From Chiloscyllium plagiosum (taxonomy: Eukaryota): 64,000 nt of DNA. The stretch lies in NCBI RefSeq assembly GCF_004010195.1, contig NC_057719.1, forward strand, positions 30,501,054-30,565,053. Direction: 5' to 3'. Below, piece by piece: positions 1 to 64,000 of the stretch. A program made the translations under genes and the position numbers. Within the stretch, counting starts at the first letter, position 1, and every line of letters begins with the position of its first letter. The notes beneath the pieces are model-generated. The model ran no database searches. It was not told the origin of the DNA and saw only the letters and a program-made list of their open reading frames with translations.

Positions 1-427
1 GCTAACCCATCCTTCAATCTCCTCATCCAAGTCATTAATAAAAATTACAAAGAGTAGAGGCCCAAGAACAGAGCCCTGTGGAACACCACTCACCACTGAC
101 TTCCAGGCAGAATACTTTCCTTCCACTACCATTCGCTGTCTTCTGTCGACCAGCCAATTCTGTATCCAGACAGCTAAATTTCCCTGTATCCCATTCCTCC
201 TGACCGAGCCTACCAAGGGGAACCTTATCAAATGCCTTGCCGAAGTCCATATACACCACATCCACCGCTCGACCTTCATCAACCTGTCTAGTAACATCTT
301 CAAAGAACTCAATAAGATTTGTGAGGCATGACCTGCCCTCACAAAGCCATGCTGACTGCATTTAACCAAACCATGCTCTTCCAGATGGTCTTAAATCCTA
401 TCCCTCAGAATCCTTTCTAACACCTTG

Positions 428-1587
428 GATGGCCAAATGCTGATCTTGCCAGTAACACCAAATTGCACAAAAAAGACAACTAAAAATAATCAGACATGAT
501 ATAAATGCCTTGCTTTGTTATTCATGAAACAGCAACAGATAAAATACTGAAATGAAACCAAAACAGAAATTGCTGGAGATGCTTTCAGTATTTGTGGAAA
601 GAAAACAGAGGCAGTTTTTCAGGTCCAGTGATCTTTCATCACAAACGAACATTTTTGGGAACATGATTCATTTGAAGTCATTCCATGCAACACTCCCTCA
701 TTACTACACTGGAGTATCAGCTAAGACTTTTGTGCTCATGTACTGGAGTGAGACGAACTGCAACATTCAGAAACAACAGTGCTGCCAATTGAATCACAGC
801 TCGTCATAGCTGTCATTGCTTTTCCTAAAGCTTGAAAGATAAAGAAATTGAAAGCCAACACCTTTGTTGAGTTGACTATTCAAATTAGATATCAGTAATA
901 CCTGTCCCATATTCTGGAATTGAAAATAGCTGATGTCAGTCATAGTGACCATGAAGCTACTAATTGTCATGAAACTAGCTGGTTTATTGGTCATGACTAT
1001 TGAGTACAGGAGTTGGGAGGTCATGTTGCAGCTGTACAGGACATTGGTTAGGCCACTGTTGGAATATTGCATGCAATTCTGGTCTCCTTCCTGTTGGAAA
1101 GATGTTGTGAAACTTGAAAGGGTTCAAAAAAGATTTACAAAGATGTTGCCAAGGTTGGAGGATATGAGATGTTGTATAGGCTAGGGCTGTTTTCCCTGGA
1201 GCATCAGAGGCTGAGGGGTGACACTATAGAGGTTTATAAAATCATGAGGGGCATGGATAGGATAAATAGACAAAGTCTTTTCCCTGGAGTGGGGGAGTCC
1301 AGAACTAGAGGGCATAGGTTTAGGGTGAGAGGGGAAAGATATAAAATGGATCTAAGGTGCAACTTTTTCACGCAGAGGGTGGTACGTGTATGAAATGAGC
1401 TGCCAGAGGAAGTGGTACAATTGCAACATTTAAAAAGCATTTGGATGGGTATCTGAATAGGAAGGGTTTGGAGGGATATGGGCCAGCTGCTGGCAGGTGG
1501 GACTAGATTGGGTTGGGATATCTGGTCAGCATGGATGGGTTAGACCAAAGGGTCTGTTTCCGTGCTGTACACCTCTATGACTCTATG
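428..1587 (+). mobile_element. Chimeric insertion: ~560 bp of non-CR1 DNA plus a CR1 3' end (~986-1587) with a (CTCTATGA)2 tail, TSD ACCTTG
   Basis: ACCTTG at 422-427 and 1588-1593. CR1 C-terminal motifs LYRTLVRPLLEYC and LERVQKRFT. Confidence 0.8.
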
Positions 1588-2253
1588 ACCTTGCAGACGA
1601 CAGACCAGTGAGACTGACTGGTCTGTAATTGCTGGGGATTTCCCTATTTCCTTTCTTGAAGAGAGGAATTACATTTGCCTCCCTCCAGTCCTCAGGTACG
1701 ACTCCGGTGGAGAGCGAGGATGCAAAGATCTTCGTAAGCGGCAAAGCAATCACATTTCTCGCTTCCCAAAGCAGCCGAGGACAAATCTGGTCTGGCCCTG
1801 GCGACTTGTCAATCTTAATGTTTGTCAAAAGTTTCAGCACATCAGCTTCCTCAATCTCTATCCGTTCCAGCATGCTTACCTGCTCCTCAATGGTTTCATT
1901 CACTACAAGGTCCTTTTTGTTAGTAAAGACAGAAGCAAAAAACTTGTTTAGGGCTTTCCCTACCTCCTCAGGCTCTATACACAAGTTCCCTATGCTATCC
2001 CTGATCGGCCCTACTCTTTCTTTGATCATTCTCTTATTCCTCACATTTGTGTAAAATGCCTTTGGATTCTCCCTAATCCTTCCTGCCAAGCCTTTTTCGT
2101 GCCCCCTCTTGGCTCTCCTCAGACCATTTTTGAGCTCTTTCCTCGCCTGCCTGTAATCCTCTAGAGCTGAGCAAGACCCTTGCTTCCTCCACCTTACGTA
2201 AGCTGCCTTTTTCTTTTGACGAGAAGCTCTTCTGCTCTCGTCATCTAAGGGTC

Positions 2254-2344
2254 CTGAAGAAGGGCTTATGCCCGAAACGTCGATTCTCCTGTTCCCTGGA
2301 TGCTGCCTGACCTGCTGCGCTTTTCCAGCAACACATTTCCAGCT
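2254..2344 (+). mobile_element. Short Penelope pLTR-derived insertion with a minimal hammerhead ribozyme core
   Basis: CTGAAGA-A-GGGC-TTAT-GCCC-GAAAC-GTC at 2254-2281. It interrupts CR1 ORF2 and is flanked by TCCT. Homologous to the end of the Penelope element at 24103-24235. Confidence 0.85.
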
Positions 2345-4241
2345 CCTTTATCTTACCCCTTCTTGTCTGTCTCAGAGGAACACATTTATGTATCACTCGC
2401 AACAACTGAATCCAAAATGGCCTCTCCCCTCGTCGGCCTGTCAACATACTGAGTTAGGAAACCCTCCTGAACAGCCCTTACAAAAACAGCTCCTTCCAAA
2501 CCATCTGCTCGAAGGAGGCTTAAAGTCACCCATTACAACAACCCTACTACATTCACACTTTTCCAAAATCTGCCGACTTATGCTTTCTTCAATCTCCCTG
2601 CTGCTATTGGGGGCTGTTCCCTTACTGTTCCTAATTTACACCCATACTGACTCGGTAGGCAGACCCTCCTCGACAATGGTAACTTCTGTAGCTGTGATAC
2701 CCTCTCTGATTAGCAGTGCTACACTCCCTCCTCTTTTTCCCCCACTCCTTATTCTTTTTAAATGTTCTAAACCCTGGAACATCCAGCAACCATTCCTGCC
2801 CCTGAGAAACTCACGTCTCTGTTATGGCCAAAACATCATAGCACCAGGTACTGATCCATGCACTAAGCACATCACTTTCATTCCTGATACTCCTTGCATT
2901 AAAGCAAACACACTTTAACCAATCCCTTGGTTCTTTCCCAGGAAATTCCTTCCCACTGGCTGCGCTACCTCTTGCTATTGCCTCATCTCCATCAACTCTC
3001 ACCACTGGTATATAGCTCAGGTTCCCACCCCCTGCCATACTAATTTAAACCCTCCTGAACCACTCGAGCAAACCTTCCATCCAGGACGTTGGTCCTCTTC
3101 CAGTTCAGGTGCCACCCGTCCTTCATGTATAGGTCCCACCTTCCCCAGAAGGCATCCCAATTATCTACATATCTGAAGCCCTCCCTCCTACACCAGCTTC
3201 GCAGCCACATGTTAAGCTGCGCCCGCTCCCTGCTCCTCACTTCGCTGTCTCGTGGCACCGGTAGTAAACCCGAGAACACTACTCTGTTGGTCCTGCTCTG
3301 CAGCTTCCAACCTAACTCCCTGAGATCACTTTTTATATTTTCGATACTTTTCCTGGCTATATCATTGGTGCCAATGTGTAACACAAATTCTGGCTATTTG
3401 CCCTCCCCTTTCAGAATCTTATACACCCGATCGGAGACATCCCGGACCCTGGCACCAGGGAGGCAACATACCTTCCGGGAGTCCCGATCCTGACCACAAA
3501 ATCTCCTGTCAATTCTCCTAACAATCGAGTCTCCTACCACTGGAGCTTTTCTATTCTGCCCCCTTCCCTTCTGGGCCACAGTGTCAGGCTCAGTGCCAGA
3601 GAACCGACCACTATGGCTTTTTTCTGGTAGGTCATCCCCCCCAGCAGTAGCCAAATCGATATCTCTGCACTGTCTGTCTCCTTTCCTCCCATCTATCCTT
3701 ATCCTGAGCCTCAGGAGTGACTAACTGCCAGTAACTCCTCTCAATTACCCCTCAGCCTCCTGAATGATCCACAGTTCATCCAGCTCCAGCTCCAATTCCC
3801 TAACATGGTTTTCAAGGAGCTGGAGCTGGGTGTACTTCCTGCAGATGTAGCCAGCGGAGAAATGTGTCATGTCTCTCACCTGTCACATTCTGCAGGAGGA
3901 GCAAGCAACTGCCCTAGCATCCATACCCCACTTATCTGAATGCCCACACAATACTAAACAAGAAAGCTTAATTCAATTGCTATAAAATCAAGCAATAAAC
4001 TTATATTCAATAAAGGAAGTTTAGAAATGAACCGTACCTTATTAACCTAGTTAGAGGAGGAGGACGGGTGGGGGAGACACTGCAGTTCTAGTTGTAGCCG
4101 CCTTGCTAATATATATAGTCACTTACTTTCCTTCCCGGCAGCCCCTCTGGTCCGCGTCACTTCCACTACTACTCCCGCTCCTTCTGTGGAGGAGAGACAC
4201 TGCTGGCCACTACCGGTAAGTAATGTTTAAAAATCTCCCTT

Positions 4242-4680
4242 CTGCAGCTATACAGGGCCCTGGTGAGAGCACACCTGGAGTACTGTGTACAGTTCTGGTC
4301 TCCAAATTTGAGGAAAGACATTCTGGCTATTGAGGGAGTGCAGCGTAGGTTCATGAGGTCCATTCCTGGAATGGCGGGACTACCTTATGCTAAAAGACTG
4401 GAGCGACTGGGCTTGTATACCCTTGAGTTTAGAAGACTGAGAGCGGATCTGATTGAGACATATAAGATTATTAAAGAATTGGACACTCTGGAGGCAGGAA
4501 ACATGTTTCCGCTGATGGGTGANNNNNNNNNNNNNNNNNNNNGTGGAGTCAAGGGTTATGGAGATAAGGCAGGAACAGGATACTGATTAAGGATGATCAG
4601 CCATGATCATATTGAATGGTGGTGCAGGCTCGAAGGGCAGAATGGCCTACTCCTGCACCTATTGTCTATTGTCTATTGTC
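4242..4680 (+). mobile_element. CR1 3' fragment with (CTATTGT)3 tail; contains a 20-N gap (4523-4542)
   Basis: RAHLEYCVQFWSP...IEGVQRRF...RRLRADLIETYKI and a microsatellite tail. Confidence 0.85.
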
Positions 4681-4739
4681 TTAGCTGCAGCCTTCCTAGT
4701 TCGCCTTACCTCCGCTGCTGCTCCCACTCAAAAAAAAAA

Positions 4740-7700
4740 TTCTAAGGGGTGTTTATTCTTTTTAGCTTGTGCTTGCGATGCAGCTCTAGCTGGGAGAAGT
4801 GGAAGTGGTTGAGATGGTTAGATGCCTATCTATGGGCAGTTCGGGATGGGTAGTTGCCCTCTCTGGGCAGGGGGTGAGTTCCCCTACTCAACGCTATTGG
4901 CGCTTTATATGTTGCTTTATTTTCTGGTTTTTGTTTTTTATTTTTAATAATTTTGTATGTTTATCAAATGTAGTGGGTTTAGTTTATGTAGTTTTTATAT
5001 TTGGTGGACCATGCGACACTAAGGCTCAGCAATTTGTGGTTCGTGTTCCTCCTCTCTGGAATTTAAATGTAATTGCAGAAAATTATGGCGAATGATTTGA
5101 TTAAATGGTGTACCTGGAATATCAAGGGAAGTCACTCACCAATTAAGAGGAAGAAGGTACTCTTGAGCCTTAGAAAGAAAGTGGATATTGCTTTGTTACA
5201 GGAGACACACTTGGATGACAAGGAGCATCTGAAATTACAGCAAAATGGCTTTGACCGAGTTTATTTTTCATCATTTAATACCAGAAGTAGGGAGTGGCTA
5301 TACTGGTTAGGAAATATCTCTCATTTAAATTGTTGGAATGTGTTAAAGACACATAAGGGAGGTTTGTAATTCTTAAAGCCTTGATAAATGGAAAAGAATA
5401 TGGTATTTTAAATGTTTATTGTCCCCCAGCTCATCCTCTTAAATTCTTGGTAGATGCTTTTTCTAAACTGAAAAGTCTCAAGTCTTGGCACATCATTATA
5501 GGGGGAGATTTTAACTGCCTCATGGACCCCACAGGTTGCCTAAAGGTCCCTTGATACCCTCTGCACAAACTAAACAGTTATTGGGTTTATGTGAGGAATT
5601 AGGGTTGGTGGACGTCTGGAGGTATCTCCACCCTACAGGTAGGGATTTCACGTTTTTCTCCAATCCGCATAGATGTCATATGAGGATTGACTTTTTTCTG
5701 ACTTCTGTGGTAACCCTGGATCTGGTGGCATCCTTTACGAATGGTAATATTGCCATCTCTAATCATACTCCAGTGTACCTCATGGTTAAGATTAAGGATG
5801 TGAGAGTGGATTCAAGGAACTGGTGAATGGACCCCTTTATTCTCATGGACAGTAAGTTTGTGGAGTATTTCTCTGGGGGATTTCGGGCATTCCTAGACAT
5901 CAACATAGGTTTGGTTGATAGCTCATCTGTTCTCTGGGAAAATGCCAAAGCTTATGCCAGGGGGTTAGTTATTTCATATTCCACCAGTAGGAAGCGGTAG
6001 AAGGGTGAGCAGCAACGTCTCCTTAAAGCACAGTTGAAGGCAGCCGAGAAGGCCTATTTTGACAGACCCTCGTTGGTCAAACTACAGAAGATTACGGCAC
6101 TGCAGTCTGCAATAAATTCTGTGCTCATGCAGACAGCAAAGAAGGAGCTGGCTTTTGCAAAGCAAAGATTATGTGAGCATGGTGACAAGCCAGGCAAATA
6201 CTTAGCATACCTTGCCAGAAAGAGAACTGGCCCACAAACCATTACAGCAATTCGGGAAGGGTCTGGGAACCTAACGTGATTCTAAAAAGATTAATGTGGC
6301 ATTCCAGAGATTCTACTCTAAGTTATATCAGTCTGAGAATTGTGAGAAGGGGCAGGCCAAAATGGAATCATTTTGTAGAGATCTGAAGCACCCGGGTGTG
6401 ACTCCCGAACAACAGTCCTTTCTCAATGCCCATTATCAGAGCAAGAAGTGCAGGAAACTGTGAGGCAGCTTCAGAGCGGAAAGGCACCCGGTCCTGACGG
6501 ATTTCCCAGTGAATTCTATAAGGAACTTATAAGTATACTGTCAGGCCCGATGCTGAATATGTTTAATTATTCATATAGTCATGATTGTCTCCCACCGTCT
6601 CTGAGAGAGGCCAATATTTCACTTATCCTTAAAAAAGGGAAGGATCCAGAAGACTGTGCTTCATACAGGCCCATCTCGCTCTTAAATGTGGACTTTTAAG
6701 ATCCTCTCCAAGGTTCTCGCGTTAAGGCTGGAGACGGTGTTACCCCCTATTATTAAAGAGGGTCAGACGGGCTTCATAAAGGGTCCTCCAATAATGTTAG
6801 GAGGCTACTTAACGTAATTCAAGCATGCCAACAGCAGTCAAGACAGGGATTGGTGATTTCTTGAGATGCAGAGAAGGCATTTGACTGAGTTGAGTGGCCG
6901 TACCTTTTCTATACTCTCAACTGGTTTGGTCTGGGCGAAGTTTTCATAAGATGGGTAAAGGTTCTCTACAGTATACCTCTCGCGGCAGTCATTACCAACG
7001 GGGTATGATCAAGCAATTTTAATATTTCTAGGGGCAGCCGGCAGGGCTGTCCCCTTTCACCATTACTTTTTACGTTGGTGATTGAACCGTTGGCAGAAGC
7101 CATTCGTGGGGATCTCAATATATCAGCTCCAAAAGTGGGATCAAAATTACATAAGATCTTGCTGTATGCAGATGATGTTCTAATTTTCTTGACGAATCCA
7201 CCAGTTTCAGTGCCTTGCCTGATACAATGCATTCACGCGTTTGCCGCTTTTTCAGGGTATAAGATTAATTTTGCTAAATCAAAGGCTATGCCTATGGGTG
7301 GTCTTACGAAAGAGTTGGCTCTTGAGAGTGACTATAGATTCCCATTTAGGTGGTCAAAGGGGGGGTTTTGTGTATTTGGGCATATTCATTACTCCAGTTC
7401 TGGAGTGGATGTTCAAAGCCAATTTTACTCAATTATTTGAAAAAATTACACAAGATCTCCAAAGATGGAAGGCACTTCCAGTCTCATGGTTGGGTCAGAT
7501 AGCACTTATTAAGATGAATATTCTCCCTCGTTTCCTATACCCTATACAGATGCTCCCCCTGATTTTCAATAAACAAACACACAGGAGACTGAACGGTTGG
7601 TTCAGCTCCTTTACCTGGCACCATAAACGGCCCCTCATTAAATTAGCCAAACTGCAGTTGCCTCACAGATTGGGGGGGAGTAGAACTTCCGGACATTAAA

Positions 7701-9232
7701 TTTTACTAATTAAGCTCGCTTTTGACCTACGTGAGTGATTGGGTTTGTGGGGACCCTCTTTCAATATGGCTAGATATCGAAGCCTCCCAGGCAAGGTGCC
7801 CCCTTACCAGTTTGCTGTTTTTGGACAAGGTGAGGACAGTTAGGGAATATTGCCATAACCCAATAGTCATCAATACTGTTAAAGCATGGAGGGCAATTCA
7901 GCAGAGGGAAGGTAATATTGGCAAAACGTCTTTGTTTACACTTTTAATGGGTATGCCGGGTTTTCAACCGGGTATGATAGATTCAGGATTTAAACATTGG
8001 GCAGCTAGAGGTATACCTTGCATGGGTGATTTATTTCAGGGAGATGTAATGATGTCCTTCGATCAGTTAGTACGGAATTACGAGTTACCTAATAGAGACC
8101 TCTTTCATAGAACATAGAACATAGAACATAGAAGAATACAGTGCAGTACAGGCCCTTGGGCCCTCGATGTTGCCCACACTTTTGACTGATCCCTACAAAT
8201 CTGACATAGAAAGAGGGGTACTAAGGGCTAAGAGTACATTCTCTGTCAGTACTTTGTATCACCAACTGGGGGGTGCCACCTCAGATGACTCTGATCGAAT
8301 CAGCAAGATGTGGGAAAGAGAGCTGAGTGTTAAGTTTCTTCAGAGGCATGGGAGGATATTTAGGAGAATACAAGGAAGATATCAATTTGCAATAGGACCC
8401 ATGCTTTACAGTTGAAGATTCTCCACAGGGTCCACTTAGCCCCAGACAGTTTGTCAAAATTTAAACCAGGCGTATCTTCAGCATGTCCTAAGTGCAAGGT
8501 CTGCACGGGCACTCTTACCCATTGTCTTTGGTCTTGTGACAGGCTTTAAACATATTGGAACGCTGTGGCGGGTGCAATGGAGAGGATTTTATGTGTAGAG
8601 GTGGAGAAGGACCCTATTTCTCTCCTTTTGGGCCTACCCCATTGTATTTCCTGCAGACGCGCATAAGAAAAAACTTTTCAATATTCTTACGTTCTGTGCA
8701 AGGAAGAATATCTTGCAAGGTTGGATATCAGAAAATCCCCCAGGCCTGTCGGGTTGGCGGAAGATTGTTATGGAGCATATTCCCCTGGATTTTCTCACAA
8801 ATACGATACACCACAAAACTGAGAATTTTTACAAGACATGGCAACCCTTTTTGAAATACCTGGACACAGATTTATCTACCACACTAACAAGGGCTTTTAT
8901 ATAGCCGTAACGATTGTGTTTCATGAGTCCAATATCCAGGGAGGAGGGACTATGAATGTATGAGTGTTTTGTTTGGCTGGGTTGAGTTATTACTATTTAT
9001 TTGTTTATTGTTAGGTATTTATTTATTTAGTTAAATAGCTAGTTCAGGTTTAATTTTATACTCCTCTATATATGTTTATACATTCATATAGGAGGGTGGG
9101 TTGGGGACCTTTTTTCATTATTTGGGTTTAGTTTTGTACTATTTTTGTACTGTTTCGAACTGCATTGTTTTGTATTTGTTGTAATATTTAAAAATCTACT
9201 TTTTCTTAATAAAAATATATTATTAAAAAAAA
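4740..9232 (+). mobile_element. L1-clade LINE: inter-ORF spacer, disrupted ORF2 (5085-8904), 3'UTR and poly(A)
   Basis: APE WNIKG...LLQETH...GGDFN...RIDFFL; RT KAPGPDG, QGCPLSPLLF, LLYADD; L1-type KMNILPRFLY; C-terminal CPKC...H..W.C; AATAAA at 9208 and an A-run at 9225-9232. Several stops and frameshifts. Confidence 0.92.
8106..8173 (-). mobile_element. Tiny CR1 3'-tail fragment with (TTCTATG)n inside L1 ORF2
   Basis: (CATAGAA)3-4 followed by cagtgcagtacaggccc...gatgttgcc, the reverse complement of the CR1 tail seen at 22085-22142. Confidence 0.75.
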
Positions 9233-9475
9233 TGGGAACACCATCACTTGAAAGTTCCCCTCAGAACCACTCACTAGTCTGACTTGGGAATACATTGTCA
9301 CTGAGTCAAAATCCAGGAACTCCCTCTCTAACAGCATTCTGGGGGTACTGACTCTAACTGGATTGCAGGAGTTCAAAAAGGGAGCTCGTCACCACCTTCT
9401 CAGAGCAACTACTGATAGGCAATAAATGCCAGCCAGCGATGCTCACACTCGGCGAATGAATTAATTTTTAAAAAA
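9233..9475 (+). mobile_element. 3' end of the L2/CR1-group LINE family whose long copy is at 26541-29006
   Basis: gggaacaccatcac...aagttcccctc...ggcaataaatgc...aatgaat, shared with 28770-29005. Confidence 0.7.
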
Positions 9476-10315
9476 GCCTTCCTGCTGCTCTTTAAGCTGT
9501 GCTTGTTTTAACACAGTGGTTTTTTGTTTATCTGCTTGTCATACATTGCCCAATTATTTACAACCTTGGCACCAATAAATCTCTATTTGATTATCAGAGC
9601 ATCTGCTAGAGTTCTCTAGAGGCTATGCTTGTAACACACAGAACTTTGATCACAAGGGGCATTCATTTATCACAGAGGTAGAGGAGCCATACTATGCTGA
9701 TTGACTTATCCAACATGACCAAGAAACTTATGTTCCCAATCCCCCAAAAGGTTTGCTGCTCCCAGATAAGTCCTGTACATGAAAGCATCAGTGCTCTTCG
9801 CAATATTGACCTTAAGTGCATGTAAACATCTGGAGTGATTATCAGCCGTCAACGCTTTCAAGAATGGAATGCAAAAATCTAGAGATATAACAAGATAGCA
9901 TGAAGACAAAGGATTTTGTAAACTTATAATACATTTATTTGATGCCAGGACTTCAAAAAAATATTCATACCGGTGTGTCCCAACTGAAAACAAACCTTAA
10001 TTATTTGCTATATGGTTTGATGCTACATCCCTCTACTGCCAAAGCTGGATTGGTGGAAGTCTGCTGACTGCTTTGTTGCCTTGCTACAGACGACATTAGC
10101 ATTCGTACTCAGATGTCTCTAGACCTGGAAGGCCCCAACTTGCTGGGGATTCCTGCACAGGAGCAATGTCTTCAAACTAAGCAGATGAAAATATTTGGAT
10201 TCCTGGCAGAGTGAGTTGATGCAGCTGGCCATCACTGGAGTATCCTGACAGAGTGATTTCTGGTGCCATCAGTCACTCCTTCTCCCTGTCAATCTGCAAT
10301 ATGATCGAATTGAAT

Positions 10316-10622
10316 CATAGAATCCCATAGTGTGGAAAAAGGCTATCTGGCACACTGAGTCTGCACTGACCTTCCGAAGAGTACCCCACCCATCTTATCC
10401 CCATAGCCCCACATCTGCCATGGCTAATACACATAACCTACACATCCTGAGACACAACAGGGCAATTTAGCATGGCCAATCCATTTATATTTGGACTGTG
10501 GGTGGAAACCAGACATGGGCAGAATGTGCTAACTCCACACAGACAGTCATCCAAGGCTGAAATCAAACCTGGATGCCTGGCACTGTGAGGCAGCAGTGCT
10601 AATTGTTGAGCCAACATACCTC
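10316..10622 (-). mobile_element. HE1/V-SINE, diverged
   Basis: ggcaatttagcatggccaat core, gcactgtgaggcagcagtgct tRNA-like head and a CR1-type tail. Confidence 0.75.
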
Positions 10623-10929
10623 CCTTACCTCTTGAGGGGATGATGATGATTTATTTATTGTGACTTGCATTTTACAGTGAATAATACAGTAAGATAGTGA
10701 AAAGCTTCAACAGTTTCCACAATCTACTGCCATTTTGAATAGTTTAAAAGGGATAAAAGATATAACTGAGAGTCCTGAACCAGCTCACCAACAACACCCG
10801 TACCGCCACCCCTTCTCCACCGCTACCTGCACCAGACCCACCAACGTAGGAGTTGCCACTCGACTAAGGTGAAATCCTCTCATTAAGCCAGTGAATTAAA
10901 GCATTTATGGCTCAAGTCAAGAAGTGAAG

Positions 10930-11825
10930 GTCAGAAAGCACATCCAGCTGATTATTCTACTGTCTAGGATGGCTACCACCCAATCCATGGAGGCAGCCTG
11001 AAGCCAGACATCAGAAAAGTGTGCACAGGCACCTATTTCTTTCACTCCAGTCTTTGCATGATATCCTGCATTTCTGGTTGCCTCTGTACCTCTGTCCAGT
11101 CATGAATGGCTGATTCCAGAAGCTCACCATCTGCACTTGAGTCAGCAACAGCCTGTCCTCCAGCAGTTCTAAGTGTCAGATACCTTGACTGTTTCTTCCA
11201 CTTTTTCCTGTGGGCTTGCAGTGGCATTGTACTCACAGTAATATGACCCTGTACTTACTCTAGATACATTTATCATCCTTGATGACTTTGAGACTCGGAG
11301 GCTGCAGAGTTAAATATACCATGTATTAGCTTTGTGAAACACAACTCTTCGCAAAGGTTACATTAAAATGTTGGTGCTTGATGTGCAGATGTAAGCAGCT
11401 GCTTGAGGTTTCTCACTAGATATCTTGACACATCAAAACTTGCCTTCTGCAGGCTTACTCCACGTCCAACACGGGCAGGTGCAACAAAGCGAGACACATA
11501 GATTAGACATATGATGGAGGAGTCTGTCATCCCAAGTATGTGTGTGAGATGCTTAACTGCTTAGTCGGACACAGCCATTGGAGGATTTATCAGACAGTGG
11601 CACTTTGGTAGATTGCAAACAATCATTCATCCACTTGCATCATTACATCCAGTCACCCCTCTGGGGTGCTTACACACTGGCCATCACAATCTTCTCCATA
11701 CTGCTACTTTCATCAGGCATAATGGCCTCTTGCTGCCATCTCTGGAACCAGGACGTCCCTGGGCTCATACACACTCTGCAGTAGCAATTCAAGAGAACAG
11801 TCACTAAATATGGGTGTCATCTTCT
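10930..11825 (-). mobile_element. Degenerate PIF/Harbinger Myb/SANT ORF remnant
   Basis: The minus strand near 11820-11620 reads TPIFSDCSLELLLQSV...RDVLVP...W..CKWMND, resembling Myb/SANT-like trihelix proteins of Harbinger elements. Frameshifted. Confidence 0.5.
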
Positions 11826-12299
11826 GTGCTATCATCCAAATAGTTTAGTGGATGACAGGATGTGAAGTCCTCCAATGATCCTGGGGTTCAGACAGTGTTG
11901 ATTTTACAGCCAACAGGGATTAGCATGCAGAAGCTCCACATAGGGAACTTACTGCCTGCATGTAAAACTTTGGCATTTTACCTAAATGTATGCATGCAAT
12001 AAACTTTGAGGAACTTAATCATACAAAAAAACCCAATGTTCTCTCTCGCTTAGATTTGACTTAATCTTTGGGTCTGCCATAATATGTACTTTCAGAAGAG
12101 AGAATTACATCCTGTGTATCACTTTGTGTTGAGGTTTTATCTGTCCTCTGTATTACAAAGGATGAATATGGCCTAATGTTGTGGAGTGCTCCACTCAGCA
12201 TAACAGATCCTTTGTGGAGACGTTTATGCAAAGAAACCTTTGAACACAAGTCTGTCCGGCAGTGCACTGCATGTCTCACAGCCCTGCATGTAAAGGGCT

Positions 12300-14000
12300 C
12301 AAAATTAATAAGGAAGAGTTCTTGGATAGATGTTAGCACTAAAAGTTATCAAGGCACCAGGATGATGAGATGCTCCAAGAATTTTAAAGAAAATAAGGGT
12401 AGAAATTGCAGAGACACTTGCCTTTATATTTCAGTCTTCTGTGGAGTCTGGGTAGGTGCCAGAAGACTGGAAAACTGCAAATATTATGGTCTTATTCAAA
12501 AAGTGTTGAAGGGATAATCCTAGCTAGAACAGATCTAGAACCAGGGATTAGCTAGTCGCATGGTAAAATGTGAATTGCTTAGGAAGAGTCAGTGTGGATT
12601 AAATTAGAAATCATGTTTAACGAACTTGCTGGAATTTTTTGAAGATGTGGTGAAAGGGTTGATAATGGTTTTCCTTTTGACATGGTATATATGGATTTCC
12701 AGAAAGCATTTCTTCAGTGCTTCAGGTCCTGGTCAAAAAGGAACAGTGGCAACATGGATACAAAATTGGCCGAGTGATAGAAAACAGAGAGTAACGGTCA
12801 ATGGATTTTTTGGGGGCTGGAAGAAGCCTTGTAGTGGATCTCCCTGGGGTTTGGTATTGGGACTCTTGTTTTTTATGATACAAAATAATGATTGGGACCT
12901 TGGTGTGCAAGGGACAATTTTCAAATTTGCAGATGACACTAAACTTGGAAGAATCGTAAACTGAGAGAAGAATAGTGGGGAATTCCAAAAGGACATTAAC
13001 AAGTTGGTAGAGCCAGTAGATAGGAGGCAGATTAGGTTCAATGCAGAGAAGTGTGAGGTGATGCATATTGGTCAGAAGAACACTGAAAGACAATATACAG
13101 GAACAATTCTAAACGGGGTCTAACAGCAGAGGGATCATTGTACAGATCATTGAAATTGGCAGAATAGATGGAGAGAACAGTAAATAAAACATGTGGTGTT
13201 CTCGGCTTTAATAATAGTGACATAGAGTACAAGAACAGGGAGGTGATGTCGACAAGACACCTAGTAGAACTCCTCTGGAGTATTATCCACAGTCGTGGAT
13301 ACTGCATTAGAGAAAATATGCAAATACATTTGAGGGAGCGCGGAAGCGATTTACTAGAATGGTTCCAGGTAGAAGAAATTTCAGCTATGAGGACCTTTTG
13401 AAGCAATGGGAGAAAGAAGAGATAACTCTTCATCAGAACAAAGATGTTCTGATGAAGAGTCATGGGACTCAAAGCATTAACTCTGCCTTTTTCCCGGAGA
13501 TGCTGCCATATCTGCTGAGTTTTGCCAGCAATATCTGTTGTTGATTCAGATCTCCAGCACCTGCAGTTCTTTGCTTTACTTTATTGAAGAAGTTGGGATA
13601 GTTCTCCTGGAAAGAAGAAAGCTGAGAGGAGATCTGAGTGAGGTTTTCAAAATCATAAGTGGGCTAGGCAGAGTAGGTAGAATGAAGCAGTTTTCACTTA
13701 TAAAAGGAACAAAAATGAGAGGCTTCAGATTTAAAGTGATATGTAAATGAAGCAAAAGTAATGTGAAAAAAAACTTTTCCACACAGCGAGTTTTTAGGAT
13801 ATGGAACACACTACCTGGAAATGTGGTGGAGGCAGGTTCAATTAAAGCATTCAAGAGGGCATTGGAAGGTTCTTTGGATAGTCATGATGTGCAGGGATGT
13901 AGGGAAAAGGCAGGAGATTGGGCCTTGCTAATAGAGCCAATGCCAGCATGATGGGCCAAATGGCCTCCTTATGCACCATAATAATTCTGTGATTCTGAGA
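12300..14000 (+). mobile_element. Old CR1 ORF2 3' half, degenerate, with a Penelope-derived hairpin insert
   Basis: NLLEFFE, WIQNW..DRKQRV, KFADDTKLG, RRKLRGDL; tail attctgtgattct. Confidence 0.8.
13404..13583 (+). mobile_element. Penelope-derived short element with a 16-bp perfect hairpin and a degenerate hammerhead
   Basis: ACTCTTCATCAGAACA (13425-13440) and TGTTCTGATGAAGAGT (13445-13460); CTGATGA-A-GAGTC-ATGG-GACTC-AAAG; TTGAAG on both sides. Confidence 0.7.
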
Positions 14001-14084
14001 TGGTGGATCCTTCTAGATGGTTCCTTGAGTAGATTGTAAAAATAATTTACCAATATGCTTCATTACCCAATTTTTCAAACATAA

Positions 14085-14320
14085 AACAAAACTTCGCTTG
14101 GCTGGTGTAAGAAAGGCGCTCGCTGTCATATCCTTCCTACAGGCTGAGAGTTTAAACCTCTCTGTGTGCTGCCCTCGAGGTGGGCACGGTGGGAAAGAGA
14201 TCAATGTCCACCTCCATCAAGAACACACTTTTGCAAAGAATGCCTGGAAAGAGCTGCAATGACTTTATTGAAATTCACTCCCTGCAATTCTGTAATGCAG
14301 GACTGTGTACTGTAAGGACG
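14085..14320 (+). mobile_element. Tx1/L1-type C-terminal zinc-finger remnant
   Basis: WL..RKAL...SFL...CPRGG...HL....FAK.AW pattern with frameshifts. Confidence 0.45.
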
Positions 14321-14534
14321 TAATTGAATGCATAATAATGCATCTGATGCAATTACTTTGAGTAACTTATTAAGAAAAATCTGAAATCTCAGTTATCTAC
14401 TGTAAGAGTTAAGCCATAAGATTCCATAATTTAAAATAAAAAGGACTTTACTATACAGAAGTCATTCAAAGCAAACACTAAGTACAATCTTGGGAAACAT
14501 CTATATTCTAAAACCCAGAAATAATGTAAATTGA

Positions 14535-15290
14535 ACATACAAATTTACAAATTAGGAGTATGAGCAGGCAATTTGGCACCCTACTATTCATGAAGAAAAT
14601 GGTTGATCTGATTACTCCACATTCCCACCTATCCCCAATATCCTTTCACCTTGGTGCTTATCAAGAATCTATTTACCTCTGCCTAAAAATATTTAAAGAC
14701 TCTGCTTCCACCATGTTTTGAAGAAGAGTTCTAAACACTCACAACCCTCTGAGGGAAAACAACTCTCCTTTTCTCTGTCTTAAATGGAAACTAGTTAGTG
14801 TTGAACTGTGAATTCTAATTCTAGAGTCCCCCATAAGAAAAATCAATCTTCCCATATTCACCCTGTCAAGATCTCTCAGAGTCTAAAATTTCAAACAAAT
14901 CATCTCTTACTCTTACAAACTCAAACAGATACAAGAGTCTAGATTAAGTAGTGCTGGAAAAGATACACGCCTAGCCAGTCAAGCTTTTCTCATAAGCCAA
15001 TTGTCCAGTCTAGATTTTAGTCTAGTAATCCTCCTCTAAAGTGCTTATGATATGTTTATGTTCTTGCTTAAATAAGACTAATATTGTATAAGTACTCCAG
15101 ATGTGACTTCACCAATGCTCTGTGTAACGAAAGCATAACCTCATTTCTTTATTATTCAATTCCCTTACAATAAACGATAACATTCTATTTGCTTTCCTAA
15201 TCACTTACTATATACTTTTTTTTGGTGATTCACGCACTGGGCCACCCAGATCACTCTAAATCTCAGAGTTGTGGAATGTTATCTTTTCAC
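14535..15290 (-). mobile_element. Old CR1 3' fragment
   Basis: Reverse-complement CR1 hallmarks: tactccagatgtg..caccaatgc, acaaccctctgag, tctgcttccacc. Confidence 0.65.
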
Positions 15291-15379
15291 TATCCTGTGT
15301 GTTTTTTTGCAACACTGGAACATAACCACTTGTTTTAACCTTTTCTCCTATATTTATGCTGTGTCTGTTCTACTCAAAT

Positions 15380-15612
15380 GAAAAACAAAAGAACTACGAA
15401 TGCTGTAAATCAGAAACAAAACCAGAAGTCACTGGAAAAGCTCAGCAGGTCTGGCTGCATCTGTGAAGATAAATCAAAGTTAACGTTTCAAGCCCAGTGA
15501 CCCTTCCACAGAACTCCAGTTATGAACTCCGGACCCAAAACGTTAACTTTGATTTCTCTTCACAGATGTGGTCAGACCTGCTGAGCTATTCCAGCAACAT
15601 TTGTTTTTGTTC
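15380..15612. repeat. Penelope-derived fold-back (two inverted pLTR arms)
   Basis: Arm 15416-15500 (ctggaaaagctcagcaggtctgg...aaagttaacgttt) is the inverse of arm 15530-15611 (aaacgttaactttg...cagacctgctgagctattccag). Confidence 0.8.
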
Positions 15613-15795
15613 TGCTCACATGCTTGACTACACATAACCTTAGTGAAGATTGATTCAACCGTTGTTTCTAAGCTATGTTGTTTCAAATCCTAACTAAGAT
15701 CTATTAAACATTTATGTTAACAATTTCTTTTCTTTCAAACTGACTGTGAGGTAGCAGAGAAAAAATAGTGAAACTTGCGGAATGCAGAAGGTCAT

Positions 15796-16903
15796 TGAAA
15801 TAACTCCTCAAAGCTGACACCCCGTCATCAAGTCACCCTTCATTTACATGTGGAAAGACCCTGACACTGATCCAGCAGCCTCAGAGCCAGAGTCTGACAC
15901 TCCTGCCTTTTTTTTTGGTAGCCAGGGCTACCTGATTAGACCAGATTAACAGCCTCAATCAGGGAACTCAATCTATGAGGTCTAACTGGCTGACCTCCTT
16001 ACAATCACTACATCTCTCCCCCTCTGGGTATGAGGACATGGACCATTTCTTTTTCTTATGGCTCATCCTGGGGTGTTTTAGCACTAGGTCAGCTTGCTGT
16101 GATTTTGCCTTGGATACAAGCAGTATGTAACACATAGTAACTCTTGTGCTCAGGGTGTCTTGGAAGAAATTCATTCTCTTCGTCAGGCAGCAAATACATC
16201 AAGGTAGCAACATTCACCATGTCCATCTCAGATTCCAACATCTCTTCAATGCTTGGAGTGGGAGAATTCACCAGTTACACCAGCCTTTCCAACTGTTCAG
16301 AGGAGTCAGGCATGTTTTGTTCCCTCCCTGTTTGCAAGTTTGCAGCTTTCAAATGGTCCACATGCTTGTTCACAACCGTCGTACCTACCCTAACCTCATA
16401 CGTCACTAATCCTGACCTTGTGTTAACCATGTCTCTTACCCATGCAGGGCCATTCCCCTGGTTCCTGCACCAAACTTCATTCCCTGAAGTAAGCTTTGTC
16501 TCTCGCTTAGTGTAGCCTTGAGTCCAGCATTGGTGTTCCTTATGCCATTTGCCACCTCACCCACCTAACCTTTCCAAGTAACAGCATGATGCCAGAAATG
16601 CTTACCCCAACTCAAAAGATGACTGTTGCAAGCAAATTTCTTCAGAAGTGTGCTTTGTTCTCGTTGCCATAGATATAAATTCATAGAGGCTGGCACCCCG
16701 TCACCAAGTCACCCTTTATTTACATGTGGAAAGTCCTTAACACTGATCTAGCTCCCTCAGTCAGCTCTCAGAATGTCAGGATATCTGACACTCTTGTTTT
16801 TATTTGTCAGCCAGGGTTCCCTGATTGGACCAGATTAACAGCCCCAACCAGGGAACTCATATTCTGAGAGGTCCACCTAACTGACTTTGTCTCAGTCACT
16901 ACA
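15796..16903 (-). mobile_element. Internally deleted Gypsy LTR retrotransposon (TRIM-like) with two LTRs, PBS, PPT and 5-bp TSD
   Basis: LTRs ~16671-16903 and 15796-16012, both starting TGTAGTGA on the minus strand. PBS TGGCAACGAG at 16660-16669; PPT AGGGGGAGAGA next to the 3' LTR; TSD GTCAT at 15791-15795 and 16904-16908; integrase tail GNEVWCRNQGNGPAWV...YEVRVG...KHVDHLK. Confidence 0.88.
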
Positions 16904-17429
16904 GTCATTAATCTGTTTACGGCAATGTTGCACATTCTTACAGACCACTGATCTGGGCATCAATCTTGGACCAGTCTGGCATAATCTAGTGCTATGGTTA
17001 CCCCGGAGTATCCCAGGAAAAAAATAATGGTCCTTCTCTGCACCAGCTCATCGAACAGGACCCCCAGGTCTTTATTGGCAAAATGGGGCGCGAATTTGTC
17101 TCTGTAAGTAAAAAGCAACACACAGGCCAATACCTATATTGTAGCATTAAATGGGTACAGAATGAGGTTGAGATGTGGTGCCCAAGTAGTGAATATCTGA
17201 AGGGTCTGGCGTCAGCGATTACTTGTGCTGGGCACAAGACTGCATGAGGATGGCATTGTGGACGGAAGTTGTGTACTTGATGAAGTCAACAATGGAGAAT
17301 TGCCTGAGGAAATTCACCATGACTCATTAAGGGAAACCCTACATGAAATTTCCCAAATTGACACAGCCAAAATAAGGGAAAATGCAACCCTTGGTCACAA
17401 GAGGCAGCAGAATCTTTTTTAACAGTGAG

Positions 17430-18184
17430 GTTTTCAACACAAACGATAAAAAGAATTTTTAAAAATCGAGCTACTTACATATAGAACACAGTTAGAAAGA
17501 TCTTTAAACACACAAAAGAACTTTCATCAAGTTTCCTGACAATATCTGTTAAGATATTCAAATCCATATAAATTAGTCATCTATATCAAATCTTTACGTT
17601 TAACAACTGATTCTCCCCAATTAGTGACCTGTGAACTATGGAATCTTCTTACATTTAAAGTAAGAATTTAAACTTTCTCAGCTTTTAACAAACTGCAGAT
17701 TTCTAACCAAATATTTATATTCTGGAAGCTACAAACTCAACTCCTACTGAGATGACTGCTTTTCCTAAACTGCAATTAAAAAAATTATTTTGTAGGAGAA
17801 AAAACAGACTCACTTTTGACTCGTGAGGTAATTTCTGTACTGCCCTAAAAACAATCAATCAATCTAAATTCAACTCAATCTCTGATTATCCAGATCTGAG
17901 AACAAGCTAATTGTCTCTATGTTTACCCCACCTATCACAAAACCCACAGTGTAAACATCTTATTCCATGACTATTCCAGAGGTTTGCAGTCAACTGCTCT
18001 TTGATACATATTCTTCCAGAAGACTATCTGAATTAGTTTATTTAAAACTGTTTACAAAATAACCAACACGTGCTATTTCTTTGAAATTCAAACTCTAAAA
18101 ATGAAGTTAACATATGTAAAAATACATACCCTTCAACATTCTAGCTTTATCACTTTGAAATCTTCTTCTGTCCTCTTCATGACA
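17430..18184. repeat. Dispersed repeat, probably a solo LTR, homologous to 32755-33990
   Basis: Shared blocks aactttctcag...gatttctaaccaaa at 17671-17712 and 33158-33198; both end in (c/t)atgaca. Confidence 0.5.
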
Positions 18185-18257
18185 TACTTTCCTACACGAA
18201 TTAAAAGGCAAATTGGAGTCAATAATTAAAATAAATAATGCATAGACACAAATAGAT

Positions 18258-21200
18258 TCTCCTCCTGCAGAATGTGGCAGATGAGAGACACTTCACATGT
18301 CTCTGCCGACTACATCTGTGGGAAGTGCACCCAACTCCAGCTTCTCGAAAACCGAGTTAGGGAACTGGAGCTGGAGCTGGATGAACTACGGATTATTGGG
18401 GAGGCTGAGGGGGAAATTGAGAGGATGTACAGGGAGGTGGTCACTCCCCAGACACAGGATAAGGCCAGCTGGGTTACTGTCAGGGGGAGGAAAGGGAACC
18501 AACAGTCAGAGCAGGGATCCCCTGTGGCCGTTCCCCACAGCAATAATTATACAGGTTTGGATACTGCTGGTGGGGACAGCCTACCGGGGAAAGCCATAGT
18601 TGACAGGTCTCTGGCACTGAGGCTCAGAAGGGAAGGGGGAAAATAGAATAGCACTAGTGGTAGGGGACTCAATAGTTAGGCGGAGTGACAGGAGGTTTTG
18701 TGGTCAGGAACGGGACTCCCGGAAGGTATGTTGCCTCCCTGGTGCCAGAATGTCGCTGATCGGATTTACAAGATTCTGAAGGGGGAGGGTGAGCAGCCAG
18801 AAATCATGGTACATATTGGCACCAATGATATAGACAGGAAAGGGATTGAGGATCTGAAAAGTGACTACAGAGAGTTAGGTTGGAAGCTGAAGAGCAGGAC
18901 AAGTAGAGTAGTGATCTCAGGTTTGCTACCGGTTCCACTAGCTGAGGAACAGTCAGCGAATGCAGCTTAACACGTGGCTGCGAGGCTGGTGCAGGAGGGA
19001 GGGATTCAGATACCTCGACCGTTGGGATACCTTCTGGGGAAGGTGGTCCTGTACATGAAGGACGGGTTGCACCTGAACTGGAGGGGCACAAATGTCCTGG
19101 GTGGGAGATTTGCTTGTGTGATTTGAGAGGGTTTAAATTAGTTTGGCAGGGGGGTGGAAATCAGAGCCACATGCCTGAGTGGGGGTCAGTTGCAGACGGG
19201 TGAGTGACAGGATATATTGAATCTATCAGGAAGGTTTCTCACGCGATGAAACAAATGGATCAGTTAAAGTGTGTCTGCTTTAATGCAAGGAGTATCCGAA
19301 ATAAGAGTGACGAACTTAGAACATGGATCAGTACTTGGGGCTACAATGTTGTGGCCAAAACGGAGACGTGGGTTTCACAGGGGCAGGAATGGTTGCTTGA
19401 TGTTCCAGGATTTAGAACGTTTAAAAAAAGTAGGGAGGGTAGAAAAAGAGGAGGGGGTGTAGCATTGCTAATTAAAGAGTTTCTATAGCATCACAGCTAT
19501 AGAAACAAAAGTTGTTGAGGAAGGTTTGTCTACTGAGTCAGAATGGGTGGAAGTTAGGAACAGCAAGGGAACAGCCACCACATTGGGAGTTTTCTACAGA
19601 CCACCACCTAGTAGAATTAGAAATTGAAGATCTCATAGGCGAGCAGATTCTGGAAAAATGCAAAAGTAGCAGGGTTGTTGTTGTGGATGATTTCAACTTT
19701 CCCGATATCGACTGGAACCTCCTAAGTGCAGATGGTTTGGATGGAGCCGTTTTTGTCAGGTGTGTTCAGGAGGGTTTCCTTTCTCAGTATGTAGACAGCC
19801 TGAGGAGGGTAGAGGCCATTTTGGATTTAGTGCTTGGCAACGACACAGGACAGGTGTCAGATCTCATGGTGGGAGAGCACTTTGGTGAAAGTGATCACAA
19901 CTGCCTCACATTTAGCATAGTCTTGGAGAGTGAAAAGAGCAGTTACCTAAGGAAGATATTTAATTGGGGAATAGGAAATTATGATGCTATCAGACAGGAG
20001 TTGGGAAGTACACACTGGGAGCAATTGTTCCATAGAAAGGGCACAGCAAACATGTGGAGACTATTTAAGGAGCAGTTGCTGCGAGTGATGCACAAATTTG
20101 TTCCTCTGAGACAGGTAAGAAGGTGTAAGATTAAGGAACCTTGGATGATGAGAACAGAGGAACTTCTCGTCAAAAGGAAGAAGGCAGCGTACGTAAGGTG
20201 GAGGAAGCAAGGGTCTAGCACAGCTTTTGAGGATTACAGGCTTGCTAGAAAGGTGCTCAGAAATGGACTGAGGAGAGCCAGGAGGGGGCATGAAAAAGGC
20301 TTGGCAAGAAGGATCAGGGAGAACCCCAAAGGCATTTTACTCATACGTGAGGATAAGAGAATGATCAGGAAAAAGGTAGGGCCAATCAGGGAAAGCAGAG
20401 GCAACTTGTGCGTGGAGTCTGAGCAGATAGTGGAAGCCCTAAATGAGCTTTTTGCTTCGGTTTTCACCAAGAAAAGGGAACTTGTTGTAAGTGAAAACTT
20501 AGAGGAGCTGGGATACAGTCTTGACCAGATCAAGATTGATGAAGTTGATGTGTTAGAAAATTTGGAAAACATCAAGACTGATAAGTCCCCAGGGACAGAC
20601 CAGATCTATCCTAGGCTGCTCCGGGAAGCGAGAAAGGAGGTTGCTAAGCCGCTGGCGAGGATATTTGTCTCCTCACTCTCCACAGGGGTTGTACCGGAAG
20701 ATTGGAAGGAGGCGAATGTTGTTCCTCTTTTCAGGAAGGGTAATAGGGAAATCCCTGGCAATTACAAACCAGTCAGTCTCACGTCTGTGGTCAGCAAAGT
20801 TTTGGAAAGAATTCTGAGGGATAGGATTTATGACTATTTGGCAAAGCATAGTGTGATTAAAGCCAGTCAGCATGGCTTTGTGAGGGGCAGATCATGCCTC
20901 ACGAATCTTATTGAGTTCTTCGAGGAGGTATAAAGACAGGTTGACGATGATCGAGCAGTGGATATGGTGTATATGGACTTCAGCAAGGCATTTGATAATG
21001 TTCCCATGGTAGGCTCATTCATAAAGTCAGGAAGTATGGGATACAGGGAGATTTGGCTATCTGGATTCAGAATTGGCTGGCTGACAGAAGACAGAGGGTG
21101 GTTGTAGATGGAAAGTATTCTGCCTGGAGGACAGTGTTGAGAGGGGTACCGCAGGGCTCTGTTCTTGAGCCTCTGCTCTTTTTAGTTTTTATAAATAACT

Positions 21201-22142
21201 TGGATGAGGAAGTTGAGGGGTGGGTTAGTAAATTTGCAGATGACACAAAGGTTGGAGGTGTCATCGATAGTATAGAGGGCTACAGCAGGCTGCAGTGTGA
21301 CATAGACAGGATGCAGAGCTGGGCTGAGAAATGGCAGATGGAGTTCAACCTGGATAAATGCAAAGTGATGCATTTTGAAAGGCCGAACTCGAATGCTAAA
21401 TATAGGATTAAAGACAGGATTTTTGGCAGTGCGGAGGAACAGAGGGATCTGGATGTGCAAGTACATAGATCCCTCAAAGTTGCCACCCAAGTGGATTGGG
21501 TTGTTAAGAAAGCATATGGTGTTTTGGCTTTCATTAACAGGGGGATCAATTTTAAGAGCCACGAGGTTTTGCTGCAGCTCTATAAGTCCCTAGTGAGACC
21601 ACACTTGGAATACTGTGTCCAGCTCTGTTCGCCCTACTATAGGAAAGATACAGAGGCTTTAGAGACGGTGCAAAGAAGGTTTACCAGGATGCTGCCTGGA
21701 CTGGAGGGCTTGTCTTATGGAAAAAGGTTGAATAAGGTCGGACTTTTCTCTCTGGAGAGGAGGCGGAAAAGAGGAGACCTGATTGAGGTGTACAAAACTA
21801 TGAGAAGAATAGATAGAGTCAATAGCCAGAGACTTTTCCCCAGGGCAGGATTGACTGGTATGAGAAGCCGTAGTTTGAAGATATTAGAAGGAAGTTTTAA
21901 AGGAGACGTCAGAGGTAGGTTCTTGATGCAGAGAGTTGTGAATGCATGGAATGCGTTGCCAGCTGTAGTGGTGGAAGCAGAATCCTTGGGGACATTTAAG
22001 CGACTGCTAGACATGCACATGGATAGCAGTGAGTTGATGGGTGCATAGGTTAAGTTACTATATTTTACATTAGGATTAAATCTCGGCACAACATCGTGGG
22101 CCAAAGGGCCTGTTCTGTGCTGTACTTTTCTATGTTCTATGT
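18258..22142 (+). mobile_element. Near-full-length CR1/HER1 LINE: ORF1 (CxxC, coiled coil, SGNH esterase) and ORF2 (APE + RT) with few lesions
   Basis: [70 protein letters not shown]; ends TAG at 22048; (TTCTATG)2 tail. Frameshifts near 18590, 19490 and 21000, and a stop at 20931. Confidence 0.95.
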
Positions 22143-22934
22143 TAAAAAGTGGCTCAGAACTCTACTAGGCCTCACTCTCCAACGGGAAGTCCTTGAAAAC
22201 TCTTTCTTCACAAAGCATTTCAGCTCCTTTTCAGGATTTAGTTGGATCCTTATAGATGTATACATTTGGATGATACATATGTGTTCTTTCTCACTTCAGT
22301 AATAAAATACTGATTCCTATCATTTCAGTATGGAAATGTTTGGTCAGATATTGTATAATTTATTCAATTAGGTTGAAGTTTCAAGTAGATTTCAAAGTTT
22401 GAAGAAAGAATAGCCAGCATAAGAAATATATATATATTTAATTACATAACCGTATTTATACACTGTCATATTCGATAATATCTTGACTGAAAGATCAAAA
22501 AATAATAATTAATGTTAGATTTAGCAATATCACCATTCATTACTGGGAAATTAGATAACTTGCCACCCTTGGATATACATCACAAGGGTTTGAATACAAA
22601 ATAAGATATAATTTTTTAAAAGTACATTTAACAAACTTCAAACATCACTTGTTTGATTTCTGAAGAAATAATAAAAATGGGTCACAAAGCAAGGGTTTGA
22701 TTAGTACTGTAAAACACATTTTTCATTTTTGTCACTTAAGGTCAGCATCGTACACTCTCAAGTCAATATTAAACTATCAGATTGACAAAAAAATGTCTAT
22801 TCTGAAAATCTGAAATAAAAATATAAAAACTGGAAATAGATCAGCATATTAAAATTAGAAAATAGGATAAATCCCTATTATTTCTGCTTCAGATGTTGAC
22901 AGTCCCTATTTCTTGTGTTTACATTTCATATTAA

Positions 22935-23770
22935 AAGGTAAACACTTGTTATTCCACTCAACCACCTCCAACACGACAGAACCAACCATCTTCTCTTGAC
23001 ACTCATGGTCATTATCATCTCTGAATTCACAAACTTCAATATCTTGAGGGTGAACAGAAACTAACTGGACCAGTCATTTAAATAATGTGGCAACAAAAGC
23101 ATATCAGAGTCTGAACATTCTGTGAAGTGTAATTACTTCCTCACTCCTCAAAGCATGTTTACTATACACAAAACACAAAGTGGGAGCATGACAGAATACT
23201 TTCCACTTACCTGGATGAGTGCAGCTCTGATAATGCTCAAGTAGACAACAACATCCAGGAGAAAGTGATTATGAAGGAGAACCAGATCAGACTCAAAACA
23301 TTAACTGTTTCCCTCTCCACAGATGCTGTCATACCTGCTGCACACTCTATTTCTATTACGACAATCTGCTTAATAGGCACCACACCACATCCACCAATGA
23401 CTAGAATGCAGTGGGAGCAGTGTATAGTATCTAAAAGATCTACTGCAGCAACTAACTATGGTTCCTTTACAATATCTTCCAAGTTTGTTACCTCTGCTAC
23501 CTTGAAGGACGGGCAGCAGACGCATGGAATCATGACCATCTGCAAGTTCCCTTCAAAATCACATGCTGATGATCACATACTGATATGTATATTGATATGA
23601 GTTCCTTCATTGTTGCTGGGGTAAAATCTGGAATATCCTTCCTAGAACACAGTGGATGCACTTATATCAGATTGAAGGCAGCGGCTCACCATCACAATCT
23701 CAACTACAATTAAGCATGGACAACAAACATGCTGAGCGACACTCATATCCTAGAAAGAAATGAAAAAAAC
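22935..23770 (+). mobile_element. 3' half of the L2/CR1-group LINE (same family as 26541-29006) with an inserted Penelope-derived fragment at ~23265-23350
   Basis: cagaaactaactggacc, ctggatgagtgcagctc and caagttcccttcaa blocks shared with other copies. Confidence 0.65.
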
Positions 23771-24102
23771 CTCACCACCTCAGAAGTGCATTTTGCTGTA
23801 CCAATGCCAAATTTTGTACCTTCTGCATTGCCTCAAAAAGTAAAGAATTGAAGAAAGATTTGTATATGTGCCCATACTTGAGGAGCACAGTTGATATTGT
23901 AAACATAATATACTTATGATTGCTAAAGAGAGATTTCCTCCCAAATGTATGGATTAGATTCAAATGCAGTCCCCCTATAATAAAACAATGTTACTCAAGT
24001 TTTATATTTTTCTTTTCTTGATGTTTCTTGCTTTCAGGCAGATGACACAAAACTGGGAAGAATTGTAAATTGTGAGGTGAGCCATGCTCCAAAATGAAAT
24101 TA

Positions 24103-25596
24103 GGAGAAAGTGAGGCCTGCAGATGCTGGAGATCAGAGCTGAAAAATGTGTTGCTGGAAAAGTGCAGCAGGCCAGGCAGCATCCAAGGAGCAGGAGAATC
24201 GACATTTCGGGCATAAGTCCTTCTTCAGGAATGAGGAAGGTGTGCTAAGATAAAAGGTAGGGAGGAGGGATTGGGGGAGGGGCGTTGGGAATGCGACTGG
24301 TGGAAGGAGGTTAAGGTGAGGGTGATAGGCCGGAGAGGGGGTGGGGGCGGAGAGGTCGGGAAGAAGATTGCAGGTCAAGAAGGCGGTGCTGAGTCCGAGG
24401 GTTGGGACTGAGATAAGGTCGGGGGAGGGGAAATGAGGAAGCTGGAGAAATCTGCATTCATCCNNNNNNNNNNNNNNNNNNNNNNNNNNNNNNNNNNNNN
24501 NNNNNNNNNNNNNNNNNNNNNNNNNNNNNNNNNNNNNNNNNNNNNNNNNNNNNNNNNNNNNNNNNNNNNNNNNNNNNNNNNNNNNNNNNNNNNNNNNNNN
24601 NNNNNNNNNNNNNNNNNNNNNNNNNNNNNNNNNNNNNNNNNNNNNNNNNNNNNNNNNNNNNNNNNNTTTTGGAACGCTGATAGGGGAGGGGAGGGGAGGG
24701 AAATATATCCTTGGTGGTGGGGTCTGTTTGGAGGTGGTGGAACTGACGAAGGATGATACGATGTATCTGGAGGTTGGTGGGGTGGTAGGTGAGGACCAGT
24801 GGGGTTCTGTCCTGTTGGCGATTGGAGAGGCGGGGTTCAAGGGCGGAGGAGCGGGAAGTGGAGGAGATGCGGTGAAGAGCACCGTCAACCACGGCTGAGG
24901 GGAAATTGCGGTCTTTGAAGAAGGAGGCCATCTGGGTTGTTCGGTATTAGAATTGGTCCTCCTGGGAGCAGATGCGGCGGAGGCGAAGGAATTGGGAATA
25001 TTGGATGGCATTTTTACAGGTGGCAGGGTGGGAGGAGGTGTAATCTAGATAGCTGTGGGAGTCGGTTTATAGCAAATGTCCGTGTTGAGTCGGTCGCCCG
25101 AGATAGAAATGGAGAGGTCTAGGAAGGGAAGGGAGGAGTCTGAGATGGTCCAGGTAAATTTGAGGTCGGGGTGGAAGGTGTTAGTAAAGTGAATGAACTG
25201 TTCAACCTCCTCGTGGGAGCACGATGTAGCACCGATACAGTCATCAATGTAGCGGAGGAAAAGGTGCAGGGTGCTGCCAGTGTAGCTGTGGAAGATGGAC
25301 TGTTCCACATATCCGACGCAGGCATATCTGCCCCTGGCTACTCCTTTGGTTTGGAGGAAGTGGGAGGATTGGAAAGAGAAGTTGTTCAGAGTGAGGACCA
25401 GTTCAGTCAGTTGAAGGAGGGTGTCAGTGGAAGGGTACTGGTTGGGTCAGCAGGAAAGGAAGAAGCGGAGGGCTTTGAGGCCTTCGTGATGGGGGATGGA
25501 AGTGTATAGGGACTGGATATTCATGGTGAAGATAAGGCGTTGGGAGCTGGGGAAGGGAAAATGAAGATAAGGCGTTGGAAGCCAGGGAAGTGAAAA
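24103..25596 (-). mobile_element. Penelope-like element (RT and 3' pLTR with hammerhead motif) inserted into an old CR1; N-gap at 24464-24666
   Basis: FLRYIDDCIG...NTFHPDLKFT...LPFLDL...YKPT; PLVLTYHP; minus-strand CTGAAGA-A-GGAC-TTAT-GCCC-GAAATGTC at 24228-24201. Confidence 0.9.
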
Positions 25597-26375
25597 TAAC
25601 AATTGCCAAGTTGGTGGAGAAGACAGATGGATGGCAGATAAGGTTCAATGCAGAGAAGTGTGACGTAATACACTTTGTTAGGAAGAACATTGAAAGATCT
25701 AGATGTATCTGTGTATAGATCATTGAAGGTGGCAAGATAGGTGGGACAGCAGTTGATATATCATACAGTATCCTTGACTTTATTAATAGGTGTGTAGAGT
25801 ACAAGAGAAAGGAGGTAAAGTTGAATTTGTATAAGACAGTTGTCAGACACCAGCTGGAGTATTGTGTATAGTTGTGGGCACCATATTATAGGAAAGATCT
25901 GAATGCATTGGAGAGAGAGCAGAAGCGATTTACAAGAATGGTTCCAGGAATGAGAAACTTCAGTTATGAGAATACATTCAAGAAGTTGCAACTGTTCTAC
26001 TTGGAGAGAAGACTGAGAGGAGATTTAGTAGAGATTTTCAAAATCAATGGAGAGCTAGATAAAGTAGATAGGGTGAAATTGTTCCTGCTTGTAAAGGGAA
26101 CAAGAACAAGAGGGCATAGATTTAAAGTGATGCACAATAGAAACAGTGCAGTGTGAGAAAAATCTTTCCTACTCCACAAGTAGTTAAGATACAGCTAAGT
26201 GTGGTAGAGACAGGTTCAATTGAGGCATACAAGAGAGCATTGCATGATTATTTGATAGAAATAGTGCACAAGGGATGTGTGGAAAAAGCAGGAGATCGAT
26301 GGTTATTTGAAGAGCTGGTGCAAACATGATTGGCCAAATGGCATTCTTTTGTGCCGTAACAATGTTATGATTCTT
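25597..26375 (+). mobile_element. Old CR1 3' part; its upstream piece is at ~24035-24100
   Basis: ADDTKLG at 24039; LEYCV.LWAPYYRKD...RRLRGDL. Confidence 0.8.
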
Positions 26376-26540
26376 TTCAACTTTCAGAAAGATCGCTGAA
26401 ATTGAGTCAAACAGAAACTGGAAAAAGACAACAACAGTTTGTACATTCACAGAATCTCACTGTACAGTAGGCCATTTGGCAGCAAGTTAGTTTCAGTGTT
26501 CCTTCCCCATAACCCTGTGCTTGTTCCCTTTCAACTTTCG

Positions 26541-29006
26541 TAGGGGAGACGATGGCCTAGTGGTATTAACGCTCGACTAATAATCCAGAAACCCAGAATA
26601 ATGTTCTGGGGACCTGAGTTCGAATCCTGCCACAACAGATGGTGAAATTTTAATTCAATAAAAAAAATCTGGAATTAAGGGTCAATTGATGACGATGAAA
26701 CCATTGTCAGTGCTTGGAAAAAATCCATCTGGTTCACAGATGTCCTTTAGGGAAGGAAATCTGCCATCCTTATGTGACTCCAGAGCCACAGCAATATGGT
26801 TGACTCTCAATTGCCCTCGGAAATGACCTAGCAAGCCACTCAGTTGTGTCAATCGCTATAAGTCACAACAAAGACATGAAACCAGACAGATCACCCAGCA
26901 TCGACCTTGGAACCAGAAAAGACAATGACAAAAACACAGACAGTCCTGTCGACCATGCAAAGTCCTCCTTACCAACATCTGGGGGCTAGTGCCGAAATTG
27001 GGAAAGCTGTCTCACAGACTAGTCAAGCAACAGCCTGACATAGTAATTCTTACAGAATCACACCTTACAGATAACGCTTTAGACACCACCATTACCATCT
27101 CTGGATATGTCTGCCCCACCGTCAGGACCGACCCAGCAGGGTGGCAGCATAGTGGTACACAGTTGGGATGGAGTTGTCTTGGGAGTCCTTGACATCGACT
27201 TTGGACTCTATGAAGTCTCATGGCTTCAGGTTAAATTTGGGCAAGGAAACCTCTTACTGGTTACCACGTACTATCCTCCATTGGCTGATGAATCAGTACT
27301 CTTCTGTGGTGAACAACACCTGGATGAAGCACTGAAGGTGGTAAGGGTGCAAAATGTACTCTGGGTGGGGGATTTCAATGGCCACTATCAAGAGTGCTTG
27401 GCAGCAGCATTACTAATCGAGTTGGTCGGGTCCTAAAGGATATAACTACTAGACTGGGTCTGCAGCAGGTAGTGAAGGAACCAACAAGAGGAAAAAACAT
27501 TCTTAACATCATCCTTACTAAACTGCCAACTGCAGAAGCATCTGTCCATGACCGTGTAGGTAAAAGTGATCACCGCACTGCCTTGTGGAGACAAAATCCC
27601 GCTTTCACATTGAGAATAACCTCCATTGTGTTGTGTGGCACTATCACCGTATGCTAAATGGGACCAGACTTTGAACAGGTTTAGCACCTCAAGACTGGGC
27701 ATCCATGAGGCGCTGTGGGCCATGAGCAGCAGCAGAACTGTACTCCAGCACAATCTGCAAACTAAATGCTTGGCATGCCCCCCACCCCACACTCAACCAT
27801 TACCATTAAGCTAGGGGATCAACGCTGGTTCAATGGAGGGTGCAGGAGGAGGTGTCAACCTTGTAAAGCTAACAGGGCTACTTGCGTGCCAAATGGCATA
27901 AACAGCACACACTTTCAGTACTATTGCCAGAATGTTGTTAGGGCTCATTGACTTTGCAGTATCCAGTGCCTCCAGCTGTTTCTTCATATAACTTGGAGTG
28001 AATTGAATTGGCTGGAGACTGGTATCTGTAAAGCTGGGGACCCTTGGAGGAGCCAGAGATGGATCATTCACTCGACACTTCTGACTGAAGATTGTTGTTA
28101 ATGCATTAGCCTTATCTTTTACACTGATTAGATTACTTACAGCATGGAAACAGGCCCTTCGGCCCAATAAGCCCACACCGCCCCGCCGAAGCGCAACTCA
28201 CCCATACCCCTACATTTACCCCTTACCTAACACTACGGGCAATTTAGCATGGCCAATTCACCTGACCTGCACATCTTTGGACTGTGGGAGGAAACCAGAG
28301 CACCCGGAGGAAACCCACGCAAACACGGGGAGAACATGCAAACTCCACACAGTCAGTCGCCTGATGTACTGGGCTCCTCCTTCATTGAAGATGGGGATAT
28401 TTGTGGAGCAACTTCCTCCAGTGAGTTGTTTAAATGTCCACCACCATTCACCATTGGATGTGGAAGAACTGCAGAGCTTAGATCAGATCCGTTGGTTGTG
28501 GGATTGCTTAGCTCTATCATTTGCTGTTTATTCACTTGTCTGGATGGGTGCAGCTCCATCAACACTCAAGAAGCTTGACACCATCCAGGACAAAGCAATC
28601 CTTTTGATAGGTACCATATCAACAAACATTCAATCCCTCCACCACCGCTAAGTCGCAGCAGTGTGCACTATCTACAAGATGCACTACAGAAATTCCCCAA
28701 AGATCCTTAGACAGCACTTTCCAAACCACAACCACATGCATCTAGAAGGACAAGGGCAGCAAGTACTTGGGAACATCACCACCTGCAAGTTTCCCTCCAA
28801 ATCACTCACCACTCTGACTTGAAAATATACCTCTGTTCTTTCAAAGTCATTAGGTCAAAATGCTGGAACTCTCTCCTTACTGGCATTGTGGGTCAACCCG
28901 CAGAAGTGGAGGCAGCTCACCACCACCTTCCCAAGGACAAATAGGGAAGGGCTATCAAGGCTAGCCAGCTAGAGACGCCCAAGTCCCACAAATGAATAAA
29001 AAAAAG
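26541..29006 (+). mobile_element. L2/CR1-group LINE with a tRNA-derived SINE-like head, APE ORF, internal inversion and 3' tail
   Basis: A-box TGGCCTAGTGG at 26553, B-box GTTCGAATCC at 26618, Deu-SINE-like body to ~26845. APE TNIWGL...QQPDIVILTESHL...WVGDFN...PTRGKNIL...SDH. Inverted segment ~27912-28530. Tail aatgaataaaaaaaa. Confidence 0.8.
28129..28360 (-). mobile_element. HE1/V-SINE, head-truncated, flanked by CTGAT
   Basis: gggcaatttagcatggccaattcacctgacctgcacatctttggactgtggg core; CTGAT at 28124-28128 and 28361-28365. Confidence 0.85.
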
Positions 29007-29389
29007 CTACCATTGAATCTGCTTCCACCACGTTTTTATCCATTCCAGATCATAACAACTTAGTGAATAAAAAGATTTCTCTTTATCTTTCCCCAACATT
29101 TTCATAATTGCATTGTTTCTTTTTTCAAGAGATGTGAGGGGCTATGGCATTTATTGCCCATCTTTAATCACACTTGAGAAAGTGCTGATGAGCCACATTC
29201 TTGAATTGCTGTGGTCCATTTGACACAGGTGTACTCATAATGATGTTAGGATGACAGTTCCACACTTTTGACCCAGGGACACTAAACAAATAATTATATA
29301 TTTCATATGGAAACAGGAATATAGAAATAAGAACATGCCATTCAGCCCATTGAGCCTTCCCTACCACACAATTAGATTACGACTGTTGT

Positions 29390-29980
29390 AGTCATAGAAT
29401 CATAGAGATGTACTGCACGGAAATAGATCCTTCGGTCCCACTCGTCCATGCCGACCAGATATCCCAACTCAAACTAGTCCCACCTGCCAGCACCCGGCCT
29501 ATATCCCTCCAGACCCTTCCTATTCATATAACCATCCAGATGCCTTTAAAATGTTGCAATTTTACTAGTCTCCATCACTTACTCTGGCGGCTCATTCCAT
29601 ACATGCACCACCCACTGCATGAAAATGTTGCCCCCTAGGTCTTTTTTATATTTTTACCCTCTCACCCTAATCCTATGCCCTCTAGTTCTGGACTCACCCA
29701 TCCCAGAGAAAAGACCTTGTCTATTTACCCTATCCATGCCCCTCATGATTTAATAAGCCTCTATAAGGTCACCCTTAGCCTCTGACGCTCCAGGAAAAAC
29801 AGCCCTAGCCTCTTCAACCTCTCCCTATAGCTCAAAACCTCCAATCCTGGCAATATCTTTGTAAATCTTTTCTGAACCCTTTCAAGTTTCACAACACCCT
29901 TCCGATAGGAAGGAGACCAGAACAGCATGCAATATTCCAAAAGTGGTCTAACTAATGTCCTGTACAGCTGCAGCATGTTC
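29390..29980 (-). mobile_element. Young CR1 3' fragment (same subfamily as 986-1587) nested in an older CR1 (~29305-30705)
   Basis: MLQLYRTLVRPLLEYCM; tail tcatagaatcatagag. Confidence 0.85.
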
Positions 29981-30396
29981 TTCTAACTCAATGCCATTTT
30001 CCTGCACTATCTCAATGTCCCTTAATATTATTTGTCTCCAGAAATTCATTAATTTCTGTCATAAGCACAATCAATGATTATGCTCTCTGGGGTAGATAAT
30101 TCCAAAGATTCACCAGCCTCTAAATGAAGAAACTCCAATTCATCTCAGTCTTAAATGGTCTGTCCCTTATCCTGAGATTATGTCACCTGATTCTAGAGTG
30201 CAGCCAGGGGAAACATCCTACCTATATAGACCTTGTCATGCTCTAAGAATTTTACAAATTTCATTGAGGTCACCTCTCATTCTTTGAAACTCAAGGAAAC
30301 ACAGACCCGGTTTCCGCAATCTCTCCTCATATGACAAGCCCACCAATCCAAGAATCAATCCGATGAATCTGCCTCTATGTCAAGTATATCCTTCCT

Positions 30397-30510
30397 TGTA
30401 TTATATGGCGCAATAGCAATGTCTGTTCCTCTGGGTAGAAGGTCTAGATTCAATTCCCACCTGACACAGGTGTGTGTCATAACATGTCCAATCACGTTGA
30501 TTAAAATAAT
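30397..30510 (+). mobile_element. Short tRNA-derived SINE inside an old CR1
   Basis: tggcgcaatag A-box-like and gattcaattccc B-box-like motifs; imperfect TSD TATCCTT(A)CCT at 30387 and 30511. Confidence 0.55.
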
Positions 30511-31149
30511 TATCCTTACCTAGATAGGGAGAGCAAAACTGCACACAATACTCCAGGTGTGGTCTCACCAAGGCACTATACAACTGCAACAAGAGATTTT
30601 TACTTTAGTATTCAAATTCTCTTGAAAGAATGCCAACGAATCTTTTGTCTTCGTAACTGCTCTAACCTTTAGTGACTCATAGACCAAGATACTCAGATCC
30701 CTTTGGACAGTTAGGTTAGGATGGTGTATGATTTGGAAGGATGTCGTAGGGGTGGGTTAGGGGACAATGATCTTACTGCACTTAAAATCTCATATGGTAT
30801 TTGCACAGCATGGCTTATGTCGGATACACCGAATAAGGTTCCCTACATTAAAGGATGTGATAGAGGCCATCCATAGTCCTCCCGTCACAGTCCTCAATGT
30901 CCCACTGTATGAGGGACTCTATTAAACCGTCATTTGTGTGTGATACAAATGTTGACTGCTGACATTACTAAGCACCTGTTCCTGATATTTCCTACACAAG
31001 TTCCTTGGAACTGTGACCAATAGGTCTAGCATTAGTAGAGATCATTGTCACTGTAACCAAGGTGCTACAAAGGTGCACAGAAATTGAGAAGGAATATATG
31101 CACCCTGGAATCATACCAACCTCCAACAGTTGCCAAACAGTCTCCATGT

Positions 31150-31420
31150 CAAGATGTTGCAACTGAAGGTGCCCTCAGGACAGAAAGAAGGGATAGGAGA
31201 CTCAATGTATTGTCTTCGATGCAGTTTCTCTAGATGAGGTTCATTGCTGCCACAGACTGAGGATATCACAGGATGGTGTCGCAGATCCATGGCAGTTGCT
31301 GAAGAGCTGGATGGCCACTGTCTTGATGGCATCAAGGTGACAGCTGCACTAAATCTTTATGCAACTGGCTGCTTTATATGATCAGCCGGGGACCTATGGA
31401 AGGTCGTTCAATCCTCAATA
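31150..31420 (+). mobile_element. Harbinger (HARBI1-like) transposase remnant
   Basis: KVTAALNLYATGCFI*SAGDL..VQSS (31334-31416) resembles the Harbinger motif LAALxFYxxGSFQxxxGDxxGISQ. Confidence 0.65.
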
Positions 31421-32754
31421 TTTTTGCCAGAACAGTGGATAAAATGTCATAGTAGAGATTGCCAGTGAAAGAAGATTTTGTTAAAGAGGTACTTATGTGA
31501 TAAAGATTAATACAGATAAAGAAGGATTGTGAAAAAACAAGTTGGATGCAATTAATTAATGTACATCAGAGGATTAATCATATATCCTGGAGTTTCTTTG
31601 GTGTGAGGTTTGATGTTGGTGGTGATGGGGTGAAATGGAATGGATAATATACAGGGAAAAACCCGCACAGCCTTCGTTAAGAGATTATGGATTGAATTTG
31701 AATTTTTAATAAAAGAGTGGGTTTGGTAGAATGGGGATTCAGGTTTCATGACTTGATTTCCTCATCGAAGCCTGCCGATTCTGTCTTTACCCCAGAAACT
31801 TGGTTGGTAATTAACTTGATTCAGCGAAGTAGATTGCAACTTCACATATAATAAGACTGTAAGCTACAAGTGTGAGGCCATGCTCAGTGCATCATGCAAT
31901 AAACAGTTCTCAGTACAAATAGCATACAGTAACATTAAAAATATAGCACTTCAACAGCAGTGACATATTTGCCCATTATCCATAATATGAAAAAGAGCAG
32001 TTGTTCCTCTTGTAGCAACATTTGTTGTAAAACCAACAGTTAACATAGTTGCTTACTTATTAAATAGCCACTTCCGATGAAAAGGAAGGCATTGACTAAG
32101 GGATGGATTACACAGTCACAGTTGGGAGTGTTTGTGGCAGTAGCAGCAAGTAAAATACATCTGACTGTTAGTCCATTGCTCACCCTGGTACCCAAAGTCA
32201 CGGGAGAGTTTGGAACTTAATCCTACTCCCTCCCCTACTTGAATTCAGCCACAAAGCTTTATGCAATTTCAAATATCATGCATTATCATAAGTATTAAAT
32301 GATAGTGAGAGATTATAGAAATGGAGGTTGCATTCAATGGAAGTTAGTAGGTTAAGGTGTGATTTGATCAAAGATTTCGAAATATTAACAAGACAAGATA
32401 TAACAGACACAGGAACAATTTCCAGTACTGCAGTTAGAGAATCTATCAGCATGGCAAATAGTCTAAAAAGTTAGAGCTAGACTTTTTGGGAATGAAATTG
32501 GAGAACAATTCTTCATGCATAGGCTGATAGAGGTTTAGATCCTGTGTTCTTAATTTCCTAATATTGTGTAAGGTTTAATTTGAATTTATTAGAGACAAAA
32601 ATAACTGAAATTGGCATTTAAATTTGCTTAATTATTCCTGTACTGAGTAGGGTGCCTTGATCACTCTCTAGGAAATACAATGGTTCTTACAAACACTTTG
32701 AATGGTTTGTGAGGTGCATTCCACAAAACACAATGGCAGAAACAACTTATGGTA

Positions 32755-33990
32755 TGTTATGGTTCGAGCTGATGGTACTAGTGGTCAAGTCAGAACCCAA
32801 AGTAAAACCAAATCAAATCTTTTGCTTTTGTTTAATTAATTAGCATGGCGATTAGTCATTGAAACATATTCACACTGGACTCCAGAAATTCTTTCACAAC
32901 AGCACAGACGTTTATTACACAAAAGAAAAAAGAACAAATGATATAAATACAGACGTTAGTTGAAATTATATTAAAACACGCAAAACAAATGTATTTCCAA
33001 ACATGATGCAATATAGAGACTCAAAAAAATTACATCTCTATCTCAAATATAAGTTTCCACTGACTTATTATCGCTTCTTTGAAATGGACTGTGGAGACAA
33101 TCTGATGAGACCTTCCCAAGTCTGCTAGCATGAACTTTTCAGAAATCTGAGCACCTAAACTTTCTCAGTTTCTCATAACCTGTAGATTTCTAACCAAACA
33201 CTTCTAGTTCAGAAACTTCACAAATCAGCCCTTGCCTGAGGTAACTGGTTCCCTGATCTGCCCAGTACTTCTCCCACAGAGAAAGTAAACTTGCTTCTGA
33301 ACTCGACTCTGGTATTTTCTAAACTGAATTGAAAAGTTTGCTCTATCCTAGATTCTTCTCAACTGAAAACAAAGCAAATGATCTCTAGCTAACACAAACC
33401 AACATGTTTCCATTAGTATCACAGGGGTCTGCAGTCATTACCTTTTTAACAAAGGCAGGTTTAGATCACTATTCTGAAAAGATTTTCTGACTTTTTTTTA
33501 ATCTGTATCTATTTTGAAACCAAATTCAAAAACTGCAATTAGTATATATAAATTACGCATTTTTATCACAAATGCCTTTGGCATACTAGACCATAATTCA
33601 TGTTCTCTATCAGATGTTCCTACGAGATGCAATGTTTTGTGACCAGCAAAAAGAGAATTTAAAAAATCTAACATATTCTGGTACAAATATGTTATAACTT
33701 TGAAGGGGCTCACTTTCAAGGTAGAAGCACATGAAAGGGTGCATTTTCCTCACTACTAAAACCTCTGACTTTACGAGCAATAGGTCAGGAAATCAATGAA
33801 ATTATCTTTACAGGTTACTCCCAGAAAGAGTTAATTAAAAGTCAAGCCACAATTTGGTATTCAACGAGCTAAACTGAAGTTTTGCATGTATGGTGATTTT
33901 TACTTATAAAGTAAATCAGTTTTATTGGAAATCATACAGACAGGAGAATTCTTTTAAGAATTCCAGGTTCACACATGTATCTTTATGACA
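32755..33990. repeat. Probable solo LTR (TG...CA), homologous to 17430-18184
   Basis: Begins tgttat, ends atgaca, with internal homology to the 17.4-18.2 kb copy. No TSD seen. Confidence 0.45.
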
Positions 33991-34363
33991 GCAAAGGTAA
34001 CAGCAAATTTTCACATACAAAAAAATTAAAACATTAATATAAAATTTGAATATGTTGATGCACAAAACTGAAATGTAGGTGATCAGGTTTACTTTATTTG
34101 AGATGCATATTTCCTATCATATTTTTGTCAAGAGATATTTATCATTATTTACTTTTGAGGAATTATATTGGTTGTAAGTGTGTGAAGGACCAGTTCATAA
34201 TTAAAAAGAGGAATGCCTACTTACTTCTTTTGAGATCTTAACTTAGAGAGAAACTATTATAAAAATAATTCAGCTGTCATCCATCCTTCAAAGTCTGGAA
34301 ATAGGATTAACATTATCATAACCAAGCATAAATATTTAATGAAATCTTATTCAGTTGTCATGT

Positions 34364-35260
34364 TGGGGCAGCATGGTGGCTTAGTATTTAGCACTGCTGC
34401 CTCACAGCTCTCAGGACCTGGGTTCGAATTCCACCTAGGGTGACTGCTTGTTTGGAGTTTGCACATTCACCCAGTGTCTGTGTGGGTTTCCTCCAGATGC
34501 TCTGGTTTCCTCCCACAGTCCACTGGTTACAAAGGCACAACAATATCTCTTCTTCCTCAGGCAGCTGTGGAAATTTGGCATGACAGCGAATACTCTTGCC
34601 AACCTTTATAGGTGCACCATTGAGAACATTCTGTCTGGATGTATCACTACCTGATATGACAGCTGTACCATTCAAGATCGGAGACGGTTACAGAGAGTGG
34701 TGAACTCTGCCCGGACAATCACAAAGGCCAACCTCCCATCTATCGAATCCATCTACCAGGCCCGCTGTCAAGGAAAGGCCACCAGCATTCTCAAAGATCC
34801 TTCCCATCCTGACAATGTTTTTCTACAACCTCTACCATCAAGGAGAAGGTACAGAAGCCTGAACACACACACACACCAGCTGGTCTCGAAACAGTTTCTA
34901 CCCTACTGTTGTTAGAATACTGAATGGACTCAAACTCTTAATATTCGCCTGTATCCATGTTTTTGGTTTTGCCGCTGCTTATCCATTTACTTATCTATGC
35001 TACTTAACTCTGTGATCTGCCTGTATTGCTTGCAAGACAAAGCTTTTCACTGTACTTTGGTACACGTGACAATAAATTCAATTCATGTGTAGGTTTGGTG
35101 GATTGGCCATGGTAAATTGCCCCAGAGTTTCCAGGGATGTGCAAGCTATGTGGATTAGCTATGGGAAATGCATGGTTACAGGGGGATGGGCTGCTCTTTG
35201 GAGGATCGGTGTGGACGATGGGCCGAATGGCCTGCGTTCACACTGTAGGGATTCTATGAT
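34364..35260 (+). mobile_element. HE1/V-SINE split by a Rex-Babar LINE 3' fragment (~34522-35085)
   Basis: SINE head ggggcagcatggtggct...gggttcgaattcc ends at cccacagtcca and resumes at atgtgtaggtt. The insert encodes KAQQYLFFLRQL.KFG...YRCTIENILSGCIT and ends aataaattcaattca. Confidence 0.85.
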
Positions 35261-37322
35261 GTCCTTGGACGTATTTTTCAGTGTGCAAAAAAGGAAAAAA
35301 GCAATGGTCTTCCATCAAAACTTAACAGGTCTGATGTACAAGAATCAGATGCTGAGTAAAGTATCTTTGTTTATTACAATAACAGGAAAGCAAACCTAAA
35401 ACATCAGTGCAGTAATGTTCTATTTCTGACGTTAGCCTCTTTTGACTGACATTTCCAATTTATTTGTTGAATACAGATCACTTTTTGAACGGTACCCATT
35501 CTCAATAAGTACTAGATTGGTACTTCCCAAATACTTTAATATTAAAATAATGAAAGTGTTCATTATATTTAGAGACTTAATATTTTGTGTTAAGGTCTAG
35601 AGATGTCTCATTCAGCATTAAAAGTGTTATTGCTTTAGTATCTTAGATTTTGATATTTTACATTTTTCTAGTATATAGCTTTCATTGATCTGCTCAAGTT
35701 ACAGGGGCCAACAAGTCATGTGAGAATACTACGTAAAATTTTCACGTTGGTACAAAATTAGAAAGTATTCCTCTTGTACAATGTAAACAATTTGGAGTAT
35801 ATTAAATTTGGGCAATATTAAAAAGGAATTATGTTGTTGAATTGCTGCATAATCAAAACTAAATGCAACAAAATGCTTGTACAATTATTAACATCAATTA
35901 ACAATCCCTTGTCACTCTTATTTTGATTCACAAATTTGAGTTTGCGACCTCCTGAAATAAATACACTCTGTAGAACTTCCTCCTCTGCAACATTAAAAAC
36001 TTCGATCAGCTGTTATCATCAACGGAAAAGGTTCCCACTGGGATTTTTTATGAAATCAGGGAATGATACAGTACAGAAGAAGGAGGCCATTCAGCCCATT
36101 GTGTCACACCAGTTCTTTCAAGGAACTCTCTAGTTAGTCCATACCCTTTACCCATATTTCTCATGTATTTATCCTATGCCCTTTGAATCCTACTACAGAC
36201 TCAGCATCTATCACCCTTTCAAACTGTGCATTTCTAATTCCTAACTTCCGTACTTAGTGCATAGTAAATGTTTATTTTGTCTCTGATTCTTTTGCTAATA
36301 CTTTAAACTGTTCCATTTTACAACCAACCTTTGAGCTACCACGAACAGTTTGTCTTCATATAGCCTACCTAAACCAGACAAAATTTCTCCTTTCTCTGGT
36401 TTAAGGATTTTTTTTGGCGTAAATTTAATCCCTTGAATCATTCCAGTAAATTTCTTCTCTAACCTTTCAAAACCTTACCAACTTTCCTGAAGTATGATGT
36501 CCAATTGGGATGGAAGTAGTATTCATGTTGTCAAAGAAGAAACTCTACATGCTATTTGCTCCTAAGGTAGATTAAACCGAATTAATCATCAAAAAATTGA
36601 GCAAAATAAAGGATTAATGAATACCAGTTGCTGTATGATTATCTCCCTTACTTGATTTAAAATTATAGGGCATTTCAGTCAAACGTATTCCCTTCTGAAA
36701 GAACAATAAAGTAACTGGATTGATCATGCACATAATCATTTTGTAACAATTAACTTTCTATTATGACTGCATTGAAACAATGGTTTGACTTACCTCATTG
36801 TAAAGATTTGAAGTTAAATCTACTTAGTATACCAATATACTGTATCGCAGAATAGGACACTCTAGGTTTACATCTGGTTTCAGCAAGTCTGCATGACACA
36901 GTTGGAGATAATGAATGGCCTTCACATTCTTCTTGGCAGCTGCTTATAGAGAACAGTATTTGTAAAATTCTAATAAAAAATAAAACACATCTGTGCAAGA
37001 CTCAGGAAGATGTGAGAGGTAGCTTTTGTAATGCAGCAGTCACTTACAATGAACTTGGATTAACGACTCATTTAGTCAAGATTAAAGTAATGCCTTAGTA
37101 ACTGTAGTAAAATATATACTAGATCTCAGAAATGTAGCATAAAACATGCACAGTGCAGAGGAGCATTGATTTTTCAGGGAAAATACCCAAAAATGTTTCT
37201 GTTGCAAACCTTTGTTATAGTCAATAACCAACTCAGCGGCAAGTACAGGCTTACATCACAAAGATCAAGAATTCTGTTATGATCCATGAATGTTAGCTGT
37301 GTAATTCAGAGAATTGCAAGCA

Positions 37323-37910
37323 CTACAAATTAATGCCATCATCAAAAGCTTTTTCTGAATCTTGACTTAATGTAGATCCATGCTGATCATATTCAAGTTC
37401 ACAGCTTTCCTTAACGTCAACAGTATGAAGAGACACCACAAGATTATCAACCTCTGTCAAATCTGTTGTTTCATCAAGATCAGTGCAACAGTCGGGGGAA
37501 TTGTATGGATGGTCCACAGACTGTAAATCATCAGGGTTTTCTTCACTATTTGTAAACAGGCAATGATCTTGTTCTGTGTGTAAAACATCCTGGATTTGCT
37601 CTCCATAAATTGCATCAAGGTATGTGGTTCCAGCAATGCTACGGTCATAACAAATACTTGCACTAGAATTCCCAAGCACTCTATGATTCCATGATTCTTC
37701 ATTTTCATTGTCAATTGAAAGGTTAACAATAGTACCAGTATCTTCCTTCCAATTCTGTGCAAACTTAGGATTTTCCAAAGAATCAGATATTTTTAATTCT
37801 AACAGTTTAGTATTTGTTAATACTGGTTCACAACCACTGGTCCTCCAGTCTTTTTCTGGTTTAAAGCCCAAATCTTCTTTTAAAGCATCCAGCATATGAC
37901 GTAATTTCTG
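37323..37910 (-). CDS. SPATA7: SPATA7 terminal coding exon: QKLRHMLDALKEDLG... acidic tail ...KAFDDGINL*
   Basis: Acceptor cttaattttgcag|CAG, phase 0, a 195-codon open frame ending in TAG. The start resembles human EKMRHLLHVLKVDLG. Candidate minus-strand poly(A) signals are ATTAAA (~36423) and AATAAA (~36271). Confidence 0.9.
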   Translation of the reverse strand, partial: QKLRHMLDALKEDLGFKPEKDWRTSGCEPVLTNTKLLELKISDSLENPKFAQNWKEDTGTIVNLSIDNENEESWNHRVLGNSSASICYDRSIAGTTYLDAIYGEQIQDVLHTEQDHCLFTNSEENPDDLQSVDHPYNSPDCCTDLDETTDLTEVDNLVVSLHTVDVKESCELEYDQHGSTLSQDSEKAFDDGINL

Positions 37911-38800
37911 CTGCAAAATTAAGACAAAGAAGTAGATTATCAATTTTAGTATTGAAAAATTTTAGATCTGTTTAATTTAGTAAAATAAACACATTAGCAT
38001 CTATATGGGGTGGGGTTTTATTGGGATGATGCTGGTCCTGACAAGCTAGAGTTCAAAAAAAACAATTCCTAGCAATTTCTGCTTTTGAAGCTGGAGTTAA
38101 TCCTGCCTCAGCTGTTTGGAGAGCACCAGTAACATCTTATATCCATTTTCCAGCTGAGTTGCTGTCAGATTCCTGACCTTCAAGAGCTGCAAGTCAATCA
38201 GAAGGCTAGCAGCTCTTCAGTCCCAGTTGTGTCGTTAGGAGCAGTGAAGCAAATGGAGTCAGAGGCTACTGTGCTCAGATAAAGAGGTCTCAGCAACGCT
38301 GTATGATGTTTGATGATGACAGGGAGTTGAATTGCCATGGGGCAGTATTTGCCACGGGGTCAGTATTTGCCACAGGAGATTTCTCTGTGAGCCAGAAATC
38401 ACAAATTAGGAGGCAATAGTCTCATTCCTAAACCCATAGGTAGGCTGCTAGATTTTAAAATGCAGTTTACAAATGTGGCAGAGCACCCATCTGCCACAAC
38501 AAAAATGCCAACAATGACAGGACAGATCCTTAAGTGGCCACAAACACAATTGGTCACTAGGAAGGAATGCCATTCTTTATGTTCCGTGCTGCTATCAGAA
38601 TATTGGGGTAGCAGAAAATTGAGGAACATGCAGACTTGCACCCTCTCCCAATTTTTTGTGGTCTTTCCTCCCCCTATATTGCAGCTTTCATAAAAGTCAA
38701 CCCACTGAATTAGCAGGTATAGGAATGTAATTAAGTGTGTTAAATGTTCCTTGACTAATTCCAGCAATTATAACTTCTAGATTATTACAAGATACTACTG

Positions 38801-39475
38801 GATGTAGGTTTGCTTGCTGAGCTGGAAGGTTCATTTCCAGACTTTTCATCACCCTAAGTAACATCTTCAGTGCGCCTCCAGGCGAAGCACTGTTCACGAT
38901 TCCTGCTTTCTATTTATATGTTTGGGTTTCTTTGGGTTGGTGATGTCATTTCCTGTAGTGATTTCATTACCTTTTTTTTCTCTGGGGTGGTAGATGGGGT
39001 CTAACTCGATGTGTTTGTAGATAGAGTTCCAGTTGGAATGCCATGCTTCTAGGAATTCTCATGCATGTCTCTGTTTGGCTTGACCTAGGATAGATGTGTT
39101 GTCACAGTCGATGTGGTGTCCTTCCTTATCTGAATGTAAGGATACTAGTGAGAGAGGGTCATGTCGTTTTGTGACTAGTTGGTGTTCATGTATCCTGGTG
39201 GCTAGTTTTCTGCCTGTTTGTCCAATGTAGTTTTTGTTACAGTTCTTGCATGGTAATTTGTAAATGACATTAATTTTACTTGTTGTCTGTATAGGGTCTT
39301 TCAAGTTCATTAGCTGCTGTTTTAGTGTGTTAGTGGGTCTGTGGGTTACCATGATGCCAAGGGGTCCGAGTAGCATCTGTAAGGGTGATGAAACGTCTGG
39401 AAATGAACCTTCCAGTTCAGTGAGCAAACCTACATCCAGATTCTAAACCTGAGCTATAAATCTTCTCAAGACTTA
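38801..39475 (-). mobile_element. Penelope (GIY-YIG) 3' fragment with an inverted pLTR at the other end and a 14-bp TSD
   Basis: NVIYKLPCKNCNKNYIGQTGRKLATRIHEH; inverted copies at 38798-38855 and 39382-39439; TSD ACAAGATACTACTG at 38787-38800 and 39476-39489. Confidence 0.9.
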
Positions 39476-39764
39476 ACAAGATACTACTGCTCAGGAAGTA
39501 GCATTGTAATATGTTAATTTTTCAATTTGCTTTCAAGAGGTATTACGAAGTGCTGTAAATAAACATCTTTATGAAAATTCAATCAAGAAAGTTTTTTTTA
39601 ATTAAAAAGAAAACAATTCTGAAGCTATAAAATTACATTCATATATTCAAAATGTAAGTTGGTTTCAATGTGGAGAATTAAAAAGAAAACACCATAAAAC
39701 ATCAGATACATGATCTTTGAATGTTGGTGCTTGTAAGATATATGATGTAAATTTAGTTGTTGTA

Positions 39765-40100
39765 ACAGCACGTTGGCTCAGTGGTTAGCACTGCTGCCTC
39801 TCAGCGCCAGGGACCCAAGCTCGATTCCACTATCGGGCAACTGTCTGTGTGGAGATTGCATTTTCTCTCCATGTCTGCATTAGTTTCCTCTAGGTGGTCT
39901 TGTTTCCTCCCATAGTCCAACGATGTGCAGGTTAGGTGAATTGGCCATGTTAAGTTGCCCATAGAGTTCAGGGATATACAGACTATGTGGATTAGCCATG
40001 GGAAATACAGGGTTACCGGCATAGGGTGGGGAGATGGGTCTGGAGAGGTGTGGACTCGATGGGTCGAATGGGCTGCTTCCACACAGTAGGGATTCTATGA
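39765..40100 (+). mobile_element. HE1/V-SINE
   Basis: tggctcagtggttagcactgctgcctc head; tail gggattctatgat. Confidence 0.85.
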
Positions 40101-40749
40101 TAAACTTTGTCATTCAGTAATGGCTAAAGTTAGAAAAGTTTGCACCAGGGTTGGGTTACATTAACAAATGAGCAATTGCATTCCATCAAATGTTTCATAG
40201 AATCAGCTTGGAACATTGACAAAATTCGAGCTTAACCTTAAGATCTGAATTTCCTTGATTTTTTGAACTAAAAATGGGAGTTAGGTCATTCTCATACCAC
40301 TCAAATAATGCAAATGTTCAGTGAATAAAAAGAACAAAGTAAAGCAACGGTATGACCAAAGTATATTGTGCATTGTGAAGAAATTATCTGATTTGCCCTC
40401 ACATTCTGCTGTAAATGCAGTGAAGGGCAATACTAACATTAGCTCCCTTAACATATGAACTAGATGTGGTTACATAGTACTGAAAGATTTAAAATTATTC
40501 CAGCTATGGTATCTACACATATATTGATATCACAGGCACTGCTGTATCTAGGCTAGTACTGAGCAATCCAATGACCAACTGTGTTGCATGTTTTCCTCGG
40601 CAGGTCATATTGCACATGCCCCTAGTGCAAAGGGGACTAAGACCTTTATACCTTCTGGTCACATGTTATGATACTGCGTTTGATATCAAGATCAAGTCTC
40701 TTAAAGGTATGTTCCATACTTGCTGTGAGACATGACCTTCTGTTATAAA

Positions 40750-42300
40750 CAACTGATAGGGAATGCAGACGATTGGAAAATTGCAAATGTATATACCCTT
40801 CTTCAAAATGTGAAGGAGTCAAAAAAATGCTAACAAAAAGCCAGTTAGCTTAACATCTGGCATTAGGAAAATGTTAGAGTCTATTATAAGGGATGCAATA
40901 GGTCTACATTTAGAAATACAAATTGTAATCAAGCAGAAGCAACATACCTGACAAATTTATTAGAACTCCTTGACGAAGTAACATGCAGGATAGGTAAAGG
41001 TGTAATATATTCAAAAGTCATTTGATAAAGTATTAGACAGAAAATTATTTAAGATGATAAGAAGGTATTGGAGGTCTTATATTGTCATGGATAGAGTACT
41101 ATTCAGAATGGAAACGTGTAAGTAGTAGGGTGCCTTAGGGATCAGTGCAGAGGCCACAAATATATGCAATATATACATTAATGACTTCACACTGAAAGTG
41201 AACATAATGTATCCAAGTGTGTGGACAACATAAAAATAGGTTGGAAAGCAAGTAGTAAGGATGCCACAAAGAATCTGCTGAGGGATTTAGACAGTGAGTG
41301 AGTGGGCAAAAGTCTGGCAGAGGGAATGTGGGAAAATGTGAGTTTATGCATTTGACAGGAAGAATAAAGAGGTGAATATTATTTAATGAGGAAAGATTGC
41401 AGAAAACTGCAGCACATAGAGATTTGGTGAGCTCATACATGAATCATAAAACGCTAGTAAATAAGTTTAGTAGGTAATAGGGAAGGCAAGTGGACTACTG
41501 GCTTTTATTTCAAAGGGAATTGAGTATAAAACAAGGAAGCTCTCGCTAAAATAAAAATCAGAATTGTGGATGCTGGAAATCTGAAACAAACAGATTGCTG
41601 GCAAAACTCAGCACATCTGACAGCATCTGTGGGGACAGTGGAGTTCACATCTTGGGTCCGGTGACTTTTCATCAAAATCTTACAAAAACTGCATAAGTAT
41701 GGTTTTGATGAAGAGTCATCAGACCAAAGATGTAAACTCCACTTTCTTCCCACAGATGGTGCCAGACCATACTTAGAATATTGTGAACAGTTTTGGTCCT
41801 TTTATCCAAAACAAAATTTATTGGTATCAGATGCAATCCAGAGAAGGATCATTAGATTGATTGTAGGTATGGGGGGTTTTACTTATGAGGAGAGATTGAG
41901 TAGGCTGGATTTGTATGCAATGGAGTTTAGAAGAATGAGGGAAGATCTTAATAAAATACAAAGGTTCTTAGGGACTTGACAAGGTAGAAGTGGAGAGGTT
42001 GTTTCTCCTTGAGGGACAGTCTAGGACCAGAGAGCATAATCTCAGATTAAGGGGTTGCCTATTTAAAACAGATATGAGGAGGAATTTCTTTTTTCAGAGG
42101 GAAATCTGTGGAATTCATTATCGTATAGAGCTGGGAAAGTTAGTTTTTTTAAGTGTATTCAAGGCTGAGATGGACAGATTTTTAATTAGTATGGGTATCA
42201 AAGATTATGAGGACAAGTCAAGGATTATCAGATCAACCATAATCTCACTGAATGACTCAACGGCCCTAACAGGTTATTTCTGCTCTGTGTCTTTTGGTCT
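40750..42300 (+). mobile_element. Old CR1 ORF2 3' half with a Penelope-derived fold-back at ~41547-41769
   Basis: gattggaaaattgcaaatgt, NLLE, RP.LEYC..FWS, RRMR.DL; inverted arms 41615-41678 and 41701-41768. Confidence 0.75.
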
Positions 42301-42769
42301 TACTTTTTCTTTACTTGATTTCTTCTTTCCTTAAACAGGACAAGCTTTTGATTTTGTAGGGATTGGCAGATTTTGTAATGAAATTAGTTATTAGCTACTT
42401 TGACATAGTGATACTTATTTCTCTAAACGGAAATACAGATAATTAAACAAAAAGGGGGTAGAAATTGGTTTCCTTTGCACCCTATCTTTGAGTTTCGAAT
42501 GTACTCAAAGCACACCAGTTAAGCAGTGAGTGGCCTGTTACTGCTATTCCCAGGGATTGGTCCTAATACTAAAATTGCAGCACAGAGTTTTCAGGTATTT
42601 AGTGTAAGCGTCTAAAGGTAGTTATTAACATATTCAAAGAGCTCAAAGCCCATTCAAAAACAGCTTTAGGTATTTTAGGCCTCGGGATTCTTCATCAGCA
42701 GCCAATTAAAGGCAAATCTTTTCTTTAAGAAATATCCAGCAGAATCAGGAGGAGAACTCCCAACTTCAT

Positions 42770-42985
42770 AGACATAAGAAAAATGCAACAAACATTACCC
42801 ACTGCTATATACAGCTTTATTTTGACTTCACAAAAGCCTTTGACTCTAAACAGCAAAATCTTTGGAATATTTGCTTCAAATTTGGCTTTCAATAGTTTTT
42901 TTTGCCATTCTCATCTTCTCCTCAATGTCTTGCAAGGCATGATCCTCACCAACATGAACAGCACAGACCCATTACAATGAACTGA
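42770..42985 (+). mobile_element. RTE-clade RT remnant
   Basis: PLLY.A..DFTKAFDS....LW....KFG pattern. Confidence 0.45.
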
Positions 42986-43764
42986 GCCTATTCTCCACAG
43001 TTTCAAAAAGTTAGAGGAGATCTCACTGAAACTTACAAAATTCGTACAGGGCTGAATAGAATAGATGTGTAATAAATCTTTCCCTTGGATGGTGAACCTA
43101 GAACTAGGTGTCCCACTTTAAAGATAAGGAAAGGCTATTTAAGATTGAGATGAGAAGGAATTTCTTCTGACGAGGTGGTGAACCTTTCAGAATTTTCTCT
43201 CCCTTCAAGACCTGTACAAGCCTAATCTTTGAACATGTTCAAGGCAGAAATCAATAAGATTTCTGCATACTAATAACATTGAATAATTTCGGTATACAGA
43301 GGCTGAATGGATTACACCTGCTCCTATAACCTATGCTTTTTCTCAGAAAAAATAAGAAAATGAACAAACTGCTGAGAAAGCTATGGTCCTTGTTCAACCT
43401 ACTCTCACAGCACAAAACCTCTCTATTGACCAACATCAATGATGAGATCTTGAAAAACAGACCATTTTCCATATACTGGGAGCTTCTTTTTAACAAAGGT
43501 GAATATAGTGAATATATACCCTGTTTCTTCTCATATGATAACCCTGCCATCCCAGGAAACAGTCTGGAGAATCTTAGCTGCATTTCCTTTCCTTTCCTAG
43601 GTATGTAGACCAATACTACATACAATACTTCAGGTAGATGGAAAATAAATTCATTATCATCTCCAAAGTGCTCAGTCTTCAGTTGACTGAGGAAAAGCAT
43701 TTGAGAGTGAGAATTTCAAACTTTGAGACAGTCATCAAACCATAGAAAATAAAAGTATGGTACA

Positions 43765-44052
43765 TCCCACCATGGCTGATGGTGGAATTTGAAATTCAAT
43801 AAAATTTGAATTCAATGAATGTGGAATTAAAAGTTAGCCTAATGGCACCAGGTACCCTTTGCCAATTGTCATGAAAACCCATCTAGTTCAATAATGTCCT
43901 ATAGGGATAAAAATCTAACACTGATACCTGACTTAAGACATAAGTCTTTAGGCCCACAGTAATGTAGTTGATTCGGAACTGCCTTCTGGGTAATTTAGAG
44001 TAATAACTGCTGACCTAGCAGCGACACCCATATCCTTTGAATGAATAAAAAT
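43765..44052 (+). mobile_element. SacSINE1-like Deu-SINE (body and LINE tail)
   Basis: cccaccatggctgatggtggaatttgaa...cccatctagttca..aatgtcct...aatgaataaaa. Confidence 0.7.
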
Positions 44053-44064
44053 TAATTTTTAAAA

Positions 44065-44950
44065 GTTGGGTATTGGGCTCATTGAGCTGCTCTACCATTC
44101 AATATGGTCCTGGTTAAACCTCTATTTCAATGTCATATTCACGCTTTCTCCCTAAATTCAATGACTTGGCCTCCATAGCTTAATATGGTAGTGAATTTCA
44201 TAGGTTCATCACCTCTGAGCAAAAAAAAGTTCTCCTCCTGAGACTGTGGCCTGTTGTTCTGGACCTCTCCCTCAAAAAGGAAAACATTAGCCTGAATCTA
44301 GTATTTAAAGCCTTGCCTGAGTTTGATACATTTCAATAATAGCTACACTTCTAAACTCCAGTGAATATATACCCTGTTTCTTCTCATATGACAACCCTGC
44401 CATCCCAGGAAACAGTCTGGAGCATCTTAGTTGTATTCCCTCTATGACAATTATGTCCTTCCTTTCCTAGGTATGTAGACCAATACTGCATACAATACTT
44501 CTGGTGCGGTTTGAAGTAAGGCTCTGTGCAGCTTCAGCAAGAAATCCTTGCTTTTGTACTCAAATTCTCTACCAATGAAGATAAATATACTACTTGCCTT
44601 CTTAACTGCTTGCCACACCAGCATCTTGCTTTCAGGTGACTGGTGTACAAAGAAAATCAGGTACCTTTACATATCAAAATTTCCTAATCCATCACTATTT
44701 AAATAATCCTCTGCCATTCTGTTTTTCCTACTGAAGTGGATAACTTCACACTTATCACACACTGTAAGCAAATTTTGCCACATATTTGTCCTCTCATTCA
44801 ATTTGTCTAAATTGCCTTCCTGACTCTTTACATCCTCCTCACCATTCATAATCCCATATGTTATCTACAATCTTGGAAACATTTCAGTTGATATTCTCAT
44901 CCAAATCATTGACATATATTGTGAAAAGTTGGAGCCTAAGCATTGATCTC
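44065..44950 (-). mobile_element. Old CR1 3' fragment
   Basis: actgcatacaatacttctggtgcggt, aagtggataacttcacactt, tcatccaaatcatt. Confidence 0.7.
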
Positions 44951-45347
44951 TAAAGTTACGGTTTACTCTGCACTCCTACATGGATAACTCAGGGGTATAA
45001 GAATTTCAGGAACGCAAATTTCAAAGGAATGAGAAATAAATTGACCACAATAGTCTAGACTTAACTGTTAACTATAGAAAACTTTAGACTAACATTAGGA
45101 TGTATTAAAAAAATTTTGTACCATTGCTACATACTAAGTATACACTCCTAAAAAGCAAAGTGGACACTTGTAGTTCTGCAGCCATCATTAATAAATGAGG
45201 GAAGAGTCAGTAACAAGCTAAAATAACAATAAGTGTAAAAGGAAAGATGCAATCCAGTAGATTAGTAAAGCCATTAAAAAAAAACAAGGGAGGAGAAAAT
45301 TAAGAAATAAGGTGCAGAAAAAGAACCAAACATAATTTGGTAAAAAG

Positions 45348-45587
45348 GGTAGCATGGTGGCTCAGCAGTTAGCAGTGTTGCCTCCAAACACCAGGGACCC
45401 GAGTTTGATTCCACCCTCGAGCGACTGTTTGTGTGGAGTTTGCACGTTCTCCCCAAGTCTGCATGGGTTAGCCATGGGAAATGCAGGGTTACAGGGATCG
45501 GGGAGAGGAGGTAGATCTGGGTGAGATGCTCTTTGGAGGATTCAGTAGGATGAATGGCCTGTTTCTATACAGTAGGGATTATATGAA
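45348..45587 (+). mobile_element. HE1/V-SINE with an internal deletion
   Basis: gcatggtggctcagcagttagc head; tgtggagtttgcacgttctcccc core. Confidence 0.75.
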
Positions 45588-45700
45588 TTCAGACTCTGGC
45601 CTTTTTAAATTCCCAGTCTAAATTGTGTGGAGACAGCCTAGGATAGTGTTCCTGGCACACATGTTCAAACCCCATCACAGTTGTTAAAACTTGAATTCAT

Positions 45701-45936
45701 AGAACATAGAACAATACAGTGCAGAACAGGCCCTTCGGCCCTCGATATTGCGTCGACCTGTGAACTATTCTCAGCTCGTCCCCGTACACTATCCCAAAAT
45801 CATCTATGTGCTTATCTAAGGATTGTTTAAATCTCCCTAGTGTGGCTGAGTTGACTACATTAGCAGGTAAGGCATTCCAAGCTGTTACCACTCTCTGCGT
45901 AAAGAACCTGCCTCTGATATCTGTCTTAAATCTATC
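45701..45936 (-). mobile_element. CR1 3' end with TSD AATTCAT
   Basis: (CATAGAA)2 tail; AATTCAT at 45694-45700 and 45937-45943. Confidence 0.8.
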
Positions 45937-46359
45937 AATTCATTAATTAAATCTGGAACTATCTGGGCATGGTGTAGAATCTTGCACTGAATAAAACAAT
46001 GTTTTGCATATATAGAAAATCTGTGCAACCTTTGTAAAATCTCATACCACACATCACACGGAATTACCTCTTCCAGATCTCCTCCTAGACAGCTTTAATA
46101 GAATCAAGTTTTTTTAACTTGTAATGAAAACATAAGAGTTGAATAGCATGCTGACAAGTTGTCATGGATCACGTGTGTTTATTTCATTGAAATACAGTGA
46201 GTAACTAATAGCTTCTGTAGCCTAGGATTGTCTTAATACTAATAGCTATAGAGGAGAAAGGAAAATAAACAAGCATATGAAACCTATAGATTTTTTGCCC
46301 TTTTGATAAAACATCATTGTATGTTTTAAGAATATTGACACCTGGAGGTATATACTCAC

Positions 46360-46417
46360 TTCATTTAGTCGATGTCTATTTTCTTCTATACGTCGTTCAA
46401 ATATTCTTTCCAAAACA
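46360..46417 (-). CDS. SPATA7: SPATA7 coding exon (58 nt, phase 2->0): VLERIFERRIEENRHRLNE
   Basis: Acceptor tgtttattcag| and donor GAA|gtgagt. Resembles human FLERLFERHIKQNKHLEE as recalled. Confidence 0.92.
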
Positions 46418-46609
46418 CTGAATAAACAATGAAAATACCTTATGTTAATTAAGATCTGTGTTTTATCACCCCTGATTCAATCTGAAATTATTTACAACAT
46501 TTTAAGTTAAAAGGTGATTTTAACACCAAGTTTTATTTTAAAAATATTAAACTAGCTGAACTAGATGAAAAAATTAATTACTATCCTGTTTTAATATCAA
46601 TGCTGAATT

Positions 46610-46921
46610 TTTTTTTCTTTATTCAATCACATGATATGGGTGTCGCTGGCTAGGCCATCCCTAATTGCCCAGAGGGCAGTTGCTAGTCAACCACATTGCT
46701 ATAGGTCTGGAGTCACATGTATGCCAGACCAGGTTTCCTTCCCAACCAGATGGACTTTTCCTGACAACTGACAATGTCATGGTCATCATTGGGTGCTCAA
46801 TTCCAGATTTTCATTGAATTCAAATTCCACCATGGCAGGATTCAAACCCAAGTTACCAAAACATTACATGGGTCGCCTGATTAATAGTCTAGTGATAACA
46901 TCACAAGGCCATTGCCTCCCC
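46610..46921 (-). mobile_element. SacSINE1-like Deu-SINE
   Basis: Reverse complement of the head (ggattcaaaccc...aggccattgcctccc), body and tail. Confidence 0.75.
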
Positions 46922-47264
46922 ATTGTACACATTGGGACATTTTACAAGGAAGCTTCCATAAATGCTATTGAAACAAAGCTACTTGTTACAAGTTTAATGT
47001 TCATTTATCAATAGTGCAGTACTTTTCACTTGATTGATGTCAGAAATGCTGCAATTCATGAGTTGTTGTTTCTCTTAGTCTTACTGCTACATTGGCATAG
47101 GCGATGTGGCTGGCTTAAAGTTAAAAGAATTCTATCACCAGGTATCCAAAGTGTCCATCTTATTCAGGCTATCTGTTTAGAAATGGAATTGTGGTCTTAT
47201 GATTATTTTCGCTGTAAAATTTTACTGCTGTGTATAGCAGTCTTTCCAATACTTGGTACTTCAA

Positions 47265-47353
47265 GAAGAAGGGTTTATGCCCGAAACGTCGATTCTCCTG
47301 TTCCCTGGATGCTGCCTGACCTGCTGCGCTGTTCCAGCAACACATTTTCAGCT
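47265..47353 (+). mobile_element. Short Penelope pLTR-derived insertion, near-identical to 2254-2344, hammerhead missing its first CU
   Basis: gaagaagggtttatgcccgaaacgtcgattctcctgttccctggatgctgcc...cagct. Confidence 0.85.
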
Positions 47354-48245
47354 ATGCTCATACACAGCTTAGCTAAACCCTGCTTTTGATGCAACTTGGA
47401 GCACAATTGATGTTTTAGGCTTCAATCAGTTCCATTAGCAATGGAAGAGAATAGGTCTTCTGAAGGCAAATGCATTCTGGTTTTCCAGGAATCACAAAAA
47501 TAATCTGGATTGCTGTCACTTAAGGAGCCTTGCCCTCCACCATCACAACAATCCAACCTCTTTTCTCATCCCTGTAACTTGCCTTCCAATTCATGAAATG
47601 ACAAACATAAATTACCTGGTTGTGTACCTATATCTTCCACTGTATTTAGCAATAAACTGAATCAGATGAACCTTGTTCACTATCAAAGGTCTCAAATTTG
47701 TTATCTCCTCTTATGGCAGATACCCTTTATGTTTAAAAAAAAATAGAATATTTGCTCCTTGCACTATTTTCCACATAGGCTATTTTATATGTTTATCAAC
47801 CTCTGCATGAACAGGTTATGCATCTACTTTACTGATGTCCTAGATCTTGTGTTAGTATTGTATATCTTTCTAGTAATTTATCAATTCCCTGCAATAACTC
47901 CAATACTTCAGTCGGATGTTCTCAGTTGCATTTTATCAAAATACAAATTCTGAGAATTGTTAAGCATTTCCTCATGGTAGACACGACAATCCTACTTATT
48001 AACTTAATTATCCTTAGCCCTCCCTCTCAATGTCTCCTGTAATACAGCACCTAAAACTGTACATTATACAATTTAGCTGACATTTCAATCCATACTGAGG
48101 AAGTGCTGCATAGTTAGTGTGTCTTTTCACCTTGGTTGTAAAATGGTCCTGTCAACTGAATGTTAAATATGCCATTGCACTCATTTCATTCAATTTGAAG
48201 TATTATGATACATACAGAATAGCTATGACATTCTTTTACACAGGA

Positions 48246-48556
48246 AGGGGAGATGGTGGTGTTGTGGCGGTATCATTGGATTAGTATTCAAATAAAATTG
48301 GAATTATAAGCTAGTATCAGTAACAGTGACTATATCATCAATTGTTGTAAAAGTCAGTCTATTCACTAATGCCCTTTACAGAATGAAAATGTCCTCTTTT
48401 TACCTGGTTTGGCCTATATGTAACTCTATATCCACATTGATGTGATTGACTGTTGACTGCCTAGCAAGCCATCAAATTCAAGAACAATTAGGGTTGGGTA
48501 ATAAATGTTGGCTTTGCCACCAATATCTACGTTCAATAGTAGAATAAATTAAAAAT
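48246..48556 (+). mobile_element. SacSINE1-like Deu-SINE, diverged
   Basis: ggggagatggtgg head, attcactaatgccctttac core, cctagcaagcca joined to caattagggttgggtaataaatg tail. Confidence 0.65.
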
Positions 48557-48699
48557 AAGCTGTTAGACTGGACCTGTGGCATGTGGTGAATGAATAAACA
48601 AGAGGGGAAAATATACTTGCCCTTACCTTCACCAACCTATCTGCTGAAGCCCCATCATCACATTGATGATACCCTCCATTGTGCTGTGGTACAAAGCTA

Positions 48700-48882
48700 A
48701 AGGTAAAATGCATAGGGCTGCTCTCTCACTAGAGAGACAATGGTGGTGGTTTAACCTGAGGGTTACCATGCCTCAGACAAGGGGACAGGTTCATGGTAAC
48801 CTCAGCTGGTACTGGAATCGAACTCAAGCTGTTGGTACCACTCTGTATCGCAAACAAACCATCGAGCTAACCGAGCTAAATG
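48700..48882 (-). mobile_element. tRNA-derived SINE, family unassigned; second copy at ~62255-62447
   Basis: Shared tggtttaa(c/t)ctgagggt(t/c)acc...catggtaacctcagc...gagcta; the minus strand begins ttagctc.gtt, which is A-box-like. Confidence 0.6.
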
Positions 48883-48899
48883 GGATATATTGTGAACAG

Positions 48900-50540
48900 A
48901 TCTCGTAACTCAAGACTGGTCATCCATGAGAAGCTGTGGACCATCAGCAGCAGCATTTTTATACTTCAGTACAATCTGTAACCTCATGGCCTGGAATTTG
49001 CCCCATTCTACCTTTACCATCAAGCCAGGAGATCAACATTTATTTAATGAAGAATCCTGAAGCAGCACCAACCATTCTTAATAATGAGGAATCAGTCTGG
49101 TGATGCTACAACTCAGGACTACATGCATACATAAAAGCATAAACAACAACTGATATATAGGGCTAAATGATTCCATATCATAGGATCAGATCTAAGCTAT
49201 GCAATCATTCCACATCCAGTTGTAAGTGGCGGTTGACAATTAAACAACTTACTGGAGAAGGAGGCTCCACAAATATTGCCATGCTTGATGACGGGGAGCC
49301 CAGCAGAAGTGCAAAAGATCAGGCTGAAGCAGCTGCAACAATCTTCAGCCAGTAGTGCTGAGTGGATGATCCAACTTGCTCTCCTCCTGAGGATCCCAGC
49401 ATCACTGCATGATATCAAATGCTAAATGCACTGCACACTGTAAAGGCTAAGCCCTGACAACTTTTAAAAAAAAAAATTCACTTGTGGGATGTGGATGTCG
49501 TTGCCTGGTCATTTATTGCCCATCCCCAACTGCCCTTGAGAAGGTAGTATTGAGTGGCTTTCTTGAATTGCTACAGTCCCCAAGCTGTAGGTTGACCCAC
49601 AATGCCCTCAGGGAGGGAATTCTAGATTTTGACCAAGCAACAGAGAAGGAATAGCGATATACTTCTAGGTCAAGATGGTGAGTGACTTGGAGGGCATGTT
49701 GCAGGTGGTTGTGTTTCCTTGTATCTGCTGCCTTTGTCCTTCTAAATGGAAATGGTCATGATAGAGTTGTCGAAGGATCTTTGGTGAATTTCTAAAGTGC
49801 ATCTTGTGGTTAGTACACATTGCTACTACGGAGTGGAGGCTTAAGGATGTGGTGCCTATCAAGTGGGCTGCTTTATCATAAATGGTGCCAAGCATCTTGA
49901 CTATCAACGTCCTGGGGATTACCATTGACTAGAAATTCAACTGGATTTGCAGTATAAACACAGTAGCTTTCAGAGCAGGTCAGAAACTAGGAATACTGTG
50001 GCAAGTAACTCACCTCCTGACTCCAAAAAGCCTGTCGACCATCTACAAGGCACAAGTCAGGAGTGTGATGGAATACTCACATGGATGAGTGCAGCTCCAA
50101 CAACACTCAAGAAGCTTTACATCATCTATGACAAAGCTGCCAGTTTGATAAACACCACACCCACAAACATTCATTCCCTACATCATCAACACAAAGAAGC
50201 AGCAGAGTCTACTATCTACAAGATGCACCACACAACTCACTTAGGCTCCTTAGATAGCACCTTCTAAACCCCTGACCACTGCCATCTAGAAGCACTAGGA
50301 CAGCAGGTAAATGGGAACACTCCTCAGAAATTCCTCTTCAAATCACCCATCATCCTGATAGAAATATATCATGTGTACTTCAGTGTTACTGGGTTAAAAT
50401 CCTGGAACTCCCTACCTAACAGCAATGTGGACATACCTGCATTGAATAAATAGCAGTTTTCAAGAGGGTGGCTCAACTCAAGGACAACAAGGGATGGGTA
50501 GTCAATGATGGCCCAACCAATGAAGCCCAAATTCTATGAT
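48900..50540. mobile_element. L2/CR1-group LINE fragments: plus-strand 48900-49460 and 49898-50540 around a minus-strand 3' end at 49466-49897
   Basis: Homologous to 27680-29005 (caagactgg.catccatgag; tggatgagtgcagctccaacaacactcaagaagctt). Confidence 0.7.
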
Positions 50541-50728
50541 GCATCTTATTTCTTTTTTTCAGAGATCAAATGGAGCATCTAAATAAATGCAAATCATTTC
50601 AAAATAACTTTCAACTTAGTGACTCTATCAATTTGAAACTACCTACATTTACCTTTAAAATTATTTGAACCTACAGTGCTTTTGATAGAGAGTGAACCTA
50701 CAGGCTAGCTAAATTATGATAGATTTAC

Positions 50729-50806
50729 CTGTTCGAAAATAATCCTCGAGTCAATATTTCACTGGTAATATCAGAGATGAACTCAAGATACTTCAATTCC
50801 TCTTCT
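50729..50806 (-). CDS. SPATA7: SPATA7 coding exon (78 nt, phase 2->2): EEELKYLEFISDITSEILTRGLFSN
   Basis: Acceptor ttccctgcag| and donor CAG|gtaaat. The peptide matches the conserved SPATA7 block that I recall as EEELLYLSFIEDVTDEILKLGLFSNR in human. Confidence 0.93.
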
Positions 50807-51004
50807 CTGCAGGGAAATGCATATGGCAGTAAGTAACCTGTAAGTACAATCTAGTGTGACAGTTTTGGAAGACTAGAGGAACCAGTTAATTATTTATCAC
50901 TCCAACTTACAAGATTTTGAGAGATTTCAAATTAAGGGGCTAGATACTGAGATCAAACATTATTATTTTTAGTATATTTCGCTCTGAATATTACCTATAA
51001 AATG

Positions 51005-51290
51005 TTAGATTAGATTACTTACAGTGTGGACCAACAAGTCCACACCAACCCGCCGAAGCGCAACCCACCCAGACCCATTCCCCTACATTTACCCCTTCAC
51101 CTAACACTACGGGCAATTTAGCATGGCCAATTCACCTAACTTGCACATTTTTGGACTGTGGGAGGAAACCCGCGCAGACACAGGGAGAATGTGCAAACTC
51201 CACACAGTCAGTCGCCTGAGGCAGGAATTGAACCTGGGTCTCTGGCGCTGTGAGGCAGCAGTGCTAACCACTGTGCTACCGTGCCGCCCA
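51005..51290 (-). mobile_element. HE1/V-SINE, young
   Basis: (TTAGA)2 tail, V-domain core and gcagtgctaaccactgtgc head. Confidence 0.9.
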
Positions 51291-51523
51291 CGGTTTGCTA
51301 GAAAATTAGCACAGCTTTACATCCCCAAAAGTAGTGTCAACAACCCAAAGGAAAACAATGTAATTAATGCAGCATACATAGCAAGAACAACAAATATGAA
51401 AGAAAAACAGAACTCTGACTATGACAGACAGAAAATCAGATGACTTCAAGAATTCTGAGAGTTCTCAGTTTGAATAACTTTGCCATTAATAACAACCATA
51501 ATGAAATAAAGTACAGTACTTAC

Positions 51524-51577
51524 TCAGCCTTAACTTTCTGCATAATTGATGACTTGATTTTATTTGAAGAAGATAAT
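51524..51577 (-). CDS. SPATA7: SPATA7 coding exon (54 nt, phase 2->2): LSSSNKIKSSIMQKVKA(E)
   Basis: Acceptor ttattttcag| and donor GA|gtaagt. It leads into the EEEL motif as in vertebrate SPATA7, recognised from memory. Confidence 0.85.
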
Positions 51578-52129
51578 CTGAAAATAATTGATTTGAATAG
51601 ACGATCATAGGGGTTACAATGTAAACAATGGATGTCAAAGTCAACCAAGCAACAAGCAAAATTTGATTACGCTTCTTGAAATATCTTGAGTTGTAGCTAC
51701 TTGTGAAATTTCTTCATTCCATCACCTTCAGTTCTCATTTAACTCATGTTTATTTTGAAAACCCACTCTTACAAGTTTAAAGACTTAATATTGCAGATGT
51801 ATACTTTCACTCAAGCAGTAATATCTACCATTGTACTTCACTGCATTCCTAGAAACAATCCTTTCGATCATGCGGAATAGAAATGACATTTTTTTCTATG
51901 GTGTTCCTGCACATCAAATTATCATTGCACATAAGTTAAACCCAAACACTGGAGTTCTCTACACAATACTAAAAAAAAATCCTGCAACTTTTGCCTTTGC
52001 ATACGTGTAAGCTAACACAATTTAGTGACCACTACTTGGAAATATTTCCAACTGCATCAGAAAACTGAGATTTGTTTTTATAATTATTGCTAGAGGTTTA
52101 TGAGCCATGTAATTCAAGATTTAATCAAA

Positions 52130-53520
52130 AAAACCATAAGACTTATCATAAATATAGACATTTAGCCCCTCAAATTCAATGAGATTATGGCTGATCTAAT
52201 AATCCACAACTCCATTTTCCTATCTTTTCCCTATAATGCTCGATTTGCATACCGATTAAAAATCAGTCCATTTCAGAATTGAATAAATGTACTTAATGAT
52301 CCAGTCTTGACAGCCCTATGTGGTAATGAATTCCACAGACTCCCCCTCTGAGAGAAAAAATTATCTTCATCTCTGTCTTAAGTGGGCAACCCCTTACTCT
52401 GCCATCTGGACTTAGACACTCCCTCAAGGGGAAATAACCTCTCCATATTTACGCTGTCATACTCCCTAAGAATTCCATTTCCTTCAATAAGGTCTCCTCT
52501 CATGCTTCTAAAATCTAATGAGTACAACTTCAGCCTACTCAATCTCCCCTAAGAAAATCCCTCCATACCAGGAATCAATCTAGTCAATCTTCTCTGGACT
52601 ACCTCCAATATTAGTATATCTTTCCTGAGACAAGGGGACCAAACTTTTTACAGTATTCCAGGTATGACATGAATAATGCTTGATACAGTTTATCAAGACT
52701 TTTCCCTATGAAATAAAGGTTAACACTCCATTTGCCTTCTCTATTACTTTGAACTTGGATGCAAGCTTTTTATAATTAATGTACAAGAACCTTTAAATCC
52801 CCCTGTGCCGCAGTTTTCTGCAGTCTTTCCATGCTTAAATAATATTCAACTTTTCTATTTTTCTGCCAAAATGCATGACCACACATTTTCCCACATTATA
52901 TCCCACCTACCAAGTTTTGATCATTCACTTGACCTGTCTCTATCCCTCTGTAGAGCTTTCATCATTCTCACTATCTCTCTTCCCATGTATATCTTGGTAG
53001 ATCTGCAAACTTGGCGATAATACATTTACTCTGCCATTCAAACCATTAATAAGTACTGTAAATAATTATTTCCTCAGTAATGATACCTGTGGCATTAGTT
53101 CCAGGTTATCATCCTGAAAATGCCATCTTTACCTCAACTCTCTGTCTCCTATTTAATTAGCTAATCCTTTATCCATGCTAATATACCACCTCCAACACAA
53201 GGGGCTCTTATTTTACTAAGTAGATTTATGTGAAGTACCTTATCAAATGTGTTTTGGAATCCAAATGAATTACATTTATTGGTTCTCTTTATCTATTCAG
53301 TTTGTTACCTCCTCAAAGAACTGTAATAAATTTGTCAGGCATGACTTCCCCTTCCTGAAGCCATTCTAATCCTGCTCCATCATATTTTGCATTTCTAACC
53401 AATCTGCTATAATAGTCTTTATAATAGATTCTATCTTTTTGCCAATGTCAGATGTTAGGCTAACTGGCCTACAGATTCCTGTTTTTTTGTCAAGCTCCAT
53501 TTTAGAACAAGGGTGTTAGA
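52130..53520 (-). mobile_element. Old CR1 ORF2 3' half
   Basis: ggggaccaaac, ccttatcaaatg, aaatttgtcaggcatgacttccc, ggctaactggcctac. Confidence 0.75.
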
Positions 53521-54143
53521 CGGATCTTCCATATTACTAGAGCTATTTAATAAAATAAGTAGAAGATAAATAATTAATTTGGATATGAAACCAAATAATA
53601 GAAGAGGTATTTCATTGGCAGATGGAAATTAATGTGCCTTAACCTTTTATTTGGAAATGGTGGTTTGTAACTAACATAGCTCTATTTATCAATTTGTTAC
53701 TGTCATTGCCAAACCTCAGTCAATGTATGTTCTTGTAAATATAATCACTAGTTTTAGCAATATTTTAAATTCCTAACAAAATAATCAGTAGATTCATTGT
53801 GACATTAAAATTCGAGAAAGCTTGACTGAAATATAAATATACCAGCCGGGCCAAGGCATGTGTTTCTACACAGTAGGCAGGCTGTAATTCCTATCTGTGA
53901 GGAACTATGCATTTATGTATGAAAAGGTCTTATCTTCAAAAGAATATTAACAAGAAAATTAAATGTGTAGATGAAATTCAACATAGCTAAAGAAACCTTG
54001 AGATGATGGACACAATGACTGATTACTTCCCATATTAAAGCATGTCTCGTTCTTTGTACGTACACCGAGTGATTTCTATTAATTCACATGGTAACTGCCC
54101 ATGTACTGTTTGCTTCAGAAAGTTGGCAGTCCATGATTATGAT

Positions 54144-54782
54144 TGTGACAAAGCTATGGCTTTAAGGGGTGTGTTTTGTCCTAATTTTTAAAATGAAGTG
54201 TGATTGACTCAGAGGTACCAAGCGTCTTGTTCCAAGCCAATAAAATAAATAGCTCATGAGGCCTTGGGCTTTTTTCAAAAAGTTGGAAGAATAGAAGTGG
54301 CCTGAATGGGTGGGATCAAACTCCCATAAAACCAGGATAGCATTCAGCAGCAGTTGCTTGAGTCTTGAAGCTGGATGTAGAAGCTTTCTTTCCTCCCACT
54401 GTTACAGCTAAAAGCTGTGGTTCTCTTCCTAAATCTAGAATTACATATGAGACAATCTATTTTATTAACTTTGCCTTTGTCAAGGCTGTACCTATGAAAT
54501 GTTACTATGTTGGAACAGTTAATGATTAGTTTATAATTTTAAGTATTTCGATAGAGTTTTACAGTTAAGTTAATTCTCTTCTTTTATTTTGTCTATATTT
54601 TAACTACAGTATATGAATAAAGTGTGTTTTGCTCCAACCCTAGTAGTTTGACCAATTGAATTGCATTCGGAATGCAAAGCCTGGCACTTGTCTTTAAATT
54701 AAGAAAAAGTTAGAGTTTCGGCTCTCTCCTGGACATGTTTTTTAGGGGGGGAGGAGGGGGGTGGTTGACTTCGTCCATAACA
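54144..54782 (+). repeat. Probable solo LTR
   Basis: TGTGACA...CATAACA termini and an internal AATAAA near 54616. No TSD found. Confidence 0.45.
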
Positions 54783-56536
54783 GTTGCAAATAGACCTCCA
54801 CGTGAGACTATTTTTTGTTGTTTATCTACAGATAGTTATGAAGTTGTTAATCACTGATAAGTTAAAAGTTGTATACAACTTTGTACTAATGTCACATCTT
54901 TGCTGATTGCATTTTTCTTCTGCTCTTAATTGTTTTTACTGTTCTACTCAATACCAACTTCCATTTTCTTGTCTAAATTCTCCTGTTCTTCTGATCATCC
55001 TGTTAGTATATTCTTGCAGTTTTGCACATTCCAGTGAATGATTTCCCTTTCTTCTGGCAATATTTGTACAGGTTAGACTTTTGCTTTGCCTAATTTTCAA
55101 CTTGTTATTGATGCACATGGAATGTTGGTTTAATTAAGCTCTTGCACATACATTTATCGCACATGTTCAACAATATACCTTTAAATGTACTGCAGTTGTA
55201 TTAAGCTAACATAATATTGATCAACCTTCCTCAATTTAGTTACTTTATTGGTTGCCTCATTCTATTAAATTTAATCCTTTCAGGTATTGGGTCCTGGTTT
55301 TGGATGTTCTTGATTCCAAAATTATTTTTATAACTTTATTACTTTAATATCATTATTCACTCAGCACAACTCTGATTTCCAGAACCTGCATGTTTTCTGA
55401 GTCTTTAAAAAATGCATATTGCAATAAGAAAGCTGCAAGAGATACTACGCAAAGAAATAGTTATGCTTTATATTCAGTAACACTGACACTAAACCATTTA
55501 GATTTTCCCAGTTTATCTTGGGTTGATTAAAATATTCCATTAAAATAATAGGCGTTTCATATACTTTCATTACCTTTTAATTGATCAAACTCCCCAGCCC
55601 GCACTCCACTCCACCTCTTTGCTGACTGGGTGGTCAATAGAATAAACCTAGTGATAGTTTGGATTTTTTAGCATCTGATATCAAATTAGGGTAGTTAATT
55701 CTCAAGAAAATGAAGACTTTACAATTTCTAGCATTATTGACAAATTTAATCACTTATTGTGATGTTTCTTTTTTCAATTGTGATATAGCCAGGTCTGAAC
55801 ATTAACAGTATTGTGGTTAAGCGAGGGGTTGAAAGATTATCAGGCTTGGCAAGAATGTGTATTTAAGTTAAATTAGCTCAGTTATGAAGTCATTGAATTG
55901 TAGAGTAGGTCAAAGGGATGAATCACCTAATCCTGCTCCAAATTTATTTGTTTATACAACTTGCTACCACTCATGGGTACTATGATTGGAACCTTATTTG
56001 AAATATGGCATGAACAGGGAAATTGTGCACTGGAGTCAAAGATGATGATAAATGCTAGCATAGGAAGAAGGATGAAGAGCTTTCAGCTAGGGTCCTTATC
56101 CATCTAGAGAATTAGGATTTACAGGTAACAACTCTTACATTGCCACCTAAGCCAATAGCACATGCATGTCACCTACAGATTATGAAAGTAGTGCTCAGAG
56201 AATTCTGCCATCTCTTTAGGCCATAAGCTCAGTCTCAGAACACCCCAAGGAATCTAAAATGTAGAATTTTTATTTTGTGCTGTTGAAAGCATTTGATGAT
56301 GGTTAGATTTTTAATGATATGGTTAAACATTACTATAATTTGTCCAATCATTTGCATGTGCTCTCAGTAACCACATTTGCCAGCTATGATTCTGGACATC
56401 TTGGATGTTTGTTAGATTGAGAAAAGGGAAACAAAAACATAACTTTATGAATGGATTATTTTTGGACAGAAAAATTAATACATAATCAATGACCCAAAAC
56501 ACTGTTATGTGAACTCTAGGGAAAAGATCTGCTTTA

Positions 56537-56655
56537 TGCGAAAGTGAGTACTGCTGGAAATTAGAGTCAAGAGTGTGGTGCTGGAAAAGCACAGCAGGTC
56601 AGGCAGCATCCGAGGAGCAGGAAAATCTACGTTTCGGGCAAAAGCCCTTCATCAG
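56537..56655 (-). mobile_element. Short Penelope pLTR-derived insertion with an intact minimal hammerhead core and an 11-bp TSD
   Basis: TSD GATCTGCTTTA at 56526-56536 and 56656-56666. Minus strand reads AGATC-CTGATGA-A-GGGC-TTTT-GCCC-GAAAC-GTA-GATTT. Confidence 0.9.
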
Positions 56656-56873
56656 GATCTGCTTTAGTCAAACATTTGGTGAGTGGGACTAATAATGACA
56701 TTTATTTTGAAGACTAGAAAGTTAGAGAGATAACTGAAACAGAAATGGAGAACTAAAGGGAAAGAGAAAGAAATCAAAAACGGCAAATATGACAGTCTAG
56801 CCATAACAACAGGAAAGTATCAGAGAAGAACAAAATATGTACAAGACATTTAGACTTTTATTTGAATACATAC

Positions 56874-56977
56874 CTTTCTACACAGTAATCATAAGGGTGT
56901 TCAAAACTTTCTTGTAGCTCTTTGCAATGGGAATTGAGAGATAAAACATCCCTGTCCTCTTTATCATCAGAGCGAAT
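56874..56977 (-). CDS. SPATA7: SPATA7 internal coding exon (104 nt, phase 0->2): IRSDDKEDRDVLSLNSHCKELQESFEHPYDYCVE
   Basis: Acceptor ataaacag| and donor AAG|gtatgt. The frame is open and bridges the phase-0 exon upstream and the phase-2 exon downstream. Confidence 0.7.
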
Positions 56978-57289
56978 CTGTTTATTATAAACAGCCGACC
57001 AGAAAAACTTTATACACCTTATCGTTCTACTGAATATACATGATATTTAAAATGTCACCATACTATTCTAATTGACCAGAACTCGATGAATTTACAACTA
57101 ACATACATCAATATTAAAATTTACAATGATTATCATTTTTAAAATACTCATTCTGCAGATAGCGGCAACATTTGGAAGGCCAATAGCTTTAAAAAACATC
57201 CCTAGTTTGAAAAATGATATTGAGCCTTCTTCTCCAGCTATCACTGTGCATGAGATGAAGATAAATAGAGAAACCTAATGAGAATTAAG

Positions 57290-57970
57290 TAATGGCTATA
57301 TATTTCCGAGTCAGGGGGGCATTTGAGGGGAAACTTGGGACTGATGGTGTTTTCATGAACTTTTTGCCAGTGTCCTTCAGGTTATGGAAATTGCAGGTTT
57401 AAAAAGAGTTTAAAAAAATCTAGGTGAGTTGCTGTAGTGTATTCTGTACATAGTTGACACATAGGGGCTAGTGGTGGAAGAAGTCTATAGGTAAACTGAT
57501 GGATGAGTTCCAAATCAGTGAAACTACTTTGCCCTGAATAAAGTCTAGCTTCTTGAACATTGTTGTGCCTGCACCCATCCAGGAAAGAGAACAATATTTC
57601 ACCACGCGCTTGACTTCTCTCATGGAGGTGGTGGTAAGGTTTATGGATATCAGGAAATGAACCATTGGTTCCAGGATTCTCAGTGGCTAACATACTAGTA
57701 GTGGCAAGATTTGATAGGAAATTCAGCAATATTAAACCACTGGAAATGATTGGGTAAACTTCATGTTGCACCTGTATGGAAATGACTTGACTAAAATCAT
57801 GAATACTTCTAGATTCTTCAGCAATAAAGCCATGGTACTGTTGGAACTCACACCCTTTGTTGTAACCTGTGTATGCAGCTGTTTCTTTGGTGTTACATGA
57901 GGTTCATCAAAATTGCAATCTGTGATGATAAAGGGACCACAAGAAGTGATCACGAAGGATTATCTATCCT
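57290..57970 (-). mobile_element. Old L2/CR1-group LINE fragment
   Basis: SWMGAG.T.FKKLD.IQ.K, homologous to the 28535 and 50080 copies. Confidence 0.55.
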
Positions 57971-58239
57971 GAATTTATGTCTGAATGCGATCCCAAGTGC
58001 TTCAGCTTCAGCAATCACACGTCACATTCCAAAACTTATACACATTAATTTACATTGTAATTTCTAAAACTAAAAATTTTAAAAGCATTTGGTCATATGA
58101 AGAACATTAATTTTATCATAGAATATGAATTATACTTTGTGTAAAGAATATTCAGTCTCTTTCATTACCACAATACAAAGATTATTCGTTTAGTATATCA
58201 TTTAAGATTGCCTACAGTAGAAGTGAATTATCACCTAAC

Positions 58240-58300
58240 CTGTGATGAAGTAAACTGTGAAGGATCCTTCTTGTTCTTCAGTGAAGGTGCATCTCGAGAG
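58240..58300 (-). CDS. SPATA7: SPATA7 internal coding exon (61 nt, phase 2->0): SRDAPSLKNKKDPSQFTSSQ
   Basis: Acceptor gatttatag| and donor CAG|gttagg on the minus strand. The frame is open and its phase matches the next exon. Peptide conservation is low, so the call rests on splice sites and phase. Confidence 0.65.
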
Positions 58301-59079
58301 CTATAAATCATGAATATATCTTTATGAACTATAGTTTTAATTCAACTGCTTGAAGAACATGATAGCATTTCAGTATTGTTTCTAAGAAAAGGAAGAGAAT
58401 GGTCCTTAATCCACACTTATAAAATATTAATAATTTCTACAATTTTATAGATTATATAAAATGTGCACAATAGTTTTACAGAATGAATTAAAACTCTTCA
58501 GTTGATCTTTGAAATTAAGATCTTAAAATTATTGTCACTAACTGACATGTTTCAAACTGAAGCTATGTCTAACAGACTTGCTTCAGATTACCTGCAGGCA
58601 TAATCTTATATTTTAAACTCTAGGATACTTCAAGATCATTTCTAATTGGTAATTTCAGCAAAGTTCAACAAAAGCATTTAGGCAGGAAACTAAAAGGGGT
58701 TATTTTGGCGAGATGGGTGATATGCTAATACCTTACAGGGATGAGAACAGTCAAACCTAAAAGAGAGCATGCATTCTGGGATATACAGCTAAGTTTGGAA
58801 ATAAATGTCTAAAAATTCCAATATAATGAATTCATGAGTTGATTGAGCAGTTGCTGTTGGGACTGTGTTTCAACGTTAGTAATTTTGAAAAATGTAAATT
58901 TCTAAGCTAGTACAGGGAAAGAAAGAATCTATAGGCACAGGAGATTGAGTTGATTTGTGAATGATGGTGAAAAATTACTCCTTTAACTAATCTCCAGTTT
59001 ATTTAGTTAACTGCACAAGAAATAGGATAAAATGTGTTCAACCAATTCAGAATAATGAAAGATAAAGTGATTCTCTCAA

Positions 59080-61480
59080 ATATGTAAGGTCAAGGCATGG
59101 CAGAACAAGTTGGCCAAGTGGAATGCTCATCCTGTGGCATTTGGGGAGGCCTGGATGCTTCTCATGATCCAGAAGAGTCTATTTGCAGCAAGAATCACTA
59201 GCTGCACAAGGTTGAGCTTCAGTTTTCAAAGGTCAAGCACTAGTTACAGTCACCGGCACATCCACGAAGCAGAGAATTACATGGATAGCATGTTCAGAGA
59301 GGTGGTCATACTGCAAGTTAGGGGAAAGCAGTAGATATGACTGCCAGGCAGTCCAAGAGAACTAGAAAGGTAGTACAGAAGTCCCCAGAGCTCCAACTCA
59401 CTAACCAGTTTTCCATTCCAGATATTGATGAGGGTGATGGATCCTTGGAGAAGTGCAGAAACAGCCAACTCCATGGCATCACCAGTATTCCAGTTGTATA
59501 GGGGCGGGAGCAGAAAAGTGTGGAGGGGCATTACTGATAGGGGATTCTTTAGTTACAGGACTGGGCAGGTTTTTTCTGCAGCCATCAAAGAGACTCCACA
59601 ATATCTTGTTGCCTCCCTGATTCTAGGATTAAGATACCATAGATGGCTGCATGGCATTCTTCTGCAGGAGATCAAATGGCCAGAGGTTACGCTCCATTTT
59701 GATACTAATGACAGAGGTTAGAAAGATAATGTAATCCTGAAATTGGAATTTAGAAAACCAGGTAGAGAAATTAGAAAAGGTGACCTCTAAAATAGTAATT
59801 TTCAGATTATTCCCAGTGCCTCTTGCAAGTGACTACAGAAATAGGAAAATAATACGGGACTGGTAAGATGCTTGGGGGGGCGGGGATGGTGGGCTTTAGA
59901 TTCATGGGACATTGTGATCTGGGTGTGCAAAGTGCTGGGAGAGATACATAGCACTAAAATAGACAACAACAAGTTAATAGGATGAGTTGGAGTAAGGAGT
60001 ACTTATTTCGAGTTGGAGTAATTAAAGCATCCCAAATCAGTGTTTTACTGCATGTATATGACTGCACACAGTCTTATTAATACAATTAGGGAGGTACATG
60101 CACAGATTGTCTTGTGGAATTATGATGTATGGTGATAAGAGAGACCTGGCTTAAGGAAAGGCAAGTCTGCATGTTAAATATTCCTGCTAACTTGTTCAGA
60201 CAAAATAGACAGGAACCAAAAAAATGAGGAGTGACAATTTCAGGTAAGGAGAACAGTGCAATACAGGAAAAAAGAGCATATTCACAAGGGATCAAGGACA
60301 GAATTGGTTACCTATAGCTAAGGAATAAGGAAAGTGCAGTTACATTGCCAGGTGTAATCTACAGATCAGCAGCTTGTGGGGAGGATATAGTGCAGTAAAT
60401 CTACAAGGAAGTTAGAGCAAGGTGTTAACATCATAGAATAATAATAATGGAAATATTATTTATCCGTATAAGACTACGATAATCGTAGTGTGAAAGGCAA
60501 TGAGGGAGAAGTGTTCCTAAACTGCATTCAGGAAAACTTTCTACAGCAGTATGTGACCAATCCATAGCAAAAAAGGAAATTTCAAAGTCCTCTAAAAGCA
60601 TAGCAATAGTATAGGTGTGTTAAAAGGAAGAAAATGGCTAATTAGGAACCAAAACAGGAATTTACATATTGGGGCACGAGGCATGATGAGATGTTAAATT
60701 AGTAGTTTGCTATCTTTGCTAACAAGGCAGATTCAGCCCAGACCTTGGTGACAGGGGAGAAAACTCAGTCACTTGAACGGTTTAAATTTGAAAAGGAGAT
60801 ACCGAATAAGCTGTTGATATGTAAACTTAATAAGGCATCAAGACTGGGTGAGATGCATCCATGGATATTGAAGAAAGTGAACAAACATTGCAGAGACACT
60901 GGCTATAATCTTTCCTGAATTTGGGGCAATGCTGGGAGATTGGAGATTTGCAAACATTACGCCCTTGTTCATTAAAAAAAAGTTGTACAGAGAGGCCCAT
61001 CAACTATAGACCAGTCAATTTAACTTTAGTGGTGGAGATACTTCCAGAGACAATTATTTGACATAGAATTAATAGTCACACAGAAAAATCTGAGTTGATC
61101 CGGTAGTGTCAGAATAGATTTGCTAAGGGAAATTTGTGTCTAACTAACTTGAAGTTTTTTAAAGAGGTAACAGAGAGGATTGATGCGGGCAAGGCTGTTG
61201 ATATGAAGAAGGCCAACAGGACATCTGATACAGATTTTCAAAATCATGAAGAGGCTGGATAGAGTAGATAGTCAGGGAACACAGTTTTAAAGTGTTTGCA
61301 AAAGAAGCAAATGCAAGGTGAGAAAAAAACTATTTTATACAGTGAGTGATTAGGGTCTGGGACATGTTTTCTGGAAGCTTGGTGAAGCCTGGTTCAACTA
61401 AGTTATTCAAGAGGGCACTGGATGATTACTTAAATAGAAACAATGTGCAGAGTTACAGGGAAAAGGACAAAGATTAGTAC
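59080..61480 (+). mobile_element. Very old, internally deleted CR1 (ORF1 and ORF2 remnants)
   Basis: Degenerate tgttgcctccctg, gatactaatgac, gagacctggct, NYRPVNLTLVV and CLTNL..FF..VT. Confidence 0.65.
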
Positions 61481-61669
61481 CAAGCAACTTCTCAATAACG
61501 GAGTCAGAAGGTTCGGGTTCATGGAGATTGCCCAAACAAGCTGATCAAAAGTATTCGTTTCTAAAACCTCAAAGCAACTCTTCCACCATTTCATTATACA
61601 CTGACATACAGACAACTTACAATATTTTATTATTCACAGGCAACATTCACACCCAAGGTGCATGTCATG

Positions 61670-61986
61670 TTAGATTAGATTAGATTAATTACAGAGTGGA
61701 AACAGGCCCTTCGGCCCAACAAGTCCACACCGCCCCACCGAAGCACAACCCACCCATACCCCTACATTTACCCCTTACCTAACACTAGGGGCAATTTAGC
61801 ATGGCCAATTCACCTGACCTGCACATCTTTGACTGTGGGAGGAAACCGGAGCACCCGGAGGAAACCCACGCAGACACGGGGAGAACGTGCAAACTCCACA
61901 CAGACAGTTGCCTGAGGCGGGAATTGAACCCGGGTCTCTGGCGCTGTGAGGCAGCAGTGCTAACCACTGGGCCACCGTGCCACCCA
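61670..61986 (-). mobile_element. HE1/V-SINE, full-length and young
   Basis: (TTAGA)3 tail, complete core and tRNA-like head with B-box (gaattgaacccggg) and A-box. Confidence 0.92.
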
Positions 61987-62934
61987 TGTGTGGTATGTCT
62001 CTCTCTCGCACAAGCGCACAGAAAAGTATGCACATGATCAACTTTCTTCTGTCACAACTCATTGGTTTAGTGTGCTGAAAATCAAGTCACACCACTTCCA
62101 GAGCCATCAGCAATCTGAAAAGATTTATTCAAAATATCCAAAGACGCCATTTACCTGACTGACAAACTCGGTTAAAAGTAAATACTCATCAGGTTTTTGT
62201 ATTTGACCACAAAGTAACTATTTGTTAAGTAAAGGTAAATTTACTGTAGTTCTACAGACCATAGGCTGCTGTCTCATTAGAAAGATGACCGGAAGTGGTT
62301 TAATCTGAGGGTCACCTTGCTCAGGCTAGGGTAGAGACTGAGAAAGAAGGTCCTTCATGGTAACCTCAGCCGGTTTGGAAAATGAACCCATGCTGTTGGT
62401 CTCACTTTGCATTGCAAACCAGCTATCCTGCCAATTGAGCTAACAAACATCCCCACTTATTATGAACAAATTGTCTTTACCCAATGGCAGAAAAGAAATA
62501 CAAATTGCGAATTTATAATTCTACAGCTTAAACTTTACCTCTTCTTAAATTCTCCCTTTACAAACTGACACACACAAAGAAAGCCAAGGACATTAAGACC
62601 ATAAGAATAAGGAACAGGGGTAGCTATTCAATACGATCATGGCTGATCCGCCCAAGGCCTCAACTTCTCAATTTTGCCAGCTCTTCAAAGATCTCAATTC
62701 CCCAATATTTAAAAAAATTTATCTACCTCCTCTAAATACTTTCAGTGATCCAACCTCAACTACTCTCTGGGGTAGACAATACCAGACATTCACGACCATC
62801 TAGGAGAAGAAATTCCTTTGCATCTTAGTTACAGAATAAAGGGACACTTATGTAAAACTATGTTTCTTAATTTGAGATTCCCCCATGAATTGAAACGTGT
62901 CAACATTTATCCTGTTAATCTCCCTGGATTGGGC

Positions 62935-63111
62935 AAGGTCAAAAATGACACGACACCAGGTTACAGTCCAACAGGTTTATTTGAAAACACAAGCTTTGGG
63001 AACTTCGCTCTTTCTTTAGGTGCGAGTCTGAAGAAGGAGCAAAGCTCCAAACCTTGTGTTTTCAAATAAATCTGTTGGACTATAAACTGGCATCGTGTGA
63101 TTTTTAACCTT
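62935..63111. repeat. Fold-back element from a second Penelope-like family with degenerate hammerhead cores, inside a CR1 3' fragment (~62595-62930)
   Basis: aaggtcaaaaatgacac...gtccaacaggtttatttgaaaacacaag is the inverse of cttgtgttttcaaataaatctgttggac...gtgtgatttttaacctt; CTGAAGA-A-GGAGC-AAA-GCTCC-AAAC at 63028. Confidence 0.75.
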
Positions 63112-63979
63112 TCAACAAGGGAATTTATAAAGAAATAGGCAACAGTTGAATGTTACTGGAGACTTTTTTTATACTTCCACTGAGGAAACAGACACACAAA
63201 GAGAGCTTTCTCTTTGCAGGCAAGGTATTTCTGCTGCACTGGCCTCACACATGCCATGGTTACCTGGGGAGATGCCAATCAAAATGTTGTTGTCAAGCAA
63301 TTGTTTCCTAGTTCAGAATCGATTGGCTCTGTTTTGTTTGCATTTGCTCTCTCAGTTCCAGAAAGAAGCAACATTATATACAGCTCACCATGTGCTCCAA
63401 GAAACATGACTTTTAAAACTAAAGCCATCTTTTTGTACAGTTTCCTTGGTTTAAAGCAGCATCTCCATTTTCTAGTCCATAGTCCAAAAATGAAGAGAAG
63501 AAAAATATTTAATCTTTATATTTTCTTTCAGGGCTAGTTAGCATCAGGACCAAACTGTAGAGGTCAGGCACACTACACTTTCATTGAAGAAGTATGATCA
63601 GAAGGGAAGTGGAAAACCCAGAGGCTAAGGCAGAACTAGAGTAATCAAGATACATGGTTCCTTCAGGTTTCTTACAGATGCACAATTATTTCTGATTCTA
63701 ATCCACAAAGCTACATTTGTTCCCATGCTTCACATGCTCTCACGAGTTATGGCCTCCTATAGGTTTCAACCTTCAACTTCTAGCTTTATCATTATAAGCT
63801 CTCAGGAACAAAAAAATCCACTACACATACTTGGAATAAGAGCAAAATAAGCAACAGCCACCTTGTGCTCCCCAATTCGGAGAGTGAGGACAGCAAAAAT
63901 AATGGATTGTATAAGTAGCAACCAATTTAGAAACTGGGACAATGCATAACTTACCAGCTAGATCAGAAAGAGTTTACAA

Positions 63980-64000
63980 TGGCGGCATGGTGGCTCAGTG
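63980..64000 (+). mobile_element. Start of another HE1/V-SINE at the window edge
   Basis: ggcggcatggtggctcagtg. Confidence 0.6.

What the first reader, a model, noticed from the sequence alone, without database searches (positions are those of the whole stretch)
536..63111. A population of short non-coding retro-insertions built around minimal hammerhead ribozymes
Seen: about ten loci carry the motif CTGANGA-A-[4-5 bp stem II]-GAAAC-GTH or a decayed version. They are at ~615-655(-), 2254(+), 13449(+), ~15485-15512(-), ~23270(+), 24197-24232(-), 38838-38872(-), 41705(+), 47265(+), 56623-56660(-) and 63028(+). They belong to at least three sequence families. Most are 90-230 bp, non-coding and independently inserted, several with TSDs. 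Established: Penelope-like elements carry minimal type-I hammerheads whose short palindromic stem III (here ACGT or AGCT) works as a dimer. An extra A between A9 and stem II is also known in a natural viroid hammerhead. Inference: these are retrozyme-like non-autonomous units mobilised by Penelope RT/GIY-YIG, whose coding partners are also in the window. They may be an under-described ribozyme-bearing SINE-like class in sharks.
Basis: partly seen in the sequence, partly recalled or inferred. Interest (0 to 1): 0.7.

Follow-up and report, generated by a model that had tools for sequence, protein, structure and literature searches.

The report
Hammerhead-tipped Penelope retroelement end pieces
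The short ribozyme-bearing inserts are real, but they are the end pieces of Penelope-type jumping genes, a known kind, and many of them start at one exact base just before the ribozyme, which probably marks where the element's RNA begins.

Summary
All 11 loci exist and belong to four families, but only 2 of 11 keep a full minimal hammerhead (2254+, 56655-), 4 of 11 keep the core boxes, and 2 of 11 sit on coding Penelope-like element (PLE) debris (1.4 kb RT fragment at 24.1-25.6 kb; GIY-YIG fragment at 38.8-39.5 kb). The short copies are 84-92% identical to the end of the coding copy. They are PLE terminal modules (hammerhead + tail), single or head-to-head, not tandem retrozymes or tRNA-derived SINEs. 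Reads laid on the coding copy show that ends are not random: 3' ends at 24101-24103 and 24143, 5' ends at 24232, four bases before the hammerhead core and not at the cut site. That base is +1 of a perfect initiator, so I favour copying of the uncut RNA from the internal priming site to its 5' end (about 55%); trimming or annealing at an ATT motif is the main rival. Cleavage was not tested. The class is published (Cervera 2014; Li 2026 preprint), and this scan reported the same thing on other DNA of this genome many times.

The parts
547..646 (-). L1, family B end module, strongly decayed (C3 position 642 reads G; stem III lost)
2252..2345 (+). L2, family A short-tail module with intact minimal hammerhead (core 2254-2260, stem II 2262-2273, GAAA 2274-2277, predicted cut after 2281), inserted in a CR1 LINE with junction microhomology
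13422..13583 (+). L3, family B long-tail module (C3 13449; GAAA box mutated) with short inverted 5' arm 13422-13440, inserted in a CR1 LINE
15385..15612 (.). L4, family B head-to-head palindrome; minus arm starts at 15515 (C3 15511), plus arm at 15518, both 4 nt before the C3 position, 2 nt between; long tail on one arm only; candidate 11-bp TSD 15366-15376/15608-15618
23266..23345 (+). L5, family B remnant, core largely lost
24102..24232 (-). L6, family A long-tail module at the 3' end of a coding PLE copy; C3 24228, predicted cut between 24201 and 24200; 24232 is the pile-up of 5' ends and +1 of an initiator match; 3' ends pile at 24101-24103 and 24143
24233..25560 (-). Body of the 5'-truncated, broken Neptune-like PLE (RT fragment 24686-25560, assembly gap 24464-24666, C-rich 3' region)
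38798..39475 (-). L7, family D truncated Poseidon-like PLE: hammerhead end (C3 38870), TATA-like box 38911-38918, GIY-YIG fragment 39062-39385, inverted arm 39382-39439 with 36-nt tail; exact 14-bp TSD 38787-38800/39476-39489
41547..41768 (.). L8, family B head-to-head palindrome, decayed (C3 positions 41675- and 41705+), spacer of about 20-25 nt
47265..47353 (+). L9, family A short-tail module that starts at G5, so C3 and U4 of the core are missing
56537..56657 (-). L10, family A long-tail module with intact minimal hammerhead (C3 56655, predicted cut after 56628); exact 11-bp TSD 56526-56536/56656-56666 overlapping its first bases
62935..63111 (.). L11, family C head-to-head palindrome (C3 63019- and 63028+; 8-nt centre; AGCT-type stem III, GAAA box mutated in both arms)

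Best explanation
These are terminal modules (minimal hammerhead plus the 85-126-nt stretch down to the reverse-transcription start sites) of at least two clades of autonomous Penelope-like elements, inserted by the elements' own RT/GIY-YIG protein. Shown: identity with the end of a coding copy, fixed 3' ends about 40 nt apart, a fixed 5' end 4 nt before C3, templates that were not cut by the ribozyme. Inferred: the element's RNA starts at that base (initiator +1); because PLE RT primes inside the RNA, close to its 5' end, it often copies only tail-to-cap, a strong-stop-like product of about 90 or 130 nt, which is inserted alone, or twice head-to-head when both target strands prime. No separate non-coding master and no ribozyme cleavage is needed; the hammerhead is a passenger that then decays.
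For: Short A copies are 91.6%, 88.5% and 84.1% identical to the end of the RT-coding copy, whose relatives carry RT, a CX4CxxC linker and GIY-YIG; L7 carries GIY-YIG (Pfam E 0.004, below the curated cut-off). Reads and contigs laid on 24050-24463: depth in RNA run X21 is about 1200-1800 over hammerhead and tail, 785 at 24218-31, 230 at 24232-45 and 55-99 at 24274-24455; 5' loose ends at 24232 number 250 (X14), 452 (X2), 156 (X21) with unlike, AT-rich flanks (agreement 0.31-0.42), plus rows at 24217 and 24223 whose loose letters carry on to the same base; 3' loose ends at 24101-24103 number 276-1183 per row. No row at the cut site 24200/24201 is among the 18 shown. 11 of the 15 joints shown are strand switches with one side at 24213-24236. 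24232 is +1 of YYANWYY, one of 5 such matches in 364 nt (initiator consensus recalled). In L4 both arms begin at an A 4 nt before C3. Palindrome centres differ among L3, L4, L8, L11, so arms are made at insertion. PMC11167929 (main text read): RT of an anole PLE primes internally at two sites 111-118 nt into the ORF, both DNA strands are cut and extended, uncut RNA is the main substrate; PMC8557442 and PMC2377424 (passages): the TSS lies in the pLTR in the two PLEs tested.
Against: No direct TSS data: one search listed no place where many molecules begin, and a poly-A single-cell library is a poor test; run X22 laid no reads. 24232 is also the start of an ATT, the motif the anole PLE nuclease prefers. 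The extra G expected from copying a cap is inconclusive: first loose letter is the expected one in the two DNA rows at 24232 (where the templated letter is excluded by construction) but not in X21 nor in the three rows clipped at 24217/24223 that run on to that base. In the window only L4 (both arms) and L6 have the A at -4; L2 and L10 start at -2 within TSD microhomology and L9 at G5. DNA contigs show a smaller excess (peak to peak 5.9-fold in X14, 4.6-fold in X2) and are no copy number; L6 has a private indel near 24243 that lowers depth just upstream. Only family A was tested with reads; 1047 loose-end rows and 66 joints were not shown.
Confidence: 0.55

Rival explanations
1. Same PLE end modules, but the fixed 5' end is made at the DNA or protein level: the nuclease trims at, or the cDNA anneals through, the ATT just before the core, or RT stalls at the upstream edge of a protein-bound hammerhead.
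For: 24232 starts an ATT; the anole PLE nuclease prefers 5'-ATT-3' near its own ORF-pLTR junction and the protein assists the ribozyme (PMC11167929, main text); L2 and L10 junctions show microhomology with the target.
Against: Other ATT sites at 24199 and 24147, in the most covered part, are not among the listed 5' end peaks; family B arms in L4 start at the same -4 offset on AGTT, not ATT.
Confidence: 0.22
2. One reading: discrete non-autonomous, SINE-like or retrozyme-monomer families with their own source loci, re-transcribed and mobilised in trans.
For: Both ends are fixed and the module is in several-fold excess over upstream PLE sequence; internal priming needs no special 3' end, and Drosophila Penelope has an internal promoter (PMC2377424, passages), so a short copy could be copied again; rare head-to-tail joints of 127-129 nt exist (2 of 15 joints shown, 1-2 contigs each).
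Against: Short copies match the end of a coding copy and show the same two tail lengths; no tandem units; no tRNA head; palindrome centres are all different; 9 of 11 loci lack a full hammerhead, as expected without selection on copies.
Confidence: 0.16
3. Ordinary randomly 5'-truncated PLE debris; the clustering is an alignment artefact.
For: L6-private differences clip alignments at 24217, 24223 and near 24243; L9 starts inside the core; PLE copies are known to be heavily 5'-truncated (PMC8557442, passages).
Against: Loose ends at exactly 24232 run into unlike AT-rich sequence in three runs; depth does not recover upstream in raw reads; all nine short loci start within about 5 nt of C3.
Confidence: 0.04
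4. Units are defined by ribozyme self-cleavage and spread through circular RNA, as proposed for retrozymes.
For: L2 and L10 fold into stems I and II with an unpaired core; stems show compensatory changes among families.
Against: Copies span the cut site and start about 32 nt upstream of it; no listed end peak at 24200/24201; paired motifs are on opposite strands.
Confidence: 0.03

Closest known systems
Minimal hammerheads (min-HHR) in pLTRs of metazoan Penelope-like elements (Cervera and De la Pena 2014, PMC4209133; abstract, results, discussion read)
   Same: Type I, extra base between 9 and 10.1, G10.1-C11.1, palindromic 15.2-16.2, many families per genome, mostly single motifs 'probably related to truncated PLEs', some pairs on opposite strands.
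   Different: No shark is named in the parts read, and no fixed 5' end before the core is reported there; stem II here is 4-6 bp rather than 7-8.
PLE insertion architecture: pLTR, inverted 5' pLTR, optional 30-40-bp tail, 8-10-bp TSD (Arkhipova 2013 PMC3846280; Craig 2021 PMC8557442; passages read) and internal RT priming of Poseidon_Ac (Frangieh 2024 PMC11167929; main text read)
   Same: Two 3' ends about 40 nt apart, tail on one arm only, head-to-head inverted arms, TSD of 11-14 bp, microhomology junctions, uncut RNA as template; C3-to-end distance 126 nt here against about 119-126 nt derived from the anole element.
   Different: Here the unit is often only the 90-130-bp module with no ORF body; those papers describe longer copies and do not, in the passages read, map 5' ends to one base.
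Non-LTR retrozymes of animals (Cervera and De la Pena 2020 PMC7229834, passages; Li et al. bioRxiv 10.64898/2026.07.22.740005, introduction to discussion read, supplements closed)
   Same: Non-coding, type I hammerhead, derived from PLE pLTRs, found in one chondrichthyan; dispersed monomers are reported.
   Different: Retrozymes are defined as head-to-tail tandems of 150-450 bp that self-process to circles; here copies are single or head-to-head, shorter, and mostly with broken cores.

Membership tests
Endonuclease-bearing Penelope-like element (end module) | Continuity or near identity with the 3' end of an RT + GIY-YIG coding element | tested here: met
   Family A 84-92% identical to L6 end; L6 RT relatives with GIY-YIG; L7 GIY-YIG. 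Family B only by tail homology to A; family C has no coding partner in the window.
Endonuclease-bearing Penelope-like element (end module) | Inverted 5' arm, optional 30-40-bp tail, TSD of about 7-15 bp | tested here: met
   Five loci with inverted arms; ends at 24102 and 24143; 36-nt tail and 14-bp TSD at L7, 11-bp TSD at L10.
PLE minimal hammerhead | CUGANGA, extra base, stem II, GAAA, palindromic minimal stem III, NUH, short stem I | tested here: met
   Complete at 2 of 11 loci, core boxes at 4 of 11; family-wide variants listed in reads fall on N7 and loop II (40 of 125 rows shown).
PLE minimal hammerhead | Covariation in stems I and II | tested here: inconclusive
   9 arms of families A-C: 75.7% of cells paired, 6 of 9 pairs with two-sided change (6 of 500 shuffles as high), but the control slid by -1 scores 67.6% and a higher covariation score (0.340 against 0.321); sample small and related.
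PLE minimal hammerhead | Self-cleavage as dimer or with protein help | not testable with these tools
   Cofolding two copies did not give the stem III dimer as lowest-energy state, which neither shows nor excludes activity.
Non-LTR retrozyme | Two or more head-to-tail units each with a complete hammerhead | tested here: not met
   None of 5 tandem arrays in the window holds the motif; head-to-tail joints are 2 of 15 shown, in 1-2 contigs.
Non-LTR retrozyme | Unit-length linear and circular RNA ending at the cut site | tested here: inconclusive
   No start or end pile-up in a poly-A single-cell run; such a library would miss circles.
SINE | Head derived from a Pol III RNA (tRNA, 7SL, 5S) | tested here: not met
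   No tRNA gene in the window; no such Rfam match; the head is the hammerhead itself.
SINE | Independent lineage with its own source loci | not testable with these tools
   No genome is held for this window; no subfamily phylogeny possible.

The most novel reading that the evidence does not exclude
In shark PLEs the hammerhead occupies the first 36 nt of the capped mRNA, and internal priming near that 5' end turns the element's own mRNA into a factory of exact tail-to-cap inserts, single or palindromic, that outnumber longer copies several-fold: a SINE-sized repeat class made without any SINE master, whose genomic 5' ends map the PLE start site, and whose ribozyme would act as a decapping switch rather than as a unit-length processor.
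Probability: 0.4. Interest if true: 0.55.

Novelty: new member of a known kind. Interest (0 to 1): 0.3.

Why it matters
The class itself is known, so the finding as stated is ordinary. The base-exact 5' end matters more: how PLEs form pLTRs, inverted arms and solo ends, and what their hammerhead does, is still open. If the pile-up marks the start of the RNA, thousands of fossil junctions in shark genomes give a direct record of the PLE copying cycle, and a clear prediction for the existing in vitro system (capped RNA should yield tail-to-cap products, and cleavage should remove the cap). It would also warn annotators that these repeats, which look like SINEs or MITEs, are PLE by-products.

Tried and rejected
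Whole-genome analysis: no genome held. Rfam scan: no hammerhead model matched, 9 unrelated weak hits. Metagenome scan with a 19-nt tail motif: 81 loci, none with homology beyond chance (best 34 nt), so no extra copies for an end map. Earlier-finding look-up by sequence returned nothing. No indexed RNA holder was listed; raw RNA run X22 laid no reads (no test); table of molecule starts and ends was empty. Relaxed descriptor is not above chance. Cap-derived extra G: considered, inconclusive. Dimer cofolding uninformative. TSD search gave only chance-level repeats at L1, L5, L6, L8, L9, L11. A start codon in frame with a PLE protein inside the module could not be shown: no homologue N-terminus matched the tail peptide motif. 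MITE or miRNA reading of the palindromes rejected: arms are unequal, centres differ, TSDs are 11-14 bp, and arms are PLE ends. Seven paper searches found no report of PLE 5' ends piling at the hammerhead's front edge or of these shark families; Repbase, Dfam, subscription papers (such as Luense et al. 2017, recalled) and the supplements of the 2026 preprint could not be seen and may hold them.
Full report
Observation. A structured descriptor (core, extra base, stem II, GAAA, minimal stem III, NUH) keeps two, 2254+ and 56655-, against one hit in 30 shuffled windows; allowing one core mismatch gives 16 hits against a mean of 10.25 in 8 shuffles. The other listed loci are real, but are recognised by sequence homology over the downstream tail. 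Rfam has no matching model. Per-arm parsing shows broken C3, A6, G12 or stem III in all copies but L2 and L10; L6 has a stem II mismatch and a wobble in stem III, L7 a broken stem III, L9 lacks C3 and U4. By hand-summing coordinates the modules cover about 1.6 kb, 2.5% of the window.

Families. A (2252-2345+, 24102-24232-, 47265-47353+, 56537-56657-) copies are 84-97% alike. B (547-646-, 13422-13583, 15385-15612, 23266-23345+, 41547-41768) has a longer stem II and a tail homologous to A. C is the palindrome at 62935-63111 and D the insertion at 38798-39475. Four loci are head-to-head palindromes centred just upstream of the core, with centres of 2 nt (L4), 8 nt (L11), a few nt with a short arm (L3) and about 20-25 nt (L8). 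L2 and L3 interrupt CR1-type LINEs whose paralogues in the window lack them, which shows independent insertion.

Coding partners. L7 carries a GIY-YIG fragment, an inverted arm with a 36-nt tail and a 14-bp TSD; I call it Poseidon-like from recalled sequence features and the lack of the linker just before the nuclease motif. So two of the 'non-coding inserts' are textbook 5'-truncated PLEs, and the short A copies are the same sequence as the end of one of them.

End mapping. No genome is held, so I laid public data on window 24050-24463 at 80% likeness: contigs of runs X14 and X2 and raw poly-A single-cell reads of X21 and X22 (X22 laid nothing; X2 has another species label). In X21 depth is about 1200-1800 over the hammerhead and tail, 785 at 24218-24231, 230 at 24232-24245 and 55-99 at 24274-24455. 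In contigs the tail is 3.6-7.0 million against 0.17-1.19 million upstream (X14) and 9.4-20.2 against 0.8-4.4 million (X2); these are not copy numbers. Of 18 loose-end rows shown (1047 hidden), 3' ends lie at 24101-24103, 24143 and 24148, and 5' ends at 24232 (250, 452 and 156 records; flanks unlike each other and AT-rich). Rows at 24217 (X14, X2) and 24223 (X14) are the same ends clipped early by differences private to L6, since their loose letters continue to 24232; the X21 row at 24223 looks like one locus that runs further; rows at 24138 are a tail variant. No row lies at the cut site 24200/24201. Twelve of 15 joints shown are strand switches, 11 with one side at 24213-24236; two are head-to-tail joints of 127-129 nt in 1-2 contigs.

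Mechanism. The two 3' ends match the two internal RT start sites that define the PLE tail; in the anole element both target strands are cut and extended, and uncut RNA is the main substrate (PMC11167929, main text read). The copies here span the cut site, so their templates were uncut. The 5' pile-up base is +1 of an initiator match (one of five in 364 nt), and both arms of L4 begin at an A at the same offset. In the two PLEs where it was mapped the start site lies in the pLTR (PMC2377424, PMC8557442; passages and section 10). I infer that RT often primes at the site near the 5' end of the mRNA and runs to the cap, giving 90- or 130-nt products that are inserted singly or, with both strands primed, head to head. 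Against this: the same base starts an ATT, the nuclease's preferred motif; L2 and L10 junctions are microhomologous with the target; the cap-derived G is seen as the commonest first loose letter in two rows but not in four others; no start-site data exist here. I put this reading at 0.55, DNA-level trimming or stalling at 0.22, true non-autonomous source loci at 0.16. That the loci are PLE end modules at all I hold at above 0.9.

Ribozyme. L2 and L10 fold into stems I and II with an open core. Across nine arms of families A-C, 75.7% of cells pair and 6 of 9 pairs show two-sided changes, but a slid control does nearly as well, so covariation is suggestive only. Family-wide variants in the reads include N7 and loop II, the free positions. 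Activity was not tested; opposite-strand pairs cannot form the dimer in one transcript.

Comparison. Solo and opposite-strand minimal hammerheads from truncated PLEs were described in 2014 (PMC4209133, parts 1-2 of 4 read). Inverted arms, tails and palindromic junctions are standard PLE features (PMC3846280, PMC8557442, PMC8969392; passages). Animal retrozymes are tandem by definition (PMC7229834, passages) and were tied to PLE pLTRs, one chondrichthyan included, in a 2026 preprint (parts 1-3 of 5 read; supplements closed). The loci here work like PLE products, pass the PLE tests, and fail the tandem test for retrozymes and the Pol III head test for SINEs. Seven searches found no paper mapping PLE 5' ends to the front of the hammerhead; repeat databases could not be searched.

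Earlier notes of this scan. 103 notes on this genome fit 'hammerhead Penelope'; the 8 shown describe the same modules, and two also suggest that the RNA begins there. My start-site reading was noted before that look-up; these notes are unchecked and are not counted as support. One pointed me to PMC3846280.

Verdict. Real, partly as described; new members of a known kind; interest 0.3. The part worth a follow-up is the base-exact 5' end.

Noticed in passing
window 42670-42700 (-): Possible twelfth, very decayed family B head with intact CTGATGA box (profile E 0.16; weak tail alignment).
   Followed up: partly
window 38911-38918 (-): TATA-like box 48 nt upstream of C3 in the Poseidon-like copy, suggesting that family D starts its RNA about 20 nt before the core, unlike family A.
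   Followed up: no
window 24102-24143: A strand-switch joint between the long-tail end and the short-tail end is seen in 33 contigs of X2 and 2 of X14: a recurrent fold-back at the tail that my model does not explain.
   Followed up: no
window 24100-24228: Rare head-to-tail joints of 127-129 nt: possible seeds of true tandem retrozymes elsewhere in these genomes.
   Followed up: no
window 37323-37961 (-): 212-codon open frame with no Pfam match, probably a host exon; the host gene was not identified.
   Followed up: partly
window 18239-22048 (+), 2-3901 (-), 12926-13996, 25578-26374: CR1-type LINE copies (endonuclease and RT matches), one nearly full length and broken; two are interrupted by hammerhead modules.
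   Followed up: partly
window 7009-8117 (-): Fragments of another, L1/Tx1-like RT frame (judged by eye; not scanned).
   Followed up: no
window 10314-10626, 28126-28365, 34361-34522, 39758-39968, 45345-45469, 51005-51290, 61675-61986: A second abundant short repeat family of about 200-310 bp without the hammerhead motif, probably a conventional shark SINE (recalled, not tested).
   Followed up: no
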